Virus record (IMG/VR): IMGVR_UViG_3300044530_001128 | Coordinates: 1,186 to 65,185 of that record | DNA: 64,000 nucleotides | Strand: one strand, 5' to 3' | From: a virus | Lineage: Duplodnaviria; Caudoviricetes | In this document: positions 1 to 64,000 of the stretch, piece after piece | How the letters are laid out: each line of letters starts with the position of its first letter | Numbering within the stretch: position 1 is the first letter of the stretch | Notes under the pieces: generated by a model | Told to the model about the DNA's origin: nothing | Database searches by the model: none | Seen by the model: the letters and a program-made list of their open reading frames with translations, nothing else | Made by a program: the position numbers and the translations under genes

Positions 1-5
1 AGGCC

Positions 6-1865
6 ATGGATAAGTTTGCGGCGTCGCAGCGCAGGCTTTCGGATTTGCGCGCCCAGCTTAACCGCACCCCGGGCGGTGTCGCCGCCCCCAAGGAAGGCCC
101 CACCCCTCTGTCCATGAGCGGACCCGGGGGCAGTGGCGTGTTCAGCCCGTTCTACAATATGACGGGCCTCGCGGATAAGCCGTGGACTACCAATAACAAT
201 CCCGGCAATATCATGCGGGACAAGAAATACGTCGTGTACGACACTCCCCTGTCGGGCACCATCGCGGCGATGAACAACCTTCGCCAGTACGGGCGCAACG
301 GGCCGCAGACGCTCAACGAGATCGGGGAAAAGTGGGCTCCGTGGGACGACGGCAAGACGCCCGCGCTCAAGGGCAATAATCCGCGCAATTGGGCTACGAA
401 CGTTGGCCGTTCGATGGGCGTCGGCACGGATGCCAAGCTTGACCTCAACGATGCCAATACGCTCGCGGCATTGCTGGCGGGTATCAAGGTTGCGGAGGGC
501 AGCAAGGTTCCGCTGAGCCCGCAAGTTCTTGCGGCCGCAGTTGCGTTTATCCGGGGCCATTCGTATGGCGGCGGGTCGGTGGCCCAAGTTACCAGTGCTA
601 CGAGCAGCCCCGGGGTTGGGGTATCCCCTGTCACTACCACCGGGCAGGCTCCTCCCTCTGCGCAAATCGCAAGCTCGCCTCCGGGGTACACCGTTGGACC
701 GGGTGGCGCACCCATTCCCCCGGGCTACGTGATGGACGTGAACGGGCAGCTTATCGAAGCACCCCGTGCTGTCTCTCCCGGCATGAACACCCTTAACCCG
801 GTGTCTAACGATCTGTACGGCAGGGCTCAAGCCATGGTGCAGACGGCCCCCGACGTGTCGCGTATTAGCGACCCGGAAGCCCGCGCTAAGATGGAAGCCC
901 TAATCCCGTTGCTGGAGAAACAGACCGAGCTTTACGGGAAGCTGGCCGAGTCCATCATCGCGCAGGGCGAGACGGAGGGTATCGTACTGGCCCAGCGTCG
1001 CGACCAGATCGGCATGCTTCTGGATGCCTATCAGGAAATGAACGTCGAAGTCGGGAGCATGTGGGAAGGTATGCAGTTCGGTCTTGCCAAGATGATCAAT
1101 CAGCAAGACACGATGTTCACCACTGCAACCAAGGCTACTGAATTCTTCGTGGATAGCAGCTTGGATATCATGGCCGGGTTCGCTGTAGGCACCGAGAAGG
1201 ACTTCGGTGCCTCCATGGCTCGCATGCTGCAGCAGTTGGCGCTTACTCTCGCTAAGGCCGCTCTGATGAAGATGGCGATGGGCATTGCCACCAGCTTCCT
1301 TGGCGGCACTCAGATTGGATCACTTCTGGGCCTCGCGGGTCCGGGGGTATTCAAAGGCACCGAACAATTCGGCCCGCCTGCCCCGGCCACTAGCGCTAAG
1401 GGCAATATCTTCCTCAATGGTGCCGTCGTTCAAAGCGCCAAGGGCAACGTTTTCATGGATGGCATACTATCGGGTCGGGTTGAGCAAGGCGTCCGTCGCC
1501 ACTCCATCGGCGGCATGGTCAACTCCAACCAGTATTTCCCCATGGCAGGCGGAGGGCAGGTCGGCAGTATCGGAGAGAAGGGCTCTTCCGAAGTCATCAT
1601 GCCCATCGTGCGTGGTTCGGGTGGACGCATGGGCGTACTGGCTGCGGGACAAGGCCCGAGCCTGAGCTACTCCCCAACCTACAACTTCAATGGAGGCGGT
1701 GGACAGGGCGGGGATCAGCCCAGCTTTAGCGCCCGGGACATGGAACGTCTCAAGAAGGAAATGGATCGGGAAACCACCGCTACCGTGGAGGCCGTCATGC
1801 AGCGTCACAGGGCACCGGGCGGCATGCTCAATGCCAGTTCTCTCAAGTATGGGCAGGTCGTATGA
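6..1865 (+). CDS. Tail tape measure protein, C-terminal part (probably begins before the window), with an inserted muramidase-like domain
   Basis: C-terminal SAKGN...GG...GEKGSSEVIMP motif typical of lambda-like TMP C-termini. Lies directly upstream of tail M/L/K/I/J. Internal NNNPGNI...KWAP...NNPRNW segment. Confidence 0.85.
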   Translation: MDKFAASQRRLSDLRAQLNRTPGGVAAPKEGPTPLSMSGPGGSGVFSPFYNMTGLADKPWTTNNNPGNIMRDKKYVVYDTPLSGTIAAMNNLRQYGRNGPQTLNEIGEKWAPWDDGKTPALKGNNPRNWATNVGRSMGVGTDAKLDLNDANTLAALLAGIKVAEGSKVPLSPQVLAAAVAFIRGHSYGGGSVAQVTSATSSPGVGVSPVTTTGQAPPSAQIASSPPGYTVGPGGAPIPPGYVMDVNGQLIEAPRAVSPGMNTLNPVSNDLYGRAQAMVQTAPDVSRISDPEARAKMEALIPLLEKQTELYGKLAESIIAQGETEGIVLAQRRDQIGMLLDAYQEMNVEVGSMWEGMQFGLAKMINQQDTMFTTATKATEFFVDSSLDIMAGFAVGTEKDFGASMARMLQQLALTLAKAALMKMAMGIATSFLGGTQIGSLLGLAGPGVFKGTEQFGPPAPATSAKGNIFLNGAVVQSAKGNVFMDGILSGRVEQGVRRHSIGGMVNSNQYFPMAGGGQVGSIGEKGSSEVIMPIVRGSGGRMGVLAAGQGPSLSYSPTYNFNGGGGQGGDQPSFSARDMERLKKEMDRETTATVEAVMQRHRAPGGMLNASSLKYGQVV

Positions 1866-2227
1866 GTACGCTTCTCACGTTCCCTGAAGGCATTCAATTG
1901 CCCGAGTTTCAGGGCATCCAGAGCAAGGTATCCTTCCGTATTCTGGAAACCGAGTTCGGGGACAACTACAGCCAACGTGCCGTGGATGGTATCAACCCAC
2001 GGCGCGAAGAATGGGCGCTCACATGGAACATGCTGCCCACGGTCGAAAAGGAAGTCATCGTGGACTTTCTGGATGAACGTGCCGGATGGCAGGCGTTCTA
2101 CTGGACCCCACCCAGCAAAAGCACAGCACGTATTTTTACGTGCAAGGAATACACCGAAGTGCCGATGTGGGTAGGCTTCTGGAAGCTGACGGCCACCTTC
2201 CGTCAGCAATTCGACCTTCCCACCTGA
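1862..2227 (+). CDS. M: Minor tail protein M (distal tail protein)
   Basis: EFGDNYSQRAVDGIN, FYWTPP and LTATFRQQF motifs of the lambda gpM family; position after the TMP. Confidence 0.92.
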   Translation: MSTLLTFPEGIQLPEFQGIQSKVSFRILETEFGDNYSQRAVDGINPRREEWALTWNMLPTVEKEVIVDFLDERAGWQAFYWTPPSKSTARIFTCKEYTEVPMWVGFWKLTATFRQQFDLPT

Positions 2228-2245
2228 TTTGCAAACGGTTGCAAA

Positions 2246-2974
2246 ATGCCCTTAGAAACCGACGAGCAAAACCTAGCCATAGGCCCCAGCGTCCATCTGT
2301 TTCAGTTGGACGCAACCAGCCTTGGCGGGACCATCGAACATTTCACCAACACCACGGATTTGGAGGGGCCTAACAACGGCCTTGTCAGCTTCGGCGGACA
2401 GGTGTACACCCCCATCGATATCCAAGTCGATGGCTTCGAAGTATCCGGTCGCGGGCAGTTGCCCACCCCTGTCGTGAGGTTCGCCAACACGCAGCGTACC
2501 CTGACGGCGGCCACCACGCAGTACAAAGATTTCGTCGGAGCCAAGATCACGCGTATTCGCACTCTGGCGAAGTATCTGGATGGATGGCCCGATGCGGACC
2601 CCACCGCTTTCTGGCCGCCAGACGTTTACCGGGTGGCCCAGAAATCGGGGCAGAACCGGCTATTCATCGAATTCAAATTGGAGGCGTGGACGGACCTAGA
2701 GGGCGAAAGCCTTCCGGGCCGTAAGATCACCCGTAATTACTGTCGTCGGGTATATCGAATGTTCGACCCCGAGACGCAGAATTTGGTTTACTCCAAAGGG
2801 GATTTCGTGGCAGACTGTCCCTATGTAGGAGATACCTACTATACGATCCTCGGGGCGGTTACCGGGGACATGTCTAAAGACGTTTGCGGGAAGCAGTATT
2901 CGGATTGCAAGAAGCGGTTCGGCACTGAGCCCATTCCGGGCTACCACTTCCCCGGCGCTGGAAGGATGCGGTAA
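2246..2974 (+). CDS. L: Minor tail protein L
   Basis: RIRTLAKYLDG...ADP motif and C-terminal Cys cluster (C..CPY...DVCGKQYSDCKKRFG) typical of gpL. Confidence 0.93.
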   Translation: MPLETDEQNLAIGPSVHLFQLDATSLGGTIEHFTNTTDLEGPNNGLVSFGGQVYTPIDIQVDGFEVSGRGQLPTPVVRFANTQRTLTAATTQYKDFVGAKITRIRTLAKYLDGWPDADPTAFWPPDVYRVAQKSGQNRLFIEFKLEAWTDLEGESLPGRKITRNYCRRVYRMFDPETQNLVYSKGDFVADCPYVGDTYYTILGAVTGDMSKDVCGKQYSDCKKRFGTEPIPGYHFPGAGRMR

Positions 2975-3705
2975 TGTTCAGCGTTGCACCCAATCTACTT
3001 GAAGACATGAAGCGCCACGCCATGGAGCAATTCCCCGAAGAGAGTTGCGGGGTGCTTACTGAGGATGCGTACATCCCCATCCCAAACGTGGCCGAGCAGC
3101 CTCATGTGGATTTCCTCATGGCGGCGGCCCCGTGGCATGAGTTGTATCTTTCCGGCGTAGTCCGTGCCGTCGTGCACAGTCACTCCTCTGGTACGGCGCA
3201 CCCCAGCAAGAGCGACATGATCAGCCAGCGGGACGTAGCCCTCCCCTTCGGCATTGTCGTCATGAACAACAAGACTTCCGTCCGGGAAGTTTTTTGGTTT
3301 GGGGATCAAGCCCGGGACATGACCCGTCCCTACGAAGGGCGAGTGTTCCGGCACGGGGTGGATGACTGTTACGAACTTGCCCGGGAATGGTACAAGCGCG
3401 AGCGAAACGTGTCGCTGCCGTACTTCCCCCGCAACGCCAACTGGTGGAACACCGGCGACGAAGTGCTGCGCGATAACTTCGCGGACATGGGGTTCAAGGA
3501 AATCGACTTCCGGCAGCTTAAGCCGGGTGACGCCCTTCTCATGCACATCATGTCGCAGAAAATCAATCACTGCGGCGTGTACTCGGGGAACGACATTCTC
3601 CTACACCATCTGTGGGGCTCCGAGAACCGTGTCCGCTATTCCCGACGCGACAACATCCATGCGTGGCGCAGCAGCATTTCCAAGTGCCTGCGTTACGCTC
3701 CGTAA
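2974..3705 (+). CDS. K: Tail assembly protein K (JAB/MPN plus NlpC/P60)
   Basis: PEESCG...VHSH...PSKSD JAB motif, then GVDDCY...NHCGVY...LHH NlpC/P60 motif. Confidence 0.93.
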   Translation: MFSVAPNLLEDMKRHAMEQFPEESCGVLTEDAYIPIPNVAEQPHVDFLMAAAPWHELYLSGVVRAVVHSHSSGTAHPSKSDMISQRDVALPFGIVVMNNKTSVREVFWFGDQARDMTRPYEGRVFRHGVDDCYELAREWYKRERNVSLPYFPRNANWWNTGDEVLRDNFADMGFKEIDFRQLKPGDALLMHIMSQKINHCGVYSGNDILLHHLWGSENRVRYSRRDNIHAWRSSISKCLRYAP

Positions 3706-3726
3706 CTTTTGCAAACGGTTGCAAAC

Positions 3727-4452
3727 ATGGTCGTCAAGCGCAAAGTACACTTCCACGGGCATCTAGCCGAAGAGCTTGGTCGCCAGACCTTTACGCTCGC
3801 CGCTAACAGCCCCGCGCATGCCTTGCGCATCGTTGACGCCAACTACCCGGGAGCGGTGTCCCGGGCCTTTCGCGAAGGCAGTTACCGGATCATTCTCGGG
3901 GACCTTGCCAACGACAACGCCCTGCACCCGGACATGGTGGATTTCAACTGTCCGCAAGGACAGGACATTCATTTCGTTCCGGTACCCTTCGGCTCGGGCG
4001 GCGGTAACAAGGGCGGAGTGTTCGGCATCATTCTCGGAGTGTTGCTTATCGCCGTCGCTATCGCCGCAACTCCGTTTACTGGAGGTATGTCTCTGGCCGC
4101 TGCGGGCAGCTTGATGGCTAGCACGACTTTTCTGGGCATATCCATGTCCAGTATAGCGTTGTTCGGCGCGGCCCTTGTGTTGGGCGGCGTAGCGCAGTTG
4201 CTAACGCCCACACCATCGCAAGAGGATGGGCTTATACCTGACGCTGACGTGACCAGCGACAATTCCGACAAGCGCTCCAGCTTCCTGTTCAACGGGGTTA
4301 TCAATTCCGAGGAAGAGGGAATGTGCGTGCCTGTGTGCTACGGCTTCTTTCGCTGCGGCAGCATCGTGGTATCGGGTGGCGTCTTCCATGAGCGCATCGA
4401 TCCGAATGCTACCGACATCACTTCCCCCGCTGTTGTAGACGTGGACATCTAA
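3727..4452 (+). CDS. I: Tail assembly protein I
   Basis: Ubiquitin-like N-terminus, hydrophobic Gly-rich middle, SFLFNG...G.CVPVCYG...GSIVVS motif. ATG at 3727 is preferred over TTG at 3709, which lies inside a palindrome. Confidence 0.9.
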   Translation: MVVKRKVHFHGHLAEELGRQTFTLAANSPAHALRIVDANYPGAVSRAFREGSYRIILGDLANDNALHPDMVDFNCPQGQDIHFVPVPFGSGGGNKGGVFGIILGVLLIAVAIAATPFTGGMSLAAAGSLMASTTFLGISMSSIALFGAALVLGGVAQLLTPTPSQEDGLIPDADVTSDNSDKRSSFLFNGVINSEEEGMCVPVCYGFFRCGSIVVSGGVFHERIDPNATDITSPAVVDVDI

Positions 4453-4454
4453 TC

Positions 4455-7400
4455 ATGCCCGACGGAATTCTGCCTAACCGAGGCGTAGCGGTACCTCAAG
4501 GCGCTGGTGGTAAGTCCGGTAGTCCGGCTCCGCAACAGCAGCAAGTCTATCGCCCTGTCCAAACCCCGGACAGTATTCGGTCAAAGGCTATTGCCCGGTT
4601 CACCGAGGTTCTGTCAGAAGGCCCCGTGAAAGGGCCGAAGAACGCCGGGCAGTCATTCACATTCGGGGGCACGCCGCTCCAGAATGGCGACGGCACGTAC
4701 AACTACAAGGGCGTGTTCACGGATTTTCGCTACGGCTATCCCACGCAGGACCCGTTCGTCGGGCTGACTGACGTTGAGACGGAAGTAAACGTCGATCAGC
4801 AGGCCAAGGCATCGTTGAACATCGCGGAAAAGGCGGTGGTTACGAACGGCGGCAGCGGGTACAGTTCCGAACCGGACGTGACCTTTCCGAATAATCCCGG
4901 CATGACCGGGTACGCCACCGTATCTGGTGGCAAGGTCGTGAGCGTAACCTTGACCGGTTTCGGCGCTAACATTGTAACGGCTACGGTGCCTGTTACATTC
5001 ACTGGCGGCGGTGGTACGGGCGCTGCGGCTTATTGCACTGTAGGCGGCGGGGTAATCCGCACCATCGCCAATGAGGACCTAGACGCTCTGCGCGTGACCA
5101 TGCGCGTTGACGCGTTGTATGCCCAGACCGACAAGGGCGACCTATACGGTAACTCCATCCAATTCCGCTGGCAGATTAAGCCAAACGGGGAAGATTGGCA
5201 GCTTCCCGATTGGCCGGGGCTTTTTAGCCCTCTTGCGACCGGATCGCTCACCACGCCGGTAGCGTCTGGCATCGCCGCTACTGTTTCGACAACTCTCACC
5301 AAGACAGGCCCGTGGGAACTCAAGGTTGAGTACACTCAGGCGGGGCTGGAAGGGTCGGGTCCGTGGTACGAGCTAGGCTCCGATAGCGGGCAGTTCACCG
5401 CTGACAAGGACCTCACCGGACAGGTCAAGACGGCCTACATCGAACGGACGTTCTACACCAAGACGCCCGCTTTCGGCACGACGGCCTATACCTTTAGGAT
5501 CGTGAAAGGCACCCGGGTAAACGTCGGCTACTACTCCAATGACGGGGTTATCTCGATCAGCGAGAAGAACATGTCCCCGGTCGATATGCAGTATCGTATC
5601 GCGCTGCCTGCGGGCAAGGCCCCGTGGCAAGTGCGGCTGCAGCGGTTCAAGAAGGATGCTACCGACACCAAGATACAGGATACCTTTAGCTGGCGGTCGT
5701 ACACCGAAATAACCGAAGCTCGGATGATGTATGCCGACACCGCGTGTGTTAACTACACGGTGGACTCGCAGTATTTCGGCAACCAGATATCGACCCGGGG
5801 CGTCGATATGTACGGGCGGATTATCTCTGTCCCGAGCAACTACTACCCGGTCGATCCGAATGTCCGGCACGTCATCGGCTACAACACTAATTTCACGTCG
5901 AACCTCAGTTCGGCTCTGTGGAATTGGGACCGCTCCAATGTGAACATGACTAGCCGTACTGCTGTGCCAGCGAGCCCCACCGGCTACGATAGCATCATGA
6001 CCAGCACGGCGGGCAACACTCTCATTGTGCAAAGCAATCCCTATACTGGCAGCGAGCGCCAGTGGACGGCCGTAGCAATCGTAAATCCGAATAAAGGCAC
6101 GACCCCTCTGAGCAGGGCTCTACGGCTGGGCTTCGGGTACACAGGTCCCGGTGCGTCGTATGTTCAATGGACGCCCTCGACTAACGCTGTAACAGCCGCC
6201 GCTGGCGCGTCGTGGGTTGTGGACGATTACGACGTGACGCCGCTGAATGACGGGTACTATCGTCTACGCATCACCGTAACCGCTACGGTGGACATAGTTT
6301 TTACGCGGGCATATTTGCAGGTGTTAGCCACGTTGACCGGCGAGACTTACTGTGTATCCGGTATAACGGCGGTGGCTGGGCCAAATCTGCTCACCTTTAC
6401 GGAGACTGGCGATGTCAATCCGGCCACGTCCAACGGGCCGGTCCTCGGCGCAAGGTACGGGCAGGATCGCTATTACGATGGCCTTTGGGATGGTTCGTTC
6501 AAGCAAGAGTGGACGGACAATCCGGCGTGGTGTTTCCACGACATGGTCACGCATCGTCGCTATGGGTGCGGCCGGTATATCAACGCAAATGCGGTTGACG
6601 CCGCCGCCCTTTACCAGATCGGCAAATACTGCGATGAGCTTGTCCCCGATGGTTTCGGGGGCGTCGAGCCGAGGTTTACGCTTAACGTACAGATCAAGAA
6701 CGACGAACAGGCATACACCGTACTCAATACGATGGTGTCGGCCTTTCGTGGCATTCTGTTCTGGGCGGCGGGCTACGTCGGCGCTGCCGCTGATATGCCC
6801 CGGGCTACGCAACGCCTTGTCTCCCGGGCTAACGTGGTCGGCGGCGATTTCAACTATGTAGGCACAGCGCGTAAAGCGCGCCATTCCGTTGCCTCCGTGA
6901 AATGGGTCAATCCCGAGGATCGCTGGCAGAACAACTACGAAATCGTGGAAGACCCGGAGCTAGTCTCTCGTTTCGGGTACAACGCCACCAGCGTAGTCGG
7001 CTTCGGTGTCACCAGCCGGGGGCTAGCGCGCCGTCTCGGCCTATGGATTTTGGACACCGAAAAGTACGCCAGCGAAATGGTCACGTACAAGGCGGGCATC
7101 GATCACATCGATGCTGCTCCGGGCGAGATCATCAGCATTGCTGATCCGGCCTATGCGGGCATTCGTCAAGGTGGTCGTCTCAAGGGCGGGGCCACCACCA
7201 CTACGGCCACCATGGATGCGCCGTACACGTTCAATGCCGACGAAGAATATAGCGCAACGGTCCAAATCCCCTCTTGGGGTAAAGTAACTTCGACGGCCAA
7301 TGTCGCCAACATCACGGGCGTTGGTACCAAGTTTACCTATAACATCCAAGTCGGCGACATGTTCATGTTCAAGGACGTGCCGCAGCAGTTCAAAGTCACG

Positions 7401-9458
7401 GCCGTGCCCGGGGTCACCACGCTAACACTGGACCCGGCACCGACCACCAGCTACACAAAGCGTGAATGGTCCGTGTGGCGTAACGGCTCGCTGGTCGTGC
7501 ATTCTGAAATGACCGTCGTGGACATGGACCTCGTCAATCCCGCGTCCGGGATTACCGAAACGGTCGAGACGGATTTGCTAACGTTTGCAAATCCTCTGCC
7601 GTTCGCCCCGCAGTCGGAAGCGATGTTCAATCTGCTATCGAACAACGTGGAGCCCCGCCAGTTTCGTATCTTGGTTAACAAGGAATTGGATAATCTCCAG
7701 TTCGAGATCACGGCTATTGAGCATGATCCGACCAAGTACGCCCGCATCGAGAACAACATCCTTGTAACCCCGATCAAGAAACAGATCGACGTTAACACCC
7801 CGCTTACTCCTATTCCGTCGCTGACTGCCGTCGAACAGCTTTACAAGGCTAGCGGCGTGACTAAGAGCCGTATTACCGTAAGCTGGGAGGGCGACACCGA
7901 TGCCCGGGTGACCCACTACAAGCTACAGGTTCGGTTCAACGGGGCAGAGTGGCAAGACCTAGCCGTTACTCCGGGCACGTCCTTCACCATGGACAATACC
8001 GGTGTTGGCGAGTACATCTTCGGGGTCAAGAAGTACGGCACGTTCGTCCCTGCGACGGATTGGAAGTACGTCACAATCAATGCACTCGGCAAGTCGGCTC
8101 CCCCGGCGGATGTGGCTAACTTGACCGCAGTGCGTACAGTAAATGGCGTACAGTTGTCGTGGGACAAAGTAGTTGACCTCGATGTCGTCGGCTACGAAAT
8201 CCGCGAAGGAGTTTCGTGGGATACCTACACGAAGGTGATCACTGCGGACCTCCGTGGCACGTCTTTCTATGTCCAGATTGACGACAAGCTAGACCATACG
8301 TTTCATGTCAAGGCTATTGACGAGGTCCCGCAATACAGCACCAGCCCCGCTACCATTGTCACGTCGGTAAGTGCACCCGGCGATGTGACAGGGTTCGCGT
8401 CTATCCCTGACGACGACCGCGTACAGTTTCGTTGGGACAAGGTACTTGGTGAAAACGTACGGTACGAAATCCGGGAAGGGGCTAGTTTTGGTTCGGGCGT
8501 ACCGGTAGGCGTGTTCGGCGGCACCACCGCCAACGTCCTGTATCCTAATTCGGGCGACCGGATATTTTGGATTAAGGCGCTGTCGTCTGTCGGCCTGTAC
8601 AGCGTCAATGCAGCCACGACCTCCGTGCTTGTGCAATACGTTGTGAGCCGTAACGAGATATTCGAGGCGGTGCAGTCCGTACTTGGATGGCCCGGGGTAC
8701 CCCACGAACTGGAAGTCAGCGCTGGGCAACTTAAATTCCCTAGCGCCAGTACCCAAATGGTGGGAACCTATTACTACGAATTTGACACGGGCCTTTACGC
8801 GAAGGTTCGTACGTGGCACGACTACAGCATCGCAGTCGATCTAGCCACTCCGACTTGGGCGGCGGCTACTTTCACTTGGAGTAGCCCGGACGCGCAAAAC
8901 TTGGTATGGACACCGCGAGGGGACCTTGAAGGCTCCAGAGCGGAGAGCCGTATCTCTACCAAGTTGGCGACGATCCCCTCCCCCATTGTCGAAGCCTTTA
9001 GGCTCGATAATTCAACCACTGGCATTAGGGGCACGACCATCGGGGCAAGCGCAGGTATCGCCTACGCCCCGGCTAGGTTCGCGGACGGTCTTGTGCTTGA
9101 ACAGACGATGTCTGCGACATGGGCTATCGCTATCCCATCCACCTTCAACTACACCTTCACTATCAGGTTCACACCGCTGCCCTCAGAAGCCTGCCGTTAC
9201 TGGAGAATATACAACGGTGGGGGCGGTTGGCTGGAGCTTTGGTACTACGAAGACACGGCGGAAGTCGGCCTGCTCGGGAGCGACGGTAACGAAATAAAGT
9301 TGTCGCTTTCTCTTTTGGTCGATGATATAGTCACCTTCGGTGTCGCGCAGTCCAGCACACAACGCGGGTTCTATATCTCCAATCTCCGAAGCGGAGTATC
9401 TTTGCAAACGGTTGCAAATCATTCCGCCATCGGGGCGTTCACTCATATGGCAATCTAG
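4455..9458 (+). CDS. J: Central tail fibre / tip host-specificity protein J
   Basis: 1667 aa. LSEGPV.G, WDGSFKQEWTDNPAW and YCDELVPDGFGGVEPRF motifs; C-terminal FN3-like repeats. Confidence 0.95.
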   Translation: MPDGILPNRGVAVPQGAGGKSGSPAPQQQQVYRPVQTPDSIRSKAIARFTEVLSEGPVKGPKNAGQSFTFGGTPLQNGDGTYNYKGVFTDFRYGYPTQDPFVGLTDVETEVNVDQQAKASLNIAEKAVVTNGGSGYSSEPDVTFPNNPGMTGYATVSGGKVVSVTLTGFGANIVTATVPVTFTGGGGTGAAAYCTVGGGVIRTIANEDLDALRVTMRVDALYAQTDKGDLYGNSIQFRWQIKPNGEDWQLPDWPGLFSPLATGSLTTPVASGIAATVSTTLTKTGPWELKVEYTQAGLEGSGPWYELGSDSGQFTADKDLTGQVKTAYIERTFYTKTPAFGTTAYTFRIVKGTRVNVGYYSNDGVISISEKNMSPVDMQYRIALPAGKAPWQVRLQRFKKDATDTKIQDTFSWRSYTEITEARMMYADTACVNYTVDSQYFGNQISTRGVDMYGRIISVPSNYYPVDPNVRHVIGYNTNFTSNLSSALWNWDRSNVNMTSRTAVPASPTGYDSIMTSTAGNTLIVQSNPYTGSERQWTAVAIVNPNKGTTPLSRALRLGFGYTGPGASYVQWTPSTNAVTAAAGASWVVDDYDVTPLNDGYYRLRITVTATVDIVFTRAYLQVLATLTGETYCVSGITAVAGPNLLTFTETGDVNPATSNGPVLGARYGQDRYYDGLWDGSFKQEWTDNPAWCFHDMVTHRRYGCGRYINANAVDAAALYQIGKYCDELVPDGFGGVEPRFTLNVQIKNDEQAYTVLNTMVSAFRGILFWAAGYVGAAADMPRATQRLVSRANVVGGDFNYVGTARKARHSVASVKWVNPEDRWQNNYEIVEDPELVSRFGYNATSVVGFGVTSRGLARRLGLWILDTEKYASEMVTYKAGIDHIDAAPGEIISIADPAYAGIRQGGRLKGGATTTTATMDAPYTFNADEEYSATVQIPSWGKVTSTANVANITGVGTKFTYNIQVGDMFMFKDVPQQFKVTAVPGVTTLTLDPAPTTSYTKREWSVWRNGSLVVHSEMTVVDMDLVNPASGITETVETDLLTFANPLPFAPQSEAMFNLLSNNVEPRQFRILVNKELDNLQFEITAIEHDPTKYARIENNILVTPIKKQIDVNTPLTPIPSLTAVEQLYKASGVTKSRITVSWEGDTDARVTHYKLQVRFNGAEWQDLAVTPGTSFTMDNTGVGEYIFGVKKYGTFVPATDWKYVTINALGKSAPPADVANLTAVRTVNGVQLSWDKVVDLDVVGYEIREGVSWDTYTKVITADLRGTSFYVQIDDKLDHTFHVKAIDEVPQYSTSPATIVTSVSAPGDVTGFASIPDDDRVQFRWDKVLGENVRYEIREGASFGSGVPVGVFGGTTANVLYPNSGDRIFWIKALSSVGLYSVNAATTSVLVQYVVSRNEIFEAVQSVLGWPGVPHELEVSAGQLKFPSASTQMVGTYYYEFDTGLYAKVRTWHDYSIAVDLATPTWAAATFTWSSPDAQNLVWTPRGDLEGSRAESRISTKLATIPSPIVEAFRLDNSTTGIRGTTIGASAGIAYAPARFADGLVLEQTMSATWAIAIPSTFNYTFTIRFTPLPSEACRYWRIYNGGGGWLELWYYEDTAEVGLLGSDGNEIKLSLSLLVDDIVTFGVAQSSTQRGFYISNLRSGVSLQTVANHSAIGAFTHMAI

Positions 9459-9470
9459 GAGGGACTAAAC

Positions 9471-9980
9471 GTGAATAGCATTCGGCAAGTTAGCGCAGCG
9501 GCACTGTCCGCACTGGCGAACAGGATCGGCGGACACGGGTTCGGGGAGCGACTGCCTCTCAAGGGCTCGTGGGAATTCATTCTCACCGACCGAGACGGTA
9601 AGGTTCAGGATTACCGCAAGAAGGACAACCTGATCACCGACGTGGGCTTCCAGTTCCTCGCTGACACGTCCTTCATCGCTTCCGGTCGCCCGGCCATCGG
9701 CAACTATACGGCCATTGGCGCGACGGCAACGGCTCCCGCTGCTGGCAACACGGCGCTGGGATCGCAGCTTGCCCGTCAGACGAACACGTACAGCTACGCG
9801 GCCAAGGTTGCTACGCTGTCCACCACGTTCGCCGCTGGCACCGGCACCGGGGCGGTCGTGGAGGCTGGCATCCTCAATGCCTCTACTGCGGGCGTCCTGC
9901 TCAACCGTGTCACCTTCACGGTCATCAACAAGGGCGCGCTCGACACCCTCGCCGTGAACTTCACGCTCACGCTGTCGTAA
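9471..9980 (+). CDS. Tail-associated structural protein
   Basis: RBS GGAGG before GTG. NLITDVG...AIG...E.GILNA...LLNR pattern common in small tail-fibre-associated proteins. Confidence 0.7.
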   Translation: MNSIRQVSAAALSALANRIGGHGFGERLPLKGSWEFILTDRDGKVQDYRKKDNLITDVGFQFLADTSFIASGRPAIGNYTAIGATATAPAAGNTALGSQLARQTNTYSYAAKVATLSTTFAAGTGTGAVVEAGILNASTAGVLLNRVTFTVINKGALDTLAVNFTLTLS

Positions 9981-12184
9981 TGACTACCACCAGCATTAGC
10001 GTAACCCCGGGCGCAGACTGGACTTGGGCCACGGCTACATGGCCGTGGGACGATGCGTACGCAGGGGCCTTTTGGTCCGCTGCGTACCCCGGGGACTACA
10101 CGCTCGATGCTGGAGAATTTGTTGCGTCGCAGGGCAATTACCTGCAACTCAGCGGCGCGGCCGTAGGGACTTATCCCACAGATTTCCCTGCGGGTACTTA
10201 TACCGCTATGACTTTCGAGGGGTGGTTTCGCACCAACGCAGCGCAGACAGGCGGCCCCACTGTTATGGTTATCGGGGCCATCAACAATTTCCTGTCGTTC
10301 AGTAACGATGTCCCCAATCGTCTACGCGTCAAGGTAGGCTCAGCCAATACCTTGGCGTACCTAGCGATCACCACTGGTGCGTGGTACCACGTTGCAGTGA
10401 CGTATGATGCTAACGCTTTAGACGGTAACATTTTCAAAGTATATCTTAACGGGGCGTTAGCCTCGTCCAGCACTCTTGCATGGGCGTCTTACACCCCGGC
10501 GGCCGGGGCTAAGGTATTGTTGCCCGCCTCCGCTACTTATACAGGGGCTCTACGAGGTGTGCGGATATGGAACTACGCCCGTTCGCAGAAAGAGATCAAT
10601 GACTGGCGGTTCCGTAACGCCAATAGTCTTGACCCGCGCCTGCTGTTCCATGTTCCCGTCATTCAGGATGACCATCAGAACGAGAAACAGGCGGCTACGG
10701 CTAATCAATTAAAAGTAACGGACACTATGGCTTCTCCGTGGAGCCTCGTGCGTTCCACTAAAACTAATAACGCCGCCACTGATCCGCTAGGCGGCAACAC
10801 TGCTATTAAACTTGCGGTGGATGCGTCGGGCACTACCTCCCATTATGTGCGCTATCAGGCAACAGCCGACGTAGATTTGTGGACTTTTGAAGTCTTTGTT
10901 AAGGCCGCAGAAATGCGATACGTGTGGCTTGCCATCGACCTCGGCTTTATCGGCGGCGGCAATCAGTATCTATTCTTTGACATGTTGACAGGAGTATTCA
11001 CCACTGCCCCGGACTCCCGGTATCCCTATTACTCTTCGTTGGATGTCGGGAATGGGTGGTATGTGCTTACCCTGACTGGAAATATCGTGAATGCCGTTGC
11101 AGATTATCTCTACATCGGCGCGGCCGACACGCCCACAAGTACGGTCACTACCGCAGCGGTCGGCTCTGGCATCTACGTGTGGGGTCCCCAATGGGAGAAG
11201 GGTTTCCCCACGCCGTATGCCGCAAACCCTACCAGTACGGCTGGCGGCACTCCGCGCACCGCAGATCGGCCCGCTATTGGAACTAACACGTTTGGGCAGG
11301 ACGGCGGGGGTATCGATGCCGTCTACAAGGATACCGTGAAAGGTAACTTTGCCGAGACACTAACTCTTGCCGAAGTAGGATGGCGCGGACCCGAGGGTAA
11401 CTACCCCGAGACGCTGGCCGTTGCCGAAGTGTACAGCGATTTGTTCAACGCGATCATGAATATCGGAGAGACGGTCAATTTTGCAGACGTTTGCAAAAAA
11501 GACGCCAGTATTATCAAGGCCGAGGTAATGGCTCTCGCGGAAGTTATTCGTAAAGGACCGGGATTGAATGTAGGCGAAACACTCGCCCTTGCGGAGAGTT
11601 ATACCGCAGCCGCAGGCTTCATACGCGTTATCGCGGAAACGCTGAACATAGTTGACGCGGTTCGTAAAAATCCCACCAAGAATGTTCCAGAACTTCTACG
11701 AGCGATTGACTACATTCTACGCAAAGGGGATGGCGTACTAGCCGACGCGTCCTTCGAGAATGTATTCCTTACCCCGGAAGCGTTCATTGCTAGGTTTGTT
11801 GATCCAGTGCCGCCGGGATACACTGGCTGGACGCAATTTCTGCCGGGTGATTACGAGTACAAAACCGCCCTAGTTGAAACTAAGCTCATTAGGGAGCATT
11901 TGACGCAGGACACCCGACTTACCCGCTCAGAGATACGAGCCGATATGCCCGACTTGCTGGAGAGCGGGGAATACACGGTGGCGTTGACTTCTGGCACCGA
12001 GACGGTATCGCTTACCAAACCGTTTACTGCGGTAAACGATGTGCAGATCACAGGTGTATCGGGGGCGGTGGTTACTACCCCTCGGGTGCCCAGCTACACG
12101 ACTACAGGCTTCAACATCGAACTTAGAGACTCGGCTAATGTACGCCAAGTCGGCGTTATCCGTTATACTGTGAGGGGGTACTAG
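9980..12184 (+). CDS. LamG/concanavalin-like domain tail protein
   Basis: TFEGWFR...WYHVAVTYD...VYLNG...VRIWNYARS LamG signature; E-T-L-x-L-A-E repeats in the C-terminal half. Confidence 0.8.
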   Translation: MTTTSISVTPGADWTWATATWPWDDAYAGAFWSAAYPGDYTLDAGEFVASQGNYLQLSGAAVGTYPTDFPAGTYTAMTFEGWFRTNAAQTGGPTVMVIGAINNFLSFSNDVPNRLRVKVGSANTLAYLAITTGAWYHVAVTYDANALDGNIFKVYLNGALASSSTLAWASYTPAAGAKVLLPASATYTGALRGVRIWNYARSQKEINDWRFRNANSLDPRLLFHVPVIQDDHQNEKQAATANQLKVTDTMASPWSLVRSTKTNNAATDPLGGNTAIKLAVDASGTTSHYVRYQATADVDLWTFEVFVKAAEMRYVWLAIDLGFIGGGNQYLFFDMLTGVFTTAPDSRYPYYSSLDVGNGWYVLTLTGNIVNAVADYLYIGAADTPTSTVTTAAVGSGIYVWGPQWEKGFPTPYAANPTSTAGGTPRTADRPAIGTNTFGQDGGGIDAVYKDTVKGNFAETLTLAEVGWRGPEGNYPETLAVAEVYSDLFNAIMNIGETVNFADVCKKDASIIKAEVMALAEVIRKGPGLNVGETLALAESYTAAAGFIRVIAETLNIVDAVRKNPTKNVPELLRAIDYILRKGDGVLADASFENVFLTPEAFIARFVDPVPPGYTGWTQFLPGDYEYKTALVETKLIREHLTQDTRLTRSEIRADMPDLLESGEYTVALTSGTETVSLTKPFTAVNDVQITGVSGAVVTTPRVPSYTTTGFNIELRDSANVRQVGVIRYTVRGY

Positions 12185-12187
12185 GCA

Positions 12188-13222
12188 ATGCAAAGCTTCA
12201 CTGTTCTGGCGACGAGCGACACGCTTTCCACCAGTCGCACGTACCTGAATGACAACTTCACGACGCTGAATTCGAACAACTCAGGCACGTCGTTCCCCGC
12301 TACCAATCTCGTCGTCGGTATGTTCTGTTACCGCACCGATTTGGGGGCCACGTACCAACTCAAGTCCACCGGCCCCTCCGTATGGGTGCTGATGTTCGAC
12401 AACGACGAGACGTACCTGTCCCAGCAGGGTGGCGATGCTCGCTACGCCTACGATTACGCAAGTACGGTTGCTAAGTTGGGGTTCGCTCCCGCCAACAAGA
12501 CCGGCGATACGTTCACCGGCCCTGTGGTGGTGCAGGCCCCGGTGGCTGCTGACGCAGCGTCCTATGTGCTTGCTGACGGCGGCTACAACGCGTTTGTGCT
12601 GTTCGGTACCCGTGCGTCGCTCATGCGTTGGGGCATATTCAAGAATGCCATCGCGGAAGGCGGCAGCAACGCCGGTTCCAATCTGCAGATCGCCCGGTAC
12701 AATGACGCCGGGTCCTATCTGGGCCTGCCATTCGAAATCACTCGCTCGACTGGTAGGGTGACATTCGAAACCGCGCCCTACGTCGGCGCAGACAAAATCT
12801 GGCATCAAGGCAATGACGGTGCCGCCTCGGGGCTGGACGCCGACACCATCGACGGGGTGGACAGCGCTACCCTTCTGATGACGGGCACCGAGAAACAGAC
12901 CACCGCCCGTATCTACCCGGCCGTGACCGCGCTGACTGACGGCGCGACCATCACATGGAACCTGTCGCTTGGGCCTATGGCTACTGTGACGCTCGGCGGC
13001 AACCGCACGCTGGCGTTCTCCGGTACGATCCGCGCCGGTACCTATGTCCTCAAGGTGAAACAGGACGCCACGGGTAGCCGTACGCTGGCCTACCCCGCCA
13101 CGGTCAAGACTGCTGGCGCGGCGGGTATCACGCTATCCACCGGGGTCAACAAAGAGGACATCATCACGTTCGTGTCGGACGGCACGAACATGTATGCCGT
13201 CTGCGTTAACGACTTGAGGTAG
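12188..13222 (+). CDS. Tail fibre protein
   Basis: PANKTGDTFTG, IWHQGNDGAASGLDADTIDG and VKQDATGSRTL motifs typical of fibre shafts. Confidence 0.85.
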   Translation: MQSFTVLATSDTLSTSRTYLNDNFTTLNSNNSGTSFPATNLVVGMFCYRTDLGATYQLKSTGPSVWVLMFDNDETYLSQQGGDARYAYDYASTVAKLGFAPANKTGDTFTGPVVVQAPVAADAASYVLADGGYNAFVLFGTRASLMRWGIFKNAIAEGGSNAGSNLQIARYNDAGSYLGLPFEITRSTGRVTFETAPYVGADKIWHQGNDGAASGLDADTIDGVDSATLLMTGTEKQTTARIYPAVTALTDGATITWNLSLGPMATVTLGGNRTLAFSGTIRAGTYVLKVKQDATGSRTLAYPATVKTAGAAGITLSTGVNKEDIITFVSDGTNMYAVCVNDLR

Positions 13223-13228
13223 GCCGCT

Positions 13229-14005
13229 ATGCTCATGCAAACCCCGATGGGATTTTTCGGAAAGACGGAATTCAAGGTTTCCGTCACCACGGCCATCAGC
13301 CAGACCAGTTTGCGTACGCTTGCAAATAATGCAGGGTACGGCGGCGGCGGACCCTGCACGATCACGATCACTGGTACGGGCTCGATAAAGTCGAACTCTA
13401 CCGCCACTCCTTCGCTCACGCGAGGTACGTGGCCCGCAGGTGTCGTACCGACGTTGATCATACTGTCAGGCGGCAAAATCGAAGGCTGCGACGGAGCCCA
13501 CGGCAACGGCGGCGCTGGTGGAATATTCGGTGTTGCAGACGCGTCTAATGGCGGTGCTGGCGGCGCTGGCGGCCTTGCCCTGTCTGTCGACAGTGATGTC
13601 ACCATCGACAATGCTGGCCTTATAAACGGAGGCAAGGGAGGCGGTGGCGGTGGCGGCGGCGGGAACTGGACAGGGACCAGCACACCCGACCCCTTGAGTG
13701 TCTACGCTCAAGGCGGGGCGGGAGGCAACGCGCCGGGCGGGACTGGCGTAGCAGGTTCCGTAAACACCAATGGCCCTCTTACCTCCACAGGAGGCACCGG
13801 AGGCAACGCTGGTGCGCAAGGCGCAGCGGGAGGCGCTGGCGGCGCTGGAAGTAACGGTGGCACGGGCTCCTCCTCCGGTGGCGGCACGGATACTTGGGGC
13901 ACCATCGGCCTTGGGGGCTCGGGCGGGGCCGGGGGCGGGGCCGTAGTCGGCAACGCTTTTATCACATGGCTCGCCACCGGTACGCGCAATGGCAGCATCA
14001 CGTAA
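13229..14005 (+). CDS. Glycine-rich tail fibre tip/adhesin (T-even gp38-like)
   Basis: IDNAGLINGG.GGGGGGGG and GGAGG repeats; follows the fibre gene. Confidence 0.7.
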   Translation: MLMQTPMGFFGKTEFKVSVTTAISQTSLRTLANNAGYGGGGPCTITITGTGSIKSNSTATPSLTRGTWPAGVVPTLIILSGGKIEGCDGAHGNGGAGGIFGVADASNGGAGGAGGLALSVDSDVTIDNAGLINGGKGGGGGGGGGNWTGTSTPDPLSVYAQGGAGGNAPGGTGVAGSVNTNGPLTSTGGTGGNAGAQGAAGGAGGAGSNGGTGSSSGGGTDTWGTIGLGGSGGAGGGAVVGNAFITWLATGTRNGSIT

Positions 14006-14045
14006 AGTACGCTACAATCTCTAACCCTAACAGGAGTGACCTATC

Positions 14046-14933
14046 ATGTCTCCACTGGACGATCTTAACAAGCCTGTATCGGCCGACGAGTTCTTCAACA
14101 CCGATCTGGCCGCGAGGAAGATTTCCGATTTCGACTACGCCGCCGCCGCGCAGCTTGTGCCCTGCGACGAGCCCACGATCCGGACGGTTGTGCAGGTCGA
14201 AGCGGGCAGCGAAGGCTACCTGTCCGATGGCCGCCCCAAGATTTTGTACGAAGCTCACTACTTCGGACATCTGACGCAGCACCGTTTCGCGCAGTATAGC
14301 AATATCTCAGCGTACTCGTGGGATCGCAGCCTGTACGGCGCTGCCGGGGCGAACCAGTACCGTCGCCTAGAAGCTGCGATGGCGCTGGACGCCGACGCGG
14401 CGCTACGCTCCTGTTCTTGGGGCCTGCCCCAAATCATGGGCGACAACTACAAGATGCTCGGCTACGACACGGTCAACGCCATGGTCCGGTCGGCCGTGCG
14501 CTCGGCTCGCGATCAATTGCTGCAGTTCGTGCGGTTCATCAAGGCCAACGGCCTCGCTGACGAGTTGCAGGAACAGCGCTGGGCAGACTTCGCCCGGGTG
14601 TACAACGGCCCCGGCTACGCGCAGAACGCGTATGACACGAAGCTGGAACAGGCTCACCGCACGATGGTCGCCCGGTTCTCGGGCAACATGATGATCGCCA
14701 ACGACAAGGTTGCGACCGGCGCGAGCGGAGCCGACGTACACCGCATGCAGGTCATGCAGGCACAGACCGTCCTCAACGCCGAGGCGTACGCCTACCCGGC
14801 CCTCACCGTGGACGGCTATCTCGGGGCGAAGACCGCCGCCGCGCTGCGCCAGTTCCAACTGCATTCGGGCCTCCCGGGCACCGGCCAACTGGATTGGTAT
14901 ACCCAGAAAGCGCTCGGTATCGTGCAGGGATAA
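14046..14933 (+). CDS. Endolysin: N-acetylmuramidase (DUF3380-type) plus C-terminal peptidoglycan-binding domain
   Basis: ILYEAHYF, SWGLPQIMGDNY, FARVYNGPGY..N.YD motifs; C-terminal VDGYLGAKTAAALRQFQ. Confidence 0.93.
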   Translation: MSPLDDLNKPVSADEFFNTDLAARKISDFDYAAAAQLVPCDEPTIRTVVQVEAGSEGYLSDGRPKILYEAHYFGHLTQHRFAQYSNISAYSWDRSLYGAAGANQYRRLEAAMALDADAALRSCSWGLPQIMGDNYKMLGYDTVNAMVRSAVRSARDQLLQFVRFIKANGLADELQEQRWADFARVYNGPGYAQNAYDTKLEQAHRTMVARFSGNMMIANDKVATGASGADVHRMQVMQAQTVLNAEAYAYPALTVDGYLGAKTAAALRQFQLHSGLPGTGQLDWYTQKALGIVQG

Positions 14934-14959
14934 TTCCCTCGCTGGTCCCACAATAAATG

Positions 14960-15000
14960 TTGACAAACCGAAGGCTACCACTACTATGAGTGGTAGCCTT
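14960..15000 (+). promoter_or_regulatory. Sigma70-like promoter overlapping a hairpin/terminator
   Basis: TTGACA (14960)-16 bp-TACTAT (14982); inverted repeat AAGGCTACCACT/AGTGGTAGCCTT at 14971-15000. Confidence 0.55.
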
Positions 15001-15061
15001 TAATGTTTCTAACACGGACACATAAGTCCTATTTGCAAACGAATGCAAACGCAGGCCGCCC

Positions 15062-15337
15062 GTGACTATCTTCGACATACCCATTAAAGAGTGGATCGCG
15101 TTATATGGTCCTCTAGGAGCGCTAGCTATTTCTGGCTGGGCGGTCGCTATCATTGGCATTCGCACCCTGTGGGCCGCGTGGCAGAAGGACAACGCCCACA
15201 ATAACACTATCATAGCGAAGCAGACAGAGAGTCTGCAGCGTCTTTCCGACACTGTTGAGAGGTTCGGTAACGATCAGCGGGAACTGATCATTATCGTACG
15301 CAGCATGTCGTTGAATAGAGGCCATGGGGGCCGATAA
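15062..15337 (+). CDS. Single-TM membrane protein, holin/antiholin candidate
   Basis: N-terminal hydrophobic helix plus coiled coil; lies in the lysis cassette. Confidence 0.6.
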   Translation: MTIFDIPIKEWIALYGPLGALAISGWAVAIIGIRTLWAAWQKDNAHNNTIIAKQTESLQRLSDTVERFGNDQRELIIIVRSMSLNRGHGGR

Positions 15338-15588
15338 TGCCAAAGGTAGGCTTCTGGAAAATAGTCGGCGCGTCTCTCTTGGGGGAAAAACACGCTGTCG
15401 ATCTTATGCGCAAGATGCCAGAGGAGCGGGAGTACAAGGACCGCAAACTTGCGGCAGCTAACGCGTTGGTCCGAAGCGATGGTGTGGTGGCGCAGGCCCG
15501 ACAAATGAGACAAGAGCGTGGGCAGATCGACCGCGTATTGGTCGATGCGGGGTGGGTATTCCGACCCAAGAGTAATGAGGGCGACTGA
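15337..15588 (+). CDS. Hypothetical protein
   Basis: TAATG translational coupling in the lysis cassette. Confidence 0.6.
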   Translation: MPKVGFWKIVGASLLGEKHAVDLMRKMPEEREYKDRKLAAANALVRSDGVVAQARQMRQERGQIDRVLVDAGWVFRPKSNEGD

Positions 15589-15592
15589 TCCA

Positions 15593-16003
15593 ATGGACAC
15601 CATATTCTCTCTTAAAGACCTGATAGGCGTATCACAAGTCTGGACCGCCGTCTTCGGTGTGGTCATTGCGGTATTTGCTACCTGCCGACTACTGTGGGTG
15701 CGCTACGCGGAACGCCGGGAGGTTGATCCCGACGCCCGCAACTTCCTGTACGGCGTGATCCTGACGTGGATACTCATAGCGGCCCTGTACATCCGCATGA
15801 CGCTACTGCGGGCTTACCCGGAAGAGGCGGACTACCTGTACACTCACTGGAGTGTCGCTGTATTCATCTTCACGGGTACCGTCGCAGGGATCATCCATTT
15901 CCGCTTGTTCACTCGCAGCTTCGCTCGCGAGTGGGGATGGATCGGGCTACTCGTTAGCACGCTCCTCCTCTGCTACGCCGTGTACCCCACGGTGCCGGTA
16001 TGA
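15593..16003 (+). CDS. Four-TM membrane protein (holin candidate)
   Basis: Four hydrophobic segments; ATG at 15593. Confidence 0.6.
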   Translation: MDTIFSLKDLIGVSQVWTAVFGVVIAVFATCRLLWVRYAERREVDPDARNFLYGVILTWILIAALYIRMTLLRAYPEEADYLYTHWSVAVFIFTGTVAGIIHFRLFTRSFAREWGWIGLLVSTLLLCYAVYPTVPV

Positions 16004-16446
16004 AGCGCGCGTTCGGGATATGGGTACAGAATTTTTTCGCCGTAGGCGACCCGGAATGGGCGTGGCGGCGTAGGTGCGCTCTATCCGCCATGATGCTGGC
16101 ATTCTTTATGATGATCTATGGCACGCTGTACGAGCCCCATTTCGACCGGTTCTCCAAACTGCTGGACATCGGGTGGATGATGGTTAGCTCCGTTATGACG
16201 ATCTACGTCGGCGGGGCGGTCGTGGACACCATCAATAAGCGCAACACTGCGGCGGCCCCGCTCATTGCAGCGGCTACCGTCCCCACGACTATCAGCGGCG
16301 GGCTGGTCAACTCCAGCGGCCCCACGAATGTCGCCCAGCAGGGTGGCGTGGTAAGCCCCGCTCTTCCCCCTAACGCCGTGGGCATCGGAGGTCCCGGCCT
16401 TCCTCCAGTTCCTCGTGGCAGCACACCTGTGGGAGTATCCGCATAA
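16000..16446 (+). CDS. Two-TM holin-like protein
   Basis: W..RRR followed by two TM helices and YVGGAVVD, with a Pro/Gly-rich tail; directly upstream of the spanins. Confidence 0.65.
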   Translation: MKRAFGIWVQNFFAVGDPEWAWRRRCALSAMMLAFFMMIYGTLYEPHFDRFSKLLDIGWMMVSSVMTIYVGGAVVDTINKRNTAAAPLIAAATVPTTISGGLVNSSGPTNVAQQGGVVSPALPPNAVGIGGPGLPPVPRGSTPVGVSA

Positions 16447-17096
16447 TGCCGTTCAAGTACATCGCCATAGGAGTCGGCGTCATCGTCCTCCTGTTCGGCA
16501 TCTATCAGTCCCGGGTTGCCATCCAAGGATGGGTGGACGACTATATCTCCAAGGTGTCCGAAGCTGCAGTGAAAGAGGAAGCCCTCAAGGTTTCCTCTGC
16601 GGCCAACCAAGACCTGATCGACCGCATGAATGCGGTGACCAAGGGCTTAAAGGAAACCGAGGAGAAGGTTGCCACGCTGCAGACGAAGTACGCCAACAGT
16701 CAGGCCGTCATCGTCCGCCTTCAAGGTCGCCTGCAACAGTTGGACGTGAAAGGACTGGCGAATGCGAACCCTAGCAATCTGGGTGACAAGCTTACTGCTG
16801 ATACCAATGGGACTATCGGGCTGCTCCGGCAAGAAGGACGCATTTCAGACGTTCTACGCCCCGGCAAAGACAGACCCGGTTCCGATCCAGCACCCGCCCC
16901 TGCCAGCGGACCTCCGACTGCAGTCAATGCCGGGCAAGTGGGTCGTCCTTACTCCCGACGCCGTCGTGGAAATGGTACGCCCGCTGGATGCCAACCTCGC
17001 AGAAAGCATCCGCCTCTTCTTCGTCAAGCATCCCGACAAGACCTTCCTCCTGTTGGCTATTACCGAGGAGCAATACAAGGCACTCGGGGCCAATAA
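16446..17096 (+). CDS. Inner-membrane spanin (Rz-like)
   Basis: N-terminal TM anchor plus coiled coil; overlapped by a lipoprotein gene in another frame. Confidence 0.8.
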   Translation: MPFKYIAIGVGVIVLLFGIYQSRVAIQGWVDDYISKVSEAAVKEEALKVSSAANQDLIDRMNAVTKGLKETEEKVATLQTKYANSQAVIVRLQGRLQQLDVKGLANANPSNLGDKLTADTNGTIGLLRQEGRISDVLRPGKDRPGSDPAPAPASGPPTAVNAGQVGRPYSRRRRGNGTPAGCQPRRKHPPLLRQASRQDLPPVGYYRGAIQGTRGQ

Positions 17097-17160
17097 CCTA
17101 GAGATCGCCCGATACCTGCGGGACCTCAATACGCTGATCGCGTACTACAGGAAGCTCTAA
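16762..17160 (+). CDS. Outer-membrane spanin lipoprotein (Rz1-like)
   Basis: Signal peptide with lipobox LSGC, Pro-rich segment, RBS GAAAGGA; overlaps the i-spanin gene. Confidence 0.8.
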   Translation: MRTLAIWVTSLLLIPMGLSGCSGKKDAFQTFYAPAKTDPVPIQHPPLPADLRLQSMPGKWVVLTPDAVVEMVRPLDANLAESIRLFFVKHPDKTFLLLAITEEQYKALGANNLEIARYLRDLNTLIAYYRKL

Positions 17161-17261
17161 GAAACTCTTTGCATTCGTTTGCAAACGGGTGTAAAGTCCA
17201 AAGGTCGGGATGAGCCGACGTGAATTGTAGCCAAAACCTTCAACGTTAAAGGATGATCACC

Positions 17262-18614
17262 ATGCCTCCCGCCGCAATCCTCCAAGAAGCCGATGTCCAG
17301 AACCATCCCGGGCCGCTCTTCAATACGTTGAAGGCGAATGCCATCGCGGACGGCCGTATGGCCCTGACGTTTGGCTTGGCCGAGAAGCCCGTCGTTACGG
17401 ACATCACGGACAGCACCACCGGCACCAGCGATGGCACGATCAAGGCCGTCACGATCCCGGCGGCCTACACCACCGCTGGCACCGACTGCGCGCCGAAAGC
17501 GGCCTTCGACACGGCGACGGGCAAGATCGACGACGCGATGGAAGCCCTCGCGACCGAGATCAACAAGGCCCGCGCCAAGCTGCTGCTCCCGCTGATCGTG
17601 TTCACGGGCACCCCGGCCACCTCGGCGACCATGCCTGCGCTGGACAAGGCGCTGGCCGCCGTCACCGGCACCACCGTCTGTATCGACCAGACCACCGGCC
17701 GCGCGGTCCTGACGGGCCTGCGGAACAACCTCGCCACCTTCGGCGTGGCGCTCAACGAGGTCATGGCCGCCTGCGGGCGTGCGGCCATCGTAGACAACTC
17801 CGGGGGCACGGCCAGCGCCACCCTCACGCTGTACGAACCCGTCGCCACGGCTGCGGGCAATGACGGCACCGCGCTGCAAACCCTGTCCGACACCGCAGTC
17901 GATGCCGCCCTCACGGCCATCGCTGACAGCCTCGCCGGCCTCGCGGTCAAGTTCAACGCGGCTGGCGGCACCGACGTTATGATCCGCGCCTCGCTGACGG
18001 ACAGCAGCACTGGCACGGTTCGGACGGCTCTCCCGTCCATGCCGGTCGTGGGCAAGTTCACGGTCACGGCTACCGACGCGGCGCAGAAAACGTCGTTCGA
18101 CACCATGACGGCGGCTGCGTGGAATGGGGCCAAGGCCCTTGCCGAACACGTCAACATGGCGAGGCGAGTGCTGGACCTGCCGCTGGTCGTCTACTCCGGG
18201 GCACCCGCCACGTATGGCACCATCCCCTCGCAGACCAAGGCGGTGACGGCCAGCGACGGCTCGGGCAACGCCGCAGTCGAGGGCGTGACGGCGCGCACCC
18301 AGATCGATGTCATGCGCAACAACATGGCGACGCTCGCTCGCGCGACCTACGAAGTCCTGTCGGCGGTCGGTGCCAGTGTGCGGCCCATCGACAACAGCGG
18401 CGGCAACAAGGCCACCGGCTTCGCCCTCACGGCCAACGTCGCCACCGGCACGGGTGTCGATGGCCTCGCGTCCACCACCGTCTCCAAGGCCGCCGTCGAT
18501 GTGGTGGCTACGGCCTACGCGGATGGACTCGCTACCCTTGCGTCGGCGCTCAACAGCGCCTTCGGCAAGAGCGTGTCCGCCGAGAACTACGCCAAGGTCG
18601 TCTACGTCGGCTAA
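17262..18614 (+). CDS. Ala/Thr-rich internally repeated protein, probable head fibre/virion appendage
   Basis: Two ~200-aa repeats each with three D[ST]xxG...LA..[IFLV]N sub-repeats; strong C/G-ending codon bias; own promoter and terminator. Confidence 0.6.
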   Translation: MPPAAILQEADVQNHPGPLFNTLKANAIADGRMALTFGLAEKPVVTDITDSTTGTSDGTIKAVTIPAAYTTAGTDCAPKAAFDTATGKIDDAMEALATEINKARAKLLLPLIVFTGTPATSATMPALDKALAAVTGTTVCIDQTTGRAVLTGLRNNLATFGVALNEVMAACGRAAIVDNSGGTASATLTLYEPVATAAGNDGTALQTLSDTAVDAALTAIADSLAGLAVKFNAAGGTDVMIRASLTDSSTGTVRTALPSMPVVGKFTVTATDAAQKTSFDTMTAAAWNGAKALAEHVNMARRVLDLPLVVYSGAPATYGTIPSQTKAVTASDGSGNAAVEGVTARTQIDVMRNNMATLARATYEVLSAVGASVRPIDNSGGNKATGFALTANVATGTGVDGLASTTVSKAAVDVVATAYADGLATLASALNSAFGKSVSAENYAKVVYVG

Positions 18615-18722
18615 GGCGCACGAGACAGCTAGGACTAGGAAAAAGTCCACGCCCAAAAACGTGAACCGAACGGCCTAACCTGCTGTATGCCCGTCTTGGG
18701 CGTTTCCTCCCTAACCTAAACA

Positions 18723-18759
18723 CCCCCGGACCTGAGACATGGTCCGGGGGTTTTCTTTT
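18723..18759 (+). terminator. Intrinsic terminator
   Basis: CCCCCGGACC-loop-GGTCCGGGGG followed by TTTTCTTT. Confidence 0.85.
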
Positions 18760-18802
18760 GCAACCACTTGCAATCCCCTAGATACCGTGCTTATAATTAT
18801 CT

Positions 18803-19130
18803 CGTTCGCGGGGATTAGCGGTACTTAGTAAAACCTACCGAACGCCAACTGATCGGAGGAACGTTATGAAGTTCATCGACACCTACTAGGTTTTCCTGGC
18901 GCCGTCACAGTTCGATCGCATAATCAGACCCGTTAGGCGGATTGATCACCGCCACGAACCGCCGCCCATGGAGGGCACCTCCCCGATGATCTGGCGTTAT
19001 ACTTAGGGGCGTACGCGTACCGGGAAACCGGACAGAGCCCCCCTTTCAAATCTCCTCATCCGACGAATAGGCTGGCGTGTAGCTCCGGCCCGAAGCCCCC
19101 GCAGGAGCGTACCTTGCGGGGGCTTCGTTA
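18803..19130 (+). ncRNA. Putative ~330-nt structured RNA containing a 7-codon minigene
   Basis: TTGCAA-18-TATAAT (18792) upstream, terminator hairpin 19091-19127, several stems, no long ORF. Confidence 0.5.
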
Positions 19131-19212
19131 GTTCTAGGGCTACCCCGGACCCCCGTGAAAGCATGGAGACAAACCCCTTGTAATTCACATGGACGGCTGC
19201 TATATTATATTT

Positions 19213-19330
19213 CTGCCGCCGGGGAGCGTTACTCGCATTCCGTACCCGGGTGGCCTTGCGGGCGACGAGGGGATTGCAGTCCTGCCCGCACGGGGGCGGT
19301 ACCTTAAGAGGGCCGCCCCCGTCTCTTTAT
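19213..19330 (+). ncRNA. Putative ~115-nt small RNA
   Basis: TTGTAA (19178)-17-TATATT (19201) promoter; two GC stems; terminator GGGGGCGG/CCGCCCCC plus TCTCTTT. Confidence 0.5.
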
Positions 19331-19397
19331 TACCCCCCATTTGCTAACCTGATGGCGAGCCCTTATACTTTTGCAATCGTCTGCAAACGAGCGAGCC

Positions 19398-20582
19398 ATG
19401 GCCCTTCATCCCCGAGAATTACGAGCCCTAGAGAAACAACGCCGCTTCATCGATATGTATTCGGCGGGGACCACCAGTTTTCGTCAAAGGCTCCAAGCAA
19501 TAGCGGACGGACCCGCCAGAGTACCGGAGCAACCCAACGCAGCGATAGTGGAAGAGGCAGCGGCTAGCAGCGCTGCCGCAGCGTTTCTGCGTCGAGATAG
19601 GGAGCCGCGCAGCATAGCCGCTGCGGTAAGCAACGTGGTGACTCCTACGCCCGCACCATCCACTACTTTCCAAGGCATCATCGATAGCCTACGAGAGGCA
19701 GCGCCGCGTGCCATGGCTTGGGCGGACTCCCTGCGCGCACTCCGTAGAAGTCAAACAGTAAATCTACAAAGGCCGATGGTCCGCCGTGATGGAGGCAACG
19801 ACTTCGTCTTCACGCGCCATGGGCTCAGACGTGGAGACATGTCCATGGGGTTCGAAGTCGTGAACGTGGTACATGACAGTGGAGAAATGCGTCTTGTTGA
19901 TCTGCAACAGGCTGGCGTGTATGACCACGGAGACGCCCTAGCAGAAGCCCGGGTGCGCTTAAACCGTCAGATGGCGGATGCCGAGGAAGAAATCTTTAGA
20001 GCGTCCACCACCCCTTCGGGGGCACGTCGGCAGGCAGAGTTACACGCCGCAGTCATGCGAGATACGATGACCGAGGGCATCGTGGAGGAGCGCACCATCG
20101 CGCGTCTATATACAACGTCATTCATTGCCGATATAGCCGATTTGCGCGAAGTGTCGTACGACACGCTAACGCGGGCTAAGCATGAACTGCCGGGGATCAA
20201 AAGCTTGAGCCCGCTGATAAGGAATGTCGAGGCATGTTACCTAGCGGAAGACCATTCCGTGGCGTTCGGCGTCGGTATAAACCATCCGGTCACTGACAGT
20301 TGGCGAGAGGATATTCGCCAGTACAAGGCGGCTCTGCTCTCGGTGTGCATCTACTTCGCTAAGCGCGGGGTGCCGTGCAAGGTCACCGACCCCGCCACCG
20401 GATCGAGCAAGGTATCTTTGCAATCGTTTGCAAACGATCTGCAGGGACTCACGCCTGTGCAGCCGCGTGTTATCGCGGGGGCCAAGCAAAAGACGACCAC
20501 TCCGCGCTTGTCATCCACTAGCCGTCGTCGTACACTTCTCTTGCTTAAATCTAACCGGAGCAACCGTAATGGCACTGATTAA
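19398..20582 (+). CDS. Hypothetical protein
   Basis: Long ORF with ATG just after a palindrome; overlaps the start of the AAA gene. Confidence 0.65.
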   Translation: MALHPRELRALEKQRRFIDMYSAGTTSFRQRLQAIADGPARVPEQPNAAIVEEAAASSAAAAFLRRDREPRSIAAAVSNVVTPTPAPSTTFQGIIDSLREAAPRAMAWADSLRALRRSQTVNLQRPMVRRDGGNDFVFTRHGLRRGDMSMGFEVVNVVHDSGEMRLVDLQQAGVYDHGDALAEARVRLNRQMADAEEEIFRASTTPSGARRQAELHAAVMRDTMTEGIVEERTIARLYTTSFIADIADLREVSYDTLTRAKHELPGIKSLSPLIRNVEACYLAEDHSVAFGVGINHPVTDSWREDIRQYKAALLSVCIYFAKRGVPCKVTDPATGSSKVSLQSFANDLQGLTPVQPRVIAGAKQKTTTPRLSSTSRRRTLLLLKSNRSNRNGTD

Positions 20583-22452
20583 ACCACCCAATGCTATGGT
20601 CAAGGGCGGACTACCCGCCCTGACCAAACCCACGACGACGCCCCCGGAAGGGGGCATTGCCGTTTCTTCGGACATGAGCGCGTCCAATACGGACAGGTTC
20701 AAGCTCGACTTCCTGACGGCGATTTCGGCCAGCGTCGGCGTCTATGCCATCCGCACCCGGGAGCCGTTGCGAGCGGCGGCGGTAATGCAGGAGATCATCA
20801 CCGAGTATGCGGAATTCGATCTGGAATTCCGCATGTGGGACCCGATCAAGGGCATCGGCGTATATCCCTCGCCGTTCACCTTCGATGACAAGGGCGTCAT
20901 CACCGGCCGGGACGGACAGGTGGAACTCGACGTGTACAAGCCGACTTCGCACGTCGATAACACGGTCGATCCGATCAAGGCGCTCAACTACGCCGAGGCG
21001 GACCAGAAGCAAGCCCTGTACGTCTTCCAAGGCTGGGTCGGCGGGGGCACCAACAAGTTCCTCTCGGACAAGGTGCAGCACTACATCCGGTTGTTCAACA
21101 TCAAGGCGTTGGACAAGCCCTTCCGCTTCGTGTTCGTTCTGCCCGAGGGCGCTTCCCTCCCGGCGGAAATCGAGACGGAAATCCGCGTGATCGACTTCCT
21201 TGTGCCTTCGCACGGGGAACTCGTGAAGCTGTTCCCCGAAGCTATGGCGGCGGCACCCGAAGGAAGCTGGGTGCCCAACTATAGCCCCGGGGATATCAAT
21301 CGCATCGTGTCCGCGTCCAAGGGCATGTCCGAAATGGAATTCCTCAACGGGGCGGCGGTCGCCATGATCGCCCTCACGTCCAACTTCGAACATGACGATC
21401 TGCGGCCCCTCAAGGACCCTGCGGATATCGACGTGGACGACTTCGTCAAGATCATGTCGGACCAGAAAACCGAAATGATCAAGCGGACGGACGTGCTGGA
21501 AATCCTGCCCACCGGCCACATGGCCGATGTCGGCGGCTTCGATCTTCTCAAGAAATGGATCGCTCGCAGGCGGGCTCATTTCGGGGATGCGGCCCGCGCC
21601 TATGGTATCCGCATGCCCAAGGGCATCATCGCGGTCGGACCTCCCGGCACCGGCAAGTCCGAGCTTGCCAAGGCGGTCGCCAGCGAGCTTGGCGTCCCTC
21701 TGGTGCTGATGAACATCGCTCGCATCTTCGGCAAGTACGTCGGCGAGAGCGAGGGCAAAATGGGTGCTGCCCTCAAGATGATCGAAGCCCAAGCCCCGTG
21801 CGTCCTTATGATCGATGAAATCGACAAGGCGTTCGGCGGCATCGGTGGTCCCGGCGGGGACGGAGGCACCACGCAGCGCACCTTCGGCCAGTTTCTCACA
21901 TGGCTGCAGGAGCGTTATCGCAAGCCCGGGGCATCCCCCGTGTTCGTGATCGCTACCGCCAACAACGTCGAGGGCCTGCCCCCTGAATTGCTGCGCCCGG
22001 GGCGCTTCGACGGCATCTTTGCCTGCCTGTTCCCCAGCGGCAAGGATCGCGTCGAGATCATGCGGATCAAGTTGCGTGCGGCGGGCCATGCTGCCGCCTT
22101 CTCCGACGATCAACTGGAAAACATAGCGAAGGCGTGCGACAAGTACACCGGAGCCGAGATCGAGCAGGCTTTGGCCGAGGCGTTGACCGACGCCTTCGAC
22201 GCGGGCCTTTCCCACCCCACACAGGAAATGTTCCTGACGCAGATCGCCGCACAGGTACCTTTCTCGCAGTCCTTCCCCGACAAGATCGAGCGCATGTATA
22301 GCTGGGCGAAGAAATTCGCCAAGCCGTCATCGAGCGACGCCGACTTCAAGATCGAGGCACCGGCACCCGCAGGTATGGCGGGGACCATCCCCCAACGCCG
22401 CATGACCCTCGCGAGCAAGAAGCGCGTCGGTACCCGGCTAGACGACAAATAG
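20569..22452 (+). CDS. Ycf46-like AAA+ ATPase
   Basis: VGGFDLLKKW, Walker A GPPGTGKS, Walker B LMIDEIDK, SRH LPPELLRPGRFD; degenerate N-terminal AAA-like domain. Confidence 0.9.
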   Translation: MALIKPPNAMVKGGLPALTKPTTTPPEGGIAVSSDMSASNTDRFKLDFLTAISASVGVYAIRTREPLRAAAVMQEIITEYAEFDLEFRMWDPIKGIGVYPSPFTFDDKGVITGRDGQVELDVYKPTSHVDNTVDPIKALNYAEADQKQALYVFQGWVGGGTNKFLSDKVQHYIRLFNIKALDKPFRFVFVLPEGASLPAEIETEIRVIDFLVPSHGELVKLFPEAMAAAPEGSWVPNYSPGDINRIVSASKGMSEMEFLNGAAVAMIALTSNFEHDDLRPLKDPADIDVDDFVKIMSDQKTEMIKRTDVLEILPTGHMADVGGFDLLKKWIARRRAHFGDAARAYGIRMPKGIIAVGPPGTGKSELAKAVASELGVPLVLMNIARIFGKYVGESEGKMGAALKMIEAQAPCVLMIDEIDKAFGGIGGPGGDGGTTQRTFGQFLTWLQERYRKPGASPVFVIATANNVEGLPPELLRPGRFDGIFACLFPSGKDRVEIMRIKLRAAGHAAAFSDDQLENIAKACDKYTGAEIEQALAEALTDAFDAGLSHPTQEMFLTQIAAQVPFSQSFPDKIERMYSWAKKFAKPSSSDADFKIEAPAPAGMAGTIPQRRMTLASKKRVGTRLDDK

Positions 22453-22464
22453 GAGCCGCCTTCC

Positions 22465-22854
22465 ATGGCACTACTCAAAAAGACCACTCGCCCCGTCGCG
22501 TCCAATGTGCGCGTGACGGGGGCTCCCGGCCCCACGAAGCTGGTACGCAAGGCCACGCCCGAGTGCCCTCCTCCGTCCCCGCCGTTCGGTGGCCCCGACA
22601 AACTGCAACCGGTTGCAAAACTGGACGATGAGCCCAAGGGCAGCAAGCAGATCGCCTTCAAGGCGGGGCCGCACGACCAGCGCGTCGTTGACTTGATCGC
22701 GGCTCAGCATGACGGTGACAAAGCTGCTGCGCTAAGGGCTGCGGTGCGCCATTATGCTTTCGCTATCGGCGGTCACGACGCGACCCTCACCATCAAGTTC
22801 CCCGATGGACACGAGGAGCGTCACAGCATCAAGCGAGGCGGACTTCTATGTTGA
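22465..22854 (+). CDS. Putative ribbon-helix-helix DNA-binding protein
   Basis: KQIAFK (strand), DQRVVDLIAA (helix), KAAALRAAVRHY (helix) after a disordered N-terminus. Confidence 0.5.
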   Translation: MALLKKTTRPVASNVRVTGAPGPTKLVRKATPECPPPSPPFGGPDKLQPVAKLDDEPKGSKQIAFKAGPHDQRVVDLIAAQHDGDKAAALRAAVRHYAFAIGGHDATLTIKFPDGHEERHSIKRGGLLC

Positions 22855-23486
22855 TCCAAGCGGTAACCGGTTCGGAGACATTCAGCGCTAGCGGAAGCAT
22901 GCGCGTCATGTGCTTCTGGCGCAAACGGTTCACAGAGCCCGAGGAGCCCTTGCTCCGGGCTATCAAGGACAGTCGTTCCGGCATCCGGGAGGCGGGTCGT
23001 AGCGAGAACCTCCCGGCCGGGGCGGTCGAGGCTCACGGGCGCTGGACCCTTGGCCGGTACGAAGCCGAGCCCGAAGGCGTGCTGCACGTCTGCGTTATGA
23101 GTTCGCGGGCGCGCTTCGGCATGGCCGAGTACCACTTCTACATGTACATCCGGGAGCAGGGCGGGCTAGTCAACGTCCGCATCCCGTTCACGGGTGACCC
23201 GCAAGCCACGCAGTCGGTCGGCTACGTCGAGGCCCGGGGCGACATGATCCCGCCCGGGTGGTTTCAGGCTACGGGCATGATCGATATTCGCGATCCCGGT
23301 GCGTCCAAGTATTCGGACGGCAACCGAGAAACCCTGCGCATTACTGCGACAGTGGTTGAGAAAGCTGAGCGCCCCTACATGCCTCCGTCCATCGCCAAGC
23401 TTCTTGTCGGGGACGATGGCACCGTTCAACGCGTCATCACCAAGGCGGCTCCGCGCCGTCGTCTTCTCATCCGCAGGCCCACTTGA
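22848..23486 (+). CDS. Hypothetical protein
   Basis: Coupled ORF within the AAA module; basic C-terminal tail PRRRLLIRRPT. Confidence 0.7.
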   Translation: MLIQAVTGSETFSASGSMRVMCFWRKRFTEPEEPLLRAIKDSRSGIREAGRSENLPAGAVEAHGRWTLGRYEAEPEGVLHVCVMSSRARFGMAEYHFYMYIREQGGLVNVRIPFTGDPQATQSVGYVEARGDMIPPGWFQATGMIDIRDPGASKYSDGNRETLRITATVVEKAERPYMPPSIAKLLVGDDGTVQRVITKAAPRRRLLIRRPT

Positions 23487-23538
23487 AACGGCGGTGACCT
23501 GTACGCTATCCTAGCCGTTCACTCTCAGGAGCAATAGC

Positions 23539-24006
23539 ATGAGCCACAATGTCACGGTAAAGGGGGTCGCCATCCGGTCGATCCCGGCACTCACGAAGGC
23601 GGTGAGCAATCTCCGCGCCCGGGGTGTTCCCATCAGCATCGAGAAGCGGGAGCGGTTCAAGACCTATGCTCGCCAGCCGGACAGGTGCGACTACGCCATC
23701 CACATCGATGGCGCGAACCACGAGATCGGCGTGCTGAAATCGGCTGACAAGCCGGGCGAATACGAGTTCGTGTTCGACCCGTACTCGGACAGCCGCACCA
23801 GCAGTATCGCCCACTTCCTCGGCATGAAGGGCGTGATCGACGATCCCAACCACACTGTCTCGCATGCCCAGCGGGCCATCGGGCAGTTGACGCAGGAGCA
23901 TGCGCTCTGCGCCGCCGAAGAGAAGTTTGAAAACGAGGGCTGGTCGTTCGAACGCCAGATCGACGCCAAGACCGGCGTCATCCAGTCCATCGCCACGTTG
24001 AACTAG
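23539..24006 (+). CDS. DUF1257/Ycf35-like protein
   Basis: Starts MSH.V.VK...AL.KA..L; IG...YEFVFD.Y; ends with GW..ER..G.I pattern; lies next to a Ycf46-like AAA. Confidence 0.75.
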   Translation: MSHNVTVKGVAIRSIPALTKAVSNLRARGVPISIEKRERFKTYARQPDRCDYAIHIDGANHEIGVLKSADKPGEYEFVFDPYSDSRTSSIAHFLGMKGVIDDPNHTVSHAQRAIGQLTQEHALCAAEEKFENEGWSFERQIDAKTGVIQSIATLN

Positions 24007-24016
24007 GGAGGCTGCA

Positions 24017-24235
24017 TTGTCGTTCGAAAAGCCCAAGGTTATCGTCTCCGTGGACCCGGTCGGCGGGGTCCATATCGAAACCGTTGGTTTCGCCGGTGAC
24101 TCCTGCGCGGTCGCCACGAAGGACTTGGAGCGCGTGCTTATCTCCAAGGACGGCACGATGACCGAAGAGAAAAAGGACGAATACTACCAGCAGGGGGAGA
24201 GCCTCGGCCAGATGGTCGACAACCTCCGCCTGTAG
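24017..24235 (+). CDS. DUF2997-like protein
   Basis: VDP.G.V.IETVGFAGDSC..AT..LE...K.EYY signature; RBS GGAGG before TTG. Confidence 0.8.
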   Translation: MSFEKPKVIVSVDPVGGVHIETVGFAGDSCAVATKDLERVLISKDGTMTEEKKDEYYQQGESLGQMVDNLRL

Positions 24236-24479
24236 GAACCCCGGTCCGCGTTCGCGCTGTTGGACGTGCTAAAACCGACCAAGGGGCAGCGCCAGCGGAC
24301 CATCCCGGGGGAGGGCGTCATTAACCCTCCCCCGGTTCTTACTTTGCAATCGATTGCAATACGCGAACCGCCCGGCTCAGGGGAACGCTACGAGACGTGC
24401 GCCCTAGCATCTTTCATAGTGTCTGCGGGTAGTCCGCAGTGGGTGCGGGCGGTTCACCTATTTCAATCGGAGGAGCAAC

Positions 24480-24722
24480 ATGCAGCTTTTGTCGCGAGAG
24501 CAAATCACGGGACATGTGGACCGGTTCATCGAAGGCTACCTGAGCAGCGGCAAGAACCGATTGCGGCCTGCCACACGCAACCGCATCCTGTTCGCCGTCC
24601 AATCCATCCAGTGGCGTAGCCAGATCGACTTGGCGTACCGGATCGCGGACCTTGTCAAGGTCGACACGGAATGGATGAGCAACCCCGACCACTGGTACGC
24701 TTTCCGTCCGAGGGTAGCATGA
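24480..24722 (+). CDS. Hypothetical protein
   Basis: RBS GGAGGAG; coupled to the next gene. Confidence 0.65.
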   Translation: MQLLSREQITGHVDRFIEGYLSSGKNRLRPATRNRILFAVQSIQWRSQIDLAYRIADLVKVDTEWMSNPDHWYAFRPRVA

Positions 24723-24891
24723 GCGCGCCTGCCCGATACTTGCTGCAGGACGGCAACAAGTTTATGGACCTTAAGCTCCGGGTGTCCAAGCGCGCCGAGC
24801 GCTCTATCGAGAAAGCGATTACGGACGCGCGTACGTGGGGCAAACGCGTTACCATTACGATCAACGGAACCGAACACGAGGTCGTATTCAA

Positions 24892-25221
24892 ATGAAGCAG
24901 ATAGTGATCAGCGCCGCCCCGGACGGCACGCTCCAAACCCTTCGGGACAAGGACATGGACCTTTCTACTCTCGGGGGTACCCGCACGGTTGTGCGTATCA
25001 CCGACATTCTCTTTGACGAGGAAGAGCAGCACTTCTACATCAAGTGGCTCAAGGGTCCGTACAAGAACCTCGTGGAAAGCCGTCACTCCACGCTAGCCCC
25101 GGAGAGTTTGGCCGCTTACGTGCACCGGGGCGTCCTGTACTTCAAAACGTACGAGATCGCCGTGCAGCACGAGATCGCACGCGTGAACGAACTGCGGCTT
25201 TCCGGGGCGACTTTCACATGA
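24892..25221 (+). CDS. Conserved small protein often adjacent to DUF2997/DUF1257 genes
   Basis: MKQIVI...DGT...L....MDL..LG...V.R...I.FD pattern. Confidence 0.6.
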   Translation: MKQIVISAAPDGTLQTLRDKDMDLSTLGGTRTVVRITDILFDEEEQHFYIKWLKGPYKNLVESRHSTLAPESLAAYVHRGVLYFKTYEIAVQHEIARVNELRLSGATFT

Positions 25222-25430
25222 CGCTCCGGGAGCGTCTCGTCATGTTGCTGGACCTCCACAACATCGAGGACCCTGTGCTATTGGGCAACCTTTTGCACAC
25301 GATTGCAGAGCCGAGCGACGAGGATTTAACGGTCGCCATTGCCCCCTACAGGCATGAAAACACACCAGAATTTAACGCCCTCTATAAGGACGTGGTAGCT
25401 GGTTACTTCAAGCGTGTAGCTGCACAATAA
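25218..25430 (+). CDS. Hypothetical protein
   Basis: ATGA overlap with the upstream gene. Confidence 0.55.
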   Translation: MTLRERLVMLLDLHNIEDPVLLGNLLHTIAEPSDEDLTVAIAPYRHENTPEFNALYKDVVAGYFKRVAAQ

Positions 25431-25440
25431 GGAGCGGATA

Positions 25441-25794
25441 ATGCGCGATATCTTTGTGTTCGGTAGCAATCTCGCGGGTCGTCACGGGGCGGGCTCTGCC
25501 CTAGAAGCCGTGCGTAGCTACGGGGCCAAGTACGGGCAGGGCTTCGGATTTCAGGGTAGCTCCTACGCTATTCCGACCAAGGATCGTAACCTCAAGGTGC
25601 TGCCCCTACGGGAGATCGAGCGATTTGTCTACGAGTTCCGGACGTTCGCCCGCGCTACCCGTGGCATCTACCGTTTCAATGTGGTCGCCATCGGCTGCGG
25701 CCTCGCGGGGTATGAGCCCAAGGATATCGCCCCGTTCTTTCGGGCCGTGTCCGATAACGTGAACCTGCCCGAAGAATTCAAGCCGTTCGTGTGA
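25441..25794 (+). CDS. Macro-domain-related phage protein (A1S_2505-like)
   Basis: IFVFGSNLAGRHGAG, SYAIPT and IGCGLAGY motifs. Confidence 0.8.
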   Translation: MRDIFVFGSNLAGRHGAGSALEAVRSYGAKYGQGFGFQGSSYAIPTKDRNLKVLPLREIERFVYEFRTFARATRGIYRFNVVAIGCGLAGYEPKDIAPFFRAVSDNVNLPEEFKPFV

Positions 25795-27038
25795 CCATGA
25801 AGCCATTGCTTGGGCGGGTAGAGATGCTCGCCGTAGTGAATACGCAGTATGCTTCGCTGCTGTCCCCCAGCGAGTACCGCGTCCTTATGTTCATATACCA
25901 GCGGACCTACGGGTTCAACAAGGCGTCAGAAGTGATACCCATTCGGCATTTCGAGAATGGGGTTACCGCTAAGAACGGGGATATAGTCACGCACGGGGTG
26001 GGCCTAAAGCGCCGTCGCATCTTGCAGGTTTTGCAATCGCTTGCAGAAAAGCAGGTCGTGACCGTCAGCGAAGACAACCGGCGAGGCAACGTCTACGCCA
26101 TAAACCCCATGCTAGCCATGATGGAAGCGCCTATGAAACGCTCGAAAAAGCCGGGTAACTATCGTAACCCTAGTGCACAAAACTGCACCGCAGCAGTGCA
26201 CAAAAATGCACCCCCAAGTATAACAAGTATATATAATAGAACATTTCCTTCGTTAACTTCGTTAACTCGGAAAAGCGCGGGCGCGGGCGCGACCTCGGCC
26301 GGGGTACCGGTTCCCTTCGGAGCCACCCCCTTGCCCGAAAAACCGGGGCTAGCGGCGGCTATAGCGGGAGCCACTGCGAAGCACCACGCCGCCCGGGAAG
26401 CCCGCAAAGCGAAGCTCGGGGCGAGTGGGATCATTTCGCTTTGGTACGACAACGTAAAGAAATACCGACCCGACCTCGTCGGCAAGGCGGATGCCATCGA
26501 GTTCCCGAAATACACGATGACGAATATCCGGCAAGTGATCAGCCGGGGCGTCGAGCTTGAAAAGCTTCCGGAGTTTTTCGAATTCGTGTGTAGCGGGTGG
26601 GATCAAGTATGCCGCCTCGTTTTCGGGAATAGGTCTACGCTCGTCGGCAAGGCCCCGGACATCCGCGTCGTGATCAAGTACGTCAACGAGTTCTATGCAC
26701 TGTTCTTGAAGCACGCCGACGACAAGTCTTTCCTATCGGCCAGAGCGGCTACCCCGGAGCAAGTCGAGCGGCTTAAGGGCACGACGCTGCAACTCACTTC
26801 GCTGGTGAAAGCCGAGCGGCAACGGGCAGAGCTTGCTACTCGGCAGGCGGGGCTGCTTGTCCAAGAGAACGCCAGACTTAAGGCGCAGCTTCGTACCGCA
26901 AGTGTCACGGCAGCGCCGACGCCTAAGCCATTGAAAAGTCCCGTATTTACCCGCCTCAAGGGGGTTGCATCCGCAAAGGAACCGGGGCAGAATTTGCAAA
27001 CGATTGCAGCACGGCTTGGACTTAAGCCATACGAGTAA
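25791..27038 (+). CDS. Replication initiator (lambda O-like N-terminal wHTH)
   Basis: SEYRVLMFIYQRTYGFNK N-terminus as in O-family proteins; internal iteron/AT-rich region; precedes DnaC-like and DnaB genes. Confidence 0.75.
   Translation: MTMKPLLGRVEMLAVVNTQYASLLSPSEYRVLMFIYQRTYGFNKASEVIPIRHFENGVTAKNGDIVTHGVGLKRRRILQVLQSLAEKQVVTVSEDNRRGNVYAINPMLAMMEAPMKRSKKPGNYRNPSAQNCTAAVHKNAPPSITSIYNRTFPSLTSLTRKSAGAGATSAGVPVPFGATPLPEKPGLAAAIAGATAKHHAAREARKAKLGASGIISLWYDNVKKYRPDLVGKADAIEFPKYTMTNIRQVISRGVELEKLPEFFEFVCSGWDQVCRLVFGNRSTLVGKAPDIRVVIKYVNEFYALFLKHADDKSFLSARAATPEQVERLKGTTLQLTSLVKAERQRAELATRQAGLLVQENARLKAQLRTASVTAAPTPKPLKSPVFTRLKGVASAKEPGQNLQTIAARLGLKPYE
26172..26267. promoter_or_regulatory. Putative replication origin inside the initiator gene
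   Basis: Two direct repeats AGTGCACAAAA(C/A)TGCACC (26172, 26195), then AT-rich TATAACAAGTATATATAATAGAA and CTTCGTTAA x2. Confidence 0.6.
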
Positions 27039-27053
27039 TGCGGGGGGACGGCG

Positions 27054-27635
27054 GTGGTCGAAGCGAGCAACACCAAGAGCGTACAACAAACGCAGAACGA
27101 GCTACGGGCTCTGTATGCCCAGAGCAATCTTCCCCGGCCCTATTGGAACACTCGGCTTATCGATCTTGGCGCTATCGGCACTCTACTCCGCGAGTACGTT
27201 CTTAGCGCGCAGCGGGTCGATGACATTCTCGACGGCAGAGGCTACTGGATTTCCGGCGGGGCAAATGAGCGTGTCCCGCTGTTCGCCTCTTTCGCCCGGG
27301 ACCTGATCATCCACAAGGACGGCGTCTACTTCTGCAGTCTTGTCCGCATCCACGACGCCCTGCAAAAGCCGGAGAACAACCCGGACCTTGGGAACATCTT
27401 GGCGAAATGCAAGGCGCTCTTCATCACCCACTTTCAGCAGGAAGGCCCGTTCCCGTACAACGGGTATATGCGGGCTCGCATCGAGACTATGTTGCAAGCC
27501 CGCATGGACGATGGCCTTCGCAACTACTACTCTTCGGAGTACGGCATCCAAGATGCTCGCCAGCCGGGGGAGCATTGGTGGACTAGCGATTTCTTGGTTA
27601 CGGCGGCACAGACCTCGCGCGAGTTTGCCGTATAA
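27054..27635 (+). CDS. Degenerate DnaC/IstB-like helicase loader
   Basis: Position between initiator and DnaB; G.W.SG, ALFI..F and LQARMD.GL..YYSS pattern; no intact Walker A. Confidence 0.55.
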   Translation: MVEASNTKSVQQTQNELRALYAQSNLPRPYWNTRLIDLGAIGTLLREYVLSAQRVDDILDGRGYWISGGANERVPLFASFARDLIIHKDGVYFCSLVRIHDALQKPENNPDLGNILAKCKALFITHFQQEGPFPYNGYMRARIETMLQARMDDGLRNYYSSEYGIQDARQPGEHWWTSDFLVTAAQTSREFAV

Positions 27636-28963
27636 TGGCGACCCGCGTCGGTACGGCCCTCCTGTCCGCTCTGCGGCGCACGGGATCGGCCACCTCTCTT
27701 GGAGAGATTACGCCCGAGTTGCTCCCTGACACCGACGAGCGCAATGCGCTGTTGTGGCTCAAAGAACACGTATCCACGCATGGCTCTTTTCCCACCCCGG
27801 GGCTGTTCCGTGAACACACGGGCTTGGCTACCGTAGCCACCACACAGTCCCTTACGTTCTACATAGCCGAGGCCGTTAAACAGGCTCAGTACAACGCCAG
27901 CATGCCGTTGTTCGGGGACCTGCAAGATGCCATGCGTTCGCAGAACGTCGGGCTTGTCCTTGAGCGTGCCAAGCAAATCAGCCGACTTGAGCAGGCATAC
28001 AATCCCCGCTCCACCGGACACGTAACCCTTGACGCCGCCCTTGGACTTGTCGAGGCGGACTACATAGAAAGCCGCCAGCTAGGGGACACTCTGCGGGGCG
28101 TCCCTTCTGGATGGGATTACGTTGACCAGCAAACCGGCGGATGGATGAACGGCGAGCTTGTCTCGTTTGTCGGTCGCCCGGGGCGGGGCAAGACGTACAT
28201 CCTACTGTACCAAGCCTACAACGCATGGCTTTCCGGCAAGAAGGTGCTGTTCGTCAGCATGGAGCTTGCCGCCCTCCAGCTTGCCCGTCGTATCGTTGGT
28301 ATCCACACCCGCATCAATCCTGACTTCATCCGCAAGGGCCGTATCTCCAATAGCGCCCATGATGGATTTATCGATAGCATGCACACGATGCGGGGTGGCA
28401 TCGGGTTTGACATCATCGTAGGCGGCTTCAACAAGTCCGTCGAAGCGGTGCAGGCATTCGCCCAAGAAACTCAGCCTGACATCATCTTCATTGACGCGTC
28501 GTACTTGCTGCATTCCGAAAAGCGTAAGAGCGGCAACCAGCGTCGGGAGAATGCCGCCGACACCATCGAGGGCTTGAAGCAAACCTCGCTTGACTTGAAC
28601 CGGCCTATCATTCAATCGGTGCAGTTCAACCGCCATGCGACCAAGCCCAAGCGGGACGAGGATCAGGACGAGCGCCAGAACCCTCTATCCCACCTCTCCC
28701 TTGAGAAGATTGGCGAGACGGATACCATCGGGCAGGCGTCGTCCTACGTGTTCGGCATCGACTTGTACGATCCGCCGTTTCAGGACAGTCGTCGCTGGAT
28801 GGGCTTTCTGAAAGGCCGCGAAGGCGAGAACGGGGTGTTTGCGATCAACTACGCATTCACCCCCGTTGACTTTAGTCTGCTGCACACAGGCTATGGACGG
28901 CAGGCGGACGCCCAGCAAGCGGCAGGCGTTGACGTTTCCCATATGCTCGATCAGGAAGTATAA
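27635..28963 (+). CDS. dnaB: Replicative DNA helicase DnaB-like
   Basis: GRPGRGKT, VLFVSMEL, IFIDASYL, QFNR and KGREG motifs. Confidence 0.93.
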   Translation: MATRVGTALLSALRRTGSATSLGEITPELLPDTDERNALLWLKEHVSTHGSFPTPGLFREHTGLATVATTQSLTFYIAEAVKQAQYNASMPLFGDLQDAMRSQNVGLVLERAKQISRLEQAYNPRSTGHVTLDAALGLVEADYIESRQLGDTLRGVPSGWDYVDQQTGGWMNGELVSFVGRPGRGKTYILLYQAYNAWLSGKKVLFVSMELAALQLARRIVGIHTRINPDFIRKGRISNSAHDGFIDSMHTMRGGIGFDIIVGGFNKSVEAVQAFAQETQPDIIFIDASYLLHSEKRKSGNQRRENAADTIEGLKQTSLDLNRPIIQSVQFNRHATKPKRDEDQDERQNPLSHLSLEKIGETDTIGQASSYVFGIDLYDPPFQDSRRWMGFLKGREGENGVFAINYAFTPVDFSLLHTGYGRQADAQQAAGVDVSHMLDQEV

Positions 28964-28964
28964 C

Positions 28965-31919
28965 GTGGCCCTCAAACTCAAGCTGCGCATGCCTCTGCGG
29001 CCAGCGGTGCCGGTCGTCACGTCGCATCTTCCGTTGCGGCGGTTGCGCATGCCCGCATTGCAAACGGTTGCAAAATCCAAGCTTCCGACCGTCGCCAAAG
29101 GCACTCGCCCGTCTATTATGATCGTCCTCGATCCGATCATTACGGACAATCCCGAGGGCGTCACCGGCCCCGCGACGGGCCTGACATTCTCCAAGCTAAA
29201 GCCCTTCATGGAAGCGGCGGGGCTCAAGGGCGAGGACATCGTCTTCGTGTCGGCCTGCATGCCTGTAGACGAGGCCACCAACAAAAGCGAAAAGAAACTC
29301 GGCGCGGCTATCAAGGCCGACCGGGAGGAATTTGTTAAGGCCGTCTCCTACTGGCGTCCCAAGGTCATCGTCGCCATGGGCAAGTCTGCCGCCAGACAGG
29401 TCATGGACAAGGCCGTCAAGATTACCAAAATCCGGGGCATCGCAGTCACGGATGAAATGTTCAAAATCCCGGTGTTGCCCACGCTAGGCATTCACCATGT
29501 CTCCCGGGTACCGGAACACGCCGACGTACTTAGTGCCGATCTGCGCACCGTCGTGTCACTCATTCGGGACAAGTACACGGTTAAGACAAACGACATTCGC
29601 TCCAAGGCGGACCACAAGTGGTGCACCGATTTGTCACCTTACTTGGGGGCCAACAAGCCCAAGATCATAGGGCTCGACATAGAAGGATCGTCGTTCGGTC
29701 ATGGCTTTCCGCACTGGTACAATCCGCACGCTAAAATCCTGACGGTCCAGATTGCTACGGCTCCGGGCAAATCCGTCATTGTGCCTATCGACTACCCCAA
29801 GTATCCGATTGTCCCGCTTGTCAGGCAGCGCCTTGTGCGCCAGCTACGGCAATTGCTGCAAGACCCCGAAGTGGAATGCGTCGGGCACAATCTCAAGTTC
29901 GACATTATGCAACTGCGTGCAAAACTTGGCATCCGGGTAGCCAACTACAAGCACGACACGATCCTACTTGTGCACGCCCTCAACGAGAACCTTTTGACCA
30001 AGGGCCTCGATGACGTGACGCGCATCTATCTACCGGAATGGGCGGGGTACAAGGACGACCTTATCCGCAAGTACGGCGACGACATCTATGAGCGTATGCA
30101 CGAAGTCGAGCCGGATGACATGCTGGGTTACGGGTGCCCGGATAGCGATGTTGCGCTGCAGCTTGCCCTAATTCTTGACGCCAAGCTCAAGGCCGATCCC
30201 CGGGCGTACAACTGCTATACCCGCGTCACCATGCCCGCCCAGCGGGCGTTCTGCGACGTGGAGGAGCCGGGCCTAGTCATCAATCGCCCTGCTCTGTCTG
30301 CGCTGTACAACACCATCGCGGCGCATCAAGCTACCGAGGAGCGGCGTATCAAGGCGTTGGTACCGCCCCGTATTGCGGAAGGGTGCGAGACTACCGGCGT
30401 AGGCTTCAAGCTCACGAGGCCCAAGCTGTTGCTTGAGTGGCTGTTCACGCATCCTGACGGCTTGAAGCTCAAGCCCATGGCGTGGACTAAGAGCGGGGAA
30501 ATCTCCGTATCCACCAAGACCCATCTGACGTACTACAAGGACGAGTACCCCATTGTCTCGGACCTGATCGACTACGTTAAGAACGAGAAGCTCAAAGACA
30601 CCTTCATCGGCTTGGACGAACATGTCGATGACAAGGGCCGCACGGTCCCCAAGTCCGGGTTCTGGCAGTACATCACCCGTGACGGGCGCATCCACCCTTC
30701 GTATCTGCTGTTCGTAACTGTTACGGGGCGCTCGGCCAGCCGCGATCCCAACGGCCAGAATTTCCCCAAGCGCGCAGCCCCGGGCTCCATCACCGAGAAA
30801 TTTGTCAAGGCGTATCGATCCATCTTCGAAGCCCCTCCGGGCTACTGCCTTATCGAGTGCGATCTATCGCAGATCGAGCTACGTGTAGCGGGGATGCTCG
30901 CCAATGAGCCGACCTTCCTGAACATCTATCGGAGTGGGGGCGATATCCATTGCGCCACTGCCGCCGTCGTCATGGGCATTACCCTTGCCCAATTCATGGC
31001 CCTTAAAAAGGGCACGGCCGCAGAGCAAGCCATCTTCAAGATGCAGCGGTTCCGGGCCAAGGCGGTAAACTTCGGCTTCATCTATGGCATGGGGTGGAAG
31101 AAATTCCGGGCCTACGCCAAGACAGATTACAACATCAACCTCACCGAGGAAGAAGCCAAGGATATCCGCCGCAAGTTCTTCTCGGGCTATAGCAATCTGC
31201 CCGAGTGGCATCAGCAAATTAAGGACTTCGTCAAGAAGCATAAGTTTGTACGAGCCCTTGACGGTCGCGTTCGCCACCTTCCGGCCGTCATGTCTGACGA
31301 CGACTCGGCTAGCAGTATGGCGGAACGGCAGGCTATCAATTCTCCGGTGCAGGGCTTTGCGTCGGACTTGGGGCTAATGGCTATCGCCCGCATGAACGCC
31401 GAAGTACCCTACAGCCTGTTGCGGGTTATCGGGTTTGTACACGATGCTATCGTGTGCATCGCCCCTCTCGACAAAGCCGCCGAGGCTTGTCGGACAGTAA
31501 AGAGGTATATGGAAACCAACCCACTCAAGGAGTGGTTCAACATCACCATGAGCGTGCCCATTGTCGCAGAAGCGTCGGTTGGCTTGAATTTGAATGCCAT
31601 GCACGAGCTTGACGACAAAGTCCTTAACGACCAAGGTAACGAAACGTACTCCGATCTTGAGCAAGCGGCGCAGGGGCTACCCCGTCTGCCCCGGCCCACC
31701 CGCCGTAAACTGTTCATGCCCACTGCCCGTCCTGTCCAGCAAAGGAAGCCTCTATGCCGCCCCGTGTTAAAACCGTCGCCCCTGTCGCCGCCGTCAAAGT
31801 CCTTGAGGCCATTGAAGCCTTTGCAGCGGCCAATGACATCGCCCGCGAAGCCACCAGTGCTTCCAACCGCGCTAAGACTGCGGTCCGGAATGCGCTTAAG
31901 GGCTACGCCGCAGGGATAA
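28965..31919 (+). CDS. polA: Family A DNA polymerase with N-terminal UDG-like domain and 3'-5' exonuclease
   Basis: GLDIE, GHNLKFD, TGRSASRDPNGQNFP, DLSQIELR, RAKAVNFGFIYG, VHDAI; GTG start at 28965. Confidence 0.95.
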   Translation: MALKLKLRMPLRPAVPVVTSHLPLRRLRMPALQTVAKSKLPTVAKGTRPSIMIVLDPIITDNPEGVTGPATGLTFSKLKPFMEAAGLKGEDIVFVSACMPVDEATNKSEKKLGAAIKADREEFVKAVSYWRPKVIVAMGKSAARQVMDKAVKITKIRGIAVTDEMFKIPVLPTLGIHHVSRVPEHADVLSADLRTVVSLIRDKYTVKTNDIRSKADHKWCTDLSPYLGANKPKIIGLDIEGSSFGHGFPHWYNPHAKILTVQIATAPGKSVIVPIDYPKYPIVPLVRQRLVRQLRQLLQDPEVECVGHNLKFDIMQLRAKLGIRVANYKHDTILLVHALNENLLTKGLDDVTRIYLPEWAGYKDDLIRKYGDDIYERMHEVEPDDMLGYGCPDSDVALQLALILDAKLKADPRAYNCYTRVTMPAQRAFCDVEEPGLVINRPALSALYNTIAAHQATEERRIKALVPPRIAEGCETTGVGFKLTRPKLLLEWLFTHPDGLKLKPMAWTKSGEISVSTKTHLTYYKDEYPIVSDLIDYVKNEKLKDTFIGLDEHVDDKGRTVPKSGFWQYITRDGRIHPSYLLFVTVTGRSASRDPNGQNFPKRAAPGSITEKFVKAYRSIFEAPPGYCLIECDLSQIELRVAGMLANEPTFLNIYRSGGDIHCATAAVVMGITLAQFMALKKGTAAEQAIFKMQRFRAKAVNFGFIYGMGWKKFRAYAKTDYNINLTEEEAKDIRRKFFSGYSNLPEWHQQIKDFVKKHKFVRALDGRVRHLPAVMSDDDSASSMAERQAINSPVQGFASDLGLMAIARMNAEVPYSLLRVIGFVHDAIVCIAPLDKAAEACRTVKRYMETNPLKEWFNITMSVPIVAEASVGLNLNAMHELDDKVLNDQGNETYSDLEQAAQGLPRLPRPTRRKLFMPTARPVQQRKPLCRPVLKPSPLSPPSKSLRPLKPLQRPMTSPAKPPVLPTALRLRSGMRLRATPQG

Positions 31920-32341
31920 AGGCGACCGAGCCTCCGCGTATGCTGTATCAGGGGAGCCTGTATATGGTGGACGTTACGGAGAGCGAGGAAATCGATGCAG
32001 CCAAGTGGCTCGAAATGCTGGAGGCTGGGGACATTTCCCGGGAACAGTATCTCGAAGCCATCAGCGTCGGCAAGGAAGCCGCCAAGGCCATTATCGGGGA
32101 GGATCAGGTCAACACGATCTGCCAAACCATCTATGGCAAGAAAGCCGACGTGCGCGTCGTCAAGTACGATGGAGCGGAAAAACCGGATGGTTCGGTACTT
32201 GCTACGGAAAGGAAAACGGGGTTAAATCGTATCTCTTCCCTAGCGGTCGGTTCGGTCCGCCCTTTGCAACCGGTTGCAAATCAGCCGCCCAAGCTCAAGG
32301 TGCCGGTACGCCGACTGATCATGCCGTTGCGCAAACCATAG
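31754..32341 (+). CDS. Hypothetical protein
   Basis: RBS AAAGGAAG; overlaps the polA 3' end by 166 nt. Confidence 0.75.
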   Translation: MPPRVKTVAPVAAVKVLEAIEAFAAANDIAREATSASNRAKTAVRNALKGYAAGIKATEPPRMLYQGSLYMVDVTESEEIDAAKWLEMLEAGDISREQYLEAISVGKEAAKAIIGEDQVNTICQTIYGKKADVRVVKYDGAEKPDGSVLATERKTGLNRISSLAVGSVRPLQPVANQPPKLKVPVRRLIMPLRKP

Positions 32342-32350
32342 GATACCAGC

Positions 32351-32818
32351 ATGTCCGCCACCATTGCCAAGCTAGACGAAAGCCTGCGCTCCGAATTGCT
32401 CCAGAAGCGCGCCAAACAGGCCCGGGACGACGAAGTCGAACTGCCGATCATCGGCATGTCGGAAACCTTGCTCGGGCCGATGACCGACGACGAGCGTGAA
32501 CTGTTTCTCGACCTCGCCTACTACAGCGGCGAATTCGATGAAGCCCGCAAGACCATGATCGCGGACTTCTATGTCCGGGCCGGTAATGAGCTTCGCGCCA
32601 TCGACCATATGGACAAGTTCGATCCCTCCAAATCGAACGTGTTCCATTCGGCCGAAGATGCGCGGGGCTTCTTCGAATTGCAGGCCATGGTGGAATGCCT
32701 GCACGGCCTGCTCGCCGTCAGGCTGGGCCAGCGTTTCGGCTTCGGTCAGAAGTTCGGTTATCGCAAGGGCTTCAACATCGTCCGTACCGGTTACAAGTAC
32801 GACAACAAGTTCAAGTGA
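32351..32818 (+). CDS. Hypothetical protein
   Basis: RBS AGGA; good codon bias. Confidence 0.7.
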   Translation: MSATIAKLDESLRSELLQKRAKQARDDEVELPIIGMSETLLGPMTDDERELFLDLAYYSGEFDEARKTMIADFYVRAGNELRAIDHMDKFDPSKSNVFHSAEDARGFFELQAMVECLHGLLAVRLGQRFGFGQKFGYRKGFNIVRTGYKYDNKFK

Positions 32819-33927
32819 ACCGCGCAGCTATCCTTGAGGTAGCCACGTATCTAGGGTTTGGGGCACCTGCCCGCATCCAAGCCTCGCCTAAGTGGATTAC
32901 CTACCCCTGCCCCTTTGCCAAGTGGACGCACGGCAATGGGTCGGATCGCCAGCCGTCATTCGGCATCCATGTAAACAAGAACGGCGAGAGTTTCTATTCT
33001 TGCTTCGCGTGCAAGGAAAAGGGTCCACTTGCGGGCATACCCTACAAACTTGGCCGTCTGCGGCAAACGGGTACGGATGGCTGGGCGCTCATCCAAGCCC
33101 AAGCCGATAAGATCAAAGAAATTGAAATTCTCGGGGAACAAGTAATCCCCCGGCCCTATGGGGAAAAGTATGAGGACGAAGAGGGTAAGGAAGTTTCTTG
33201 GGTTCCACCGGACCGATGGACAGAATTCCGGTACCCCCGAAGTATCTGGCACCCCTACACCGCCGGTCGAGGGATTGACATGCTCACCTCGGTCCGTCTT
33301 CGTCTCAGATACGATGCTTTTCAACGACGCATCCTCTTTCCTCTTTATGCGCCATGGGGCCAATTCGCAGGTTTTTCGGGTCGTAGAATTGACCCTCCCG
33401 CCGGATACGACATCGATGGACTTCCAATCGAACAGAACGGGGACAAGTACATTAAGGTGCGAGATTACTTTGGACTCCCAAAGCGAAAGTTTTTTCTTGG
33501 GGGAGAGCAGGCACAGCGTCGAATACGACCACCTAATCATGGAGACTATCGACGGACAACTCCGACAAGTCCGTACAGGGAGAGAGCCGATTGTGTCCTT
33601 ATCTGTGAAGGTTCATTCGACTACGCAGCGCTTGAGAGACTGGCTCTCGGATATCCTCTTGCGAATTTAGGATCGGCTATGACCGATGAAAAGGTACAAT
33701 TCCTAAAGAACCTCAATCTGCCCGTCGTTAATTTCTTCGACAATGACGACGGCGGAAAGGCGGCATGGCGGGACCTCTGCAAGCAAATGTGGGGCTTTGT
33801 GCCGCTGCTACGAACCAAGTATCCTGCCGGATACGAGGATGCCGACCCCTCGCAGCTTCCGGATAACGTGATCCGCCATATGTTTGACAATCGCGAATTG
33901 GTGCTAAAGCCCCCGGTTGACTTCTAA
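32815..33927 (+). CDS. dnaG: DNA primase (Zn finger plus TOPRIM)
   Basis: CPF...H...PSF...SCFAC; RILFP...GFSGR; LICEGSFD; FFDNDDGG; GTGA overlap start. Confidence 0.9.
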   Translation: MNRAAILEVATYLGFGAPARIQASPKWITYPCPFAKWTHGNGSDRQPSFGIHVNKNGESFYSCFACKEKGPLAGIPYKLGRLRQTGTDGWALIQAQADKIKEIEILGEQVIPRPYGEKYEDEEGKEVSWVPPDRWTEFRYPRSIWHPYTAGRGIDMLTSVRLRLRYDAFQRRILFPLYAPWGQFAGFSGRRIDPPAGYDIDGLPIEQNGDKYIKVRDYFGLPKRKFFLGGEQAQRRIRPPNHGDYRRTTPTSPYRERADCVLICEGSFDYAALERLALGYPLANLGSAMTDEKVQFLKNLNLPVVNFFDNDDGGKAAWRDLCKQMWGFVPLLRTKYPAGYEDADPSQLPDNVIRHMFDNRELVLKPPVDF

Positions 33928-34020
33928 AATCCGATCCTATAGATTAGGGGCATCCTTGGTTCTGCAATCGTTTGCAAAGCCAGCGAGACAAACCCATAGT
34001 ACCCATAGGACCAACCGATC

Positions 34021-34950
34021 ATGGCTCTCCTCAAGAAACCCGTCACTGGCACGCTCCTCTCCCGTCCCGCAGGCACCGCGCTCGCCAAGCCCGGGGTAAA
34101 TCCCGGAGGCTTCAAGCCCCTTGCCACGCGTCCCATCGCGCGCCCGTCCAGTGACCCGTTCGGCGGTCCCTCCGTCGATCCGACCCTCGTCCAGCCCGAG
34201 GGTTTTGTGCGCAGCGATCAGATCAACGCCGAGAACGCACGCAACCGCGAAGTCCGCATGGCTACCCCGTACCCGTTCCGCATGAGCGTCGGCGAAAAGG
34301 GCAGCGACATGCAGGACGGCGTGCGCATCGTGATCACCGACACGGCCCGTGCCGCCAAGCAAGGCATGCCGTACGACAAGATCAAGAACTCGCCGTTCTT
34401 CTGCTACATGCACCATTGGGGCTACGAGGAGAAGAAATACCAATCGGAAGTGTGCATCCGGGACGGCTCCGAGGGATGCCCGCTCTGCGCCCGTCTCGGC
34501 AAGGAAGGTAGCTGGGAAATGATGCTGACATGCATCGACTCCCGGCCGTACACTCCGAAGTCGGGGCCGAACGCAGGCAAGACGGTTCCCATTTCCCGCA
34601 AGCTCTATCAGGTCAAGACCGGCGTCCAGCCGCAGTTCCAACGCCTGTGGATGCAGCACCACACCTATCGTGGCATGGTGCTGCGGTGCTTCCGGGATAA
34701 CTCCCGTTCGCCGTCTGCTGGCTCCACGGTCCAGTTCGAACGTATGATGTCGGAGGCGGAATTGACCGCCCTCGCCAACAAGTTCAAGAGCAAGGAATTG
34801 ATCACCCCGACCAATTACGAGGTGGCCTTCCGTCGTCCGACCCATGCGGACCTCGTGAAGCGCTTCGGCGGGACCGGGGCAGGTGCGATGCTCGGCGCGG
34901 CTGACAGCCAGACCGATGCAGGTGTGTCCGGGGACGACATTCCGTTCTAG
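34021..34950 (+). CDS. Single-stranded DNA-binding protein (Zn-binding, gp32-like)
   Basis: H...C.......CPLC motif and acidic C-terminal tail DDIPF. Confidence 0.8.
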   Translation: MALLKKPVTGTLLSRPAGTALAKPGVNPGGFKPLATRPIARPSSDPFGGPSVDPTLVQPEGFVRSDQINAENARNREVRMATPYPFRMSVGEKGSDMQDGVRIVITDTARAAKQGMPYDKIKNSPFFCYMHHWGYEEKKYQSEVCIRDGSEGCPLCARLGKEGSWEMMLTCIDSRPYTPKSGPNAGKTVPISRKLYQVKTGVQPQFQRLWMQHHTYRGMVLRCFRDNSRSPSAGSTVQFERMMSEAELTALANKFKSKELITPTNYEVAFRRPTHADLVKRFGGTGAGAMLGAADSQTDAGVSGDDIPF

Positions 34951-35064
34951 TGGCTTACCCGAACAAGGCCACGGTTCTAGCGTTCCAGTGGCCTTGCTTA
35001 GACGGTCACCGAGGGGGCGGCGGGGAGGATAGACCCCGCCGCTTCCCCCTTCCCGGGGTACATT

Positions 35065-36603
35065 ATGCGAAGAATTCCAGTCATTACCGGTATGGCCTAC
35101 GTGCCAACTACGATGGTCCCTGTACAGCGGATCATTAACGAGTTGCAGGTAGAATACTGGCGTCCTGCCCAAGACAGCCCCGATATCGAAGCGGACGATA
35201 TGACGGACGGGCAAGTGCAGCCGACCGACGAGCGTATGTTGCTCGCTGCCTATGACCTCTCCATACCCGGCTTCATTGGCCTGCCCCGCTGGTATGCCGC
35301 AAACAAGTATGCCCATATCAAGTTTCTTGACAGGACTGTCCGCGCGGCGCGCGACCCTGCCATGTTCGACGCCTGCACGCTAAAGCCGCGTAATCAGGAC
35401 CAGAAAGATTTCTTTGACGACATGATTGCGGCTTGCCGGATGCCGGGGCCAGTGGACAACGTCGCCAATGCCCGTACTGGCGCGGGTAAGACCGCTGCCG
35501 TTTTGCACACGATTGCAAAAGAGATACAGGCCCCTTCGCTTATCATAGTGCCGAAGCACAAGCTCCTGCGCCAATGGTATATGGCTATCGAAAAGTATTT
35601 CAATCCGGAGTGGGCCTACCATAACGTAGGGTGGGTGTACTCCAAGCAAATAGGCTGGGAGAACAAGCCCATAGTCCTTGGCATGCTGCCTAGCATCGCA
35701 ATGCGCGACTATGGCCTAGCCTTCTACCGCAACTTCTCTTTCGTCGGCATTGACGAATACCACAATGCGGGGACGCCACGCGGCCAGAACATCCTCTCCA
35801 AGTTTCATGCCCGTATCCGTATCGGGGTAACTGCCACCAATCGTACCGATGTCGGGTACCGTCTGCAGCGCTGGCATATGGGGCCTCCCCGTATCAAGTC
35901 CAAGCAACAGGTCATGGCTCCCCGGGCATACGTCGTGGACTACCAGACCGAGGTTAACCAGCGAGATATCAATCCCCGGTATATGACCAGCATCTTGGCT
36001 TTCCAGCGCCATGACCGGGATGAACTGCTCGCCCGTATCATCAAGACCGGGTATCTGCGGGACCGTCAAATGGTCGTGCTGTCCGACCGCATCGAACACC
36101 TTGAGAAATTGCAACGGATTGCAAATTCGACCCATGGCATTCCCTACAGCGCCATGGGACTTGTCACCGGCCAGCGATCCGGCAAACCCAAGAAAATGCC
36201 AAACGGGCAGTGGAAAACTCCCCGCATCAAACAGAGCGAGGACGAGCAAGCGGAGTACGCTCTGCGCCAAATCCGGTTTGCTACCTATGGCATCTTCGGG
36301 GAAGGCACGGACATCGAGGAGCTTGATTGGGGGTTAGAAGCCACTCCCCGGGGCAAGATCGTACAGGCTCTCGGCCGTATCGTCCGTCTCGCGGAAGGCA
36401 AGGAAACCCCGGAATGGTACTCGATCCGGGACATCGTAATTCAGCCAGAACTTATGTCGGGGATATTCGTTGACCCGAACGCCGACCGCGTGTACCCTGA
36501 TCTGATCAAAACTCACCGGGGGCGCATGGCGTCCTTCAAAGAGCAGAATGCTACGGTTGTTTCGGCCAAGATCGAGGACATAGAGGCGCTTATCAATGTT
36601 TAA
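35065..36603 (+). CDS. SF2 DNA helicase (UvsW/Rad25-like)
   Basis: RTGAGKT, IDEYH, VTAT, EGTDI and QALGRIVR motifs. Confidence 0.9.
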   Translation: MRRIPVITGMAYVPTTMVPVQRIINELQVEYWRPAQDSPDIEADDMTDGQVQPTDERMLLAAYDLSIPGFIGLPRWYAANKYAHIKFLDRTVRAARDPAMFDACTLKPRNQDQKDFFDDMIAACRMPGPVDNVANARTGAGKTAAVLHTIAKEIQAPSLIIVPKHKLLRQWYMAIEKYFNPEWAYHNVGWVYSKQIGWENKPIVLGMLPSIAMRDYGLAFYRNFSFVGIDEYHNAGTPRGQNILSKFHARIRIGVTATNRTDVGYRLQRWHMGPPRIKSKQQVMAPRAYVVDYQTEVNQRDINPRYMTSILAFQRHDRDELLARIIKTGYLRDRQMVVLSDRIEHLEKLQRIANSTHGIPYSAMGLVTGQRSGKPKKMPNGQWKTPRIKQSEDEQAEYALRQIRFATYGIFGEGTDIEELDWGLEATPRGKIVQALGRIVRLAEGKETPEWYSIRDIVIQPELMSGIFVDPNADRVYPDLIKTHRGRMASFKEQNATVVSAKIEDIEALINV

Positions 36604-37171
36604 GGCTAAGCCACCCCCTCCGCACCTTCGTAAGACTATCGTAACCCCTGTAAGGGAGCCGGTGGTTATTGTCGAAGAGCGTGATCTGGCGGCACAACGC
36701 CGGGCTCGCTACCAGCAAGACGAGGAGCATCGGCAGCGAGTGCTTATCGCTAACCGGCGCAATCGCAGGGCCAAGAACCCCGATGTCTACCAGATGGACG
36801 GAAAGGAAGCGGAAAGACGGCTGGATATCCACGCATCCATCATCAATGTGCGAAAGCCGACCGGGATGCTTGTTGACGCACCGATACTATCTATCCGGGG
36901 GTTGTCAATAGTTCTCGGCCGGGACTACAATACGATCATTAACTGGATTAAGCGGGAGCTTTTACCGGCCCCCGTTTTAACGGTCACGTCCGGCCTCCAT
37001 TCGGGGATCAACGTGTACCATCGTGAGGAAATCGCCGTTGTTATCGGAGAGTTAACACGGCATTTTCGGGGTGTGGCTCGCTACAACCAAACTCACGTAA
37101 CGACGATTGACCGCATCAAGGCGGCAGTCGGTAGTGTAAGGGCTTCACTCAAGTACGAGGATAAAGGATAA
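36596..37171 (+). CDS. MerR/excisionase-like HTH protein
   Basis: LSIRGLSIVLGRDYNTIINWIKRELLPAP helix-turn-helix. Confidence 0.7.
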   Translation: MFKAKPPPPHLRKTIVTPVREPVVIVEERDLAAQRRARYQQDEEHRQRVLIANRRNRRAKNPDVYQMDGKEAERRLDIHASIINVRKPTGMLVDAPILSIRGLSIVLGRDYNTIINWIKRELLPAPVLTVTSGLHSGINVYHREEIAVVIGELTRHFRGVARYNQTHVTTIDRIKAAVGSVRASLKYEDKG

Positions 37172-38070
37172 TGGCTATGGCACTCAAAAAAGTCGGCGCT
37201 GCCGCTGCTACCCCCGCCACTGCGAAGGTCGCGGCGGTCGTCGCCAAGACCGCTCCGAAGACGGTCGCCAAGGTCGAGGAGCCCGCCGTGGAAGACACGA
37301 CGGAAGTCCGCGAGTCCAAGGTCGTCGTCACACGTACCGCCATCGCGGGCGGCGTCGAGGCCGATCCGTCGAACGAGGAACACGTCATCGCGGTGAACAA
37401 ATTCATCACGACGCCGCAGATGACGACGGTGACGGTCGGCTCCACCCGCAATGTCGGGGACAGCAACTTCATCAAGTGTTCGGTCGCCGTCTCGATCCCG
37501 TCGTATCGCGAGGAAAGCGATCAGGCGTTCGAAGTCGCGGGCGAGAAGGCCATGGCCTATCTCGGCGCGATTATGACCGAGGCCAGCGTCGAGACGATCT
37601 TCCAGAACGCCGGTGCCACGGCTGACGACGGCGTCGGCGACGCCTTGGCCGAGGGTGCTGGTGAGGACGCCGGGGCCGAAGGCGCGGTCGAAGAGACGGC
37701 CGAGGCCGACGACGGCGAGATCACGCCCGAGAAGATCAGGGCGATGTCCGAAGAGGAACTGACGGCCCTGTGCGCCGCCAACCAGATCGAAATCTCGATG
37801 GACGGCATCGAGACGGTCGATCAGCTTGCCGAGGCGGTCATCGCCGCCGCGTTCGAAGCCGAGGATGGCGGCGAAGCCCAAGGCGCGGATGACGCCGCTG
37901 CGGCCGACTTCGTGCCGTACACGGACGCCGACCTCACGGCCATGAGCATCGCTCAGTTGAAGGAGGTCGTCGTAAGCTGGGGCCTCGACTCGGCTTCCAT
38001 CTTCAAGGGTCCGCCCCCGGCCCAGAAGAACGCCGCCAAGAAGGCGATCCTCGCCGCGCAGGAGGGATAG
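37171..38070 (+). CDS. Acidic protein with two HEH/SAP-like motifs
   Basis: IRAMSEEELTALCAANQI and LTAMSIAQLKEVVVSWGL; K/A-rich N-terminus; strong codon bias. Confidence 0.6.
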   Translation: MAMALKKVGAAAATPATAKVAAVVAKTAPKTVAKVEEPAVEDTTEVRESKVVVTRTAIAGGVEADPSNEEHVIAVNKFITTPQMTTVTVGSTRNVGDSNFIKCSVAVSIPSYREESDQAFEVAGEKAMAYLGAIMTEASVETIFQNAGATADDGVGDALAEGAGEDAGAEGAVEETAEADDGEITPEKIRAMSEEELTALCAANQIEISMDGIETVDQLAEAVIAAAFEAEDGGEAQGADDAAAADFVPYTDADLTAMSIAQLKEVVVSWGLDSASIFKGPPPAQKNAAKKAILAAQEG

Positions 38071-38101
38071 CCAGCGACTTGTCTCCCGCTGGTTAGCTAA
38101 A

Positions 38102-38133
38102 GGGGGTGGGCTTCGGCCTACCCCCTTCTTTTT
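38102..38133 (+). terminator. Intrinsic terminator
   Basis: GGGGGTGGGC TTCG GCCTACCCCC followed by TTCTTTTT. Confidence 0.85.
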
Positions 38134-38154
38134 CCTCTTGTCGATAGGTAGTCC

Positions 38155-39459
38155 ATGGCGCTCAAACTTATCGTCCCGGAAGGCGTAACCCTCGCCCCGG
38201 CTGCAGGCACCGTTACTTTGCAACCGATTGCAAAAACGGGCCTAGTGCTACCTCCCAAGTATTCGGCCGCTACGGCTCCCCCGCCTGTCACCACCAAGTC
38301 GGGGTTGAAGCGCAGGCCCATGTCGTCCGTAACCCTTACGGAGCATGCAATCAGTGGCGAGCTAGGCGCGGTCATCGCGCAGGTTAAGGCCAATTCCCCC
38401 GGAGTTATGCGCCTCGCCAGCGCCCCGGCCTTCAACGTAGGGCGACTGCGTTCCGGTATCCTCGCCGTCGATATGGCATTGGCCGGGGGCTTCCTTATCA
38501 GCCGTGGGCACATGCTGTACGGACACAAGTCCGCTGGTAAATCCACCTTGTCGCTGATCTACGCCAAGTGCATGCAGCGCATGTTCCCGGACATGACGGT
38601 CGTGTACCTAGACGTGGAAGGTACCTTCGATCCGGCATGGGCTATCAAGCTCGGCGTGGACATCACCCGCCTGCTAGTTGTCGAGCCCGAGAGCGGGGAA
38701 CACGCGGTCGATCTTGCCGACGCCGTGATCCGCGCCGCCGAGACTTCCATGCTTATCGTGGATAGCATCGCCATGCTTACCCCGATGAAGGAAATCACCG
38801 ATAGCGCGGAACAGTCGCTACCCGGCATCCATGCCCGTCTCATGGGCAACATGCTGCGGCGGGCTACCAATGCCCTACTGCAGGAGCGTCACCGTGGGCA
38901 TACGCCTACGATCATGTACCTCAACCAGTTCCGTATGAGCATCGGCGTCACCTTCGGTGACCCTCGCGTCATCCCGGGCGGGCAGGCCCTTGGCTTTGCC
39001 GTCACGCAGCAGATGGAGCTAAGCAACAAGGAACAGTACGCCAACAAGAAGGAACGCTTCGAACAAAAGACCAAGAAGGGGCTCGGGGCGCAGGAAAAGG
39101 TCGAAGCCCTATCCGCCGACGACGCCCCCAAGCTGCAGTCGGTCATCGCCAACGAACACACCTTCAAGGTCACGAAGGACAAGACGGGCGGACGTATCAA
39201 GGAAGGTATGTTCCGCATCATCCGGGACGAAAGCACCGGCAAGCCGGTCGGCTTCGTGGATCAGGCGAACACCATCATTCAGGTCGGCCTGATGACGGGG
39301 CAGTTCACCGGGTCCAAACAGTCCTTCGACATCCCTGACTTCGGCAACTTCCGGGGAGCGCCCGCTCTCACCGAGAAGTTCATCAGCGATCCCGAGGTAC
39401 AGGATATCATCGTGGATCGTCTCGTCGGGTTCTATCGTGAGAAGTGGAACGTGACATGA
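38155..39459 (+). CDS. recA: RecA/UvsX-like recombinase
   Basis: SGILAVDMALAGG, YGHKSAGKST, YLDVEG, IVDSIA, LNQFR and PGGQAL motifs. Confidence 0.93.
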   Translation: MALKLIVPEGVTLAPAAGTVTLQPIAKTGLVLPPKYSAATAPPPVTTKSGLKRRPMSSVTLTEHAISGELGAVIAQVKANSPGVMRLASAPAFNVGRLRSGILAVDMALAGGFLISRGHMLYGHKSAGKSTLSLIYAKCMQRMFPDMTVVYLDVEGTFDPAWAIKLGVDITRLLVVEPESGEHAVDLADAVIRAAETSMLIVDSIAMLTPMKEITDSAEQSLPGIHARLMGNMLRRATNALLQERHRGHTPTIMYLNQFRMSIGVTFGDPRVIPGGQALGFAVTQQMELSNKEQYANKKERFEQKTKKGLGAQEKVEALSADDAPKLQSVIANEHTFKVTKDKTGGRIKEGMFRIIRDESTGKPVGFVDQANTIIQVGLMTGQFTGSKQSFDIPDFGNFRGAPALTEKFISDPEVQDIIVDRLVGFYREKWNVT

Positions 39460-39854
39460 GCAACCCATTCCTCGACCGGGCCAATCGTCAGAAGACACAG
39501 TCCCGGGCGTATTGGGGCTCGAAGAAACAAGAGAAAGGCATCACCAAACAACTGGCCGGTGCCCGGGAGGTCGCTAGGTCCGGGGCGGGGACTACGAAGG
39601 GCGATGTACGGGTGCACAAGATTGCCCGTATCGAGGCAAAGCTTACCTCTGCTGACAGTTTCCGCGTCACCAAGGAAATGCTTGAGAAGATCAACAACGC
39701 TGCCTTGTGCAGCGATGAAATCCCCGTCATCATCGTCGGGTTCCTAAAGCCGGGGGCGACCCAGCCGTCCCCGCAGGACCAAGTGATCATCCTGCCTCTC
39801 TCGGCCCTACAGCTTTTGCAATCGGTTGCAATCGATGCCCCTGATAAGCCCTAG
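39456..39854 (+). CDS. Hjc-like PD-(D/E)xK Holliday junction resolvase
   Basis: QEK...SGAG..KGDV....IEAKLT motif. Confidence 0.75.
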   Translation: MSNPFLDRANRQKTQSRAYWGSKKQEKGITKQLAGAREVARSGAGTTKGDVRVHKIARIEAKLTSADSFRVTKEMLEKINNAALCSDEIPVIIVGFLKPGATQPSPQDQVIILPLSALQLLQSVAIDAPDKP

Positions 39855-40911
39855 TGTTCCTGCCCCGCCTAGCGAAGACCGGGGCCTGCCTGCGAAGTTC
39901 ACCGACGAAATCCTCAATAGACAGGGGTTTCGTCGGCAGAGGCTACTGACGGGCATCAACAAGGATTTCAAGATACACGTCTCCGACCTTATCAAGGTCG
40001 AGAGGTCGCGCATGTTCTGTTCGCGGGAACATGCTATCTCCTACCTACTGCAGTCCCCGGAGTACGTCGGGTATCTCACCCCCGGGCTAGAAATGCTGTT
40101 CGCTGCGGGGCACGCCATCAACGATCTGGTGGTTGCCAAGGTCATGGGCGATGCGCAGTACGGCAAGTACATTTGGGGGACGTGGGCCTGCGTATGCGAC
40201 AAGTACGACGGCAAGGGCTTACGGGTTAACGGCTACAAGCCGGGACCGGACGGACCTCGCTGTAAGCGGTGCGGCCTGCCCGCCGTTGTGCACTACGAGC
40301 TTGACCTTGTCATACCGGAATACAGGATCGTCGGCCACGCCGATTTGCTGATGAACTACAACAACGTGATCCGCATTCACGAGGTTAAGTCCATCGACAG
40401 GGCCAGCGTCGATTTCGATACCATGAAGGCCCCGCTCGGGGACCACACGCTGCAGGCATCGTTCTACTACTGGATACTCGTCAAGATGGGGCTCACCCCT
40501 CACAACGTAATCCGGTACGTGTACGCGGATCGTGGCACCGGCAAACTGTTCCGGGGAAATCCCTACAAGACTTTCCATGTGCGGGTATCGCCTGCCGAGC
40601 GCATTACCCCGTTCATTGACAAAGCCAAAACCCTCTTGCATAGTATCGAGACGGGACAGTTAGCGAATAGATTGCCTCAGTGCACCGATGCAAAGTGCGG
40701 CCGGGCTAGTAACTGCCGAGTAGCTTCCACCTGTTTTTCGTTGAAGGGCAATGCGCTTACCCCTAAACCCCTCGTACTTCATAGGGATCGACCCGTCACT
40801 GACGGGGACGGGAGTGGTAGTTCTGTCCAGCGACTTATCCGTCCTGTTCCAAGAATGCTACGAAAGCCCCTCACACCTGTCCGACCTCAAACGGGTAAAG
40901 TGGCTGGCTAA
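39835..40911 (+). CDS. Cas4-like PD-(D/E)xK exonuclease
   Basis: N-terminal C, GHAI, GHADL, HEVKS, QASFY and C-terminal Cys cluster; extra CxC...CxxC insert. Confidence 0.8.
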   Translation: MPLISPSVPAPPSEDRGLPAKFTDEILNRQGFRRQRLLTGINKDFKIHVSDLIKVERSRMFCSREHAISYLLQSPEYVGYLTPGLEMLFAAGHAINDLVVAKVMGDAQYGKYIWGTWACVCDKYDGKGLRVNGYKPGPDGPRCKRCGLPAVVHYELDLVIPEYRIVGHADLLMNYNNVIRIHEVKSIDRASVDFDTMKAPLGDHTLQASFYYWILVKMGLTPHNVIRYVYADRGTGKLFRGNPYKTFHVRVSPAERITPFIDKAKTLLHSIETGQLANRLPQCTDAKCGRASNCRVASTCFSLKGNALTPKPLVLHRDRPVTDGDGSGSSVQRLIRPVPRMLRKPLTPVRPQTGKVAG

Positions 40912-41338
40912 CGCCATCCTGCGGGACCTTGAACCGTACTACACCCATTTCGATACGCTGGCCGCCGTTGAGGGCTACAGCATGGGGAGCGCCAATCAAG
41001 GTAAGATGTATGCCCGTGCTGAATTGTCGGGCATCATTCGATGGAACCTTATCGAGTGCTACCACGTTCCTTACCTGTTGATATCTCCAGCCGCAGTTAA
41101 GTCGCTGGTCGGGGTTGCATCCTCCAAGAAATCTAGGGTACATAAGGACGCTAAGCTAGAGACAGCGCGTTGTGCCCTAGAGCGATGGGATATTTCATTT
41201 AATGACGACAACGTACTTGACGGGTACATTCTAGCGCGCTATGCCGTCACTTGCTGCCAGCCCAACGACATAAAGCACAAGGTGCAGCTTGAACTACCGG
41301 ATAACTACTTGACTCGTCTGCGGGCCGCTGGCAGGTAA
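40751..41338 (+). CDS. ruvC: RuvC-like Holliday junction resolvase
   Basis: IGIDPSLTGTG, AVEGY, ELSG, P..VK and DDNVLDGY.LA motifs. Confidence 0.88.
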   Translation: MRLPLNPSYFIGIDPSLTGTGVVVLSSDLSVLFQECYESPSHLSDLKRVKWLANAILRDLEPYYTHFDTLAAVEGYSMGSANQGKMYARAELSGIIRWNLIECYHVPYLLISPAAVKSLVGVASSKKSRVHKDAKLETARCALERWDISFNDDNVLDGYILARYAVTCCQPNDIKHKVQLELPDNYLTRLRAAGR

Positions 41339-41340
41339 GC

Positions 41341-41395
41341 TTTGCAACCGTTTGCAAATACCCGCTTGACACTCGTAGAACCCGGCCTTTACTAT
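41341..41395 (+). promoter_or_regulatory. Palindromic site adjoining a sigma70 promoter
   Basis: TTTGCAACCGTTTGCAAA (41341-41358), then TTGACA (41366)-18-TACTAT (41390). Confidence 0.75.
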
Positions 41396-41461
41396 CTTCT
41401 CACGTTCTAAGCGTACTGCGTCTCAACCGTCGTAAACCTAAACCCGAAAGGATAAGCCATT

Positions 41462-42862
41462 ATGGCTGCTCTCAAGAAAACGGCTCCCGCCGCCAAGCCC
41501 GCCGCTGCCGTCAAGGCTCCGGCCAAGCCGATCACGAAGATCGGTGGCACCGCCAAGACGACCGCTTCCAAGCCCGTCAAGGAAAAGCCCGCCCCGGCCG
41601 CTCTGCCGCCGCTGGTCGTCGGCAACATCGCGACGTTCAAGGGCTACACGACCGAACGCGCCCCGGGCGACATCGTCTTCGCCAAGGACGAAGCGACCGG
41701 CAAGATGCCCCGCATCGCCATCTGTGAGATCAACGAGGGCGCCGAAGGCGTCGGCAACGTCTACACGGTCACCGCCGTCGAAGACTACCACCAGTTCGTC
41801 AAGGAGCGCGCCGAAGGCGTCGAGGACGATGCGCTCTCGATGAAGGCCGACATGCTCACCGAGGGCGAGATCAAGCGCGGCGTCTACGACAAGGACAAGG
41901 GCTCCTACCCGGTCGTCCCCGATGCGCCGGCTCCGATCGAAGTCCTCTCCATCGGCACGATGGACGAAATGCTCGCCAAGTACGAGGGCGACAGCCTCCG
42001 CATGGCGCAGAGCCTCTTCGATGACTCCGAGAAGTCGCTCTTCTACGTCGGCGGCGCGCTCGCCCGGCTCAAGCTGCTCAAGGAATACACCGGGTTCGCG
42101 GACCCGTCGGTTCCGGGCGGCGAGACGCCGTACACGTCGGACGGCAAGGGCTGGGAGAAGTTCGTCACCGACAACTTCCCCCCGAACTTCGGCCTCCGCA
42201 AGGCCGAGGGCTACGTCTCGCTCTACACCAAGATCAGCGCGCTCCCCGAGCCGAACAAAATCGTGGACCGTCTGAACGAGATCGGCTATGCCAAGGCTCA
42301 GCTCATCGCCGGGCACATCACCGCCGAGAACGTCGAGGAGATCGTCAACGACGCCGCCTCGCAGACCGTGGTCGAACTCAAGAACACGGTCGCCACCAAG
42401 TACGTCACCGAGTCCGGCACGAATGCGCAGGGCAAGGCGGCGACGCGCCAGACCATCAAGGTCCTCAAAATGGAATTCAAGTTCCACGAGGACACGGCGG
42501 TCGGCCTCAACTTCCTCTTCGAGGAAGCCAAGAAGTCGCTCGGCCTCGATGCCAACGGCACGTTCGAAACGATCCTCCAGCAGTGGGCCATGGATCACCT
42601 CTCGGGCGACATCGTCAGCAAGGCCGAGTCCCGCCGGGCGCAGAAGCTCGCGGCGCTGGAAAAGAGCGGCGCGAAGCTGCCGAAGGATCACCCCGTCGCC
42701 GTGGCTCGCGCCAAGGCCGATGCGTCGGTCCTGCACACCCCGGCCGTCGCCGCTGCTCCGGCCGCTGGCGCTGTCAAGCCCGCGCTCAAGCCCGCGTCGG
42801 CTGCCAAGGCGGCGGTCGCTGGCCTCGCCAAGGGCGGCGCGAAGCTCAAGGCTGCCGCGTAA
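41462..42862 (+). CDS. Probably abundant DNA-binding protein: DUF3102-like HTH core with histone H1-like K/A/P tails
   Basis: FYVGGALARLK...GWEKFV..NF...GLRKAEGYVSLY...EIGYAKAQLI pattern; PAAKPAAAVKAPAK termini; extreme codon bias; own promoter and terminator. Confidence 0.65.
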   Translation: MAALKKTAPAAKPAAAVKAPAKPITKIGGTAKTTASKPVKEKPAPAALPPLVVGNIATFKGYTTERAPGDIVFAKDEATGKMPRIAICEINEGAEGVGNVYTVTAVEDYHQFVKERAEGVEDDALSMKADMLTEGEIKRGVYDKDKGSYPVVPDAPAPIEVLSIGTMDEMLAKYEGDSLRMAQSLFDDSEKSLFYVGGALARLKLLKEYTGFADPSVPGGETPYTSDGKGWEKFVTDNFPPNFGLRKAEGYVSLYTKISALPEPNKIVDRLNEIGYAKAQLIAGHITAENVEEIVNDAASQTVVELKNTVATKYVTESGTNAQGKAATRQTIKVLKMEFKFHEDTAVGLNFLFEEAKKSLGLDANGTFETILQQWAMDHLSGDIVSKAESRRAQKLAALEKSGAKLPKDHPVAVARAKADASVLHTPAVAAAPAAGAVKPALKPASAAKAAVAGLAKGGAKLKAAA

Positions 42863-42907
42863 GCGTTGCCTTAGAGCCCAGCGCTAGCGCCGGGTAGACT
42901 AAGGACT

Positions 42908-42946
42908 AGGGCCACTCGGGGAAACTCGGGTGGCCCTAATGCTTTG
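42908..42946 (+). terminator. Terminator hairpin
   Basis: AGGGCCACTCG GGGAAACT CGGGTGGCCCT. Confidence 0.7.
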
Positions 42947-43180
42947 CGGGGGCCTGTATGCGCACAATGAAATGCCTATTCTGCAATGGGCACACCAAGA
43001 TTTACCATGCAAAGGGACCCACACCTTGCGGTCATTGCACTGATGGCACATGGGACAGGCGGACCTACGTCCTGTTCGGTATCTGGCCCCGTTCGCGAGC
43101 CGCAGAATTAGCGGCATCGCCCTTGTTTAATGAGGGCATCAAGCGAGCGGATCAATTAGACCTCCCATTCGTGTATTATC

Positions 43181-43765
43181 ATGCCTATAAAGACCTCCCT
43201 CCACTTAAGCCTAACGCCATACCAGCAGCGGAAAGGAAAGCCGCGAACGCGAATGTTGGCGAAGCGCGCACACGACCCGGCCTCTATAGACCTCTCCACC
43301 TTGGACCTAAAAATGATGGCAAAGCGGTCACCCAAGGTGCCAGCGGCGGACAGCTACATCGACCAATTGGGAGAGCCCTTCAACTACCACGGAAAGCCGA
43401 CTAGGGCTTACGATCTGCAAACGATTGCAAAGCTCGTGCGGCGGGACTATTTCAAGCTGTACAATCTGCACAAGCGGGGGATGCTTCCGCCGCCTGCGGT
43501 GCTGTACGTCCCGCACGGTAAAACTCGACAAATCCCTTTCTGGATTGCGCCGCAGGTGCGCGCCGTCGTTCGTATGTTCAACCGCATCCACCATGAGCTT
43601 ATAAGCAAGGGCTTCCGGGACGTGTTCAATACGGCTATCCGGGACGAACTGCTACGAGACGCAGACGAGGGTATCGGCCGCTTGCTTGGTACGGACCGCC
43701 AAGCGGAGCGAGACGAATTCTTAAAGATCGCCGGTCCGTTCGGAGTGATCTGGCTCGAAAGGTGA
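43181..43765 (+). CDS. MerR-like HTH protein (paralogue of 36596..37171); start uncertain
   Basis: YDLQTIAKLVRRDYFKLYNLHKRGMLPPP resembles LSIRGLSIVLGRDYNTIINWIKRELLPAP. Confidence 0.6.
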   Translation: MPIKTSLHLSLTPYQQRKGKPRTRMLAKRAHDPASIDLSTLDLKMMAKRSPKVPAADSYIDQLGEPFNYHGKPTRAYDLQTIAKLVRRDYFKLYNLHKRGMLPPPAVLYVPHGKTRQIPFWIAPQVRAVVRMFNRIHHELISKGFRDVFNTAIRDELLRDADEGIGRLLGTDRQAERDEFLKIAGPFGVIWLER

Positions 43766-45243
43766 CAGCGATATCCCCAGCCAAGAAAGACGGTTCGGGA
43801 TATCATTGCGAAGTTAGCTCGTTCTACAATACGGCGGTATTACTACCACTCGGGGAACGTTCAAAAATGAAACGCAAGCTTCCAGCAGAGCAGCCTACCC
43901 TCCCGCTTGACGACACGCCAAATCCGCCACCCTACGCCCCTCTACACCCGGCTTTCGTCGGGGTATCTAGGGTGCTACACGTAGGGGCCGTGGACGCCCG
44001 GAACCTAGACGGGCCGGGGTTCACCGTGAACCTCAATCTCGGGACCTGTACGTGTAACCATGGCGAGCCCTATCAATGGGATGCCACCACGCAGCCCGGC
44101 AAATGGATCGCCAACAAGCACTGCATCCACAAGATCAGGGCGGTTGCCGATCTGATCCGTCGCCACCCGGACGAACACACCAAGGGCCACGACCGCCATC
44201 TGATGATGGCGGGGTACATCAAAATGGTCGGCGGTCGGTACAACAAGTACGAGGCCGTCAGCGCGTTCCACAAGGAACTACGGCGCGGGGACGTGCCAGC
44301 CGCCTACTATTGGGGATGCGTGCTTTCCCACTACCGAGGCATCAAGGGCGTTATCAAGTATCTCTTCAATATCGTTTTCGAGGAGGGCCGGGACTTCACG
44401 TTAGCCGAGTGGCTCATGGGTCGTCTCAACGCGGCAGACTTCACGCCCACTACCTGTCACAACGCTATCCGCTTGTTCTGCCTCTCCAAAAAGAAATGGG
44501 AGCTTCCTCACCGGATGCCCATCCTTGAAGCAGAAATGCGGGCGTACGGTCGGCTGGTAGCTCGCTATGGGCAAGCGGTCGCCAAGGCGTCGCATATCAT
44601 CGACGCCGCAGAGCAGCCGACGCTTGTAAAGGTCCTTCTGCAATCGCTTGCAAAAAAGGACCTAGTCGGCTTTCAATTCGGGCTCAAGGGCCTGCAGAAA
44701 ATGAACGACGAGCGGGGACCCAAGAAGCTAGACCTCTGGCGCGCGGACATCGCCAACATTCTGCTAACGGAAGCGGAACGCCTGCGGTTGCCGGTGCTAC
44801 AAGCCCCCTATTTCGAGCAATACAACGCGTTTCTTGCCACCCGTGCCAGCACCGGCCACGGTATCGGCTACCACGAATTAAACGCCCTCGCGGACATGCT
44901 AATCGGGGAGCCCTATGGCGCGGGCAACACTTCGGCCGACATGCTGGAATGGGCGAATACCAGCAGGACCCTGCCCGACATACAGCTAGGCATCTTGAAG
45001 CATATCCCTCTGTATGCGCAGGATAACCATACCTATGTCGGCAAGACGTTCATCCGGTCCTATCCGCATGAGCTTAAAGCCGGGGCCGAGCAAAAGAACA
45101 TGGACCTTCGTGGCTGCGGGGCGTACATGGGCGTTACATGGCGACACCTAGCAGTAGCCCAGCATGGGTCCACCAACTGCGCATGGGGCGAAGTTGACTG
45201 GCCCAAGTGGCTGTACGATACTGTTATCAATCTTTTTTACTAG
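43762..45243 (+). CDS. SWIM Zn finger plus RarA/MgsA C-terminal-like domain protein
   Basis: CTC...CIH SWIM motif; YEAVSAFHKELRRGD..AA.YW...EE; IPLYAQDNHT. Confidence 0.7.
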   Translation: MTAISPAKKDGSGYHCEVSSFYNTAVLLPLGERSKMKRKLPAEQPTLPLDDTPNPPPYAPLHPAFVGVSRVLHVGAVDARNLDGPGFTVNLNLGTCTCNHGEPYQWDATTQPGKWIANKHCIHKIRAVADLIRRHPDEHTKGHDRHLMMAGYIKMVGGRYNKYEAVSAFHKELRRGDVPAAYYWGCVLSHYRGIKGVIKYLFNIVFEEGRDFTLAEWLMGRLNAADFTPTTCHNAIRLFCLSKKKWELPHRMPILEAEMRAYGRLVARYGQAVAKASHIIDAAEQPTLVKVLLQSLAKKDLVGFQFGLKGLQKMNDERGPKKLDLWRADIANILLTEAERLRLPVLQAPYFEQYNAFLATRASTGHGIGYHELNALADMLIGEPYGAGNTSADMLEWANTSRTLPDIQLGILKHIPLYAQDNHTYVGKTFIRSYPHELKAGAEQKNMDLRGCGAYMGVTWRHLAVAQHGSTNCAWGEVDWPKWLYDTVINLFY

Positions 45244-45255
45244 GGTACCGCCGCC

Positions 45256-45717
45256 ATGCACACCACTTTTGCCACTGAGGCTACCTCTGTCCGAGAGCTT
45301 GAACACCTGTTCGAATTCGTGGACACCCGTCGCACGGATGCGCAGTACGTCTCGCTTATCCCGAGTCTCCTGACGGCCAATCTGCGGGCCGTCTACCCGT
45401 GGCTTCACAACGTGAATATCCCGGCGAACATTCTGGACGATCCAGCGGCAGCGCTGGAGGTTGCCGAGCATATGGGCGTCGTGTCCATCTATCGGTTCCA
45501 GCAGAAGGACTACGACGAAGACCCGGACCTCGTACACATGGGGGCGGTGTACTGCGCCCATATCGGGGGCTTCGAAGAGCATGAGGACGGCAACCGTCAG
45601 TGGATGCCTTCGGATAGCCGGGCGCGGGCTATCGTTCTCGCCATCATCCAGCTATTGCGTGCCCTCGCGCGGGCCGCTTGCGGCATCCCTGCGGCCAATC
45701 CCGCACAACTGCACTAG
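45256..45717 (+). CDS. Hypothetical protein
   Basis: ORF in a co-directional cluster. Confidence 0.6.
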   Translation: MHTTFATEATSVRELEHLFEFVDTRRTDAQYVSLIPSLLTANLRAVYPWLHNVNIPANILDDPAAALEVAEHMGVVSIYRFQQKDYDEDPDLVHMGAVYCAHIGGFEEHEDGNRQWMPSDSRARAIVLAIIQLLRALARAACGIPAANPAQLH

Positions 45718-45757
45718 CCCCCTACCGGCCTGCTCGCCCGCGTCCCCGGAGCCCCCT

Positions 45758-46150
45758 ATGCCCTTAATTCGACGCTACGATGTAAACGTCCACAAAACCC
45801 TCAACCTACCCGCCACCCTAGTCCCCATCTTCTCCGCTCTGCCCGATATCGGGGAAGTCGTGGGGCGCGTCCAGCTAGCGCGACAGTATATGTATCCGCT
45901 CGAAAGCAAGACGTTCCCCTACAGCATCGGGGTAGGCAAAAGCACCAGCACCTTTGAGTTATGGGCGAGGCCCACATGGAAGCGTCTGCCGTCCGACCCG
46001 GGTAACCGTGTCGTTGTAACGGCGCATATCGTCGGGTTCTGGAAGGACTACGACAGTAAATGGGAGGATCAACCGTTCATACGGTTGACAGACACCCTCG
46101 CCCGCAACCGCATCGAGTCCATAGAACGACTGTTGCATCGAGGTTGTTAG
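45758..46150 (+). CDS. Hypothetical protein
   Basis: RBS GGAG before ATG at 45758. Confidence 0.6.
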   Translation: MPLIRRYDVNVHKTLNLPATLVPIFSALPDIGEVVGRVQLARQYMYPLESKTFPYSIGVGKSTSTFELWARPTWKRLPSDPGNRVVVTAHIVGFWKDYDSKWEDQPFIRLTDTLARNRIESIERLLHRGC

Positions 46151-46198
46151 ATAGTAAACGGGTTTCGGCTCAAGGCTTCACCTAGTAGGAGAAATATC

Positions 46199-46438
46199 AT
46201 GTGGTTTGTACTTTGGACGTTGGCTCTGATTGTCATCCTGATCATGTCGTGGGTGTGCGGTCGCAAGGCCAGTAACCCTGACAGTATGCCGATGGCAGGC
46301 ATGGGCCAAGTGTGCCTGTCCTTCTCGTGGAGTTCCTACGAGGCGTACTACCTCCTGTTCGTCCATGCATGGCTCGCGTGGGTGTACGCCGGGGCCATTG
46401 CCGTCGTGGTCCTCATTCCGTGGGTAGGACTGATCTAG
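46199..46438 (+). CDS. Small membrane protein
   Basis: RBS AGGAG; two hydrophobic segments. Confidence 0.55.
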   Translation: MWFVLWTLALIVILIMSWVCGRKASNPDSMPMAGMGQVCLSFSWSSYEAYYLLFVHAWLAWVYAGAIAVVVLIPWVGLI

Positions 46439-46911
46439 GCCGTTTGCATTCGATTGCAAACCGGCTGATTGCCGGGGTACCATACGCATACCAGCCACGG
46501 AGCGCATATGGATACCGTCAAAGCATTAGGGGTAGCCCTACGGGTGATGCAGCAGCAGCATGACAAGCTCGTAGCATCCGAGGGCTACCTTACGAGCGGG
46601 GGCGCATGGCGACCGTTAGCAGGGAAGCCACGCCACAAGCAACTGGAGGACATTCATCGTGCAATTCCGGTCCTTAAGGAACTCCAACGTAGGGCTAGCG
46701 TTTAATCGCGCCGATCCCCACGTTGTTATTGTCGACAGCGCCCTGCGCCCAGACGTTGTCTGGGTGCATTTCCACGAGATCGAGTATCGCGCCTTGTCCA
46801 TCTTGCTACATGATGGCAACGGCCGGGGCATCTTCGAAGGCCCCCGCCATGATGCCAGCGAATGGCTAAAGTCCAACGGCTACACCGTAGCCTTGAACGG
46901 AGGATGGATAC

Positions 46912-47415
46912 GTGCAAGAGCGTGACGTAGTCGCGTACATTTCCGCTCTCCTGTTGCTGGACAACGCAATGGGGGAACACTTCAAACGTCCCGAGGAGGT
47001 AGCGTACATAGGGCGTTATCGCGGGGCGCAGGGGGTCGCCGTTGGGCATATCGTGATGAAGCATGCCCACGGTCGAAAAGCCCAGCACCGGCTAACCCGC
47101 ATGGCCGTTGACCTCATGCACCGAGTGAAGGCTATTCCCGAGGCGCAGGAGTATTCGACGGGCGACCGTTGGATGGGCATCGTGCACTTTCTCACCGTGC
47201 TGGAGCATGACAAGTACCGCGTCAACGTGGACAGCCCACCGCTGTTGGCACTGCAGGACTACATTCGCGCCGCGCAGGCGATGATGCGCGACAGCGTCAC
47301 GAAGAAGATCAACCCGGAGCATGTTCCGGTGTGCGGCCTGTCCATGTCCTACCTCCGATACTACCATTCGGAGAAATGTTTTCGGGCTATTGACACGGAG
47401 GCTTTAGCCCCTTAA
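46912..47415 (+). CDS. Hypothetical protein
   Basis: RBS GGAGGA before GTG. Confidence 0.6.
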   Translation: MQERDVVAYISALLLLDNAMGEHFKRPEEVAYIGRYRGAQGVAVGHIVMKHAHGRKAQHRLTRMAVDLMHRVKAIPEAQEYSTGDRWMGIVHFLTVLEHDKYRVNVDSPPLLALQDYIRAAQAMMRDSVTKKINPEHVPVCGLSMSYLRYYHSEKCFRAIDTEALAP

Positions 47416-47424
47416 TATCATCAA

Positions 47425-47576
47425 TTCGATTTCGGGATCACGCTTGGTTGCTCCGGCAGTGATCCCGGCCGGGAGGGGAGCGCACTCCGATGGATGCTGG
47501 TCCTGACTTGTAAGCATTGATCCTCCCGGCGACCTTGAAAGCCCCGCATCATTAGCTTGGTGCGGGGCTTTCTTTA
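47425..47576 (+). ncRNA. Putative ~150-nt structured small RNA
   Basis: TTGACA (47390)-17-TAATAT (47413); stems CGGGATCAC/GTGATCCCG and GCCGGGAGG/CCTCCCGGC; terminator AAAGCCCCGCA/TGCGGGGCTTT plus CTTT; no ORF. Confidence 0.6.
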
Positions 47577-47741
47577 TGCAATTATTAGCACAGCGTTAGC
47601 GGGGTAACTGCATGATCTACTTTGTAGTAGCGTTCTTCTTGGTTATGCTATGGACTACCTTCAAGGCGGGGCTACAAGCCGCGTTGCTGTTGATATTCGG
47701 CGTAGGAATGATATACTTGGCTATCACCATCAGGTATCCTC

Positions 47742-48263
47742 ATGCCTTCGGTAAGGACCTACGTGGAGCAGTGTCATCTGTCAGCTATTCCTATAAAGCC
47801 TGATGGACTGCCGCCACCTAATTGGTATAAGTTCACCCGCCATAAGCCGGGCTCGCAGGATATTGCGCATTGGGAACGAGTATATCCCGGGGCTGGCGTT
47901 GCTATCGTTACCGGACGAGTATCCGGGTTAGTCGCTCTTCTAGTGGACGGCTGGAAGTTTGGCGTGCAGTTCGACCGCTTATTGCGCGTGATGAACAACA
48001 TGCACAATCCGTTCTATTTCACCCCCACCATCGAGACACCCCACGGTTGGACTATCTTGTTCAAGCATCCGGGGCACGAAGTCCCCAAACTCCTCTACCG
48101 GGGAGGAGCTATGACCTTGCTCGGGGACGGTCATTACGTGGTTGCACCGTCAAGTAATCCTGCCCATACTGTAGCGTATCGGTGGATGCATGGGCGCACG
48201 GTGGAAAGCACTATTCCCCAAGCTATCCCCGATTGGATCATCGATCACTTTCCGGGGTACTGA
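47742..48263 (+). CDS. Stand-alone bifunctional primase-polymerase (Prim-Pol) N-terminal domain
   Basis: W...PGAGVAIVTG..SGLV...VD, TPTIETPHG and G.GHYVVAPSS motifs. Confidence 0.75.
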   Translation: MPSVRTYVEQCHLSAIPIKPDGLPPPNWYKFTRHKPGSQDIAHWERVYPGAGVAIVTGRVSGLVALLVDGWKFGVQFDRLLRVMNNMHNPFYFTPTIETPHGWTILFKHPGHEVPKLLYRGGAMTLLGDGHYVVAPSSNPAHTVAYRWMHGRTVESTIPQAIPDWIIDHFPGY

Positions 48264-48264
48264 C

Positions 48265-48537
48265 ATGGATATCAGGCAGCGTTATTTGTTCTCTGGCCGT
48301 TTCGGCAATACCAACAACTCCACCATGCTGGACTATCAGGTAGTGGTGGACACCGACGATCAGGCTGGCAAGGACATTGCCGAAGCCAAGGCAAAGGCTC
48401 TGTTCGACGCGAACCCGGCTGGTTTCGTCCTCCTCACGCAGGAGCAGATCGAGAGGCGGGAAATCCCGACCGGCAAGTCGCCGAGCGAATGCTTCCTCTT
48501 CGGTGGCGTGCATTTTTCGGCCGCCGTGTTCGACTGA
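48265..48537 (+). CDS. Hypothetical protein
   Basis: ORF followed by a hairpin at 48543-48577. Confidence 0.55.
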   Translation: MDIRQRYLFSGRFGNTNNSTMLDYQVVVDTDDQAGKDIAEAKAKALFDANPAGFVLLTQEQIERREIPTGKSPSECFLFGGVHFSAAVFD

Positions 48538-49617
48538 CGAGTAAGCGCGGCTTTCCTTTGCGAGGGAGCCGCGCTTAACTTTGCACTCGATTGCAAACCG
48601 GGGACCCCGATGCGGGACATTGTACTCATTTATGCGGGCTCTTTGTGCGGCCACGCGCTTACCACGGTAGCTACGCCCGAAGAGGCTGGCCGGGTATTCG
48701 TGCTAGGCCCCGAGCCGCTCGACATGATCGTCATTGACGAGGTCGGGGACACCCGGGATATCGTTGAGGTTCTCAACCGTCTCCCCAAGGTTCCTGAATT
48801 GTCCCGCATGCCCGAGATCGATGATTACCCGGCATGCATCGAGGACCCCGACCAGCACGAGCGCATCGCGGCTAAGAAGGAGCGAATGCACCATGACGCT
48901 CGACCTTACCACCACAGTCTTCGTATTCGCGGGCATGGCGGCATTAGTGCTGTACGTTTCCGCAACTCTCAAATCTCACAGAAGAGACGTAAAGGGCGTT
49001 AAGGACGACGTAGACGAACTGTCGCACAATTATCTGATGATGGTGCATACAGTCAACGACATTGCCAACAGGAGGACAAGGAATGCGCAACGCACGGAAG
49101 AGACGGGTGGCACGAGCCCAGCGCAAGGTGAGGGCTTCGGCAGCGAGTACCGCGAAACAAGCGCGGATCGCAGAGCGCGTCAAGCGCGCGAACGGCGCAA
49201 GAAAAAGCGCGATCAAGAAGTCGCCAGCGATCCGCAAGCCCCGAGCCAAGAAGGTCGAGGTACAGTAAAGGTAAAGCGTTACCGGCGCGCTATGCGTGTA
49301 GTAACGACCAAAACCAATAGGAGGGTGCCCGATGTCCCTTGAGGATATTGACTACGGTGGTATCGACATCACTGTCCCGCCTCGGGCACCCTACCACATG
49401 GTTGAGCGAGAGGACGGTCGCGTTCTCTTGCTTGACCGCAACAACAACAATTGCGTGAATGGACGCAAGGGCGGGGACCAAAGCTTCCCCGACAAGGACC
49501 TCTGTCTCCGCTGGTGCGAGATACGTCGTCTCAAAGTCGAGACACGGTCGGTTTACTCCGACTAGACAATCTGCATACGATTGCAAATCGAAACTCTAGC
49601 CATTCGGGAGCATCCCT

Positions 49618-49863
49618 ATGAGACGCCTTGTTATGCTTGCCATCGCCGCCACCCTTGGGGCCTGCGCTGCACCCCAGCAGTATTTCACCAAGCCCGGCTT
49701 CGATGAGGCTGCGTTCCAGCGCGACAAGTACGAGTGCAACAAGGACGGTTTCGCCGCTGGCGGGGCGGTCACCATGTACGGGGTGACCCAGCGCACCTTC
49801 AATCGGGAGCTTGCCCTGCAGTGCATGGGCTCGAAGGGCTACAGTCTGGTTACCCGGCCGTGA
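49618..49863 (+). CDS. Small lipoprotein
   Basis: Signal peptide with lipobox LGAC; KPG...F.RD.YEC...CM.SKGY. Confidence 0.75.
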   Translation: MRRLVMLAIAATLGACAAPQQYFTKPGFDEAAFQRDKYECNKDGFAAGGAVTMYGVTQRTFNRELALQCMGSKGYSLVTRP

Positions 49864-50499
49864 CCGACCCGGAAATCACCATCGAGTACGAGGCCACCCA
49901 TCTGCGCGACCGTCGCTACAGTGTCGCGCCCAAGGGTAAGCTCGGCACCATGGGGTGGACGCCGAAGCCGTGGACGGCTGTATTCGTCACGGCCAGCAGC
50001 CCGGTAGACGCACTCAAGCGCGCCGCCAAAGTCAGGGCGAATACCGGGAGGGACTGACATGGCTCTGGCTGTCCCTGTCCCGCTATATCGGGAATTGTTT
50101 CGTCGGACGTACGAGTACCACTTCCCCCTCTCCGACGAAACAATTGTTGACATAGTAAAGACAAAACCGATTTCCCTCCAAGGGGAGGAGGAGGTCCAAC
50201 AGTATATCCTTAATGAAATGGTCACCCGGGCCAAGATGTTCGGCCGTGGCGTGTACGCAGGGCGTGGCCTGTTGTAATGGGGAAGGTCCCTCCGCTAAAG
50301 AAGTACGTGGCCTTGTACGGAGAGCTTGAAATCAAGGTCGAGGCCACGTCTAAGGAGAATGCCCGGGTGAAAGCGGGCATACGGTGGCAGAAGCCCGAAC
50401 GGTCTTGGCCGAAGATCGAGATAATCGAATTGCCCCACTGATCGTTTTGCAATACATTGCAAATCGCCGGGCCAGCAAACCCCCGGGTAGGAGCAATCA

Positions 50500-50751
50500 A
50501 TGACCAAGCATATCATCCGTGAGGGCCTCGCCCTCGTGACCAAAGCGGGCGCGCATGTGTGCGTCGGTGACGAGGTCACCGACTTCCGGGGCGAAAAGGC
50601 CGTGGTGCGGGACGCCACCGCGCCGAAGTCCCCCGCATCCACGGGACGCGTGTACGTCACGGTGCCCGGGGTTACGTCGCAGCAGGGGTACTTCCCCAGC
50701 GTGTACGGCCTCATGTGGGTCAACGGCCCGCGCGCGAAGAGGGCCAAGTAA
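50500..50751 (+). CDS. Hypothetical early protein
   Basis: Leader hairpin plus AGGAGCAA RBS. Confidence 0.7.
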   Translation: MTKHIIREGLALVTKAGAHVCVGDEVTDFRGEKAVVRDATAPKSPASTGRVYVTVPGVTSQQGYFPSVYGLMWVNGPRAKRAK

Positions 50752-51146
50752 TGGCTACCGTATCGCACCAGATCGCTGTCGCCGCCGTCGCGCTTCGCTC
50801 CTGTCAGCAGCGCGATATCGCCAACCCCGAATGGGAGGACCGTTGGGACGAACGACTGACGGCCATCGCCAAGAACGCGCTCCCCCGCGGCTCGGGCTTT
50901 GACTCGGGCACGAAGATCGTGGCGGAGAAATGCACCGAAGAGAAACTGGTGCTGACCACGGCCTTTCATCACATGGATACGAACGGGTTCTACGATGGCT
51001 GGACCGAACACACGGTGACGGTGACGCCGTCCTTCATCGGGGGCTTCAACATCAAGGTGTCGGGCCGGGACCGGAACAACATCAAGGACTACATCGCGGA
51101 GACGCTGCGTCATGCGCTTGACCAGCCCTACGAGTGGCCCGTCTGA
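50751..51146 (+). CDS. Conserved phage hypothetical protein
   Basis: LPRGSGFDSG...FHHMD.NGFYDGWT motif; TAATG coupling. Confidence 0.7.
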   Translation: MATVSHQIAVAAVALRSCQQRDIANPEWEDRWDERLTAIAKNALPRGSGFDSGTKIVAEKCTEEKLVLTTAFHHMDTNGFYDGWTEHTVTVTPSFIGGFNIKVSGRDRNNIKDYIAETLRHALDQPYEWPV

Positions 51147-51458
51147 TGGCCGCTAACAGCTACGACGACATCCGTGTCCGCGACCGGGTGACGTACAGAA
51201 CTCCGCATGGGCAGACCAACACCGGTACTGCCATGATGTACGGCACCCACGGATGGGTGTTGGATCGGGGCAACGGCCAGCCGGTTGTTGTCAGCGAGGA
51301 GAACTTCATCAGCATGCGCCGCGCTCGCGCTCGCAAGAAGGACAACATCGGACAGTTCCTCTTCGGTAAGCCGAAGTAAGTAAACCACCTATTGCCCGGG
51401 GCAGTCGTCCCGGGCAATATGCTTTTGCCGGTCCAGCAACCGGTGTAACGGAGCAAAC

Positions 51459-51872
51459 ATGCAAGTCCTGAAACAAGCGACGAGGTGGGCGGTCGCACGC
51501 CTGCACAAGAGCCAGCAAGAGCAGTTCTACACCGGCCGGGCCGGGGAGAATTGGCTGTCCCCTTCGCGAGGCGATGCGTTCGTCTACACGTTGGAGGGTG
51601 CGGGCAACAAGGTAATCGCCTTTACGGCGATGTACCCGGAGGAGACTTTCATCGCTCTGCCGCTGCCGCCGGTAGTGTCGCTGGCGTTCGACCAGCGCGA
51701 GTTGCGGATCATCCAGTCTGCGCTGCGCGCCGTCGCCCCCACTGGTGGCGGGTCGGCACCCCACTCGCTTGAGCGCGCGATTGCGGATGCAACTCAGGTG
51801 TCAGCCGACGATAATCTCGTTGCGACGTACTGCAATACGGTCGTTGACGAATACAAGGAGAGCCTGACATGA
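51459..51872 (+). CDS. Hypothetical early protein
   Basis: Cassette leader with GGAGCAA RBS. Confidence 0.65.
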   Translation: MQVLKQATRWAVARLHKSQQEQFYTGRAGENWLSPSRGDAFVYTLEGAGNKVIAFTAMYPEETFIALPLPPVVSLAFDQRELRIIQSALRAVAPTGGGSAPHSLERAIADATQVSADDNLVATYCNTVVDEYKESLT

Positions 51873-52073
51873 CGATCATCACCGGAGAAGAGAACACCCG
51901 GATTGTCCAGATGATGGCCGCACGCGGTGCCATCAAGCTGGAGGCCCTCGGCATGAAGCGCCGGGGCAAGTCGGCTACTTCCCTCTGGAAGAAGCACCTC
52001 GGGGTCACGGGCAACCGCGACGCCGTGTTGAAGGAACTCGACGCGCGCATCGAAGCGGCGAAGGAGGCACGCA

Positions 52074-52448
52074 ATGCCCGCTGATCCGAAAGTCGTACTC
52101 AACATGTACGGCGTCTCCCGCGAAGCCCTCAAGACGGCCGTCGAGGAGAACCTCGAAGCCATGATCTCCCGGGAGCCAGCCAAGATGCTGGCTCTCTCCA
52201 TGCTCTCCGACGCGCAGGAGTTAATGCAGCAGCAGATGGTGCCGGGGGACCACATCGACAAGGCCCGGCAGATGATCAACCGGGCCAAGTACGTCCTCGA
52301 CACCCACACGATGGAGAAGCACAACCCCGCCCACTCGCTCTTGAAGCAGTTGGTCGAAGCGCTTCCCGATCCTGACGGCCAGAGCGCGCTGTACCGCTCC
52401 CTCTGGGAGTCGGTGCAAGACTACAAAGCCACCCACATCGAGGAGTAG
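52074..52448 (+). CDS. Hypothetical protein
   Basis: RBS AGGAGG. Confidence 0.65.
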   Translation: MPADPKVVLNMYGVSREALKTAVEENLEAMISREPAKMLALSMLSDAQELMQQQMVPGDHIDKARQMINRAKYVLDTHTMEKHNPAHSLLKQLVEALPDPDGQSALYRSLWESVQDYKATHIEE

Positions 52449-52853
52449 CAATGCGTACCAAGTCATCGTTCGTCACGGCTTACGAACAGGCGCTCAAGGA
52501 AATGTATCCTTGGGCGCGGGAGGACCCAGAAAAGTTAGCCCGGTTTATGATGTCGGTCCGGGCGACCGTGTTCCAGAACCACAGTACGTGGAACACGTCG
52601 GGGTCCGCCGTCGAGAACGCGTGGAAGGCCATCGGCGGGCCGGGCAAGTTCAGCCTCAAGAAGTTGCGATCCCTTCCCCACGACTAAGGAATTCGTGCCA
52701 TGCTCACTCGTGCGCGGGTTTCCGCCATATATGAAATAGCTGTCATCCCCTCACCTAGCGGGGATGACATGCTGGATGGCCTCATATACGCGTGTCGCGA
52801 GTACCTTCGCAATGAAGGTATCCGCGTAGCCGTACAAGACAAGGAGCAACCGA

Positions 52854-53297
52854 ATGATAAGTCCGTTCGACCCACGACACCGGCCGGATGACCAGACCTT
52901 CACGTTCATAGCCCCGGACTTCGCCGGGGTGTTCTGCGTCAGCCTTATGGCGCGTGAATTGTTGGAACGCTTCCCGGTGGAAATGGAAGGCATCCTCTGC
53001 GAAGCGCCGCTGGAGGAAAGCCTCGTCCAGCACATCGTGGATCACAACGGGGTGGAGGAGCCCCGGGTAGCCCGGCTCATCCCGGAGTACCGGGACAAGC
53101 CCTGCCTTGTTGCCGACTTCGAAGGTAAGCATGTACTTATCGATGGCAACCATCGAATGGTGCGCCTGTGGCGTGACGGCATCCGCGTCGTCAAGTTCTA
53201 CTACCTGCCCCGCGCGATATGGCAGGACTACCTGATGGACGTGCATCCCGACACTGTGCGGCGTGCGGGGTTGCTGGGGCACTCTGGGGTGAAATGA
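52854..53297 (+). CDS. ParB/sulfiredoxin N-terminal-like domain protein
   Basis: PCLV...HVLIDGNHRMVR motif; RBS AGGAGCAA. Confidence 0.7.
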   Translation: MISPFDPRHRPDDQTFTFIAPDFAGVFCVSLMARELLERFPVEMEGILCEAPLEESLVQHIVDHNGVEEPRVARLIPEYRDKPCLVADFEGKHVLIDGNHRMVRLWRDGIRVVKFYYLPRAIWQDYLMDVHPDTVRRAGLLGHSGVK

Positions 53298-53374
53298 ACT
53301 CCCCGGTTTGCAACCGAGTGCAAACCGGGTACCTTACTCGTGCCGGGGCTTTTCCCGGGAATAGGAGCAATGCG

Positions 53375-53767
53375 ATGTCAAGTCTCGAAAGCATGGGCAG
53401 CACGGAGTTCTCTGGCGAGGACGATGAGGGCCTTCGTCCCGACCCCGTCCCGACGTGGTGGTCGGTCGCCGTCTTCATGGTGGATCGCGCCTACGGCGGA
53501 CCCGAAGAGGGCGGCTGGTGGTACGACTACGGCTACCCGGTCAATGACGCGGAAATGGCCCCGCTCCTGCGCGTGTTCGGAGCAGCGAACGGCGGCGAGG
53601 AAGCCGCCCGCACCTACCGCAACGAGTTGCAGGCCAAGCTCGACGCCGAAATGAATGTGGGCCGGGTCGACATAGGCAGCGTCCTTAGCGACGGTGTCTA
53701 TCGGGCGGTAGTCACCGACGACGACTACCCCAAGGCGTACCCCTCCGAACGCCCGCGTTTCGAGTAG
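53375..53767 (+). CDS. Conserved phage hypothetical protein
   Basis: DRAYGGPEEGGWWYD.G...P..RP.FE motif; cassette leader. Confidence 0.7.
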   Translation: MSSLESMGSTEFSGEDDEGLRPDPVPTWWSVAVFMVDRAYGGPEEGGWWYDYGYPVNDAEMAPLLRVFGAANGGEEAARTYRNELQAKLDAEMNVGRVDIGSVLSDGVYRAVVTDDDYPKAYPSERPRFE

Positions 53768-53776
53768 GGGCCGAGC

Positions 53777-54160
53777 ATGAACACGCGATACAAGCTCGAC
53801 CGCGCCATCGAGAACCTGCGAGACGTGTACTCGTCCGCCAAGCACTTTGGCCCGACGCACGCTAAGTTGCTTGATGACGTTGCCGCCATCCGCACCAAGT
53901 ACCTCGCCCAAGCCCCCCGCTGGGCTTGGGGGGAATTCCGGGGCTACGAGCGGGCACTGTCCGACGGCCTGTACCAGTACAGCCTCGTGTTCGGGGGCTT
54001 CTTCGAGGACAGGACGTTCTACTCGACACACAGTAGCCGCCCGGACTATTACGGGACACACGGCATCGAACCCAGCGAATGGGCCGACGACGGACGAGTT
54101 ACGAAGAAAGGGCACTACTGGATCATCCGGGGAGAGCCCAAGCCCTTCTTCGTCAAGTAG
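53777..54160 (+). CDS. Hypothetical protein
   Basis: ORF in the early cluster. Confidence 0.6.
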   Translation: MNTRYKLDRAIENLRDVYSSAKHFGPTHAKLLDDVAAIRTKYLAQAPRWAWGEFRGYERALSDGLYQYSLVFGGFFEDRTFYSTHSSRPDYYGTHGIEPSEWADDGRVTKKGHYWIIRGEPKPFFVK

Positions 54161-54230
54161 TTACTGCCCCCGACTGCGTAGCACAGGCCGCAGTCGGGGT
54201 TTCCCTCAACGCCTGATGCAGGAGGTCGAT

Positions 54231-54464
54231 ATGGCATTGAAGTCAACCGGGGCCAAGCCCGCTGCTACCAAGGCTGGCGCAGCCGGGTTCGAAGCGGAGT
54301 ACACGCTCTCTCGCGAAACCAAGGGCACGTTCGTGTTCGAACGCGATGGCCTCACGAAGGAGACTCGGTTCTCCGGATCGAACAGCATCTATCTCCAGAA
54401 GGCCGACTATCCGGACGGCCCGCCGAAGAACCGGATGCGCGTGATCCACGAATTCATCGACTGA
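54231..54464 (+). CDS. Small protein with K/A-rich N-terminus, possibly DNA-binding
   Basis: RBS AGGAGG; MALKSTGAKPAATKA...RETKGTFVF...SIYLQK. Confidence 0.65.
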   Translation: MALKSTGAKPAATKAGAAGFEAEYTLSRETKGTFVFERDGLTKETRFSGSNSIYLQKADYPDGPPKNRMRVIHEFID

Positions 54465-55088
54465 TCGTCGATCACCGGCTAGCCCCGCTATCGAAAGGTA
54501 GCGGGGCTACAGCCAGTAAGGAGGGACAGTATATGCGCTACAGGGTGGAAGTTCTCGTGAAGGTGTACGACATCAAGCGAGGCGAGACGGAAGTTTGGCA
54601 GGCCCTGCACCCCACAGGAGGTGAGCCCTATTCGTGGGGCACCCGGCGCGAAGCCGAGACTATGATGAACATGTGCTACCCGAGCCACAAGGACAAGGCC
54701 CGGGTCGTGGAGATAGCGCAATAGGCATTTTGCAATCGCGTGCAAAACAGCCCCGAGACAAGTAACCCGACCTCGCGGCGCTGATGGGGATCGGGCTATA
54801 ATGCCCCTGCCGGGAACGTCCCCGGGATAGGAGCAACCAGTTAATGATCGATGACGAACTGCGGCACGACCTCACCGACAAGTTGGACGACGAGCAAATT
54901 GCTCTGATGAATGACGCCCTTGCGCGTCCGTGCATCGTTGCCATCTTGGAGGCGCTGGTAGGTGCCGCCCTGCATCCCCACCAAGGGCAGTCCGGGGGCG
55001 AAGGGCAGATCAGCTTCAATCTCCAAATCGGGGACGACGTGGTGTCCGTCACGCTCGACCATATCTCGACCTAAGAAGGAGCAACCCA

Positions 55089-55367
55089 ATGTCAACGCCA
55101 ACCAGCCCCGAGAACCTGCAGCGCATCAACGCGTATTTCGAGGCGCAGTCAGAGTTCTTCGGCATGCTCGCCGGACGATGGGCCGATGAGCGCGAGTACG
55201 AGGACATCGCGGACTACCAGAAGGTACTCCAGCGGGACGCGCCCGAGGGCTTCACGATCACCGGCATGGTGAAGCGCCCGTTCGGGTTCCAGTTCACCAT
55301 CGGCACGGATGCCGTGTACGCGATCAAGTGCACGTCGCGCACCGTCTCGTGGTCGCGGGTGCGCTAG
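55089..55367 (+). CDS. Hypothetical protein
   Basis: RBS AAGGAGCAA. Confidence 0.65.
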   Translation: MSTPTSPENLQRINAYFEAQSEFFGMLAGRWADEREYEDIADYQKVLQRDAPEGFTITGMVKRPFGFQFTIGTDAVYAIKCTSRTVSWSRVR

Positions 55368-56070
55368 ACAGTATCGCGGCCCTTTTCCCGATGGAGGGGG
55401 CCGCGCTATACTCCAAGCCCGGGGCCAGCACCCCGCACACAACGGAGCAATGTCATGTCTTTCCCGGTCGTCTACCTGCACCATGAAACCCTCGATAAGC
55501 ACGAGGGCGGGGCCATCCATGTCTACAAGTGCATGAGCCCCCTCACCGACTACCAGACGGTATGGAGTTACCGGATCACCTGCATCGGCTCCCACGGCGA
55601 GACGTACTCGATGAACGAGTTCTGCGCGCATATGTACGGGTCGGTGACGGAAGCCGAAGCGGCTGCGATGAAGTACGCCCGCAACCACGCAACCTCGATA
55701 TAGGGGCGATGCGATGGTAACGATCAAGAAGGAACTCGTCTCCTACGCCGAGTTCCCCGAGTTCGCGCTCAGCGCGTGCAACGGGCAGACGGTGTTGAAT
55801 CACATCAACAACGGAAGTCTCTCCAAGTTGTACTGGTCGGACTGCGCCGTGATGGGCCTCGGCGGCTCGACCTTCACGGACGAGAACGAGTTCAACGGGT
55901 GGCTTGGGGCCACCCTGCGGGCGCATGTCGAAGAGCCCGACGCCGGGGCGTCCGAGTTCGTCATCCTCGACCCTGCCAAGCAGATGGTCACCATTCTCAC
56001 CATCGACAACGAGGAGTAATCCGGGGTAAACTCTTCCTGCGGGCCAGCACCCGCTTATAGGAGCAATGCA

Positions 56071-56433
56071 ATGGCACAAGGTATCGAGTTCACGTTCACG
56101 AACGCCGACGACGAGGAAGAGGTCGTCACCCTCCCCTCCAAGTGGTGCATCTGCGGCGGGTGCAATGGAGACGGTACGTCTTCCGCGTACCTCGGGGCGA
56201 TCACCATGTCTGATCGCGAGCCCGGGGGCTCGTGGGAAGACCCGGACGAATTTCGGGACTACATGTCCGGGGCCTACGACCGCGAGTGCGAGCGCTGCAT
56301 CGGCACCGGCAAAGTCCGCGTCGTTGACGAGGAGTGCTGCAATCCGGTACACCTCAAGGCGTACAACGACCACCTCGAAGAAGAGCGCGACTACGAGCGC
56401 ATGTGCGAAGCCGAGCGGAGGGCCGGGGCATGA
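56071..56433 (+). CDS. Zn-finger (CxxCxGxG x2) phage protein
   Basis: CGGCNGDG...SGAYD..CERCIGTG. Confidence 0.7.
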   Translation: MAQGIEFTFTNADDEEEVVTLPSKWCICGGCNGDGTSSAYLGAITMSDREPGGSWEDPDEFRDYMSGAYDRECERCIGTGKVRVVDEECCNPVHLKAYNDHLEEERDYERMCEAERRAGA

Positions 56434-56670
56434 GCATCGACCTCAAGCCCGCGCAGGGCTCTCCCGGATGGGAGGTACTTAAGGATAAGTGCCGCGCCGC
56501 CGTCGAGCGCAACGGCGTGGAGGGGGACGCGGAGGATGCGGACAACCTCTACGATGAAGTCTACACGTCGGGCTTCGACGCGCTCCACGACTTGGGCGTT
56601 GACGACTGGACTGCCGGGGAGGTGGCCGCCGAGCTAGCGCGGGACATGGCCCAGCCCTAGAATAGACACG

Positions 56671-56745
56671 CAATACCCCGTATGTCCGGAATGGCATACG
56701 GGGTATTATTCTTTTGCGGGAACGGTCCCGCGAGCAGGAGCAATG
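56671..56745 (+). repeat. Repeated intergenic cassette, copy A (near-identical copy at 58211-58285)
   Basis: AATACCCCGTATGTCCG...CGGGGTATTATT-TTTTGC-hairpin-AGGAGCA present at both loci. Confidence 0.85.
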
Positions 56746-57016
56746 TAATGATCCTCTACCGCGATTACTTTGAAATGAAGCGCATCCTTGCGCCCCTCTT
56801 CAACACCGTCGAAGAAGACCTCTATCTCGATGGGACTGATGTGGTGCGCACGTCCGACGAAGAGGGCAAGACCATCGCGCGTCTCGACGTTGTCGGCACG
56901 GGCAAGGTTCGTGTCTCGTTCATCCTCAACTACAATGAAGACCCCAACCGTCCGGCCGTGGTGATCGACGTGCCGGGGGCCGACTACGAAGCGCACGAAG
57001 GACCCAGGAGGCACTG

Positions 57017-57406
57017 ATGGCCGAGCCCACGTTCGCTGCGACGTTCAACAACACAGTGGACTGTCGCAGGTCCCCGATGCGTGTCTGGTCGCAACTCTAC
57101 GCGGTCAATGCAGATGGAGGATTTCGTATCCCGCAGTACATCAACCTGCCGAACAATGTGCAGGTCCATCGCGACAAGGCGGGGCTCGATGATCCCATGA
57201 CTGCGTTGCGGGGAGCAGCCCGCAACATCCTTTTGTGGAACCCCGCCGTACGCGAGTACATAGACTACACCCACGAGGTTGAAGCTATGTTTCACCTCAT
57301 GCTCTGCCAACAAGAGGGCGAGTACAAGAACCAGCATATGCTGGAGGTGATCGGCCGCTCTTACGGTCGCCATCTGCAGCAGGTGTTCCTGCGCGTCTAC
57401 TACTGA
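57017..57406 (+). CDS. Hypothetical protein
   Basis: RBS AGGAGG; TGATG coupling. Confidence 0.6.
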   Translation: MAEPTFAATFNNTVDCRRSPMRVWSQLYAVNADGGFRIPQYINLPNNVQVHRDKAGLDDPMTALRGAARNILLWNPAVREYIDYTHEVEAMFHLMLCQQEGEYKNQHMLEVIGRSYGRHLQQVFLRVYY

Positions 57407-58287
57407 AAAACCCAATGAAATCAAGGAGTTAGCAACTCTCCGTTTTGCAACCGTGTGCAAACGTCGTACATTACTCGTGCCGGGACCGTCCCCGGGAATA
57501 GGAGCAAAGCATGTTTAATCAGGAGTTCGGTACCCACAAGACGCTGTGCCTCACGCCCAGCGGGAAGTTGGGCATCCGGTTCGACCACCTCGCTGCGGCT
57601 GTCGAGTATGTGCACGCCCGCAACGCCGCCAATCAGTGGAACGTGGTCCGCTGGTTCTCCCCGTCCAAAGCCAGCATGTCGGCCACGCCGATGCTGGAGT
57701 TCACCGCTCGCGCGCCCGAAGACATCGCACTCGTTGCACGGAGGTAGCCATGGCCGACTACTACTCAACCCGTAAGGATGGCGTCGAGTTCTTGAAGAAC
57801 GGACGCTCCCACGAACGCGTGTGGCGTAAGCAAGGCATGTCCTGCCGCGTCTACGAAGCGCACTGTCGCGCCGTCCGGGACGTGCAGTTCCGCCGTGTCA
57901 GGGAGAACCCCTATCCTCCCGGCCGTCGCCATGACACCTACGCGGCTACCATCGCCGCCAGCAAGGAGGGCTAGGCCATGCAGTTCCGTGTCTCCCTCGT
58001 AAAAACCAAAGATGGCCGGGGCACCTTCGCCCTTGTCGATGTAGCATCGTCGGGGGGCTCCTACCGAGGCGCAGGAGTTACCCGGACCTACCACACCGCG
58101 AGCCAGATGGAACGCGCCCGGCGCGAGGCCCGCACCGTTGCCAAGAGGTACTACGACAAGCACAAGACTGCTGTCACCGGCCCGATGCGTATCTGCGACG
58201 TGTAGACTGATAATACCCCGTATGTCCGAAAGGGCTTCCGGGGTATTATTTTTTTGCCGGGACCAATCCCGGGAATAGGAGCATCAA

Positions 58288-58644
58288 ATGGCACAAGATG
58301 ACACCACTCTCGCTATCCTCGACGACCTGAGCAAGTCGGCGTTCGGGTTCCGCGCCCGCAAGTACGACGTGTGGAAGAACATGTCGAACGAGGAAATCGA
58401 CGCCGAGTTCGCGTACTACCAGCGCGAGAGCGACGAGAGCGAGGCCCGGGAAGCCCGCGCGGAGGAGCTTGCCCGCGCCCGCCTCAAGGAACACCTCAAC
58501 GACCTGATGTCCAGCCACGGCATCGACCGCCAGACGGCGATCCGGTGGGCGATGCAGGCAGCAGACTGCGAGAATGACTTCGAACACTTCTGCTGGACGT
58601 GGGGCTTCCTCACCAAGAACACCGACACCAAGGAGACGATCTAA
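58288..58644 (+). CDS. Hypothetical early protein
   Basis: Cassette leader; D.SKSAFGFR.R motif seen in small phage proteins. Confidence 0.7.
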   Translation: MAQDDTTLAILDDLSKSAFGFRARKYDVWKNMSNEEIDAEFAYYQRESDESEAREARAEELARARLKEHLNDLMSSHGIDRQTAIRWAMQAADCENDFEHFCWTWGFLTKNTDTKETI

Positions 58645-58859
58645 TGCGTATCGGGACCTCTAACTTCGTGAACCTCACCAAGGCGTGCGACTACTACCGC
58701 ACGCAGGACGCTGGCTCCTTCACCCCGGCGGGGTTGGAGAGCTACGTCAAGCATTTGGTCGAGCGTGGTGATATCCACCTCGGCAAGCCGGATGTCCCGG
58801 TCGGGGGCAAGTTGCTCCTGATCGACAACAACTGCCGTTACGCAATCGAGGAGTAAGCC

Positions 58860-59282
58860 ATGTCTGTCAAGTTCAAGTGGTACGAGATCACCGAGGCGAT
58901 GTACTCGGATGCGCTCAACGTCCTGCCCCCGATGTTGTGGACGCCATCGCGGGGCTTTCTGGTGATGGAGCCCGTCACCGACCGCAAGTGCACGTTGTCG
59001 GGCAAGTATGTGTGCACCTTCTCCGCGTTCCTGCTGGTCAACGGCAAGTATTACGGCGGTCCCGACCTTACCCGGCAGGAGTTCATCATGCTCAACCCGC
59101 CGGAAGCCGTGAAGGACGCCGTACCGCTGCCGAGTCTGCACGACGCGTTCGACGTGGTGTGTTCGCTCGCGGTGGGGAACCTCGCCCCGCGCGAAATGCT
59201 CGATGAGCGCATGAAGCAGCGGGTGTCGTTGTCCATGATCGACAACCACTACCAGCACGAACTCAAGGCCGGGGGCAAGTAA
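58860..59282 (+). CDS. DUF1419-like protein
   Basis: WYEITEAMYSDALNVLPP...GFLVMEP motif. Confidence 0.55.
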   Translation: MSVKFKWYEITEAMYSDALNVLPPMLWTPSRGFLVMEPVTDRKCTLSGKYVCTFSAFLLVNGKYYGGPDLTRQEFIMLNPPEAVKDAVPLPSLHDAFDVVCSLAVGNLAPREMLDERMKQRVSLSMIDNHYQHELKAGGK

Positions 59283-59605
59283 TGGCTCGCTTCGATCCCC
59301 CTCCCGTGAGCGGCAAGCACGGGGCACCCATGGGCAGGCGCGACAACTTCACCTTTGTCGATAAGAAAGGTAGGTTGTTCGAACTCACCGTGACTGACAA
59401 CGCCCCACCCATGCGCCTCTCCCGTGTTCGCATGAGCGCGGACGGCTGCTATGACAGTGGCGGGGCGTATTGGGGTCAAGGTGACCCGCTCTACTACTAC
59501 GAGAACAGCACCGGCGACATCAACGGCTATGTCCGGGGTAAAACCCGGGAAGCGGCCAAGACCAACGTGAAGGTACTCTACCCCCACGCACGTTTCTATA
59601 GGTGA
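59282..59605 (+). CDS. Conserved phage hypothetical protein
   Basis: HGAPMGR...YDSGGAYWG.G.PLY...R..AK motif. Confidence 0.7.
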   Translation: MARFDPPPVSGKHGAPMGRRDNFTFVDKKGRLFELTVTDNAPPMRLSRVRMSADGCYDSGGAYWGQGDPLYYYENSTGDINGYVRGKTREAAKTNVKVLYPHARFYR

Positions 59606-60138
59606 TTGCCATGAGCAGCTACAACGTCTTCGAGAAGATGCGCGCCAAGAACGAGACGGTGCGCGAATACGCCAAGGCCAACGGCATTCCGCTGGAGTCG
59701 TTGCCCCTCAAGTACAAGCCCGGGGACCGTGTCATCTTCCTCAATGACTACGGCATGCATTGGGGCGAGCGCATCATCAAGGAGTTCGACCCCGGGCGCG
59801 TCGGCGAGTGCTACTTCACCGAACGCACTGACACACCCGGGGAAGCGTGGTGGTGCGCCCATCAAGTCCATACGCTCTACCCGCTCGACCACATGCCCAT
59901 GTTGTTGTGGGCCATCGTCTTCAACAGCGGGTACCGTGACTGGCCTGCCTTCAAGGGCCGGGAGCTTCCCCGCGTTATGATCGATGACTTCCACCAATGG
60001 TGTTGGGAGCGGGGCATCGCAGCACGACGGGTTGCCGAGGAGTACGGCATCGCGCTACAGTTCGACATCAGCACACGCGCCATCTATGGAGAACCCCTAT
60101 GCGATACTTCCTCGCCCATGTATGGGCTAACGTCCTAG
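59602..60138 (+). CDS. Hypothetical protein
   Basis: ORF in the early cluster. Confidence 0.55.
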   Translation: MIAMSSYNVFEKMRAKNETVREYAKANGIPLESLPLKYKPGDRVIFLNDYGMHWGERIIKEFDPGRVGECYFTERTDTPGEAWWCAHQVHTLYPLDHMPMLLWAIVFNSGYRDWPAFKGRELPRVMIDDFHQWCWERGIAARRVAEEYGIALQFDISTRAIYGEPLCDTSSPMYGLTS

Positions 60139-61489
60139 CCCTCCGGTATATGTGGCGTGGCTTTCAGATCACCACGTACCGGGGTTACGATGGTAGGTGG
60201 CTTGTCCTCCTAACGAAGGAGACAGGCAGCCACTACCACTACAGGTACGTGGGCGGGGACCGTAACCTGATCCCCGAGCTATATGAATTTCTGCACACGA
60301 TTGCAAATCCTAGACAGGAGCCGCTCACGCCTGTAGTCCTCGTCCCGGGGTTCCGTATCGCATGGGACGATCCTACCAAATCGGGGACTTATAGCCTGTC
60401 CGCTAACCCCCCAAATTTGGCCGTAGCACCCCTTCGACCGGGGGCGGGGGCTCCACCCCCTTGCCAGCCCCGCGCCCCTCTAGCGCCCCCCAGCCGTACC
60501 ATCGCAACCACGGTATGGCGTTGCCTATCCGAGCGAGCGGGGTACCTTGACTACTCCCAATCTTGGGGAGTACCCATCCACCATCTGGGGTGTATCCTAT
60601 TCTCTGTACCCCGGGGCCAACCCCCAAATGTGGTCAAGTGGGTATGGATCATAGAGCAGCCCAAGCCTGTCCGCCCAACCCGAAAAGACTGAGGGCGGGG
60701 ACCATGATACTGTACATAGCCTTCCTATTCTCTCTAGTAGATGGCAACTACTATGTAGCTGTATTGCTCTGTCTACACTACCTGACTAAGGACCTATGAC
60801 TAGAACTACCCCATTTCGCCTACTTACATAGTTCCATTGCCGTAGCGTTTGACAAGATTTCCCCATCGTAACCCCCACACAGGAAACCCAATAAAATCAA
60901 TGGTTTTGGGGACCTCTACGAACAGAAAAAATGCTTAGGGCGGGGAACATCCTACTACCCTAAACCTATCCCTTATAAGACCTATAGTATATCCATTAGT
61001 ATCTCCTACTCATCCTGTAGACAGTAAACGGGTAGGGCTAGTTCTGCCATCTAGATGTAGATCGGCTACGTGCAGGGGTCTTGTCTGTTCTATGCACTTG
61101 TATTCAGGTCTTCTGTCCGTTCCCAACGCCTGACGTGAGCAAGAAGTAGGTGATGGCGAATTTTTCACAACTATGGAAGTTGATAGTAAATAGTTATGGC
61201 CGAAGGCTCTGTAGAAGATGATGACGCGCGAGTATGGCTGAATGGGTGAATGTGAAGATGAATGTAGAAGGAGTAGGAGAAGAATGATGGAGGAGAAGAA
61301 GAGCAGATGATTGTAGGAGAAGATGGCGTGTAGAATGGGGCGGAGAAGGTGGCCTGTCTTTGCACTCGTTTGCAAATATCCGTGATGATAGTTAACTATC
61401 GTTTGCCATATACGGGGGTTACGATACACTACGAATAGCAACAGCCATTCCGGCTGGGGCAGTAGAAACAGGAAAGCGAGAACTACATC

Positions 61490-61966
61490 ATGGCTATCAA
61501 GCTCAAGACGGCCCCGGCCGTGTCCACCCCCGCCCGCAAGCTGGTGATCGCGGCGAAGCCCTCGAAGGCCAAGGCTGCGGCCCCCGTGGTGGCTGCGCCC
61601 GTGCCCGAGGTCAAGGCGACCGGCGGCAAGTCGGCCAGCGTGCCGCGCTTCATCCACCCGGTGAAGGACCTCTACGATGGGGCCTCCCCCACCACGAATT
61701 CGGGCAAGTCCCGCACGCCGTGGAAGAACGACCAGTTCGGCACCCAGCCCGACCGCTCGCTGACGCCGCGCACCGAGGCGGGGGCCAAGGCCCTGCGCGA
61801 CGTGTACGGGGCCAATCCGTTCAAGCGCGGCAACGTGGACAGCGGTGTCGCCAACGTCCTGATCCAGAAGGGCTACCTGCAGCCCCTCACCGGCGCGGGC
61901 ACCTCGGAGGAGGACACCTACAAGTTCACTCCCCCGGCACTGGCGATCAAGCTCGCCGGGGCCTAG
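61490..61966 (+). CDS. Probably highly expressed basic protein with K/A/P-rich N-terminus and wHTH-like C-terminus
   Basis: Strong codon bias, own promoter (TTGCCA-16-TACACT) and terminator; D.GVANVLIQKGYL....YKFT. Confidence 0.7.
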   Translation: MAIKLKTAPAVSTPARKLVIAAKPSKAKAAAPVVAAPVPEVKATGGKSASVPRFIHPVKDLYDGASPTTNSGKSRTPWKNDQFGTQPDRSLTPRTEAGAKALRDVYGANPFKRGNVDSGVANVLIQKGYLQPLTGAGTSEEDTYKFTPPALAIKLAGA

Positions 61967-61980
61967 TAGGCCCACACCAG

Positions 61981-62014
61981 AAGGCCCCGGGGTAATTCCT
62001 CGGGGCCTTTTTTT
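61981..62014 (+). terminator. Intrinsic terminator
   Basis: AAGGCCCCGGGG/CCTCGGGGCCTT plus T-tract. Confidence 0.85.
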
Positions 62015-62307
62015 GTCCATAGTAAATGCAAGGGGAAGTCGACAGTATATAGGAGTAGACGCGCACGCTAGAAAGATGATGAAGGAGAAGGAGTTGTGCG
62101 TTGTCCGAGAGGATGAACTAAGTCCTAGTACGTTGTGCAATGAAATGTACTAAGGTCTAGTACGTTGAATAAAGAAATGTACTAGGAGTCGTGGAGTTGG
62201 GGCTTGTATGATGAAGAAGGAGTTGTCCGTTTGCAATCGAATGCAAATATGATGACTGCCCCCCATACTCGGGGCGGGCAACCACGCCCATACAGCGGAG
62301 CAACGCT

Positions 62308-62646
62308 ATGAAGGAATACTTTATCGTCCGTCCCCACGCGACCGATCCGGGGCGACTCGACCGAGTTGTCTGCCTCATCGTCTACCGGTTCAGCCACGAG
62401 GTGTTGTACTTCGCGTTCACCCCGGACGCGACCATCGAGGTGTTCACCGAGCGCCACCCCAAGGACTTCGGTGCCGCTGATGTCGCCGAGCGGATCATCA
62501 ACTACATGCATGCCGCCTATGTGGCCCTGCGCCCCAGCGGCATCGCCCCGGCCGGGACGGCCGACATGATCGACGACTTCGTGAAGTGCATCGTGCACTA
62601 CGATCACGCCAAGCCTCCGGGCGACTACATCGAGTTGCCCCGCTAA
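62308..62646 (+). CDS. Hypothetical early protein
   Basis: Cassette leader GGGGCGGGCA...GGAGCAA. Confidence 0.65.
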   Translation: MKEYFIVRPHATDPGRLDRVVCLIVYRFSHEVLYFAFTPDATIEVFTERHPKDFGAADVAERIINYMHAAYVALRPSGIAPAGTADMIDDFVKCIVHYDHAKPPGDYIELPR

Positions 62647-63018
62647 CCGTGTAGTGCCCGCCTCATATCGGGGCGGGCATCACCCTTCCCAAGGAGCCAG
62701 TTATGATGAACGTAAAAGCCATGGACCGTCGCATGGAGGAATATGACCGGATCGTAGACGCAGTGGGCAAGCCCATCCGCAAGTTCTTCGCCTGCCGGGC
62801 TCGTGATGAGCGCATCATCCGCCCGACGTGGGACAGGGGATACTCCCGCCCCATCAGCCATGCCGACTGGCGAGTCTCCACCCACACGAAGGGCTACTGG
62901 CCTGTGGTGTGCGTCCTCCGTCCTCTGCCCAAGATGTACGGTATCCTCTAGCCCGGATGGTGGTCCCGCCCTACAATCGGGGCGGGCACTTCTGCCCACA
63001 CGCCCACACAAGGGGACT

Positions 63019-63240
63019 ATGATGGCTACCGAACGCGAAATGATCGACGCCGTGAAGGCGCATGCTCTCGCCCACTACAACGACAAGGGCACGAGGTGGG
63101 ACTACATCGTGGAGTGCTTCGACGACAAAGACATCGCCGACCGCATCTGCCGCTGCACCACGACGGATGGGGCGATTAAGAAGATGAAGCTCGAAGCCGA
63201 CACCTACCACGAACAGGCGTTGAACGCAGCCGACTACTAG
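63019..63240 (+). CDS. Conserved phage hypothetical protein
   Basis: VKAHALAHYN...WDYIVEC motif; followed by a terminator at 63248-63274. Confidence 0.7.
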   Translation: MMATEREMIDAVKAHALAHYNDKGTRWDYIVECFDDKDIADRICRCTTTDGAIKKMKLEADTYHEQALNAADY

Positions 63241-64000
63241 GAGGAGGAGCCCCCTAAGTCGGGGGCTTTTCTTTGTCTAAGTGCTAGGATGTACACAGTA
63301 AATGCTTATAGACAGTAAAGACGAATGATGATGGAGTCCGCCGAATGATGAAGTACGGCGCGGAAAGATGAAGAAGGAGGAGAAGGAGTCGAGTGCAGAC
63401 TGTCTGTATGTGCAGTGCAGTAGGTGTAGTGCGATAGTGCAGATGTCGTGTATGTGCGCTGCAGCAGGTGAAGGAGGTGTTAGACAGTATATGTACATGT
63501 AGAAGGTGGGGAAGATGATGATGTTCCGCGCTCGGCCGGATTGAAAATCGTTCGCAATCGCATGCTGCGGTGCACAATCGCACCTGCGATATCGCACGCG
63601 CGTGCACCCTCGCGCTTGCACAATCCTATCGCGCAACGGTCGCGCCTCGGTCCCGTTGCGCTACCCTAGCCGGTTGCGGGGCGATACCCGCCCCCTCGGT
63701 CTACTATCGCAACCCACTAACGCGACCCATAGCCGGGCGCACGCGTCAACGGAAAAAACAATTTGCACTGCATTTTGCGGGGGATAAAAACCGATTTGCC
63801 CGCCACGCCCTATCGGAGCCGGGAAACGTACAATCTAGCACGGGACACCCTAAAACCGTCCTACGGGCAAATTTCCGGGGCTAGCGTGCGTCAAGCGCTA
63901 ATATCGCCCCTCGCACAAATAAACTCCGGGATATCCCACAATGCGCCATTGCCAGCGCTTGCGCGCTTCTATATCCGCGCGCCCCGCGTTCCTCCCCCCC

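Follow-up and report, generated by a model that had tools for sequence, protein, structure and literature searches.

Evenly spaced 18-bp palindromes across a phage genome and a candidate phage-encoded binding protein

Dispersed palindromic sites in known systems

KorB is a helix-turn-helix protein of the ParB family whose palindromic OB sites are scattered across the plasmid RK2, both at promoters and distant from them, and serve global control. It has a ParB_N CTP-binding domain and acts with the partners IncC and KorA; RK2 has about 12 OB sites per 60 kb and, to our knowledge, even spacing of these sites has not been reported. The Noc-NBS, SlmA-SBS and MatP-matS systems consist of tens of palindromic sites per chromosome or macrodomain that are bound by dimers and organise the DNA, and MatP pairs a helical DNA-binding part with a ribbon-helix-helix (RHH) dimeriser. 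Many repressor sites can also be dispersed on a phage genome: examples are the stoperators of L5, the CIR sites of phiC31 and the C1 operators of P1. Operators of the LacI type are palindromes of 14-18 bp with a central CG, which is read by the hinge helix of LacI-family proteins.

For the sites described here, the closest printed precedent, judged from the parts of the paper dealing with the repeats, comes from Cluster O mycobacteriophages, which have an unexplained dyad repeat of 17 bp (PMC4351075, which also describes the L5 stoperators). There, the repeat TGTTCGG-N3-CCGAACA (Corndog) is present in more than 30 copies per genome of about 70 kb; the copies are dyad-symmetric and genome-wide, about one third are in genes and most are off promoters. 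The same parts of the paper predict a dimeric binder and report neither an integrase nor parAB (PMC4351075).

Number, placement and spacing of the palindromes

The window (the whole stretch of DNA that was analysed, 64,000 bp) comes from a phage genome in which a single 18-letter palindrome recurs about 40 times. It has 38 matches to TTTGCAAnCGnTTGCAAA with at most three mismatches, while 0.18 are expected by chance and shuffled sequences reached a maximum of 2; the complete record of 65,185 bp, which is 66% complete as a genome, adds one site that lies upstream of the window (39 in total). All 37 starts listed in an initial annotation are true matches and the only one missed, 17178, overlaps the site at 17168. 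Eight sites have no mismatch (2228, 3708, 9401, 20417, 32263, 38217, 41341 and one more), where the annotation had marked just 32263 as perfect; by column counts, 35 or 36 of the 38 sites have the central CG that it described as usual. The 18 bp are the whole conserved unit: the flanks have no conservation and there is no target duplication.

The sites, listed here without strand, occur throughout the window. The intergenic site 2228-2245 fills the space between 1862-2227 and 2246-2974, touching the stop of the first gene and the start of the second, and 3708-3725 follows the stop of 2974-3705 by 2 bp and borders on the next gene. The tail protein gene 4455-9458 contains 7574-7591 (1 mismatch) and 9401-9418, the latter 40 bp before the stop, both in frame 2; this is also the frame of all other coding sites with the one exception of 11480-11497 (1 mismatch; frame 0 of 9980-12184). 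Site 13309-13326 (2 mismatches) is in 13229-14005. Next come the intergenic sites 15032-15049 (1 mismatch), 17168-17185 (1 mismatch; 67 bp ahead of 17253-18614), which the weaker 17178-17195 (2 mismatches) overlaps, 18757-18774 (2 mismatches and a CA centre; past a terminator-like hairpin) and 19370-19387 (1 mismatch; intergenic by our gene calls), and then 20417-20434, at the start of the AAA ATPase gene 20428-22452. After 22602-22619 (2 mismatches; in 22465-22854) and the intergenic 24343-24360 (1 mismatch) and 25292-25309 (2 mismatches; by our gene calls), the next genic sites are 26030-26047 (1 mismatch) and 26993-27010 (2 mismatches) in the O-like initiator gene 25791-27038, 29057-29074 (1 mismatch) and the weakest site of all, 29906-29923 (3 mismatches), in the PolA gene 28839-31919, 35502-35519 (1 mismatch) and 36108-36125 (2 mismatches) in the helicase gene 35065-36603, 38217-38234 in the RecA-like gene 38155-39459 and 39815-39832 (1 mismatch) in the resolvase gene 39444-39854. 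Between PolA and helicase are the intergenic sites 32263-32280 and 33961-33978 (1 mismatch), the second with a promoter-like TTGACT-17-TATAGA, recognised by eye, just upstream. The perfect site 41341-41358 is 104 bp ahead of the start codon of the gene for P0001, the candidate binder, which has its own promoter-like TTGACA-18-TACTAT (also by eye) 7 bp downstream of the site. Further on, 43414-43431 is in 43181-43765 and 44637-44654 in 43762-45243 (1 mismatch each), and the remaining sites are intergenic: 46443-46460, 48580-48597 (12 bp ahead of 48610-49002), 53307-53324, 54729-54746, 57444-57461, 61359-61376 (a promoter-like match at 61403-61430 begins 27 bp downstream) and 62230-62247 (60 bp ahead of 62308-62646) with one mismatch each, and 49570-49587 (30 bp ahead of 49618-49863), 50446-50463 (AC centre; 36 bp ahead of 50500-50751) and 60290-60307 (by our gene calls) with two.

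The even spacing claimed by the annotation is borne out: the 36 gaps have a mean of 1667 bp (minimum 606, maximum 3866) and a coefficient of variation (CV) of 0.43, compared with 0.98 for chance, and none of 100,000 uniform placements was as low (P<1e-5). The under-dispersion persists in the window against a null that preserves the split between coding and intergenic sites. More even spacing than the uniform null was found in 12/13 genomes (P<0.05), and seven of the eight genomes with gene calls were also below the null that keeps the coding/intergenic split. The annotation had placed about half of the sites inside coding sequences, which is roughly right: 16 of 39 are within called genes and 23 lie between genes or at a gene border, compared with a non-coding share of the DNA of only about 18%.

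Selection acts on the palindromes at the DNA level. In the window's phage, 15 of the 16 coding sites are in one reading frame (P=7.7e-7), and the frames pooled over eight genomes are distributed 82/37/17. Site positions are conserved in just 5 of 43 comparisons of orthologous genes, and a search for compensatory changes found none among the 38 departing arm pairs, six of which are G-T. Given the even spacing in 12/13 genomes, the rarely conserved positions, the single frame and the lack of hairpin covariation, the data support a reading in which the sites behave like double-stranded targets of a symmetric dimer, with selection on the array as a whole, and not like ordinary operators.

Related phages and the candidate binder P0001

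The array is a group trait, common to a wide group of phages of roughly 100 kb. An array of the TGCAA-N4-TTGCA type, each with its own centre, is present in 14/14 full-length or near-full-length phage records, all of which also have a gene of the P0001 family. Seven of these records (G001-G007) were retrieved via the motif and thus give no independent support, while the six cultured phages JP1, RcTiptonus, DLP5, SM1, L338C and HJ05 were found by protein similarity. Serratia phage Tlacuache, a PolA relative that served as the one negative-control genome, has neither a P0001-family protein nor sites. Phages that infect Stenotrophomonas, Pseudomonas, Aeromonas, Rhodobacter, Agrobacterium and Rhizobium have arrays, as do contigs with 40 to 64% GC. 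Arrays have 40-70 sites per 100 kb, and the spacing is one site per 1.5-4.5 kb; the centre is CA/TG in G003 and DLP5 and TA in the locus L332, and in L338C the spacer is 1 bp shorter in 12-13 sites.

P0001 (41462-42862, plus strand, 466 amino acids) belongs to a large uncharacterised family that forms part of the replication/recombination module in this phage group. It has no match among Pfam and NCBIfam families, and family searches detect no ParB_N domain. Its predicted layout consists of tails rich in alanine, lysine and proline, a small beta domain, a ParB/KorB-like helix-turn-helix core and an RHH-like dimerising part. The model of the core (pLDDT 87) has its top match to ParB-parS (Z 7.1, rmsd 4.2, 104 aligned residues), followed by Spo0J (Z 6.5), KorB (Z 5.9 and 5.4; structures 1r71 and 8qa8) and SopB (Z 4.3), and the C-terminal part resembles RHH proteins (Reg576, Z 6.5); these matches are middling, with Z at most 7.7, and values below 8 can reflect a common arrangement. 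Noc, ParB and MatP structures are also among the matches, an earlier model matched the same structural families, and the E-values from Foldseek are no better than 0.37. Prediction of a homodimer gave a score of 0.55 (best control 0.00), a mark that 20/30 solved homo-pairs and 1/23 single chains attained; contact agreement between runs was at least 82%, the pLDDT of the partner at least 75, and the interface is on the RHH-like part. P0001 is a plausible phage-encoded binder that is predicted to dimerise. A site within 400 bp upstream of the gene for the P0001 homologue is found in just 4/10 genomes, so that conserved autoregulation is unsupported.

Starting from the protein alone, 56 viral loci with a P0001-family protein were collected. 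At least three TTGCA-N6-TGCAA sites are present in 29 of these (shuffles: at most 1.0), and 13 more have variant palindromes of the same geometry (TGAAAT, GGCAAT, CGCAAT, the TGCAC type of L352, or TGCAAT with a different outer base). The remaining 14 have no array signal, among them the long loci L335, L338 and L344 (15-21 kb). All eight loci with TGAAAT arrays (four distinct helices) have the helix motif GW-A-K, compared with GW-T-K in TGCAA loci. There are exceptions to this covariation: P0001 of the window has G-Y-A-K, yet 20/20 sites are of the C type, and serine occurs with TGCAAA in three genomes, with TGCAAT in RcTiptonus and with TGCAAC in L338C. The alanine clade behind the covariation may be a single evolutionary event.

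The palindromes are most likely docking sites of a DNA-binding protein made by the phage. On balance we favour P0001 as this protein, binding as a symmetric dimer to double-stranded sites and so marking or organising the whole genome. Each monomer would set its ParB/KorB-like helix-turn-helix on one TTGCAA half-site, the RHH-like parts would join two monomers across the palindrome centre, and the lysine/alanine/proline-rich tails may contact adjacent DNA without sequence preference. Selection would maintain one site within 1-2 kb of any point of the chromosome, placing sites inside genes wherever the peptide L-Q-x-x-A-K/N is tolerated, and because a site is kept near every point, the bound protein would act genome-wide and not on individual promoters. 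A bound array of this kind might condense or loop the DNA, protect it, control transcription globally or aid replication and recombination. Of the dimeric genome-wide binder suggested by the initial annotation, the symmetric-dimer behaviour and the array-level selection have stood, and the binding of P0001 to the palindromes is what we infer.

Competing readings and comparison with known systems

A different protein of the same module could bind the sites, with P0001 having another role; we regard this as possible but unlikely. Candidates are the separate ParB_N proteins of some relatives (in G003, G006 and G007 their genes immediately follow the one for the P0001 homologue) or an unrecognised small helix-turn-helix protein; DnaB, PolA, primase, helicase, RecA, a nuclease and the uncharacterised proteins 34021 and 37171 are co-inherited with P0001. 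However, the window's record, 66% complete as it is, has no ParB_N candidate and none adjoins the P0001 homologue in G002, and the AAA ATPase, the O-like initiator, the protein 36596 and the resolvase are each missing from at least one genome with an array. Among the universal proteins of the module, P0001 alone has a DNA-binding-like fold combined with a predicted dimer. A host LacI-family repressor, recruited or titrated by the phage, for instance for sugar sensing or to derepress a host regulon as genome copies multiply, is a more doubtful binder. The palindrome shares the LacI-type shape and CG centre, and five alphaproteobacterial loci in host-like chromosomes (L187, L198, L242, L253 and L256) each have two copies of the exact 18-mer separated by about 4.3 kb; this reading stays a real rival because in one of them, L187 from Roseibium, a LacI-family gene and catabolic genes of the inositol type lie between the two copies, which form an operator-like pair. 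Single genomic hits carry little meaning, since about 139 chance hits to the 18-mer are expected in 596 Gb. Against a host repressor, the arrays span phages of six host genera and a wide GC range with centres of their own, some changed half-sites track the phage protein, and none of five phage genomes has a LacI-family protein over the cut-off. The CA/TG and TA centres and the shortened spacer of L338C are unfit for CG read-out by a hinge helix, and a low-copy metabolic repressor has no clear use for even spacing or intragenic sites.

It is very unlikely that the palindromes work by folding into hairpins, in RNA or in single-stranded DNA, be it as terminators, as processing sites or as signals for priming or nicking. 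One can draw a hairpin with a stem of 7 bp and a loop of 4 nt, all genes point in the same direction so that every site is transcribed, and the spacing of 1.5-2 kb resembles the length of Okazaki fragments, but the uncompensated arms, the lack of a T-run, the unconserved flanks and the sites within coding frames already disfavour this reading. The least probable reading is that the repeats are footprints of a mobile element, linkers for recombination between gene modules, or sequences that a modification enzyme targets. Many sites are at gene boundaries, and the DNA of DLP5 and DLP3 is resistant to most restriction enzymes (PMC5834331, PMC7326821), which could point to modification; however, a modification that blocks most enzymes would be genome-wide and not limited to 40 sites, conservation stops at the 18 bp with neither flanks nor a target duplication, and the sites are evenly spaced instead of clustered, 16/39 of them in-frame within genes.

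Among known systems, KorB is similar in that the core of P0001 matches its DNA-binding domain (Z 5.4-5.9); unlike KorB, P0001 has no detectable ParB_N domain, a ParA of the AAA_31 type was found in none of five genomes, and the arrays are denser (40-70 sites per 100 kb) than the OB sites of RK2. MatP resembles the predicted P0001 in pairing a helical DNA-binding part with an RHH-type dimeriser, but Noc, SlmA and MatP are cellular and have one site per tens of kb, while the arrays here are viral, have one site per 1.5-4.5 kb and are written into coding frames. The L5 stoperators, CIR sites and C1 operators are likewise numerous and dispersed along the genome, in part within or between genes. 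The comparison with L5 that the initial annotation had drawn fails, as stoperators are asymmetric, oriented with transcription and serve lysogeny, while the sites here are symmetric; arrays are also found in phages described as lytic (Samunavirus UF_RH6), and the annotation's remark that no integrase is visible was confirmed, with a tyrosine integrase in none of five genomes (the record and four relatives). Operators of LacI and PurR share the general form of these sites, TGCAAnCGnTTGCA with CG at the centre, and differ in site number, spacing and intragenic placement. The Cluster O repeats also are dyads in many copies across a phage genome, part of them within genes. Their sequence is unrelated and of 7-3-7 geometry, they are denser at one genome end whereas the array here is even, and no P0001-family match is found in Corndog at E<=1. 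The parts of the paper that concern these repeats name no candidate binder (PMC4351075); for the palindromes described here, P0001 is proposed.

A palindrome array with even spacing

The pattern TTTGCAAnCGnTTGCAAA, allowing up to three mismatches, has 38 matches in the window, compared to a mean of 0.18 and a maximum of 2 in dinucleotide-preserving shuffles. All 37 start positions of the initial annotation are among these matches; the 38th, at 17178, overlaps the site at 17168 and was absent from its list. The virus record (65,185 bp, of which the window is bases 1186-65185; 66% complete according to CheckV) has one further site upstream of the window, resulting in 39 sites in 65 kb. When the 38 sites are aligned with 45 bp of flanking sequence on each side, the information is confined to the 18 bp, with G4, C5 and G14 invariant, and neither conservation nor asymmetry is seen in the flanks. 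Being palindromic, the sites match equally on either strand. The central CG that had been described is present in 35 or 36 of the 38 sites.

The even spacing claimed from the sequence holds up: the 37 non-overlapping sites leave 36 gaps of 606 to 3866 bp, on average 1667 bp long and with a CV of 0.43, and none of 100,000 uniform placements had a CV as low (null mean 0.98). A minimum gap as large was found in none of these placements and a maximum gap as small in 0.2%. A second null, which keeps the numbers of coding and intergenic sites of the window's record and samples the intergenic ones from real gaps between genes, has a mean CV of 0.96 (P<0.0002 for the observed value). Four lake-water metagenome contigs that align to 26001-46000 differ at 27 positions, none of them within a site; as only 0.3 would be expected there, this comparison is uninformative. 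We are confident that the palindromes are protein-binding sites that have been selected for even coverage.

An exact-pattern scan of viral contigs returned 115 stretches, including several contigs of about 100 kb with many matches. Ten records had 22, 40, 14, 14, 14, 33, 19, 16, 5 and 4 matches with up to two mismatches, and the reversed control pattern had 0-2. Among the related viral contigs reached via the motif (G001-G008), the centre of the palindrome is specific to the record: AACGTT in G001 and G002, AGCGCT or ATCGCT in G004 and G005, ATCGAT in G006 and G007, ATCAAT in G003, and a degenerate nCGn in G008 as in the window. With a weight matrix made for each genome, 18-73 sites are found per genome (shuffles 0-0.1), and gap CVs are 0.42-0.72. 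With the common rule TGCAA-N4-TTGCA and at most one mismatch, spacing is more even than under the uniform null in 12 of 13 genomes (P<0.05); the exception is G007 (CV 0.78, P=0.095). After normalisation and pooling, 5.1% of gaps are shorter than a quarter of the mean, compared to 22.1% expected. Known hosts of these phages are Agrobacterium, Rhodobacter, Rhizobium, Stenotrophomonas, Pseudomonas and Aeromonas. The array is thus a conserved, evenly spaced trait of a broad group of 80-110-kb siphophages that is abundant in metagenomes.

Several details of individual arrays are worth recording. G008, a viral contig of 25,952 bp, has 16-17 sites with the window-like nCGn centre and no gene in common with the window; it may represent the third that is missing from the genome of a close relative. 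In Agrobacterium phage JP1 (PQ741606.1), all nine non-CG centres are ACAT, and none ATGT, when read along the coding strand, and ATCAAT is preferred over ATTGAT 36:12 in G003 and 11:4 in Stenotrophomonas phage DLP5; this bias may reflect synonymous changes from ACG to ACA in the favoured reading frame (see below) or strand-biased mutation. Rhizobium phage L338C (KF614509.1) has 12-13 copies with a spacer shorter by one base, which is unusual for a rigid dimeric binder.

Selection on the DNA sites

Ad hoc gene calling gave 82 genes, of which 73 are on the + strand, with a coding fraction of 0.82. By these calls, 16 of the 39 sites lie within genes and the other 23 fall between genes or at a gene edge, more than the non-coding fraction of 18% would predict (P=1.4e-8). 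All coding sites but one (15/16, P=7.7e-7; the sole exception is the site at 11480) share a single frame, xT-TTG-CAA-nCG-nTT-GCA-AAx, which is translated to the peptide L-Q/H-x-hydrophobic-A-K/N. Across eight genomes, coding sites are distributed 82/37/17 over the three frames; on our reading, the two disfavoured frames would impose cysteine and rare codons. Selection on the DNA sites is strong enough to leave an imprint in protein sequences. Individual sites are mostly not kept in place: where the gene around a coding site has an orthologue in another genome, a site is also present at the equivalent position (within four residues) in 5 of 43 comparisons, with 3/7 in the closest pair (G001/G005) and 0/15 for the window against G003 or G006. 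That density and spacing are maintained while individual sites turn over argues for coverage as the selected property.

An intrinsic terminator or other RNA hairpin could likewise give rise to a repeated palindrome, and would be expected to show compensatory changes. The arms of the 38 sites comprise 266 base-pairs, 38 of which deviate from the consensus (six of these are G-T); none of the deviations is compensated on the opposite arm. Pairing of RNA or single-stranded DNA is therefore not the conserved property and, with neither a T-run nor conserved flanks, we consider the hairpin explanation unlikely.

Overlaps of sites with promoters had been seen by eye, but a consensus promoter scan of 45-64 kb lends them no support: there is no excess of promoters in this early region (6 promoter-like matches vs 6.6 in shuffles) and only one of the matches is near a site. 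Two early-region cassettes at 53307-53370 and 57444-57507, which the scan missed, have by eye the same order of elements, in which the palindrome is followed by TAC(C/A)TTACT, then by the hairpin GCCGGG...CCCGGG and finally by a ribosome-binding site, AGGAGCA. The gene of P0001, the candidate binder described below, also has by eye a promoter-like stretch (TTGACA-18-TACTAT) with a perfect site 7 bp upstream. However, a site within 400 bp upstream of the gene is found in only 4 of 10 genomes with a P0001 homologue, and autoregulation via a conserved upstream site was not counted as support for P0001.

A candidate binder and its genomic neighbourhood

Nearly all genes of the array phages are on one strand. 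By BLASTP, the window has only 3-13 genes in common with each of the others, and megablast with 12 kb of the window found no match in the phage collection. An iterative profile search identified one collinear module in all seven large genomes, which in the window consists of a DnaB-like helicase (27635-28963), a PolA with a UDG-like N-terminal domain (28839-31919), a primase (32695-33927), a protein without assigned function (34021-34950), a DEAD helicase (35065-36603), a second protein without assigned function (37171-38070), a RecA-like protein (38155-39459), a Cas4/PD-(D/E)XK-like nuclease (39826-40911) and, on the + strand, P0001 (41462-42862). The AAA ATPase, the O-like initiator, the gene at 36596 and the resolvase are each absent from at least one array-bearing genome.

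Some of these genes have features of their own. The PolA has a UDG-superfamily domain at residues 100-215 (E 1.4e-5) in addition to a 3'-5' exonuclease domain, and the annotation of Pseudomonas phage SM1 shows this fusion too. The O-like initiator gene contains, at 26172-26240, two direct repeats GTGCAC-A4-5-TGCAC with an AT-rich stretch after them; the repeats resemble origin iterons and have the TGCA core in common with the palindrome. The product of 37171-38070 and P0001 have near-identical Ala/Lys-rich N-termini (MAMALKK.../MAALKK...) followed by AKP-rich stretches; the former is otherwise acidic, and its conserved part in relatives is about 110 residues long. The AAA ATPase (in the region 20428-24006; PF00004, E 2.5e-30) has a 400-residue N-terminal part without assignment, 23539-24006 has a weak DUF1257 match (E 0.011), and the module at 20428-24006 is conserved in G003, G006 and G007.

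P0001 has 466 residues, with Ala/Lys/Pro-rich tails at both termini, and the highest per-residue codon-model score among all genes of more than 150 residues. It matches no family in Pfam or NCBIfam and, in PHROGs, only phrog_17202, which has no function assigned there. The core of 100 family members has no Pfam match; two HC2 matches lie in the tails. Word-based protein searches with P0001 found one close relative only, and the wider family emerged by HMMER: 4393 cluster representatives match a core profile built from seven genomes at E<=0.001, and 495 of them do so at E<=1e-30; their signature is Y-R-K-A-M-Y-L-I-x-I-Y and G-W-T-K-A. An early label of P0001 as DUF3102-like was not reproduced in HMM searches and corresponds to a weak structural lead in Atlas (TM 0.38-0.41).

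A model of the P0001 core based on 100 sequences has a mean pLDDT of 87.3. In VIA-align, it aligns best with the DNA-binding domain of ParB on parS (6s6h; Z 7.1, rmsd 4.2, 104 residues), with Spo0J (1vz0; Z 6.5), KorB (Z 5.9 and 5.4) and SopB (Z 4.3), and its residues 183-251 align with ribbon-helix-helix (RHH) proteins (Reg576 Z 6.5; MazE, NikR and antitoxin RHH Z 3.6-4.0). A first, poorer model pointed to the same structural families. Foldseek placed mostly ParB, Noc and Spo0J on top, with a probability of at most 0.72 and E of at least 0.69 (at least 0.37 for the first model), and the P0001 profile had no match at E<=1 among PDB sequences. As the scores are middling and the tool gives its own warning, we take the predicted ParB/KorB-type HTH fold of the core as suggestive. 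The CTP-binding, Srx-like ParB_N domain was detected by Pfam neither on P0001 nor on the 100 family members; the model itself performs well enough here, since it finds ParB_N in separate neighbour genes of G003, G006 and G007. The predicted homodimer of the core scores 0.55, compared to 0.00 for the best of three controls; this mark is reached by 20 of 30 solved homo-pairs and by 1 of 23 single chains. At least 82% of contacts recur between runs, pLDDT is at least 75, and the two copies are predicted to meet at the RHH-like part, where residues 188-190 of one pair with those of the other. A symmetric dimer, as predicted here, is what a palindrome would require.

P0001 and the array occur together. 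Among cultured phages, tblastn with the P0001 core found Agrobacterium JP1, four Rhodobacter RcF-cluster phages and four Stenotrophomonas records that correspond to three phages (DLP5 twice, DLP3 and Summit). With at most one mismatch to TTGCA-N6-TGCAA, JP1 has 39 sites, the Rhodobacter phage RcTiptonus 26 and DLP5 26 (shuffles 1.2-2.2 for this rule). P0001-family profile matches were also found in Pseudomonas SM1 (E 1.5e-46; 30 TGCAA-N4-TTGCA sites, including 15 GTGCAA-N4-TTGCAC) and Rhizobium L338C (E 1.3e-34; 47 TGCAAC-N2-GTTGCA in addition to the copies with the shorter spacer), and a family match in Aeromonas HJ05 (E 1e-51; 19 GCAA-N4-TTGC sites). The sole proper negative genome, the more distant PolA relative Serratia Tlacuache, has neither the P0001 family nor a single site. 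In the opposite direction, 56 viral loci were reached via the P0001-family protein alone. At least three TTGCA-N6-TGCAA sites are present in 29 of these (shuffles at most 1.0), and 13 more have 3-9 copies of another exact palindrome of the same geometry (shuffle maximum 1), namely TGAAAT-N2-ATTTCA, GGCAAT-N2-ATTGCC, CGCAAT-N2-ATTGCG, the TGCAC-type GTGCAC-N4-GTGCAC of locus L352, or TGCAAT with another outer base. The remaining 14 have no array signal; eleven are only 4-12 kb and three are long (L335, L338 and L344). On balance, we favour P0001 as the binder of the array sites.

The variants suggest, from sequence comparison, a covariation between helix and site that has exceptions and may rest on few events. 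Eight TGAAAT-array loci with four distinct helix sequences have G-W-A-K in the protein, and among their sites 33 are A/A, 6 mixed and none C/C. In loci with G-W-T-K, most sites are C/C; their nearest relatives, L303-L306 and L309, have a mixture of C and A. Serine at this position goes along with TGCAAA in G001, G002 and JP1, with TGCAAT in RcTiptonus and with TGCAAC in L338C. The P0001 of the window is an exception: it has G-Y-A-K, yet 20 of 20 sites are of the C type. These natural specificity variants would allow the joint evolution of a DNA-binding protein and about 50 sites to be studied, and the culturable phages provide a testable binder-site pair that is tied to a large uncharacterised family.

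Other candidate binders, possible function and known systems

The exact 18-mer is also found in bacterial chromosomes; most of the 120 stretches listed are from Rhodobacterales and Rhizobiales. Five bacterial loci (L187, L198, L242, L253, L256) have pairs of it about 4.3 kb apart. In L187, of Roseibium sp. TrichSKD4, the two copies (882-899 and 5230-5247) lie in divergent regions and flank genes for a LacI-family protein, a periplasmic sugar-binding protein and GFO/IDH/MocA, xylose-isomerase-like, TPP-enzyme and PfkB proteins; the catabolic genes are of the inositol type and the sites are operator-like. The identical pair beside the LacI-family gene indicates that a host LacI-type repressor of this specificity exists; given a suitable host, it could also bind to the array of a phage. 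However, the arrays span many host groups with lineage-specific variants, some array centres are CA or TA or are one base shorter, and no phage-encoded LacI (PF00356) scored above the cut-off in any of five genomes. ParB_N proteins are a further candidate partner or binder: two such genes, with products of about 235-295 and 500-530 residues, directly follow the P0001 homologue in G003 (8186-10755), G006 (51197-53396) and G007 (26198-28485), but they are absent from the window's record, which is 66% complete. The larger ParB_N gene harbours one of the few position-conserved coding sites, and in G006 a methyltransferase gene and then one for a small HTH protein lie downstream of the pair.

With P0001 as the favoured binder, a bolder and rather doubtful reading is that these phages have their own sequence-addressed chromatin. 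A ParB-like module minus the CTPase domain, plus histone-H1-like tails, would bind as a dimer to an evenly spaced lattice; the anchors would compact, insulate or shield the replicating chromosome of about 100 kb, and switches of one helix residue would re-address the lattice by lineage. Even spacing would then be kept although it fixes peptides within essential genes.

The sites of the window, 18-bp palindromes that mostly have a central CG, resemble centromere-like parS sites. The single ParA model searched (AAA_31, PF13614) had no match in five genomes, three of them 100% complete, and no tyrosine integrase was found in the window's record or in four relatives. DLP5 is reported as temperate, with a plasmid-like prophage and DNA resistant to most restriction enzymes (PMC5834331), and DLP3 as similar (PMC7326821); the DNA of both is reported there as heavily modified (PMC5834331, PMC7326821). 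The passages on DLP3 name the neighbour gp61 and RecA, not the P0001 homologue gp62 (PMC7326821). A Samunavirus is described as lytic (PMC10281142). Thus, the array is not tied to one lifestyle and, with neither AAA_31 ParA nor integrase in the five genomes, a classic ParABS role is unsupported.

The proposed parallel to the stoperators of phage L5 fails: those are asymmetric and oriented with transcription, whereas the sites of the window are palindromic with flanks lacking asymmetry. The nearest printed case is a 17-bp dyad repeat of Cluster O mycobacteriophages, which has more than 30 copies, about a third of them in genes, is found off promoters and has no explained function (PMC4351075). 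The window's record is alike: 39 copies are spread over its 65 kb, 16 lie within genes, and they are not tied to promoters. As the Cluster O phage Corndog has no match to the P0001 family, the likeness is one of kind, not of descent. We found no description of a TGCAA-N4-TTGCA phage array in the literature, and the string 'palindrom' does not occur in the available main-text portions of PMC7326821 and PMC8601537. New are the breadth of the phage group, the even spacing, the frame imprint, the site turnover and a candidate binder family with natural specificity variants. The closest working analogues are KorB with OB, Noc with NBS and MatP with matS. Should the array turn out to organise or protect the chromosome, these phages would have their own counterpart of the Noc, MatP or KorB networks.

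Follow-up and report, generated by a model that had tools for sequence, protein, structure and literature searches.

Why should a phage genome carry the same palindrome again and again, both between its genes and inside them, and why do the copies inside genes mostly leave the same short peptide in unrelated proteins? This question was raised by a 64,000-nt stretch of record IMGVR_UViG_3300044530_001128 (hereafter the window), which covers roughly two thirds of a siphophage genome of ~91 kb, of the Rhodobacter RcF / Agrobacterium JP1 type. The palindrome is real and far above chance. The pattern TTGC-N8-GCAA (TTGCNNNNNNNNGCAA) has 31 matches in the window against 0.90 expected, a ~30-fold over-representation relative to shuffles (0/100 reached 31). 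TTGCAA occurs 50 times against 11.2 expected and, in the whole record, TTGCANNCGNNTGCAA has 23 exact copies against 0 for its backwards control. Allowing up to two mismatches to TTGCAANNNNTTGCAA gave 39 places, from which three look-alikes (17179, 29907 and 51820) were removed. The 36 credible sites have the consensus tTTGCAA-nCG-nTTGCAAa, a 16-base palindrome that varies among the window copies at its centre and arm ends.

These 36 copies (about one per 1.7 kb) are evenly spread, with a gap CV of 0.44 against 0.98 by chance, a largest gap of 3866 bp, and a regularity matched by 0 of 10,000 simulations anchored to gene starts. Wherever a genome has enough sites, its gaps are under-dispersed (CV 0.37–0.65 against about 0.96 expected in JP1, RcDurkin, RcTiptonus and G001–G004). 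An earlier note on this DNA had claimed that position along the genome matters; what matters is rather the spacing, as the gaps remain more even than in a null model that retains the bias towards gene starts. Sites are also enriched in spacers. By a home-made gene list built from codon scores and homology, in which several starts are uncertain, 19 of the 36 window sites fall outside genes though the window is 84% genic (P = 3e-7); 23/33 JP1 sites and 11/27 RcDurkin sites are outside annotated genes.

Many of these placements are tight (window coordinates, no strand assigned). Among the minor tail genes, the copy at 2229..2244 (TTGCAAACGGTTGCAA) has a stop 1 nt before it and ATG 2246 1 nt after it; a second copy of the same sequence (TTGCAAACGGTTGCAA), at 3709..3724, begins 3 nt past a stop with ATG 3727 2 nt further on. 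Others lie 3' of the endolysin gene (15033..15048, TTGCAAACGAATGCAA), 8 nt past the end of a spanin-like gene (17169..17184, TTGCATTCGTTTGCAA), in the spacer between the primase and SSB-like genes (33962..33977, CTGCAATCGTTTGCAA), and 3 nt past a RuvC-like stop (41342..41357, TTGCAACCGTTTGCAA), at a junction that holds a site in JP1 and RcDurkin as well. Two non-coding copies have a centre other than CG, at 50447..50462 (TTGCAATACATTGCAA) and at 18758..18773 (TTGCAACCACTTGCAA), the latter touching the 3' end of an mmgR-like sRNA match, and one lies in a region without a supported gene (19371..19386, TTGCAATCGTCTGCAA). A weak site at 49571..49586 (CTGCATACGATTGCAA) is followed 31 nt on by gene 49618, and the copies at 61360..61375 (TTGCACTCGTTTGCAA) and 62231..62246 (TTGCAATCGAATGCAA) are 114 and 61 nt upstream of genes 61490 and 62308. 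Further non-coding copies are found at 24344..24359 (TTGCAATCGATTGCAA), 46444..46459 (TTGCATTCGATTGCAA), 48581..48596 (TTGCACTCGATTGCAA), 54730..54745 (TTGCAATCGCGTGCAA) and 57445..57460 (TTGCAACCGTGTGCAA).

With about half of the copies directly upstream of genes, the palindromes could be ordinary promoter operators, bound by a transcription factor of the phage or its host, in which case the in-gene copies would be internal promoters or operators and the spacing would follow operon structure. Dimeric regulators typically bind 16-bp palindromes, and a core copy in RcDurkin ends 2 nt before the start of gp12, which encodes an HTH protein. However, alignment of all copies revealed no conserved -35/-10-like flank, the segment 44001–64000 has 6 promoter-like matches against 8.0 expected, none overlapping a palindrome, and many copies are only 1–22 nt from a start codon, too short a distance for a promoter. 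Further to that, some copies sit deep in the J, helicase, terminase and TMP genes, and the spacing is far more regular than that of sampled gene starts. We consider operators an unlikely explanation for the array.

Copies wedged between cistrons could also form a hairpin in RNA or single-stranded DNA, serving as an mRNA processing or stability signal, or as a translation signal 5' of ribosome-binding sites. In JP1, 14 of the 23 non-coding copies end 6–22 nt upstream of the next start codon, which we attribute to tight gene packing, and 10 begin 0–5 nt past the previous stop (hand counts); pairing of the arms can give a 7-bp stem and a 4-nt loop. Against this, arm departures across copies show no hairpin-type covariation (39 uncompensated, 1 compensated), the half-sites varying independently, and in four of five folded sites the stems were weak and no better than shuffles (-5.3 to -8.3 kcal/mol, z -0.8 to -1.8). 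No T run follows the copies, the deep in-gene placements also speak against it, and an antisense palindrome would fold just as well, although almost all genes share one strand. A hairpin function therefore seems highly improbable.

Inside genes, the earlier note had placed 18 of 19 copies in one frame. All 19 of its peptides are correct translations at their places and the bias is real, but the count was too generous, as six of the 19 are doubtful as genes or sites. MQLRAK (29907..29922, ATGCAACTGCGTGCAA), which belongs to the exonuclease domain of PolA, departs from the 14 fixed bases at 3 positions and is probably no site, homologous polymerases having similar residues there. Three others are in ORFs that score weakly or negatively for coding and have neither a family match nor a relative: LQSFAN (20418..20433, TTGCAATCGTTTGCAA), 135 nt upstream of the likely AAA-ATPase start at 20569, and two weak sites, LHTIAE (25293..25308, TTGCACACGATTGCAG), for which a non-coding location is likelier, and LHTIAN (60291..60306, CTGCACACGATTGCAA), in ORF 59997–60692. 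The last two precede the point at which homologous PolA and RecA start, in N-terminal extensions: LQTVAK (29058..29073, TTGCAAACGGTTGCAA), 93 nt past the start codon of the PolA gene (GTG 28965) in an extension absent from homologues, and LQPIAK (38218..38233, TTGCAACCGATTGCAA), 63 nt past ATG 38155 of a RecA-like ORF and ahead of the conserved core; both are in frame 0.

The other frame-0 copies are distributed over genes of diverse function. The J-like tail gene 4455–9458 has LLTFAN deep inside (7575..7590, TTGCTAACGTTTGCAA) and LQTVAN 41 nt short of its end (9402..9417), and the helicase gene has LHTIAK directly past its Walker A motif, GAGKT (35503..35518, TTGCACACGATTGCAA), as well as LQRIAN (36109..36124, TTGCAACGGATTGCAA). 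Gene 25791–27038, with a weak likeness to replication protein O, contains LQSLAE (26031..26046) and, 29 nt short of the gene end, LQTIAA (26994..27009). LRTLAN, at a weak site with 2 mismatches, is 81 nt from the start of gene 13229–14005 (13310..13325); LQPVAN is 62 nt short of the end of gene 31940–32341 (32264..32279, TTGCAACCGGTTGCAA), and LQSVAI 23 nt short of the end of the Holliday-junction resolvase gene (39816..39831, TTGCAATCGGTTGCAA). LQPVAK (22603..22618, CTGCAACCGGTTGCAA), LQTIAK (43415..43430, CTGCAAACGATTGCAA) and LQSLAK (44638..44653, CTGCAATCGCTTGCAA) are in genes 22465–22854, 43181–43765 and 43762–45243, respectively. The sole secure copy in a Cys frame is FADVCK, in frame 1 of the Laminin_G_3 gene 9980–12184 (11481..11496, TTGCAGACGTTTGCAA). 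A frame-2 copy overlooked in the earlier note may be present at 53308..53323 (TTGCAACCGAGTGCAA), within a longer palindrome with an 11-bp stem: it reads VCNRVQ if ORF 53219–53767 starts upstream, and is otherwise non-coding. Eight of the 16 in-gene copies are at most 100 nt from a gene end, against 3.7 expected.

On this conservative gene list the frames divide 14 (TTG-CAA, frame 0) : 1 (frame 1) : 1 (frame 2), which departs from one third each (P = 1e-5) but in the window shows no difference from the 82:16:1 expected from composition (P = 0.44). Amino-acid usage alone predicts 0.823:0.164:0.013 (82:16:1.3) across frames 0, 1 and 2, because frames 1 and 2 each contain TGC, a codon for Cys, which makes up 0.9% of residues, and frame 2 in addition imposes Arg, Leu and Gln; frame 0, TTG-CAA-nCG-nTT-GCA-AAn, reads L-Q-x-hydrophobic-A-K/N. 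The imprint can therefore be seen as a passive by-product of protein tolerance: the frame bias is largely predicted by ordinary protein constraints and needs no special cause, which makes the tolerated amphipathic helix, once suggested to have chosen the frame, unnecessary. Deposited annotations give 7:3:0 in JP1 and 12:4:0 in RcDurkin; the window's phage, JP1 and RcDurkin together give about 40:9:1 (tested as 41:9:1 against usage, two-sided P = 0.71). The imprint is not universal. Crude ORF calls in the more distant relatives G001, G002, G004 and G005 give 12:6:4, with Cys frames commoner and frame 2 exceeding their own nulls of 2.5–4%, a weak point of the composition null.

If the hexapeptide itself were selected and the DNA palindrome secondary, its recurrence in many unrelated proteins would follow, yet half of the copies are non-coding, which already contradicts this, and the frame-1 and frame-2 copies encode other peptides. 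The peptide is also spelled in minority codons and homologues do without it, so that we regard selection on the peptide as virtually untenable. The codons are indeed disfavoured, as the earlier note had it: outside the sites, where GC3 is 0.74, TTG makes up 13% of Leu, CAA 30% of Gln, GCA 10% of Ala and AAA 19% of Lys codons. Together with the ~30-fold excess, the equal occurrence between genes, the homologues lacking the peptides and the sites intact between RcDurkin and RcTiptonus, this supports its proposal that selection acts on the DNA.

At the nine in-gene window sites that could be aligned, no homologue shares the hexapeptide or has a site in the corresponding column; site positions turn over. 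Homologues align across the sites with gaps of 0–1 residue, not 5–6; the word would therefore have been written in by substitution. The same gaps contradict the 5–6-codon insertions expected of a small mobile palindromic element of the REP or MITE type, which might otherwise explain copies that are dispersed, palindromic, often wedged between genes and, in JP1, G001 and G002, nearly identical. As window copies differ at the centre and arm ends, and neither flanking conservation nor target duplication was seen among the aligned copies, a mobile origin is extremely improbable. Reduced variation among close relatives, a check proposed in the earlier note, was seen between RcDurkin and RcTiptonus: over 26 of 27 RcDurkin sites only 1 of 364 bases has changed, as opposed to 69 of 3061 in the flanks, but significance is gone once the remaining site, which lies where a segment was replaced, is included (8/378 against 79/3181, P = 0.86).

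The word is a hallmark of an entire family of siphophages with genomes of ~95 kb. Every relative found carries it, at protein identities of only 25–43% and GC of 0.40–0.60, with 33 copies in JP1, 27 core copies in RcDurkin (0 for the control) and 20, 11, 9, 5 and 3 in G001–G005. The outer arms, TTGCA/TGCAA, are identical in Rhodobacter phages, Agrobacterium phages and uncultured relatives, and the centre is phage-specific (AACGTT, ATCGAT, ACCGGT, AGCGCT or GGTACC). We infer that some protein reads the word. Constant arms across phages of very different GC might suggest a conserved host factor (a nucleoid protein, a regulator, or a defence or repair nuclease) which the phage recruits or evades. 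However, phage GC of 0.40–0.63 suggests very different hosts, a phage-specific centre fits a co-evolving phage protein better, and no host site of this sequence is known to us; a host reader is quite improbable.

The likeliest candidate reader, which we put forward tentatively, is the phage's own ParB/KorB-like protein, encoded just before the terminase in 6/6 family genomes covering the region. Pfam ParB_N scores above the cut-off in JP1 and RcDurkin and below it for the copy from the window's phage (19.2 against 26.3 bits). In profile comparison the protein pairs with solved ParB, Noc and KorB (1e-14 to 3e-10, with ParB and Noc at 1e-14), and its AlphaFold model (pLDDT 77) best matches KorB, ParB and Noc over about 190 columns, KorB being first (8qa9, E 1e-8). 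GHHR or GEHR replaces the GERR of ParB CTPases. Among 28 viral loci encoding ParB-like relatives, 16 have at least three near-copies of the word against 0 for a control word, and some others have a different palindrome array; this co-occurrence is not specific to ParB, because every such locus also shares the terminase and other genes. The ParB-like protein may be the only DNA-binder conserved across the family, as judged by a tblastn comparison, which small, fast-evolving HTH proteins could escape.

Similar arrays are already published. Cluster O mycobacteriophages, ~70-kb siphophages, carry more than 30 copies per genome of a 17-bp dyad-symmetric repeat, TGTTCGG-N3-CCGAACA, spread throughout; in Corndog, 14 of 34 are between ORFs, 10 near ORF 5' ends and 10 inside ORFs (Cresawn et al. 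2015, PMC4351075). The repeats have no orientation and no link to predicted promoters, and the authors predict a dimeric DNA-binding protein with a role other than transcription initiation; the phages encode a ParB-like domain protein, for which a genome-stability role was thought unlikely (PMC4351075). Our family likewise has a genome-wide dyad array, in-gene copies and a ParB-like protein, but the word there is 7-N3-7 rather than 5/6-N4/6-5/6, host phylum and phage lineage differ, and the available text of that paper neither analyses reading frames or spacing statistically nor names a binder. Cluster A stoperators, many sites of one repressor across the genome and also inside genes (PMC4351075), are asymmetric and oriented with transcription, whereas the phage word is palindromic.

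On the ~60-kb IncP-1 plasmid RK2, the ParB-family protein KorB binds palindromic OB operators and, as a sliding clamp, exerts its effect at a distance (McLean et al. 2025, PMC11790492). Both systems scatter a palindrome over a replicon, although the phage sites are evenly spaced and many are inside genes, phage binding is predicted, and the annotations of JP1 and RcDurkin list neither a KorA-like nor a ParA/IncC-like partner. Copies of the phage word are three times as numerous as OB sites in RK2. parS is a 16-bp palindrome with a central CG, and Noc has many sites scattered over a chromosome; as in these proteins, an HTH stands beside a ParB N-terminal domain in the phage protein. The word differs in sequence from parS and NBS, parS clusters near the origin whereas the phage word covers the genome evenly, and the phage has no ParA and a lytic-type context.

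Taken together, we think it probable that these phages maintain an evenly kept word in double-stranded DNA, with spacers preferred and genes used otherwise, and that the peptide imprint is passive. TTGCA-N6-TGCAA would provide two half-sites for a dimeric protein recognizing double-stranded DNA, and selection would keep it at intervals of roughly 1.5–3 kb along the whole chromosome, preferably in a short spacer between genes. Where an interval offers no spacer, point substitutions would create the word within a gene, preferably close to one of its ends and mostly in the L-Q-x-hydrophobic-A-K/N frame, free of the TGC Cys codon. It may be that such an array serves clamp loading or coating of the whole phage chromosome, which is our leading idea of its purpose.

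The palindrome is present in the window in clear excess: TTGC-N8-GCAA occurs 31 times compared to 0.90 in shuffled sequence, and TTGCAA 50 times compared to an expected 11.2. From 39 places with at most two mismatches we removed 17179, 29907 and 51820, and the 36 copies accepted per 64 kb are joined by 16–17 more in the overlapping viral contig G003. Their alignment gives tTTGCAA-nCG-nTTGCAAa with no conservation in the flanks, the TGCA at positions 2–5 and 12–15 being almost invariant and positions 1/16 and 6/11 variable. A role as an RNA hairpin or intrinsic terminator was rejected on three grounds. In the window and G003 together (53 copies), 39 arm departures are uncompensated and only one is compensated, so that one side changes at a time; four of five copies folded as RNA reach just -5.3 to -8.3 kcal/mol (z -0.8 to -1.8); and no T run is present in the flanks of the aligned copies. 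Strong structure was seen only in the fifth folded copy, at 53308, which lies within a longer inverted repeat with an 11-bp stem (53300–53331, -19.8 kcal/mol, z -5). No Rfam family was matched at the sites. Uncompensated arm variation and weak RNA folding are what a pair of half-sites recognised in double-stranded DNA would leave, and not what a selected hairpin would. In Agrobacterium phage JP1 (PQ741606, L156/L157), the central CG is replaced by CA or TG (one TA) in 10 of 33 copies, the pattern expected from deamination of methylated CpG.

The window covers bases 1186–65185 of a 65,185-bp IMG/VR record with an estimated completeness of 66% (CheckV), and PHROG and Pfam scans place nearly all of its genes on the + strand. 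The tail genes comprise the end of the tape-measure gene, minor tail genes resembling those of lambda and a J-like gene (4455–9458), and lysis is represented by endolysin and spanin genes. The replication block encodes two helicases, one of them DnaB-like, together with an AAA ATPase, a primase, a family-A polymerase whose N-terminus is UDG-like, a RecA/UvsX-like recombinase, two resolvases (Holliday-junction and RuvC-like) and a Cas4-like exonuclease. Small genes occupy about 18 kb. Gene order and 28–43% protein identity relate this phage to JP1 (96.9 kb) as well as to RcDurkin and RcTiptonus, two 94-kb Rhodobacter phages of cluster RcF. The last 127 bases of G003 (L147/L148, 25826–25952) are identical to the start of the window's record (G000:C1:1-127, L001). 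Very probably, judging from this overlap, the two belong to one genome of ~91 kb, with the genes of G003 (25,952 bp; DprA-like protein, glycosyltransferase, ParB-like protein, terminase, portal, capsid and tape-measure start) forming the left arm. A match to Rfam RF00519 (suhB/mmgR, an alphaproteobacterial small RNA) at 18682–18765 (+) scored 47.4 bits against a gathering score of 41, its 3' end touching the palindrome at 18758; a host-type small RNA carried by the phage points to an alphaproteobacterial host. The polymerase gene (28965–31919) has its uracil-DNA-glycosylase-like domain (Pfam UDG) at residues 100–215 of the long ORF, and at ~38090–38130, immediately 5' of the RecA-like gene, a GC-rich hairpin precedes a T run in the manner of an intrinsic terminator. 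Five genes of the replication block, starting at 20569, 22465, 28965, 34021 and 38155, begin with similar peptides (MALIKPP, MALLKKT, (V)ALKLKL, MALLKKP and MALKLIV), and the long ORF of the ParB-like gene (G003 5683) begins with MPLVKPS; these MAL-type starts could be a common N-terminal tag or a common translation-start element.

Although 84% of the window is genic, 19 of the 36 copies are non-coding (P = 3e-7; about 20 by a second count, with 16 in genes), as are 23/33 in JP1 and 11/27 in RcDurkin. Those of JP1 are squeezed in between a stop codon and the next ribosome-binding site: in a hand tabulation, 10 of 23 start 0–5 nt past the stop and 14 of 23 end 6–22 nt 5' of the next start. At 2229 and 3709 in the window, the word sits 1–3 nt from its neighbouring genes on both sides. 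Copies inside genes favour gene ends, with 8/16 lying within 100 nt of one compared to 3.7 expected (P = 0.01). They are concentrated in the tail and replication blocks, where long genes are packed without spacer, and between 46 and 64 kb, where the genes are small, almost all copies are non-coding. Across the window the spacing has a CV of 0.44 and a largest gap of 3.9 kb, an evenness matched by none of 10,000 simulations in which half of the sites were anchored to gene starts. Regular spacing (CV 0.37–0.65, P ≤ 0.02) was also observed in JP1 and in the family contigs G001–G004, as well as in RcDurkin and RcTiptonus if one mismatch is allowed; exact copies alone are not regular in these two (CV 0.97 and 0.94). 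No promoter-like match overlaps a copy in 44001–64000, and no promoter-like flank is conserved beside the aligned copies. The earlier note had argued that position along the genome matters, not only promoter overlap. The evenness in the window and its relatives supports this, and more exactly supports selection on spacing.

According to the same note, 18 of 19 in-gene copies are read in a single frame, imprinting L-Q/H-x-hydrophobic-A-K/N on the proteins. Every peptide listed there is a correct translation and the observation is largely right, but the count is insecure, and a conservative gene list gives 14:1:1 for frames 0:1:2, frame 0 being the TTG-CAA reading. The copies at 20418, 25293 and 60291 fall in ORFs that score 4.7, 3.8 and below zero for coding and have neither a PHROG or Pfam match nor a relative; the most likely start of the ATPase, 20569, lies downstream of the first of these copies. 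The place at 29907 is a three-mismatch look-alike within a conserved polymerase stretch, 29058 and 38218 fall in N-terminal extensions absent from the homologous PolA and RecA, and 53308 may be a frame-2 copy. Automatic six-frame calls favour long antisense shadow ORFs in GC-rich DNA (e.g. at 17169 and 33962), and these were left uncounted. The codons used are indeed disfavoured: outside the sites, TTG, CAA, GCA and AAA have shares of 13%, 30%, 10% and 19% within their codon families, with a GC3 of 0.74.

The frame preference itself requires no special explanation. The three readings of the palindrome are identical on both strands: L-Q-[SPTA]-[FLIV]-A-[K/N...] in frame 0, [FLIV]-A-[NTSI]-[GAVD]-C-[KN] in frame 1 and x-C-[KN]-R-L-Q in frame 2, and Cys makes up 0.9% of this phage's residues. 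The product of residue frequencies predicts a split of 0.823:0.164:0.013 for the 16-mer and 0.914:0.079:0.007 for the 18-mer. Accepted ORF calls give about 7:1:0 in G003, and deposited annotations 7:3:0 in JP1 and 12:4:0 in RcDurkin, bringing the pooled split with the window to about 40:9:1, which is indistinguishable from this null (41:9:1 as tested, two-sided P = 0.71). Even the original 18:1:0 does not depart from it (P = 0.13). A null based on BLOSUM cost was discarded as contaminated by the real sites themselves, which form its cost-0 positions, and the residue-frequency product was relied on instead. With residue usage matching the pooled split, the supposed imprint is no more than the genetic code would ordinarily produce. 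In G001, G002, G004 and G005, which are more distantly related, crude ORF calls give 12:6:4, and the use of frame 2 exceeds these genomes' own nulls of 2.5–4%; two frame-2 copies are secure, at 25128 in the helicase of G004 and at 17661 in a 503-codon ORF of G001. Because these relatives use frame 2 above the null, the skew is a cost gradient and not a rule, steepest in the lineage of the window phage. The helicase carries a frame-1 word in G001 (VANGCK) and G005 (VASACK) at a column with Cys in JP1, RcDurkin and G004; in this case the word arose where the protein was already suited to it.

We agree with the earlier proposal that selection acts on the DNA, as argued by the excess of the word, its minority codons, and the lack of its peptides and sites in homologues. 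At nine alignable in-gene copies of the window, no homologue has the same hexapeptide (0–3 of 6 residues shared, alignments read by eye) or a site at the same column. Since the alignments show gaps of only 0–1 residue, the in-gene word arose through substitution in place. Mobile palindromes of the REP or MITE type, which would have inserted into the genes, were rejected as homologous proteins span the copies with no larger gaps.

Change at the sites between close relatives was followed in RcDurkin and RcTiptonus, used in place of relatives of the window phage. Their alignment of 91,666 bases shows 98.3% identity, leaving little power; 25 of 27 RcDurkin core copies are unchanged in RcTiptonus, another differs by a single substitution and the last borders a replaced segment. 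Excluding this last copy, 1/364 site bases changed compared to 69/3061 flank bases (P = 0.005), but when it is kept the difference disappears (8/378 versus 79/3181, P = 0.86). For five copies with divergent surroundings, the counts are 0/70 in the sites and 58/600 outside them (P = 0.002). Over longer distances, the word is retained across genomes with a GC content of 0.40 to 0.63, whose shared proteins are just 25–43% identical. A search with the window helicase found no close relatives among viral or metagenome contigs, blastn against cultured phages returned short PolA pieces only, and no relatives without the motif were found. RcDurkin is nearly free of the word by the 16-mer pattern, yet holds 27 copies of its 14-bp core.

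What might read the word? A ParB-like gene lies just 5' of the terminase gene in all six family genomes covering the region (JP1, RcDurkin, G001, G003, G004 and G005), and its product (gp23 in RcDurkin), annotated as a 'ParB-like nuclease domain' protein, is the sole annotated DNA binder of JP1 and RcDurkin found in all of them. Other annotated HTH proteins of the two phages were tried and none is family-wide (tblastn, 1e-3), save for a weak MerR-like match. The ParB N-terminal domain (PF02195, cut-off 26.3) scores 43.1 bits in JP1, 39.9 in RcDurkin and 19.2 in G003, and a family profile matches solved ParB, Noc and KorB structures with E-values of 9e-15 to 3e-10. The best Foldseek matches of an AlphaFold model (pLDDT 77.4) are KorB, ParB and Noc structures truncated at the C-terminus, which cover about 190 of its 254 residues at TM-scores of only 0.33–0.44; the aligned part may include an HTH directly after the N-terminal domain, where the local pLDDT is 58–80. 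The Asn of the RN-x-LRG box is invariant in the protein alignment; the GERR motif of CTP-dependent clamps is absent, with S-G-H-H-R (G and R invariant) or D-G-E-H/Q-R instead. No ParA/IncC-type ATPase is named among the 165 annotated features of JP1 and 141 of RcDurkin.

Among 28 viral loci encoding relatives of the ParB-like protein, 14 have at least one exact TGCAA-N4-TTGCA and 16 have at least three near-copies, while a backwards control word is absent from all 28. Viral contig L163 (19.4 kb), whose ParB-like protein is 57% identical, carries nine TTGCAGGTACCTGCAA in ~2-kb steps; the outer arms of TTGCAGGTACCTGCAA are as in the word and the centre is different. Palindromes of the ATAAC/GTTAT type take the place of the word in L168, L175, L176 and L178, and six loci hold nothing clear. 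Such varying arrays would fit a co-evolving protein and site. Since loci with these relatives share other genes too, we infer no more than a candidate reader in the ParB-like protein. A conserved block of DprA-like, glycosyltransferase and ParB-like genes stands just 5' of the terminase at 983–4386 in JP1, 7815–10968 in RcDurkin and 3698–6660 in G003, and it could be a DNA-modification module instead of, or besides, encoding a site reader.

We tentatively suggest, as a possibility less likely than not, that the palindromes are putative loading sites, at most 4 kb apart, for the partner-less ParB/KorB-like protein encoded next to terminase, which would spread or slide from each of them to coat or organise the whole phage chromosome, with the spacing set by its reach. 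Coating or organising the chromosome would serve silencing, protection or packaging, and even essential genes would have to take up the word under such strong selection on spacing. Its centre (AACGTT, ATCGAT, ACCGGT, AGCGCT or GGTACC) would co-evolve with the ParB-like protein phage by phage.

This kind of array has a published precedent. Ryadel has 31 copies of such a repeat. The available text of PMC4351075 describes a 17-bp dyad repeat present more than 30 times across the genomes of Cluster O mycobacteriophages; of the 34 repeats of Corndog, 14 occupy spaces between ORFs, 10 lie close to 5' ends and 10 are inside ORFs. According to the same text, the repeats lack promoter association and the phages encode a ParB-like domain protein. 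Similarly, the window phage has tens of copies of one short dyad-symmetric word over the whole genome, both between and inside ORFs and without a link to predicted promoters. KorB of RK2 is described in the accessible part of PMC11790492 as a CTP-dependent sliding clamp working from scattered operators. A 2025 survey reports many orphan ParB-fold proteins in phages (PMC12704722); the string 'palindrom' does not occur in its available main text, and its supplements might list this ParB subgroup. The text of the RcF description (PMC8601537) mentions neither a palindrome repeat nor the ParB-like gene, and its supplements might list repeats. Literature searches returned no paper on the exact 16-mer or on phage JP1, nothing relevant on TTGCAA palindromes in phages and no description of evenly spaced ParB-linked palindrome arrays in phages. 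We conclude that the array itself is a new example of a kind already published.

The frame imprint, as a side effect that was to be expected, is by itself of minor interest. It nevertheless shows cleanly how a DNA signal and a protein code can be written on the same bases, with the cost of sharing directly readable in minority codons, the use of gene ends and the avoidance of the Cys frames. The main point is the array, in which even, selected palindromes accompany a conserved ParB-like gene in cultivable phages. RcDurkin and RcTiptonus of Rhodobacter capsulatus, together with JP1 of Agrobacterium, provide a tractable system for the role of genome-wide dyad repeats in phages.

Follow-up and report, generated by a model that had tools for sequence, protein, structure and literature searches.

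Near-identical N-termini and basic-aliphatic tails on unrelated proteins of an uncultivated phage

Terminal docking peptides in described systems

Phage replisomes are held together by a few terminal peptides, among them the acidic domain of gp32, the acidic tails of T7 proteins and the C-tip of SSB. The B-domain of T4 gp32 contains the LAST motif Lys-Arg-Lys-Ser-Thr (residues 3-7), which confers cooperativity by docking on the core of the adjacent gp32 molecule on DNA. Other terminal docking tails are the C-terminal tip of E. coli SSB with its interactome and the acidic C-tails of T7 gp4 and gp2.5, which bind gp5. Bacterial DNA-binding proteins carry histone H1-like Ala/Lys/Pro tails. AAA+ proteins classically engage a substrate at a tag that ends a long unstructured region, and ClpX remodels MuA and lambda O complexes. 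The N domain of p97 reads the cofactor motifs VBM (EhRRRRLxhh) and VIM (PMC5389986). ClpX degrons are located at N- and C-termini and are known from the phage proteins lambda O and MuA (PMC12723719).

The genome described here belongs to an uncultivated phage of ~100 kb, from which a stretch of 64,000 nucleotides (the window) was analysed. At least nine unrelated proteins share near-identical first five residues (Met-Ala-Leu-Leu/Lys-Lys). These tags look like one docking handle shared by proteins that handle DNA. A full-text literature search for such shared basic tags of phage replication proteins retrieved no paper. If true, this would amount to a new principle of wiring, in which a dozen unrelated proteins that handle DNA share a basic-aliphatic tag and a large clade of uncultivated phages retains it. 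The way in which polymerase, recombinase and nuclease locate DNA in phages apparently without a sliding clamp would then have an explanation, and the peptide of 6-8 residues would provide a handle for pull-downs, localisation and inhibition.

Tagged ends in the window

The nine starts follow the general form MA(L/I/A)(L/K/I)(K/L) and belong to the AAA ATPase, PolA, the gp32-like SSB, RecA and the 22465, 37171, 41462, 54231 and 61490 proteins (Table 1). All nine had been listed in the initial annotation and were recovered in place in the sequence; its description of the carriers as unrelated agreed with Pfam and PHROG. Among the 97 gene calls of the window, A[LI][LIK][KL] follows the start in 7/97 N-termini versus 9/18,740 internal positions (binomial p 7e-14, for a pattern chosen post hoc, after the data had been seen). 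Leu or Ile occupies position 3 in 8 of the 19 MA- starts, with a background of 0.128 (p 0.0015). The strict tag occurs in 0/18 structural genes, which in the window comprise tail and lysis genes only. The aliphatic position is Leu in 6/8 window tags versus 4/35 tags of relatives (Fisher p 8e-4), with equal use of Leu and Ile in the proteome. The orphan protein 22465 has the same first six residues as the SSB, and a public gene call places its start identically.

A second motif, RR-x-L-hydrophobic, is found at six sites, all within protein tails. Six of the eight tail motifs initially reported fit the single expression RR.{0,1}[LM][LIFMRT][LIMFR], while QRLIRP and ARKLVIA are looser fits. Seven matches were obtained at the six sites, all between 19398 and 32341. 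Shuffled proteins gave a mean of 1.53 matches and reached seven or more in 4/2000 shuffles. The overall form of the tails is [K/R][K/R]-x-[L/I/V]-hydrophobic, often with Pro next, and that of the N-termini M-small-[L/I]-x-[K/R]. The bacterial beta-clamp-binding motif has the consensus QL[SD]LF or QLxLxL. It was rejected as an explanation: Gln precedes the motif in only 2/8 examples (QRRMTLA, QRLIRP), and the orthologue tails RKLKLP, RKIRIK, RRIKG and RKFRVLP are without the Gln or Phe pattern.

The extensions behind the N-tags precede the recognised domains, which begin at residue 83 in RecA, at 58 in UDG/PolA and, as a family match, at 38 in the AAA ATPase. AF2 models predict disorder for SSB residues 1-57 and for residues 1-36 and 592-627 of the AAA ATPase. 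The extensions consist mainly of A (18%), P (16%), V (10%), T (10%) and K (9%). The enzyme leaders (AAA, PolA, RecA, SSB, 22465) are rich in Pro, Thr, Val and Gly with few Lys, and A/K/P-rich tails are found in 41462, 37171 and 61490. The highest GC falls on the third codon position in 9/9 tagged genes, as expected for coding sequence. One public gene call (P0008) starts RecA at Met85; the extension is nonetheless present in the 17 nearest homologues (378-443 aa).

Table 1. Positions of tags, extensions, tail motifs and embedded DNA motifs in the window.
Feature	Position	Strand	Basis
19398 protein, C-tail motif RRRTLLLLK	20523..20549	+	regex match
AAA ATPase, N-tag MALIKPP and disordered leader, residues 1-38	20569..20682	+	AF2 pLDDT <50, residues 1-36
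AAA ATPase, C-tail motif QRRMTLA in disordered tail 592-627	22393..22413	+	regex match, AF2
22465 protein, N-tag MALLKKT and Pro-rich leader	22465..22614	+	sequence
22848 protein, C-terminal PRRRLLIRRP	23451..23480	+	regex match
PolA, N-extension, GTG start, tag ALKLKLRMP	28965..29135	+	first Pfam domain (UDG) from residue 58
PolA, second motif LRRLRMP	29034-29054	+	within N-extension
PolA, DNA motif site embedded in N-extension	29058		motif match
PolA, C-tail motif TRRKLFMP, immediately ahead of gene 31754 overlap	31698..31721	+	regex match
31754 protein, C-terminal VRRLIMP	32306..32326	+	regex match
gp32-like SSB, N-tag MALLKKP and disordered leader 1-57	34021..34191	+	AF2 model
SSB, acidic tip DDIPF, its own C-terminal end	34933-34947	+	sequence
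Acidic 37171 protein, MAMALKKVG and Ala/Lys/Pro tail	37171..37290	+	sequence
RecA, N-extension, tag MALKLIV	38155..38400	+	RecA domain from residue 83
RecA, DNA motif site embedded in N-extension	38218		motif match
RecA, conserved KSGLKRRP in N-extension	38296-38319	+	homologue comparison
Cas4-like nuclease, C-tail QRLIRP	40828..40845	+	loose fit
41462 protein, N-tag MAALKKT and histone H1-like A/K/P tail	41462..41611	+	sequence
41462 protein, second A/K/P tail	42719-42859	+	sequence
54231 protein (77 aa), N-tag MALKSTG	54231..54251	+	sequence
61490 protein, N-tag MAIKLKT and A/K/P tail	61490..61654	+	sequence
61490 protein, motif ARKLVIA	61532-61552	+	sequence

Conservation, codon use and charge

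Like ends recur in relatives. Among 70 Met-starting RecA homologues (E <= 1e-60) of differing GC content, 59 have Ile (39), Val (12) or Leu (8) at position 3, followed by Lys or Arg; 58/70 start with M-x(1,2)-[LIV], have Lys or Arg within positions 3-9 and no acidic residue at 2-7. SSB homologues of 34-59% identity start with MALLKKP, MALIIKKP, MALPIRRLPP or MPLLRKIV, and one that is merely 34% identical shares its first seven residues with the window SSB. Orthologues of 37171 start with MAIRKAG, MAIKRSG, MARKPKG or MAIAKKT. Basic-aliphatic ends are likewise kept by orthologues of PolA, of the AAA ATPase (C-ends ..ARVVRKP.., ..ARIIKPGR.., ..RRPKVLPKP..), of 22848 (..RRSRVVVRRGRKITI, ..RKRRLRLS, ..NRVKKLRL) and of 31754 ([KR][KR][IL][KR][IVL]-type tails in eight). 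In orthologues of the Cas4-like nuclease the motif changes terminus, being at the C end in some phages (..RKFRVLP, ..KTFRVM, ..RPIRV) and at the N end in others (MTTRKRIV, MSIRKRIV). At 27-75% ortholog identity, the tag letters were not better conserved than the linkers (0.17-0.53 versus 0.25-0.46). By permutation, tag letters were not significantly genome-specific, the observed value being reached in 432/2000 and 189/1000 shuffles.

In G009, G007 and Rhodobacter phage RcDurkin, three genomes related to this phage, like ends occur on the terminase, the portal, ParB-like proteins and small proteins of the head module. RcDurkin tags were found on 11/22 annotated DNA-handling proteins versus 4/23 virion, lysis or membrane proteins (Fisher p 0.029). 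They occurred on 0/7 adaptor and tail proteins, and the RcDurkin major capsid protein is without tag. The tags on terminase, portal and ParB-like proteins suggest a mark of DNA-handling proteins, not of replication alone. From the common address tag of replication-module proteins proposed in the initial annotation, the tag itself held up as real, peptide-level, recurrent in relatives and placed where long disordered linkers end freely, as expected of an address or docking handle; its restriction to replication did not.

Codons at synonymous sites vary among the nine N-tags (Ala GCA, GCC, GCT, GCG; Leu CTG, CTA, CTC, TTG; Lys AAA, AAG) and also among the RR-L motifs, which indicates that selection acts on the peptide. 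RegA-type translational control uses an RNA operator over the start codons. Such an operator was rejected, because synonymous codons vary and the 40 nt upstream of the nine tagged starts are mutually unlike. The mRNA start region appears to be under selection as well, since Lys is encoded by AAA in 8/15 tag codons versus 11/38 in other 5' ends and 177/908 in gene bodies. The motif TTGCAA-N4-TTGCAA lies within 160 nt of the start in 7/9 tagged genes versus 15/88 others (Fisher p 3.5e-4), and inside the extension in PolA, RecA and 22465. Tagged genes also have the highest GC3 of the window. These codon and motif features would be expected if the tags had no shared protein function and arose by convergent optimisation of translation starts (GCN second codon, A-rich Lys codons) in strongly expressed, unit-leading genes, with the extensions as low-complexity growth over regulatory DNA. 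This explanation is highly improbable. It accounts neither for the C-terminal motifs nor for the terminus switch of the nuclease orthologues. The Leu codons at position 3 (CTC, CTG, CTA, TTG) are not A/T-rich, Arg codons are used freely in the tags of relatives, the RcDurkin major capsid protein is untagged, and position 3 stays aliphatic in RecA homologues across differing GC contents.

The ends and the A/K/P tails might instead be arms that bind polyanions directly, either DNA or acidic disordered regions (37171, SSB tail), without dedicated receptor. Local concentration would rise, perhaps up to a DNA-centred condensate, corresponding to the replication compartment initially suggested. The preference of RcDurkin tags for DNA-handling proteins and the tagged terminase, portal and ParB-like proteins are consistent with this. 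The tag is kept in kind and not in letters at longer distances, the motif occurs at either terminus, and PolA has several copies per tail. The tails of 41462, 37171 and 61490 resemble the histone H1-like tails of bacterial DNA-binding proteins; the element common to the window proteins, however, is the five-residue start and not the tail composition. Moreover, each window tag has 1-2 Lys and 2-4 aliphatic residues, a better fit to a protein pocket than to DNA. One or two positive charges (MALIKPP; MALKLIV, which continues into PEG) are insufficient alone for DNA binding, and charge does not explain the aliphatic position 3 of the RecA homologues. The concerted Leu/Lys-only flavour of the window is also unexpected for independent arms, which are considered a fairly unlikely explanation.

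Candidate readers of the tag

The AAA ATPase gene (20569-22452) comes first in the replication module and is present in 11/11 records of nearer relatives. The protein is nearest to p97/Cdc48, whose D2 domain phmmer matched at E 2e-54. Its AF2 model aligns with the D1-D2 tandems of p97, Cdc48, Rix7 and NVL over 564-626 columns (E 1e-19 to 1e-22; TM by query 0.35-0.53), including Rix7 and Cdc48 chains from which the N domain is deleted. N-half profile, Pfam and AF2 were used to look for a p97-type N domain (double-psi barrel and beta-clam), and none was found. The N-half profile matched only the RFC5 AAA+ module (E 6e-6), Pfam gave nothing, and in the AF2 model a disordered tail of 36 residues is directly followed by D1.

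An unfoldase or chaperone could use the tag as a handle for remodelling or removing DNA-bound complexes, with the phage Cdc48/p97-like AAA ATPase, host ClpX or host DnaK as reader. The tag letters presumably resemble ClpX degrons (N-motifs 1-3, C-motif 2) and the ClpX-binding SspB tail. Both tags and degrons are terminal basic-hydrophobic signals at disordered ends, but tagging of portal, terminase and a dozen proteins at once has no known precedent for degrons. N- and C-terminal degrons, including those of lambda O and MuA, are read by ClpX (PMC12723719). The Arg-rich, Leu-containing motifs on unrelated proteins, next to a Cdc48-like D1-D2 ATPase in the same module, recall the p97 cofactor motifs (PMC5389986); PRRRLLIRRP, RRRTLLLL and RRKLFMP resemble the VBM. 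PRRRLLIRRP and SRRRTLLLL fit RRR-L-hh, while the other tails have two Arg; a leading acidic residue is absent, and a Pro immediately behind the motif speaks against the helical VBM mode. The AAA ATPase had been named initially as a possible reader, to which nothing points. It is itself tagged on both disordered ends, is without the N domain by which VBM and VIM are read, and is kept in relatives (G010, G011, L338C) despite untagged SSB, RecA and AAA proteins. No gain is obvious from unfolding a dozen needed enzymes, portal and terminase. A role as unfoldase or chaperone handle is distinctly unlikely.

The 34021 SSB is gp32-like in its zinc subdomain and core fold, at weak E-values. The His/Cys3 zinc subdomain is invariant at His131, Cys145 and Cys156 and nearly invariant at Cys153 (19 sequences). 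A profile search of the PDB returned gp32 for all top four matches at marginal E-values (0.07-0.17), with the zinc region aligned. Foldseek with the AF2 model (pLDDT 76.6) gave T4 and RB69 gp32 as the six best PDB hits (probability 0.96-0.99, TM 0.30-0.46); the scores are weak (E 5e-3 to 2e-2), yet the best hits are exclusively gp32. Pfam gave no hit for this SSB, and phmmer no match in the PDB. Among 148 SSB family representatives, 75 have a basic N-terminus and two a literal LAST motif by strict regular expression. The distant relatives L014 and L012 carry KRKST and GRKST, respectively, adjoining the SSB core.

Docking of the tags on this SSB, much as the LAST/cooperativity peptide of T4 gp32 docks, is the favoured explanation, though possible rather than probable. 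It draws on the peptide-level selection, the conservation in relatives, the gp32-like SSB and the lineage-wide shift to Leu at the aliphatic position. We infer both that the tag binds a partner at all and that the SSB is its receptor. One handle on long disordered Pro/Ala-rich tethers would gather DNA-handling proteins on the phage nucleoprotein. The receptor would be the gp32-type SSB, whose own N-terminus bears the same tag, and enzymes with a look-alike peptide could insert into SSB filaments, cap them or open them locally. SSB-covered DNA may thereby become accessible to RecA, polymerase, nuclease and helicase. The RecA tag was found at 9/18 loci that have a gene for a gp32-like SSB within 10 kb versus 3/41 loci that do not, an association of only few events on the tree, for which an independent-pairs test is without power. 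SSB docking is weakened because it does not predict that portal, terminase and ParB-like proteins and those of the head module are tagged. Also against it stand tag letters no better conserved than the linkers, the non-significant permutation test, the lack of a literal LAST motif in the window, the AAA bias of the Lys codons and the weak E-values of the gp32 assignment.

A wider form of SSB docking is unlikely. It would assume a peptide address code across a clade of ~90-110-kb siphophages, derived from the cooperativity peptide of a gp32-type SSB. Copies of the N-handle and its C-terminal variant on recombinase, polymerase, helicase-side proteins, nuclease, Cdc48-like unfoldase, terminase and portal would all plug into one receptor site on SSB-coated DNA. 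Tag and receptor would co-evolve by lineage (Leu/Lys here, Ile/Arg elsewhere). Such a code would imply a clamp-less replication, recombination and packaging factory, wired opposite to the SSB C-tip interactome.

The likeness to T4 gp32 lies in a zinc-binding SSB of gp32 fold that begins with a short basic peptide, and in the KRKST and GRKST of the distant relatives. Several window tags also have Lys-Lys followed by Thr or Ser, or nearly so (MALLKKTT, MAALKKTA, MALKST). Three consecutive basic residues, as in the literal LAST motif, occur in no window tag; MALLKKTT and MAALKKTA come nearest. In contrast to T4, the peptide of the window SSB is separated from the core by ~50 disordered residues, combines just 1-2 basic residues with an obligatory aliphatic one, and is also found on at least eight other unrelated proteins. 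T4 partners are recruited via the acidic C-domain of gp32 and not by copies of the N-peptide. With the E. coli SSB tip and the T7 tails the locus has in common that one short peptide on flexible tails may network many DNA enzymes, and the window SSB ends in DDIPF. The polarity is reversed relative to E. coli SSB: the window clients carry the basic-aliphatic tag, whereas the acidic tip of the E. coli hub is read by pockets of its clients.

Terminal tags in the window

Nine proteins share the start MA(L/I/A)(L/K/I)(K/L) on a disordered leader (N-tag): the AAA ATPase (gene start 20569), 22465, PolA (28965), SSB (34021), 37171, RecA (38155), 41462, 54231 and 61490, proteins without a family name being denoted by their gene start. 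All nine N-termini are present as written in the initial annotation; the PolA start codon is GTG, and 37171 reads MAMALKK. Directly after the start, the pattern A[LI][LIK][KL] occurs in 7 of 97 gene calls, compared with 9 of 18,740 internal positions (binomial p 7e-14, for a pattern set after the fact). Position 3 is Leu or Ile in 8/19 MA- starts versus 12.8% expected (p 0.0015). A looser N-motif shows only about 4-fold N-terminal enrichment (15/97 versus 3.9% of internal windows). According to Pfam and PHROGs, the tagged proteins are indeed mutually unrelated by family. Their leaders precede the recognised domains, are rich in Ala/Pro/Val/Thr/Lys and carry the GC3 signature of coding sequence. 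Both proteins folded with AF2 have disordered leaders (SSB 1-57; AAA ATPase 1-36 and 592-627). The first six residues are common to the SSB and the orphan protein 22465.

Eight tail motifs of the type RR-x-L-hydrophobic (RR-L) had been proposed as well. Six fit a single regex, while two fall outside it. The regex matches 7 times at 6 sites, always in the tails of proteins encoded between 19398 and 32341. Shuffled proteins gave a mean of 1.53 matches, and 7 were reached in 4 of 2000 shuffles. Codons vary at synonymous sites for the N-tags and the RR-L motifs alike. The signal therefore lies in the peptide and not in the nucleic acid, and an element at RNA or DNA level spanning the start codons is rejected. 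A beta-clamp-binding motif was rejected owing to the absent Gln/Phe pattern and the tails of relatives. A full-text literature search found no description of basic tags shared among the replication proteins of phages.

The source, an IMG/VR virus record, comprises 65,185 bases with an estimated completeness of 66%, and the window covers its bases 1186-65185. An identical SSB is encoded on a contig of about 99.8 kb. The GC content of the window is 55-63%, and the + strand holds essentially all genes. Gene 31754 begins within PolA in a different frame, which gives an overlap of 166 nt with the final 55 PolA codons. In relatives, conservation of the 31754 frame already sets in at the first residues. 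Overlaps of this type occur in the related IMG/VR genome G009 (44 nt) and in Rhodobacter phage RcDurkin, if gp71 starts at the upstream MPQKHKLPP. The public gene call for the window RecA (P0008, 350 aa) begins at Met85 and loses the entire tagged extension. The nearest RecA homologues (378-443 aa) retain it in the order tag, [LV]Q[VE]PA, KKGGIRRRE.

Positions of modules, genes and repeated sites in the window
Feature	Position	Strand	Content	Basis
Tail and lysis genes	up to ~18.6 kb		lambda-like tail module (tape-measure end, M/L/K/I/J-like), endolysin, Rz-like spanin	Pfam, PHROGs
Replication/recombination module, following tail/lysis genes	20569-22452 (AAA ATPase)		AAA ATPase, RepO-like, DnaB-like helicase, then further enzymes	Pfam, PHROGs
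Replication module, continued	28965-31919 (UDG-exonuclease-PolA)		UDG-exonuclease-PolA, primase, protein 34021, helicase, RecA/UvsX-like	Pfam, PHROGs
RecA/UvsX-like gene	38155-39459			
Replication module, end			two junction resolvases, Cas4-like nuclease, Prim-Pol; then many small genes	Pfam, PHROGs
PolA/31754 overlap	31754-31919			
458-aa protein	43867-45243			
TTGCAA-NCGN-TTGCAA, example sites	2229, 3709, 9402, 29058, 32264, 38218, 39816, 41342			
TTGCAA sites inside tagged/motif tails (n=5)	29058, 38218, 22603, 32264, 20418		PolA, RecA, 22465, 31754 and 19398 protein, respectively	

Tags in related phages

Named phages are related only distantly, the nearest (30-45% protein identity) being Rhodobacter RcDurkin/RcTiptonus, Agrobacterium JP1, Rhizobium L338C/RHph_I4 and PaMx31-like Pseudomonas phages. 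In the viral collection, single-protein locus searches recovered no close relatives, whether SSB or RecA served as the query, and a metagenome scan returned two short fragments only. An alignment-based search yielded 80 loci around RecA homologues. RcDurkin, JP1, L338C and three whole IMG/VR genomes (G009, G007, G005) were also examined. RcKickapoo was left out, its gene lengths being equal to those of RcDurkin and thus too close to inform.

The tag observation holds, and not for this phage alone but across a clade. Orthologues of the tagged proteins bear the same kind of ends in different letters. SSB orthologues start with MAIKPP, MAIRRKP, MAIRRPK, MVIKRP, MIRRKI, MPRRLIK or MVQIRR, RecA orthologues with MAIKKR, MAIKRR, MAGIKRR or MPIKKR, 37171-like proteins with MAIRKAG or MAIKRSG, and 41462-like proteins with MATRKLK or MVSIKKP. 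Basic C-ends were found in 31754-like proteins (RKLKLPTRK, RKIRIKR, RKLRIGRK, RRKIRV), Cas4-like nucleases (RKFRVLP, KTFRVM, RPIRV) and AAA orthologues (..ARVVRKP.., ..ARIIKPGR.., ..GVVRKGPR..). A more distant group of Cas4-like nucleases has the motif at the N end instead (MTTRKRIV, MSIRKRIV). At E <= 1e-60, large protein collections contained 73 RecA homologues; 70 begin with Met, and 58 of these carry the N-tag. Position 3 is Ile in 39 of the 70, Val in 12 and Leu in 8. The N-termini of the six closer SSB homologues, at 34-59% identity, read MALIIKKP, MKSLIRHP, MSLRLPP, MALPIRRLPP, MPLLRKIV and MALLKKP. The last shares just 34% identity overall with the window SSB, yet its first seven residues are identical.

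Conservation of the six tag positions among orthologues with 27-75% identity is no higher than that of the linker that follows, and a permutation test for genome-specific tag letters was not significant. Both results argue against a strict lock-and-key motif. Leu occupies the aliphatic position in 6/8 window tags versus 4/35 in relatives (Fisher p 8e-4); Leu and Ile are equally frequent in the proteome. A test for correlated evolution of SSB and RecA tags on the RecA tree comprised 3-4 independent pairs only and had no power. Selection acts on the tags as peptides, and the proteins that bear them on disordered tethers handle DNA. That they serve as direct DNA arms or as condensate arms is a doubtful alternative, ranked second to docking on the gp32-like SSB.

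A restriction of the tags to replication proteins did not hold. In G009, G007 and RcDurkin, the same ends occur on terminase orthologues (e.g. MAVKRKPS, MVSKLVKPSRKIIVRKKPK; C-ends basic), portal proteins (MSKTRIKKRG, MARRLVRKINTP, MARTRTLKIKP; portal identity by PHROG 12), ParB-like proteins and several small head-module proteins. Protein classes were compared in RcDurkin by a preset 'basic end' rule and its own annotation; the head and packaging genes of the studied phage lie outside the window. The rule marked 11/22 DNA-handling versus 4/23 virion/lysis/membrane proteins (Fisher p 0.029) and 0/7 adaptor and tail proteins. As a generic measure the rule is weak: each genome has 15-31% of its proteins flagged, and this holds also for the relatives G010 and G011, in which SSB, RecA and AAA are all untagged. 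Among proteins of at least 250 aa, it marked 15/25 in G009, 13/30 in G007, 13/32 in RcDurkin, 9/34 in G005, 6/38 in G010, 9/27 in G011 and 2/19 in the window. It was discarded as a separator of tagged and untagged genomes, since the split is weak and the Lys-poor window tags are missed.

By tblastn bit scores the genome is a mosaic: the tail genes (window 1-14000) match only G010 and G011, and the replication module (19000-46000) is closer to G009, G007 and RcDurkin. RecA homologue P0010 (54% identity) lies on a 296-kb contig in an NCBI record of unclassified Bradyrhizobium, a hint that the phage group infects, or resides as prophage in, Bradyrhizobium-like alphaproteobacteria. In Rhizobium phage L338C (9798-12625), the annotation splits PolA into two pieces that overlap, and the C-end of RecA is out of frame relative to homologues. 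The record may contain frameshifts or sequencing errors here.

Repeated sites near tagged starts

The 16-nt sequence TTGCAA-NCGN-TTGCAA is present in 32 window copies at <=2 mismatches, compared with 0.07 expected. By our own gene calls, 17 copies lie between genes, most of them 2-121 nt ahead of a start codon. Fifteen are coding, and 14 of these lie in a single frame reading Leu-Gln-x-(Val/Ile/Phe/Leu)-Ala. As RNA, the sequence can fold into a tetraloop hairpin of 6-7 bp (-4.4 to -5.3 kcal/mol). It is probably either an RNA element or a regulator/operator site.

Of the tagged genes, 7/9 have such a copy no more than 160 nt from the start, versus 15/88 others (Fisher p 3.5e-4). Lys in the tags is encoded by AAA in 8/15 cases versus 177/908 in gene bodies. 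Together, the two observations show that the tagged genes form a special regulatory class, which keeps alive the idea that part of the N-terminal likeness stems from start-region optimisation. A non-functional by-product of this kind is the least likely of the explanations weighed. Start-region optimisation explains neither the C-terminal motifs nor the conservation in relatives.

Candidate readers of the tags

A comparison of gene presence and absence revealed no reader gene that occurs in G009, G007, RcDurkin and G005 and is missing from G010 and G011. Genes like 31754, 41462 and 43867 were rejected, being missing from untagged G010/G011 but also from tagged G005 (tblastn). The 458-aa protein 43867 is strongly conserved in G009, G007 and RcDurkin gp84 (tblastn ~280-300 bits) and was not found by tblastn in G005, G010 and G011. 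For 41462, an ESM Atlas search gave nothing above 0.83.

The AAA ATPase, a Cdc48-like unfoldase heading the replication module, is a Cdc48/p97-like two-tier D1-D2 ATPase. A degenerate AAA+ module makes up the N-half; its profile matches the AAA+ module of RFC5 (E 6e-6), and the first tier gives no Pfam AAA match. The gene is present in 11/11 records of nearer relatives, untagged ones included. The initial annotation had considered it as a recipient of the tags. This role was not borne out: the protein is itself tagged, lacks a p97-type N domain and is present in untagged relatives. The RR-L motifs resemble in letters the p97 cofactor motif VBM, with the consensus EhRRRRLxhh (PMC5389986). The N domain that binds this motif in p97 is absent, so the likeness has no receptor in the phage protein, and VBM-type reading through such a domain is rejected.

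A handle for an unfoldase or chaperone is an unlikely function, ranked third. Host ClpX or DnaK would be a candidate reader here, since the tags generally resemble terminal degrons (PMC12723719). A likeness in the letters themselves is presumable. The points against the phage AAA ATPase apply to this reading where that enzyme is the unfoldase.

Protein 34021 is classed as a gp32-type SSB from profile and model comparisons. Its His/Cys3 set is invariant, all four best PDB matches in the profile search were gp32 (marginal), and the six best Foldseek matches of the AF2 model were T4 or RB69 gp32. A basic N-terminus occurs in 75 of 148 Met-starting proteins among the best 150 SSB family representatives, and KRKST or GRKST is present in the SSBs of two relatives. 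On these grounds of gp32 type and basic family N-termini, and because of the six residues common to SSB and 22465, the peptide-receptor site of the SSB itself would be the most economical candidate reader. Tags would dock on the gp32-like SSB by mimicry of LAST, the basic N-terminal peptide of T4 gp32 that acts in cooperativity. This mechanism is tentatively ranked first.

Among the best 150 SSB family representatives, the C tip is basic in 78 and acidic-aromatic in 50. The gp32-like SSBs of a sub-clade of five loci (L011, L012, L014, L015, L016) have a long acidic region, yet a basic terminal tag (..GRRLPIRGRR, ..RRLKANRR) replaces the acidic-aromatic tip. Just upstream of RecA in five other loci (L027, L028, L040, L043, L049), 37171-like genes encode distant, shorter family members. 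These proteins end in ..DDDPF, ..EENPF, ..SNSPF, ..NQPY and ..KPSLF, similar to SSB C-tips, which suggests that they plug into a network reading SSB tips.
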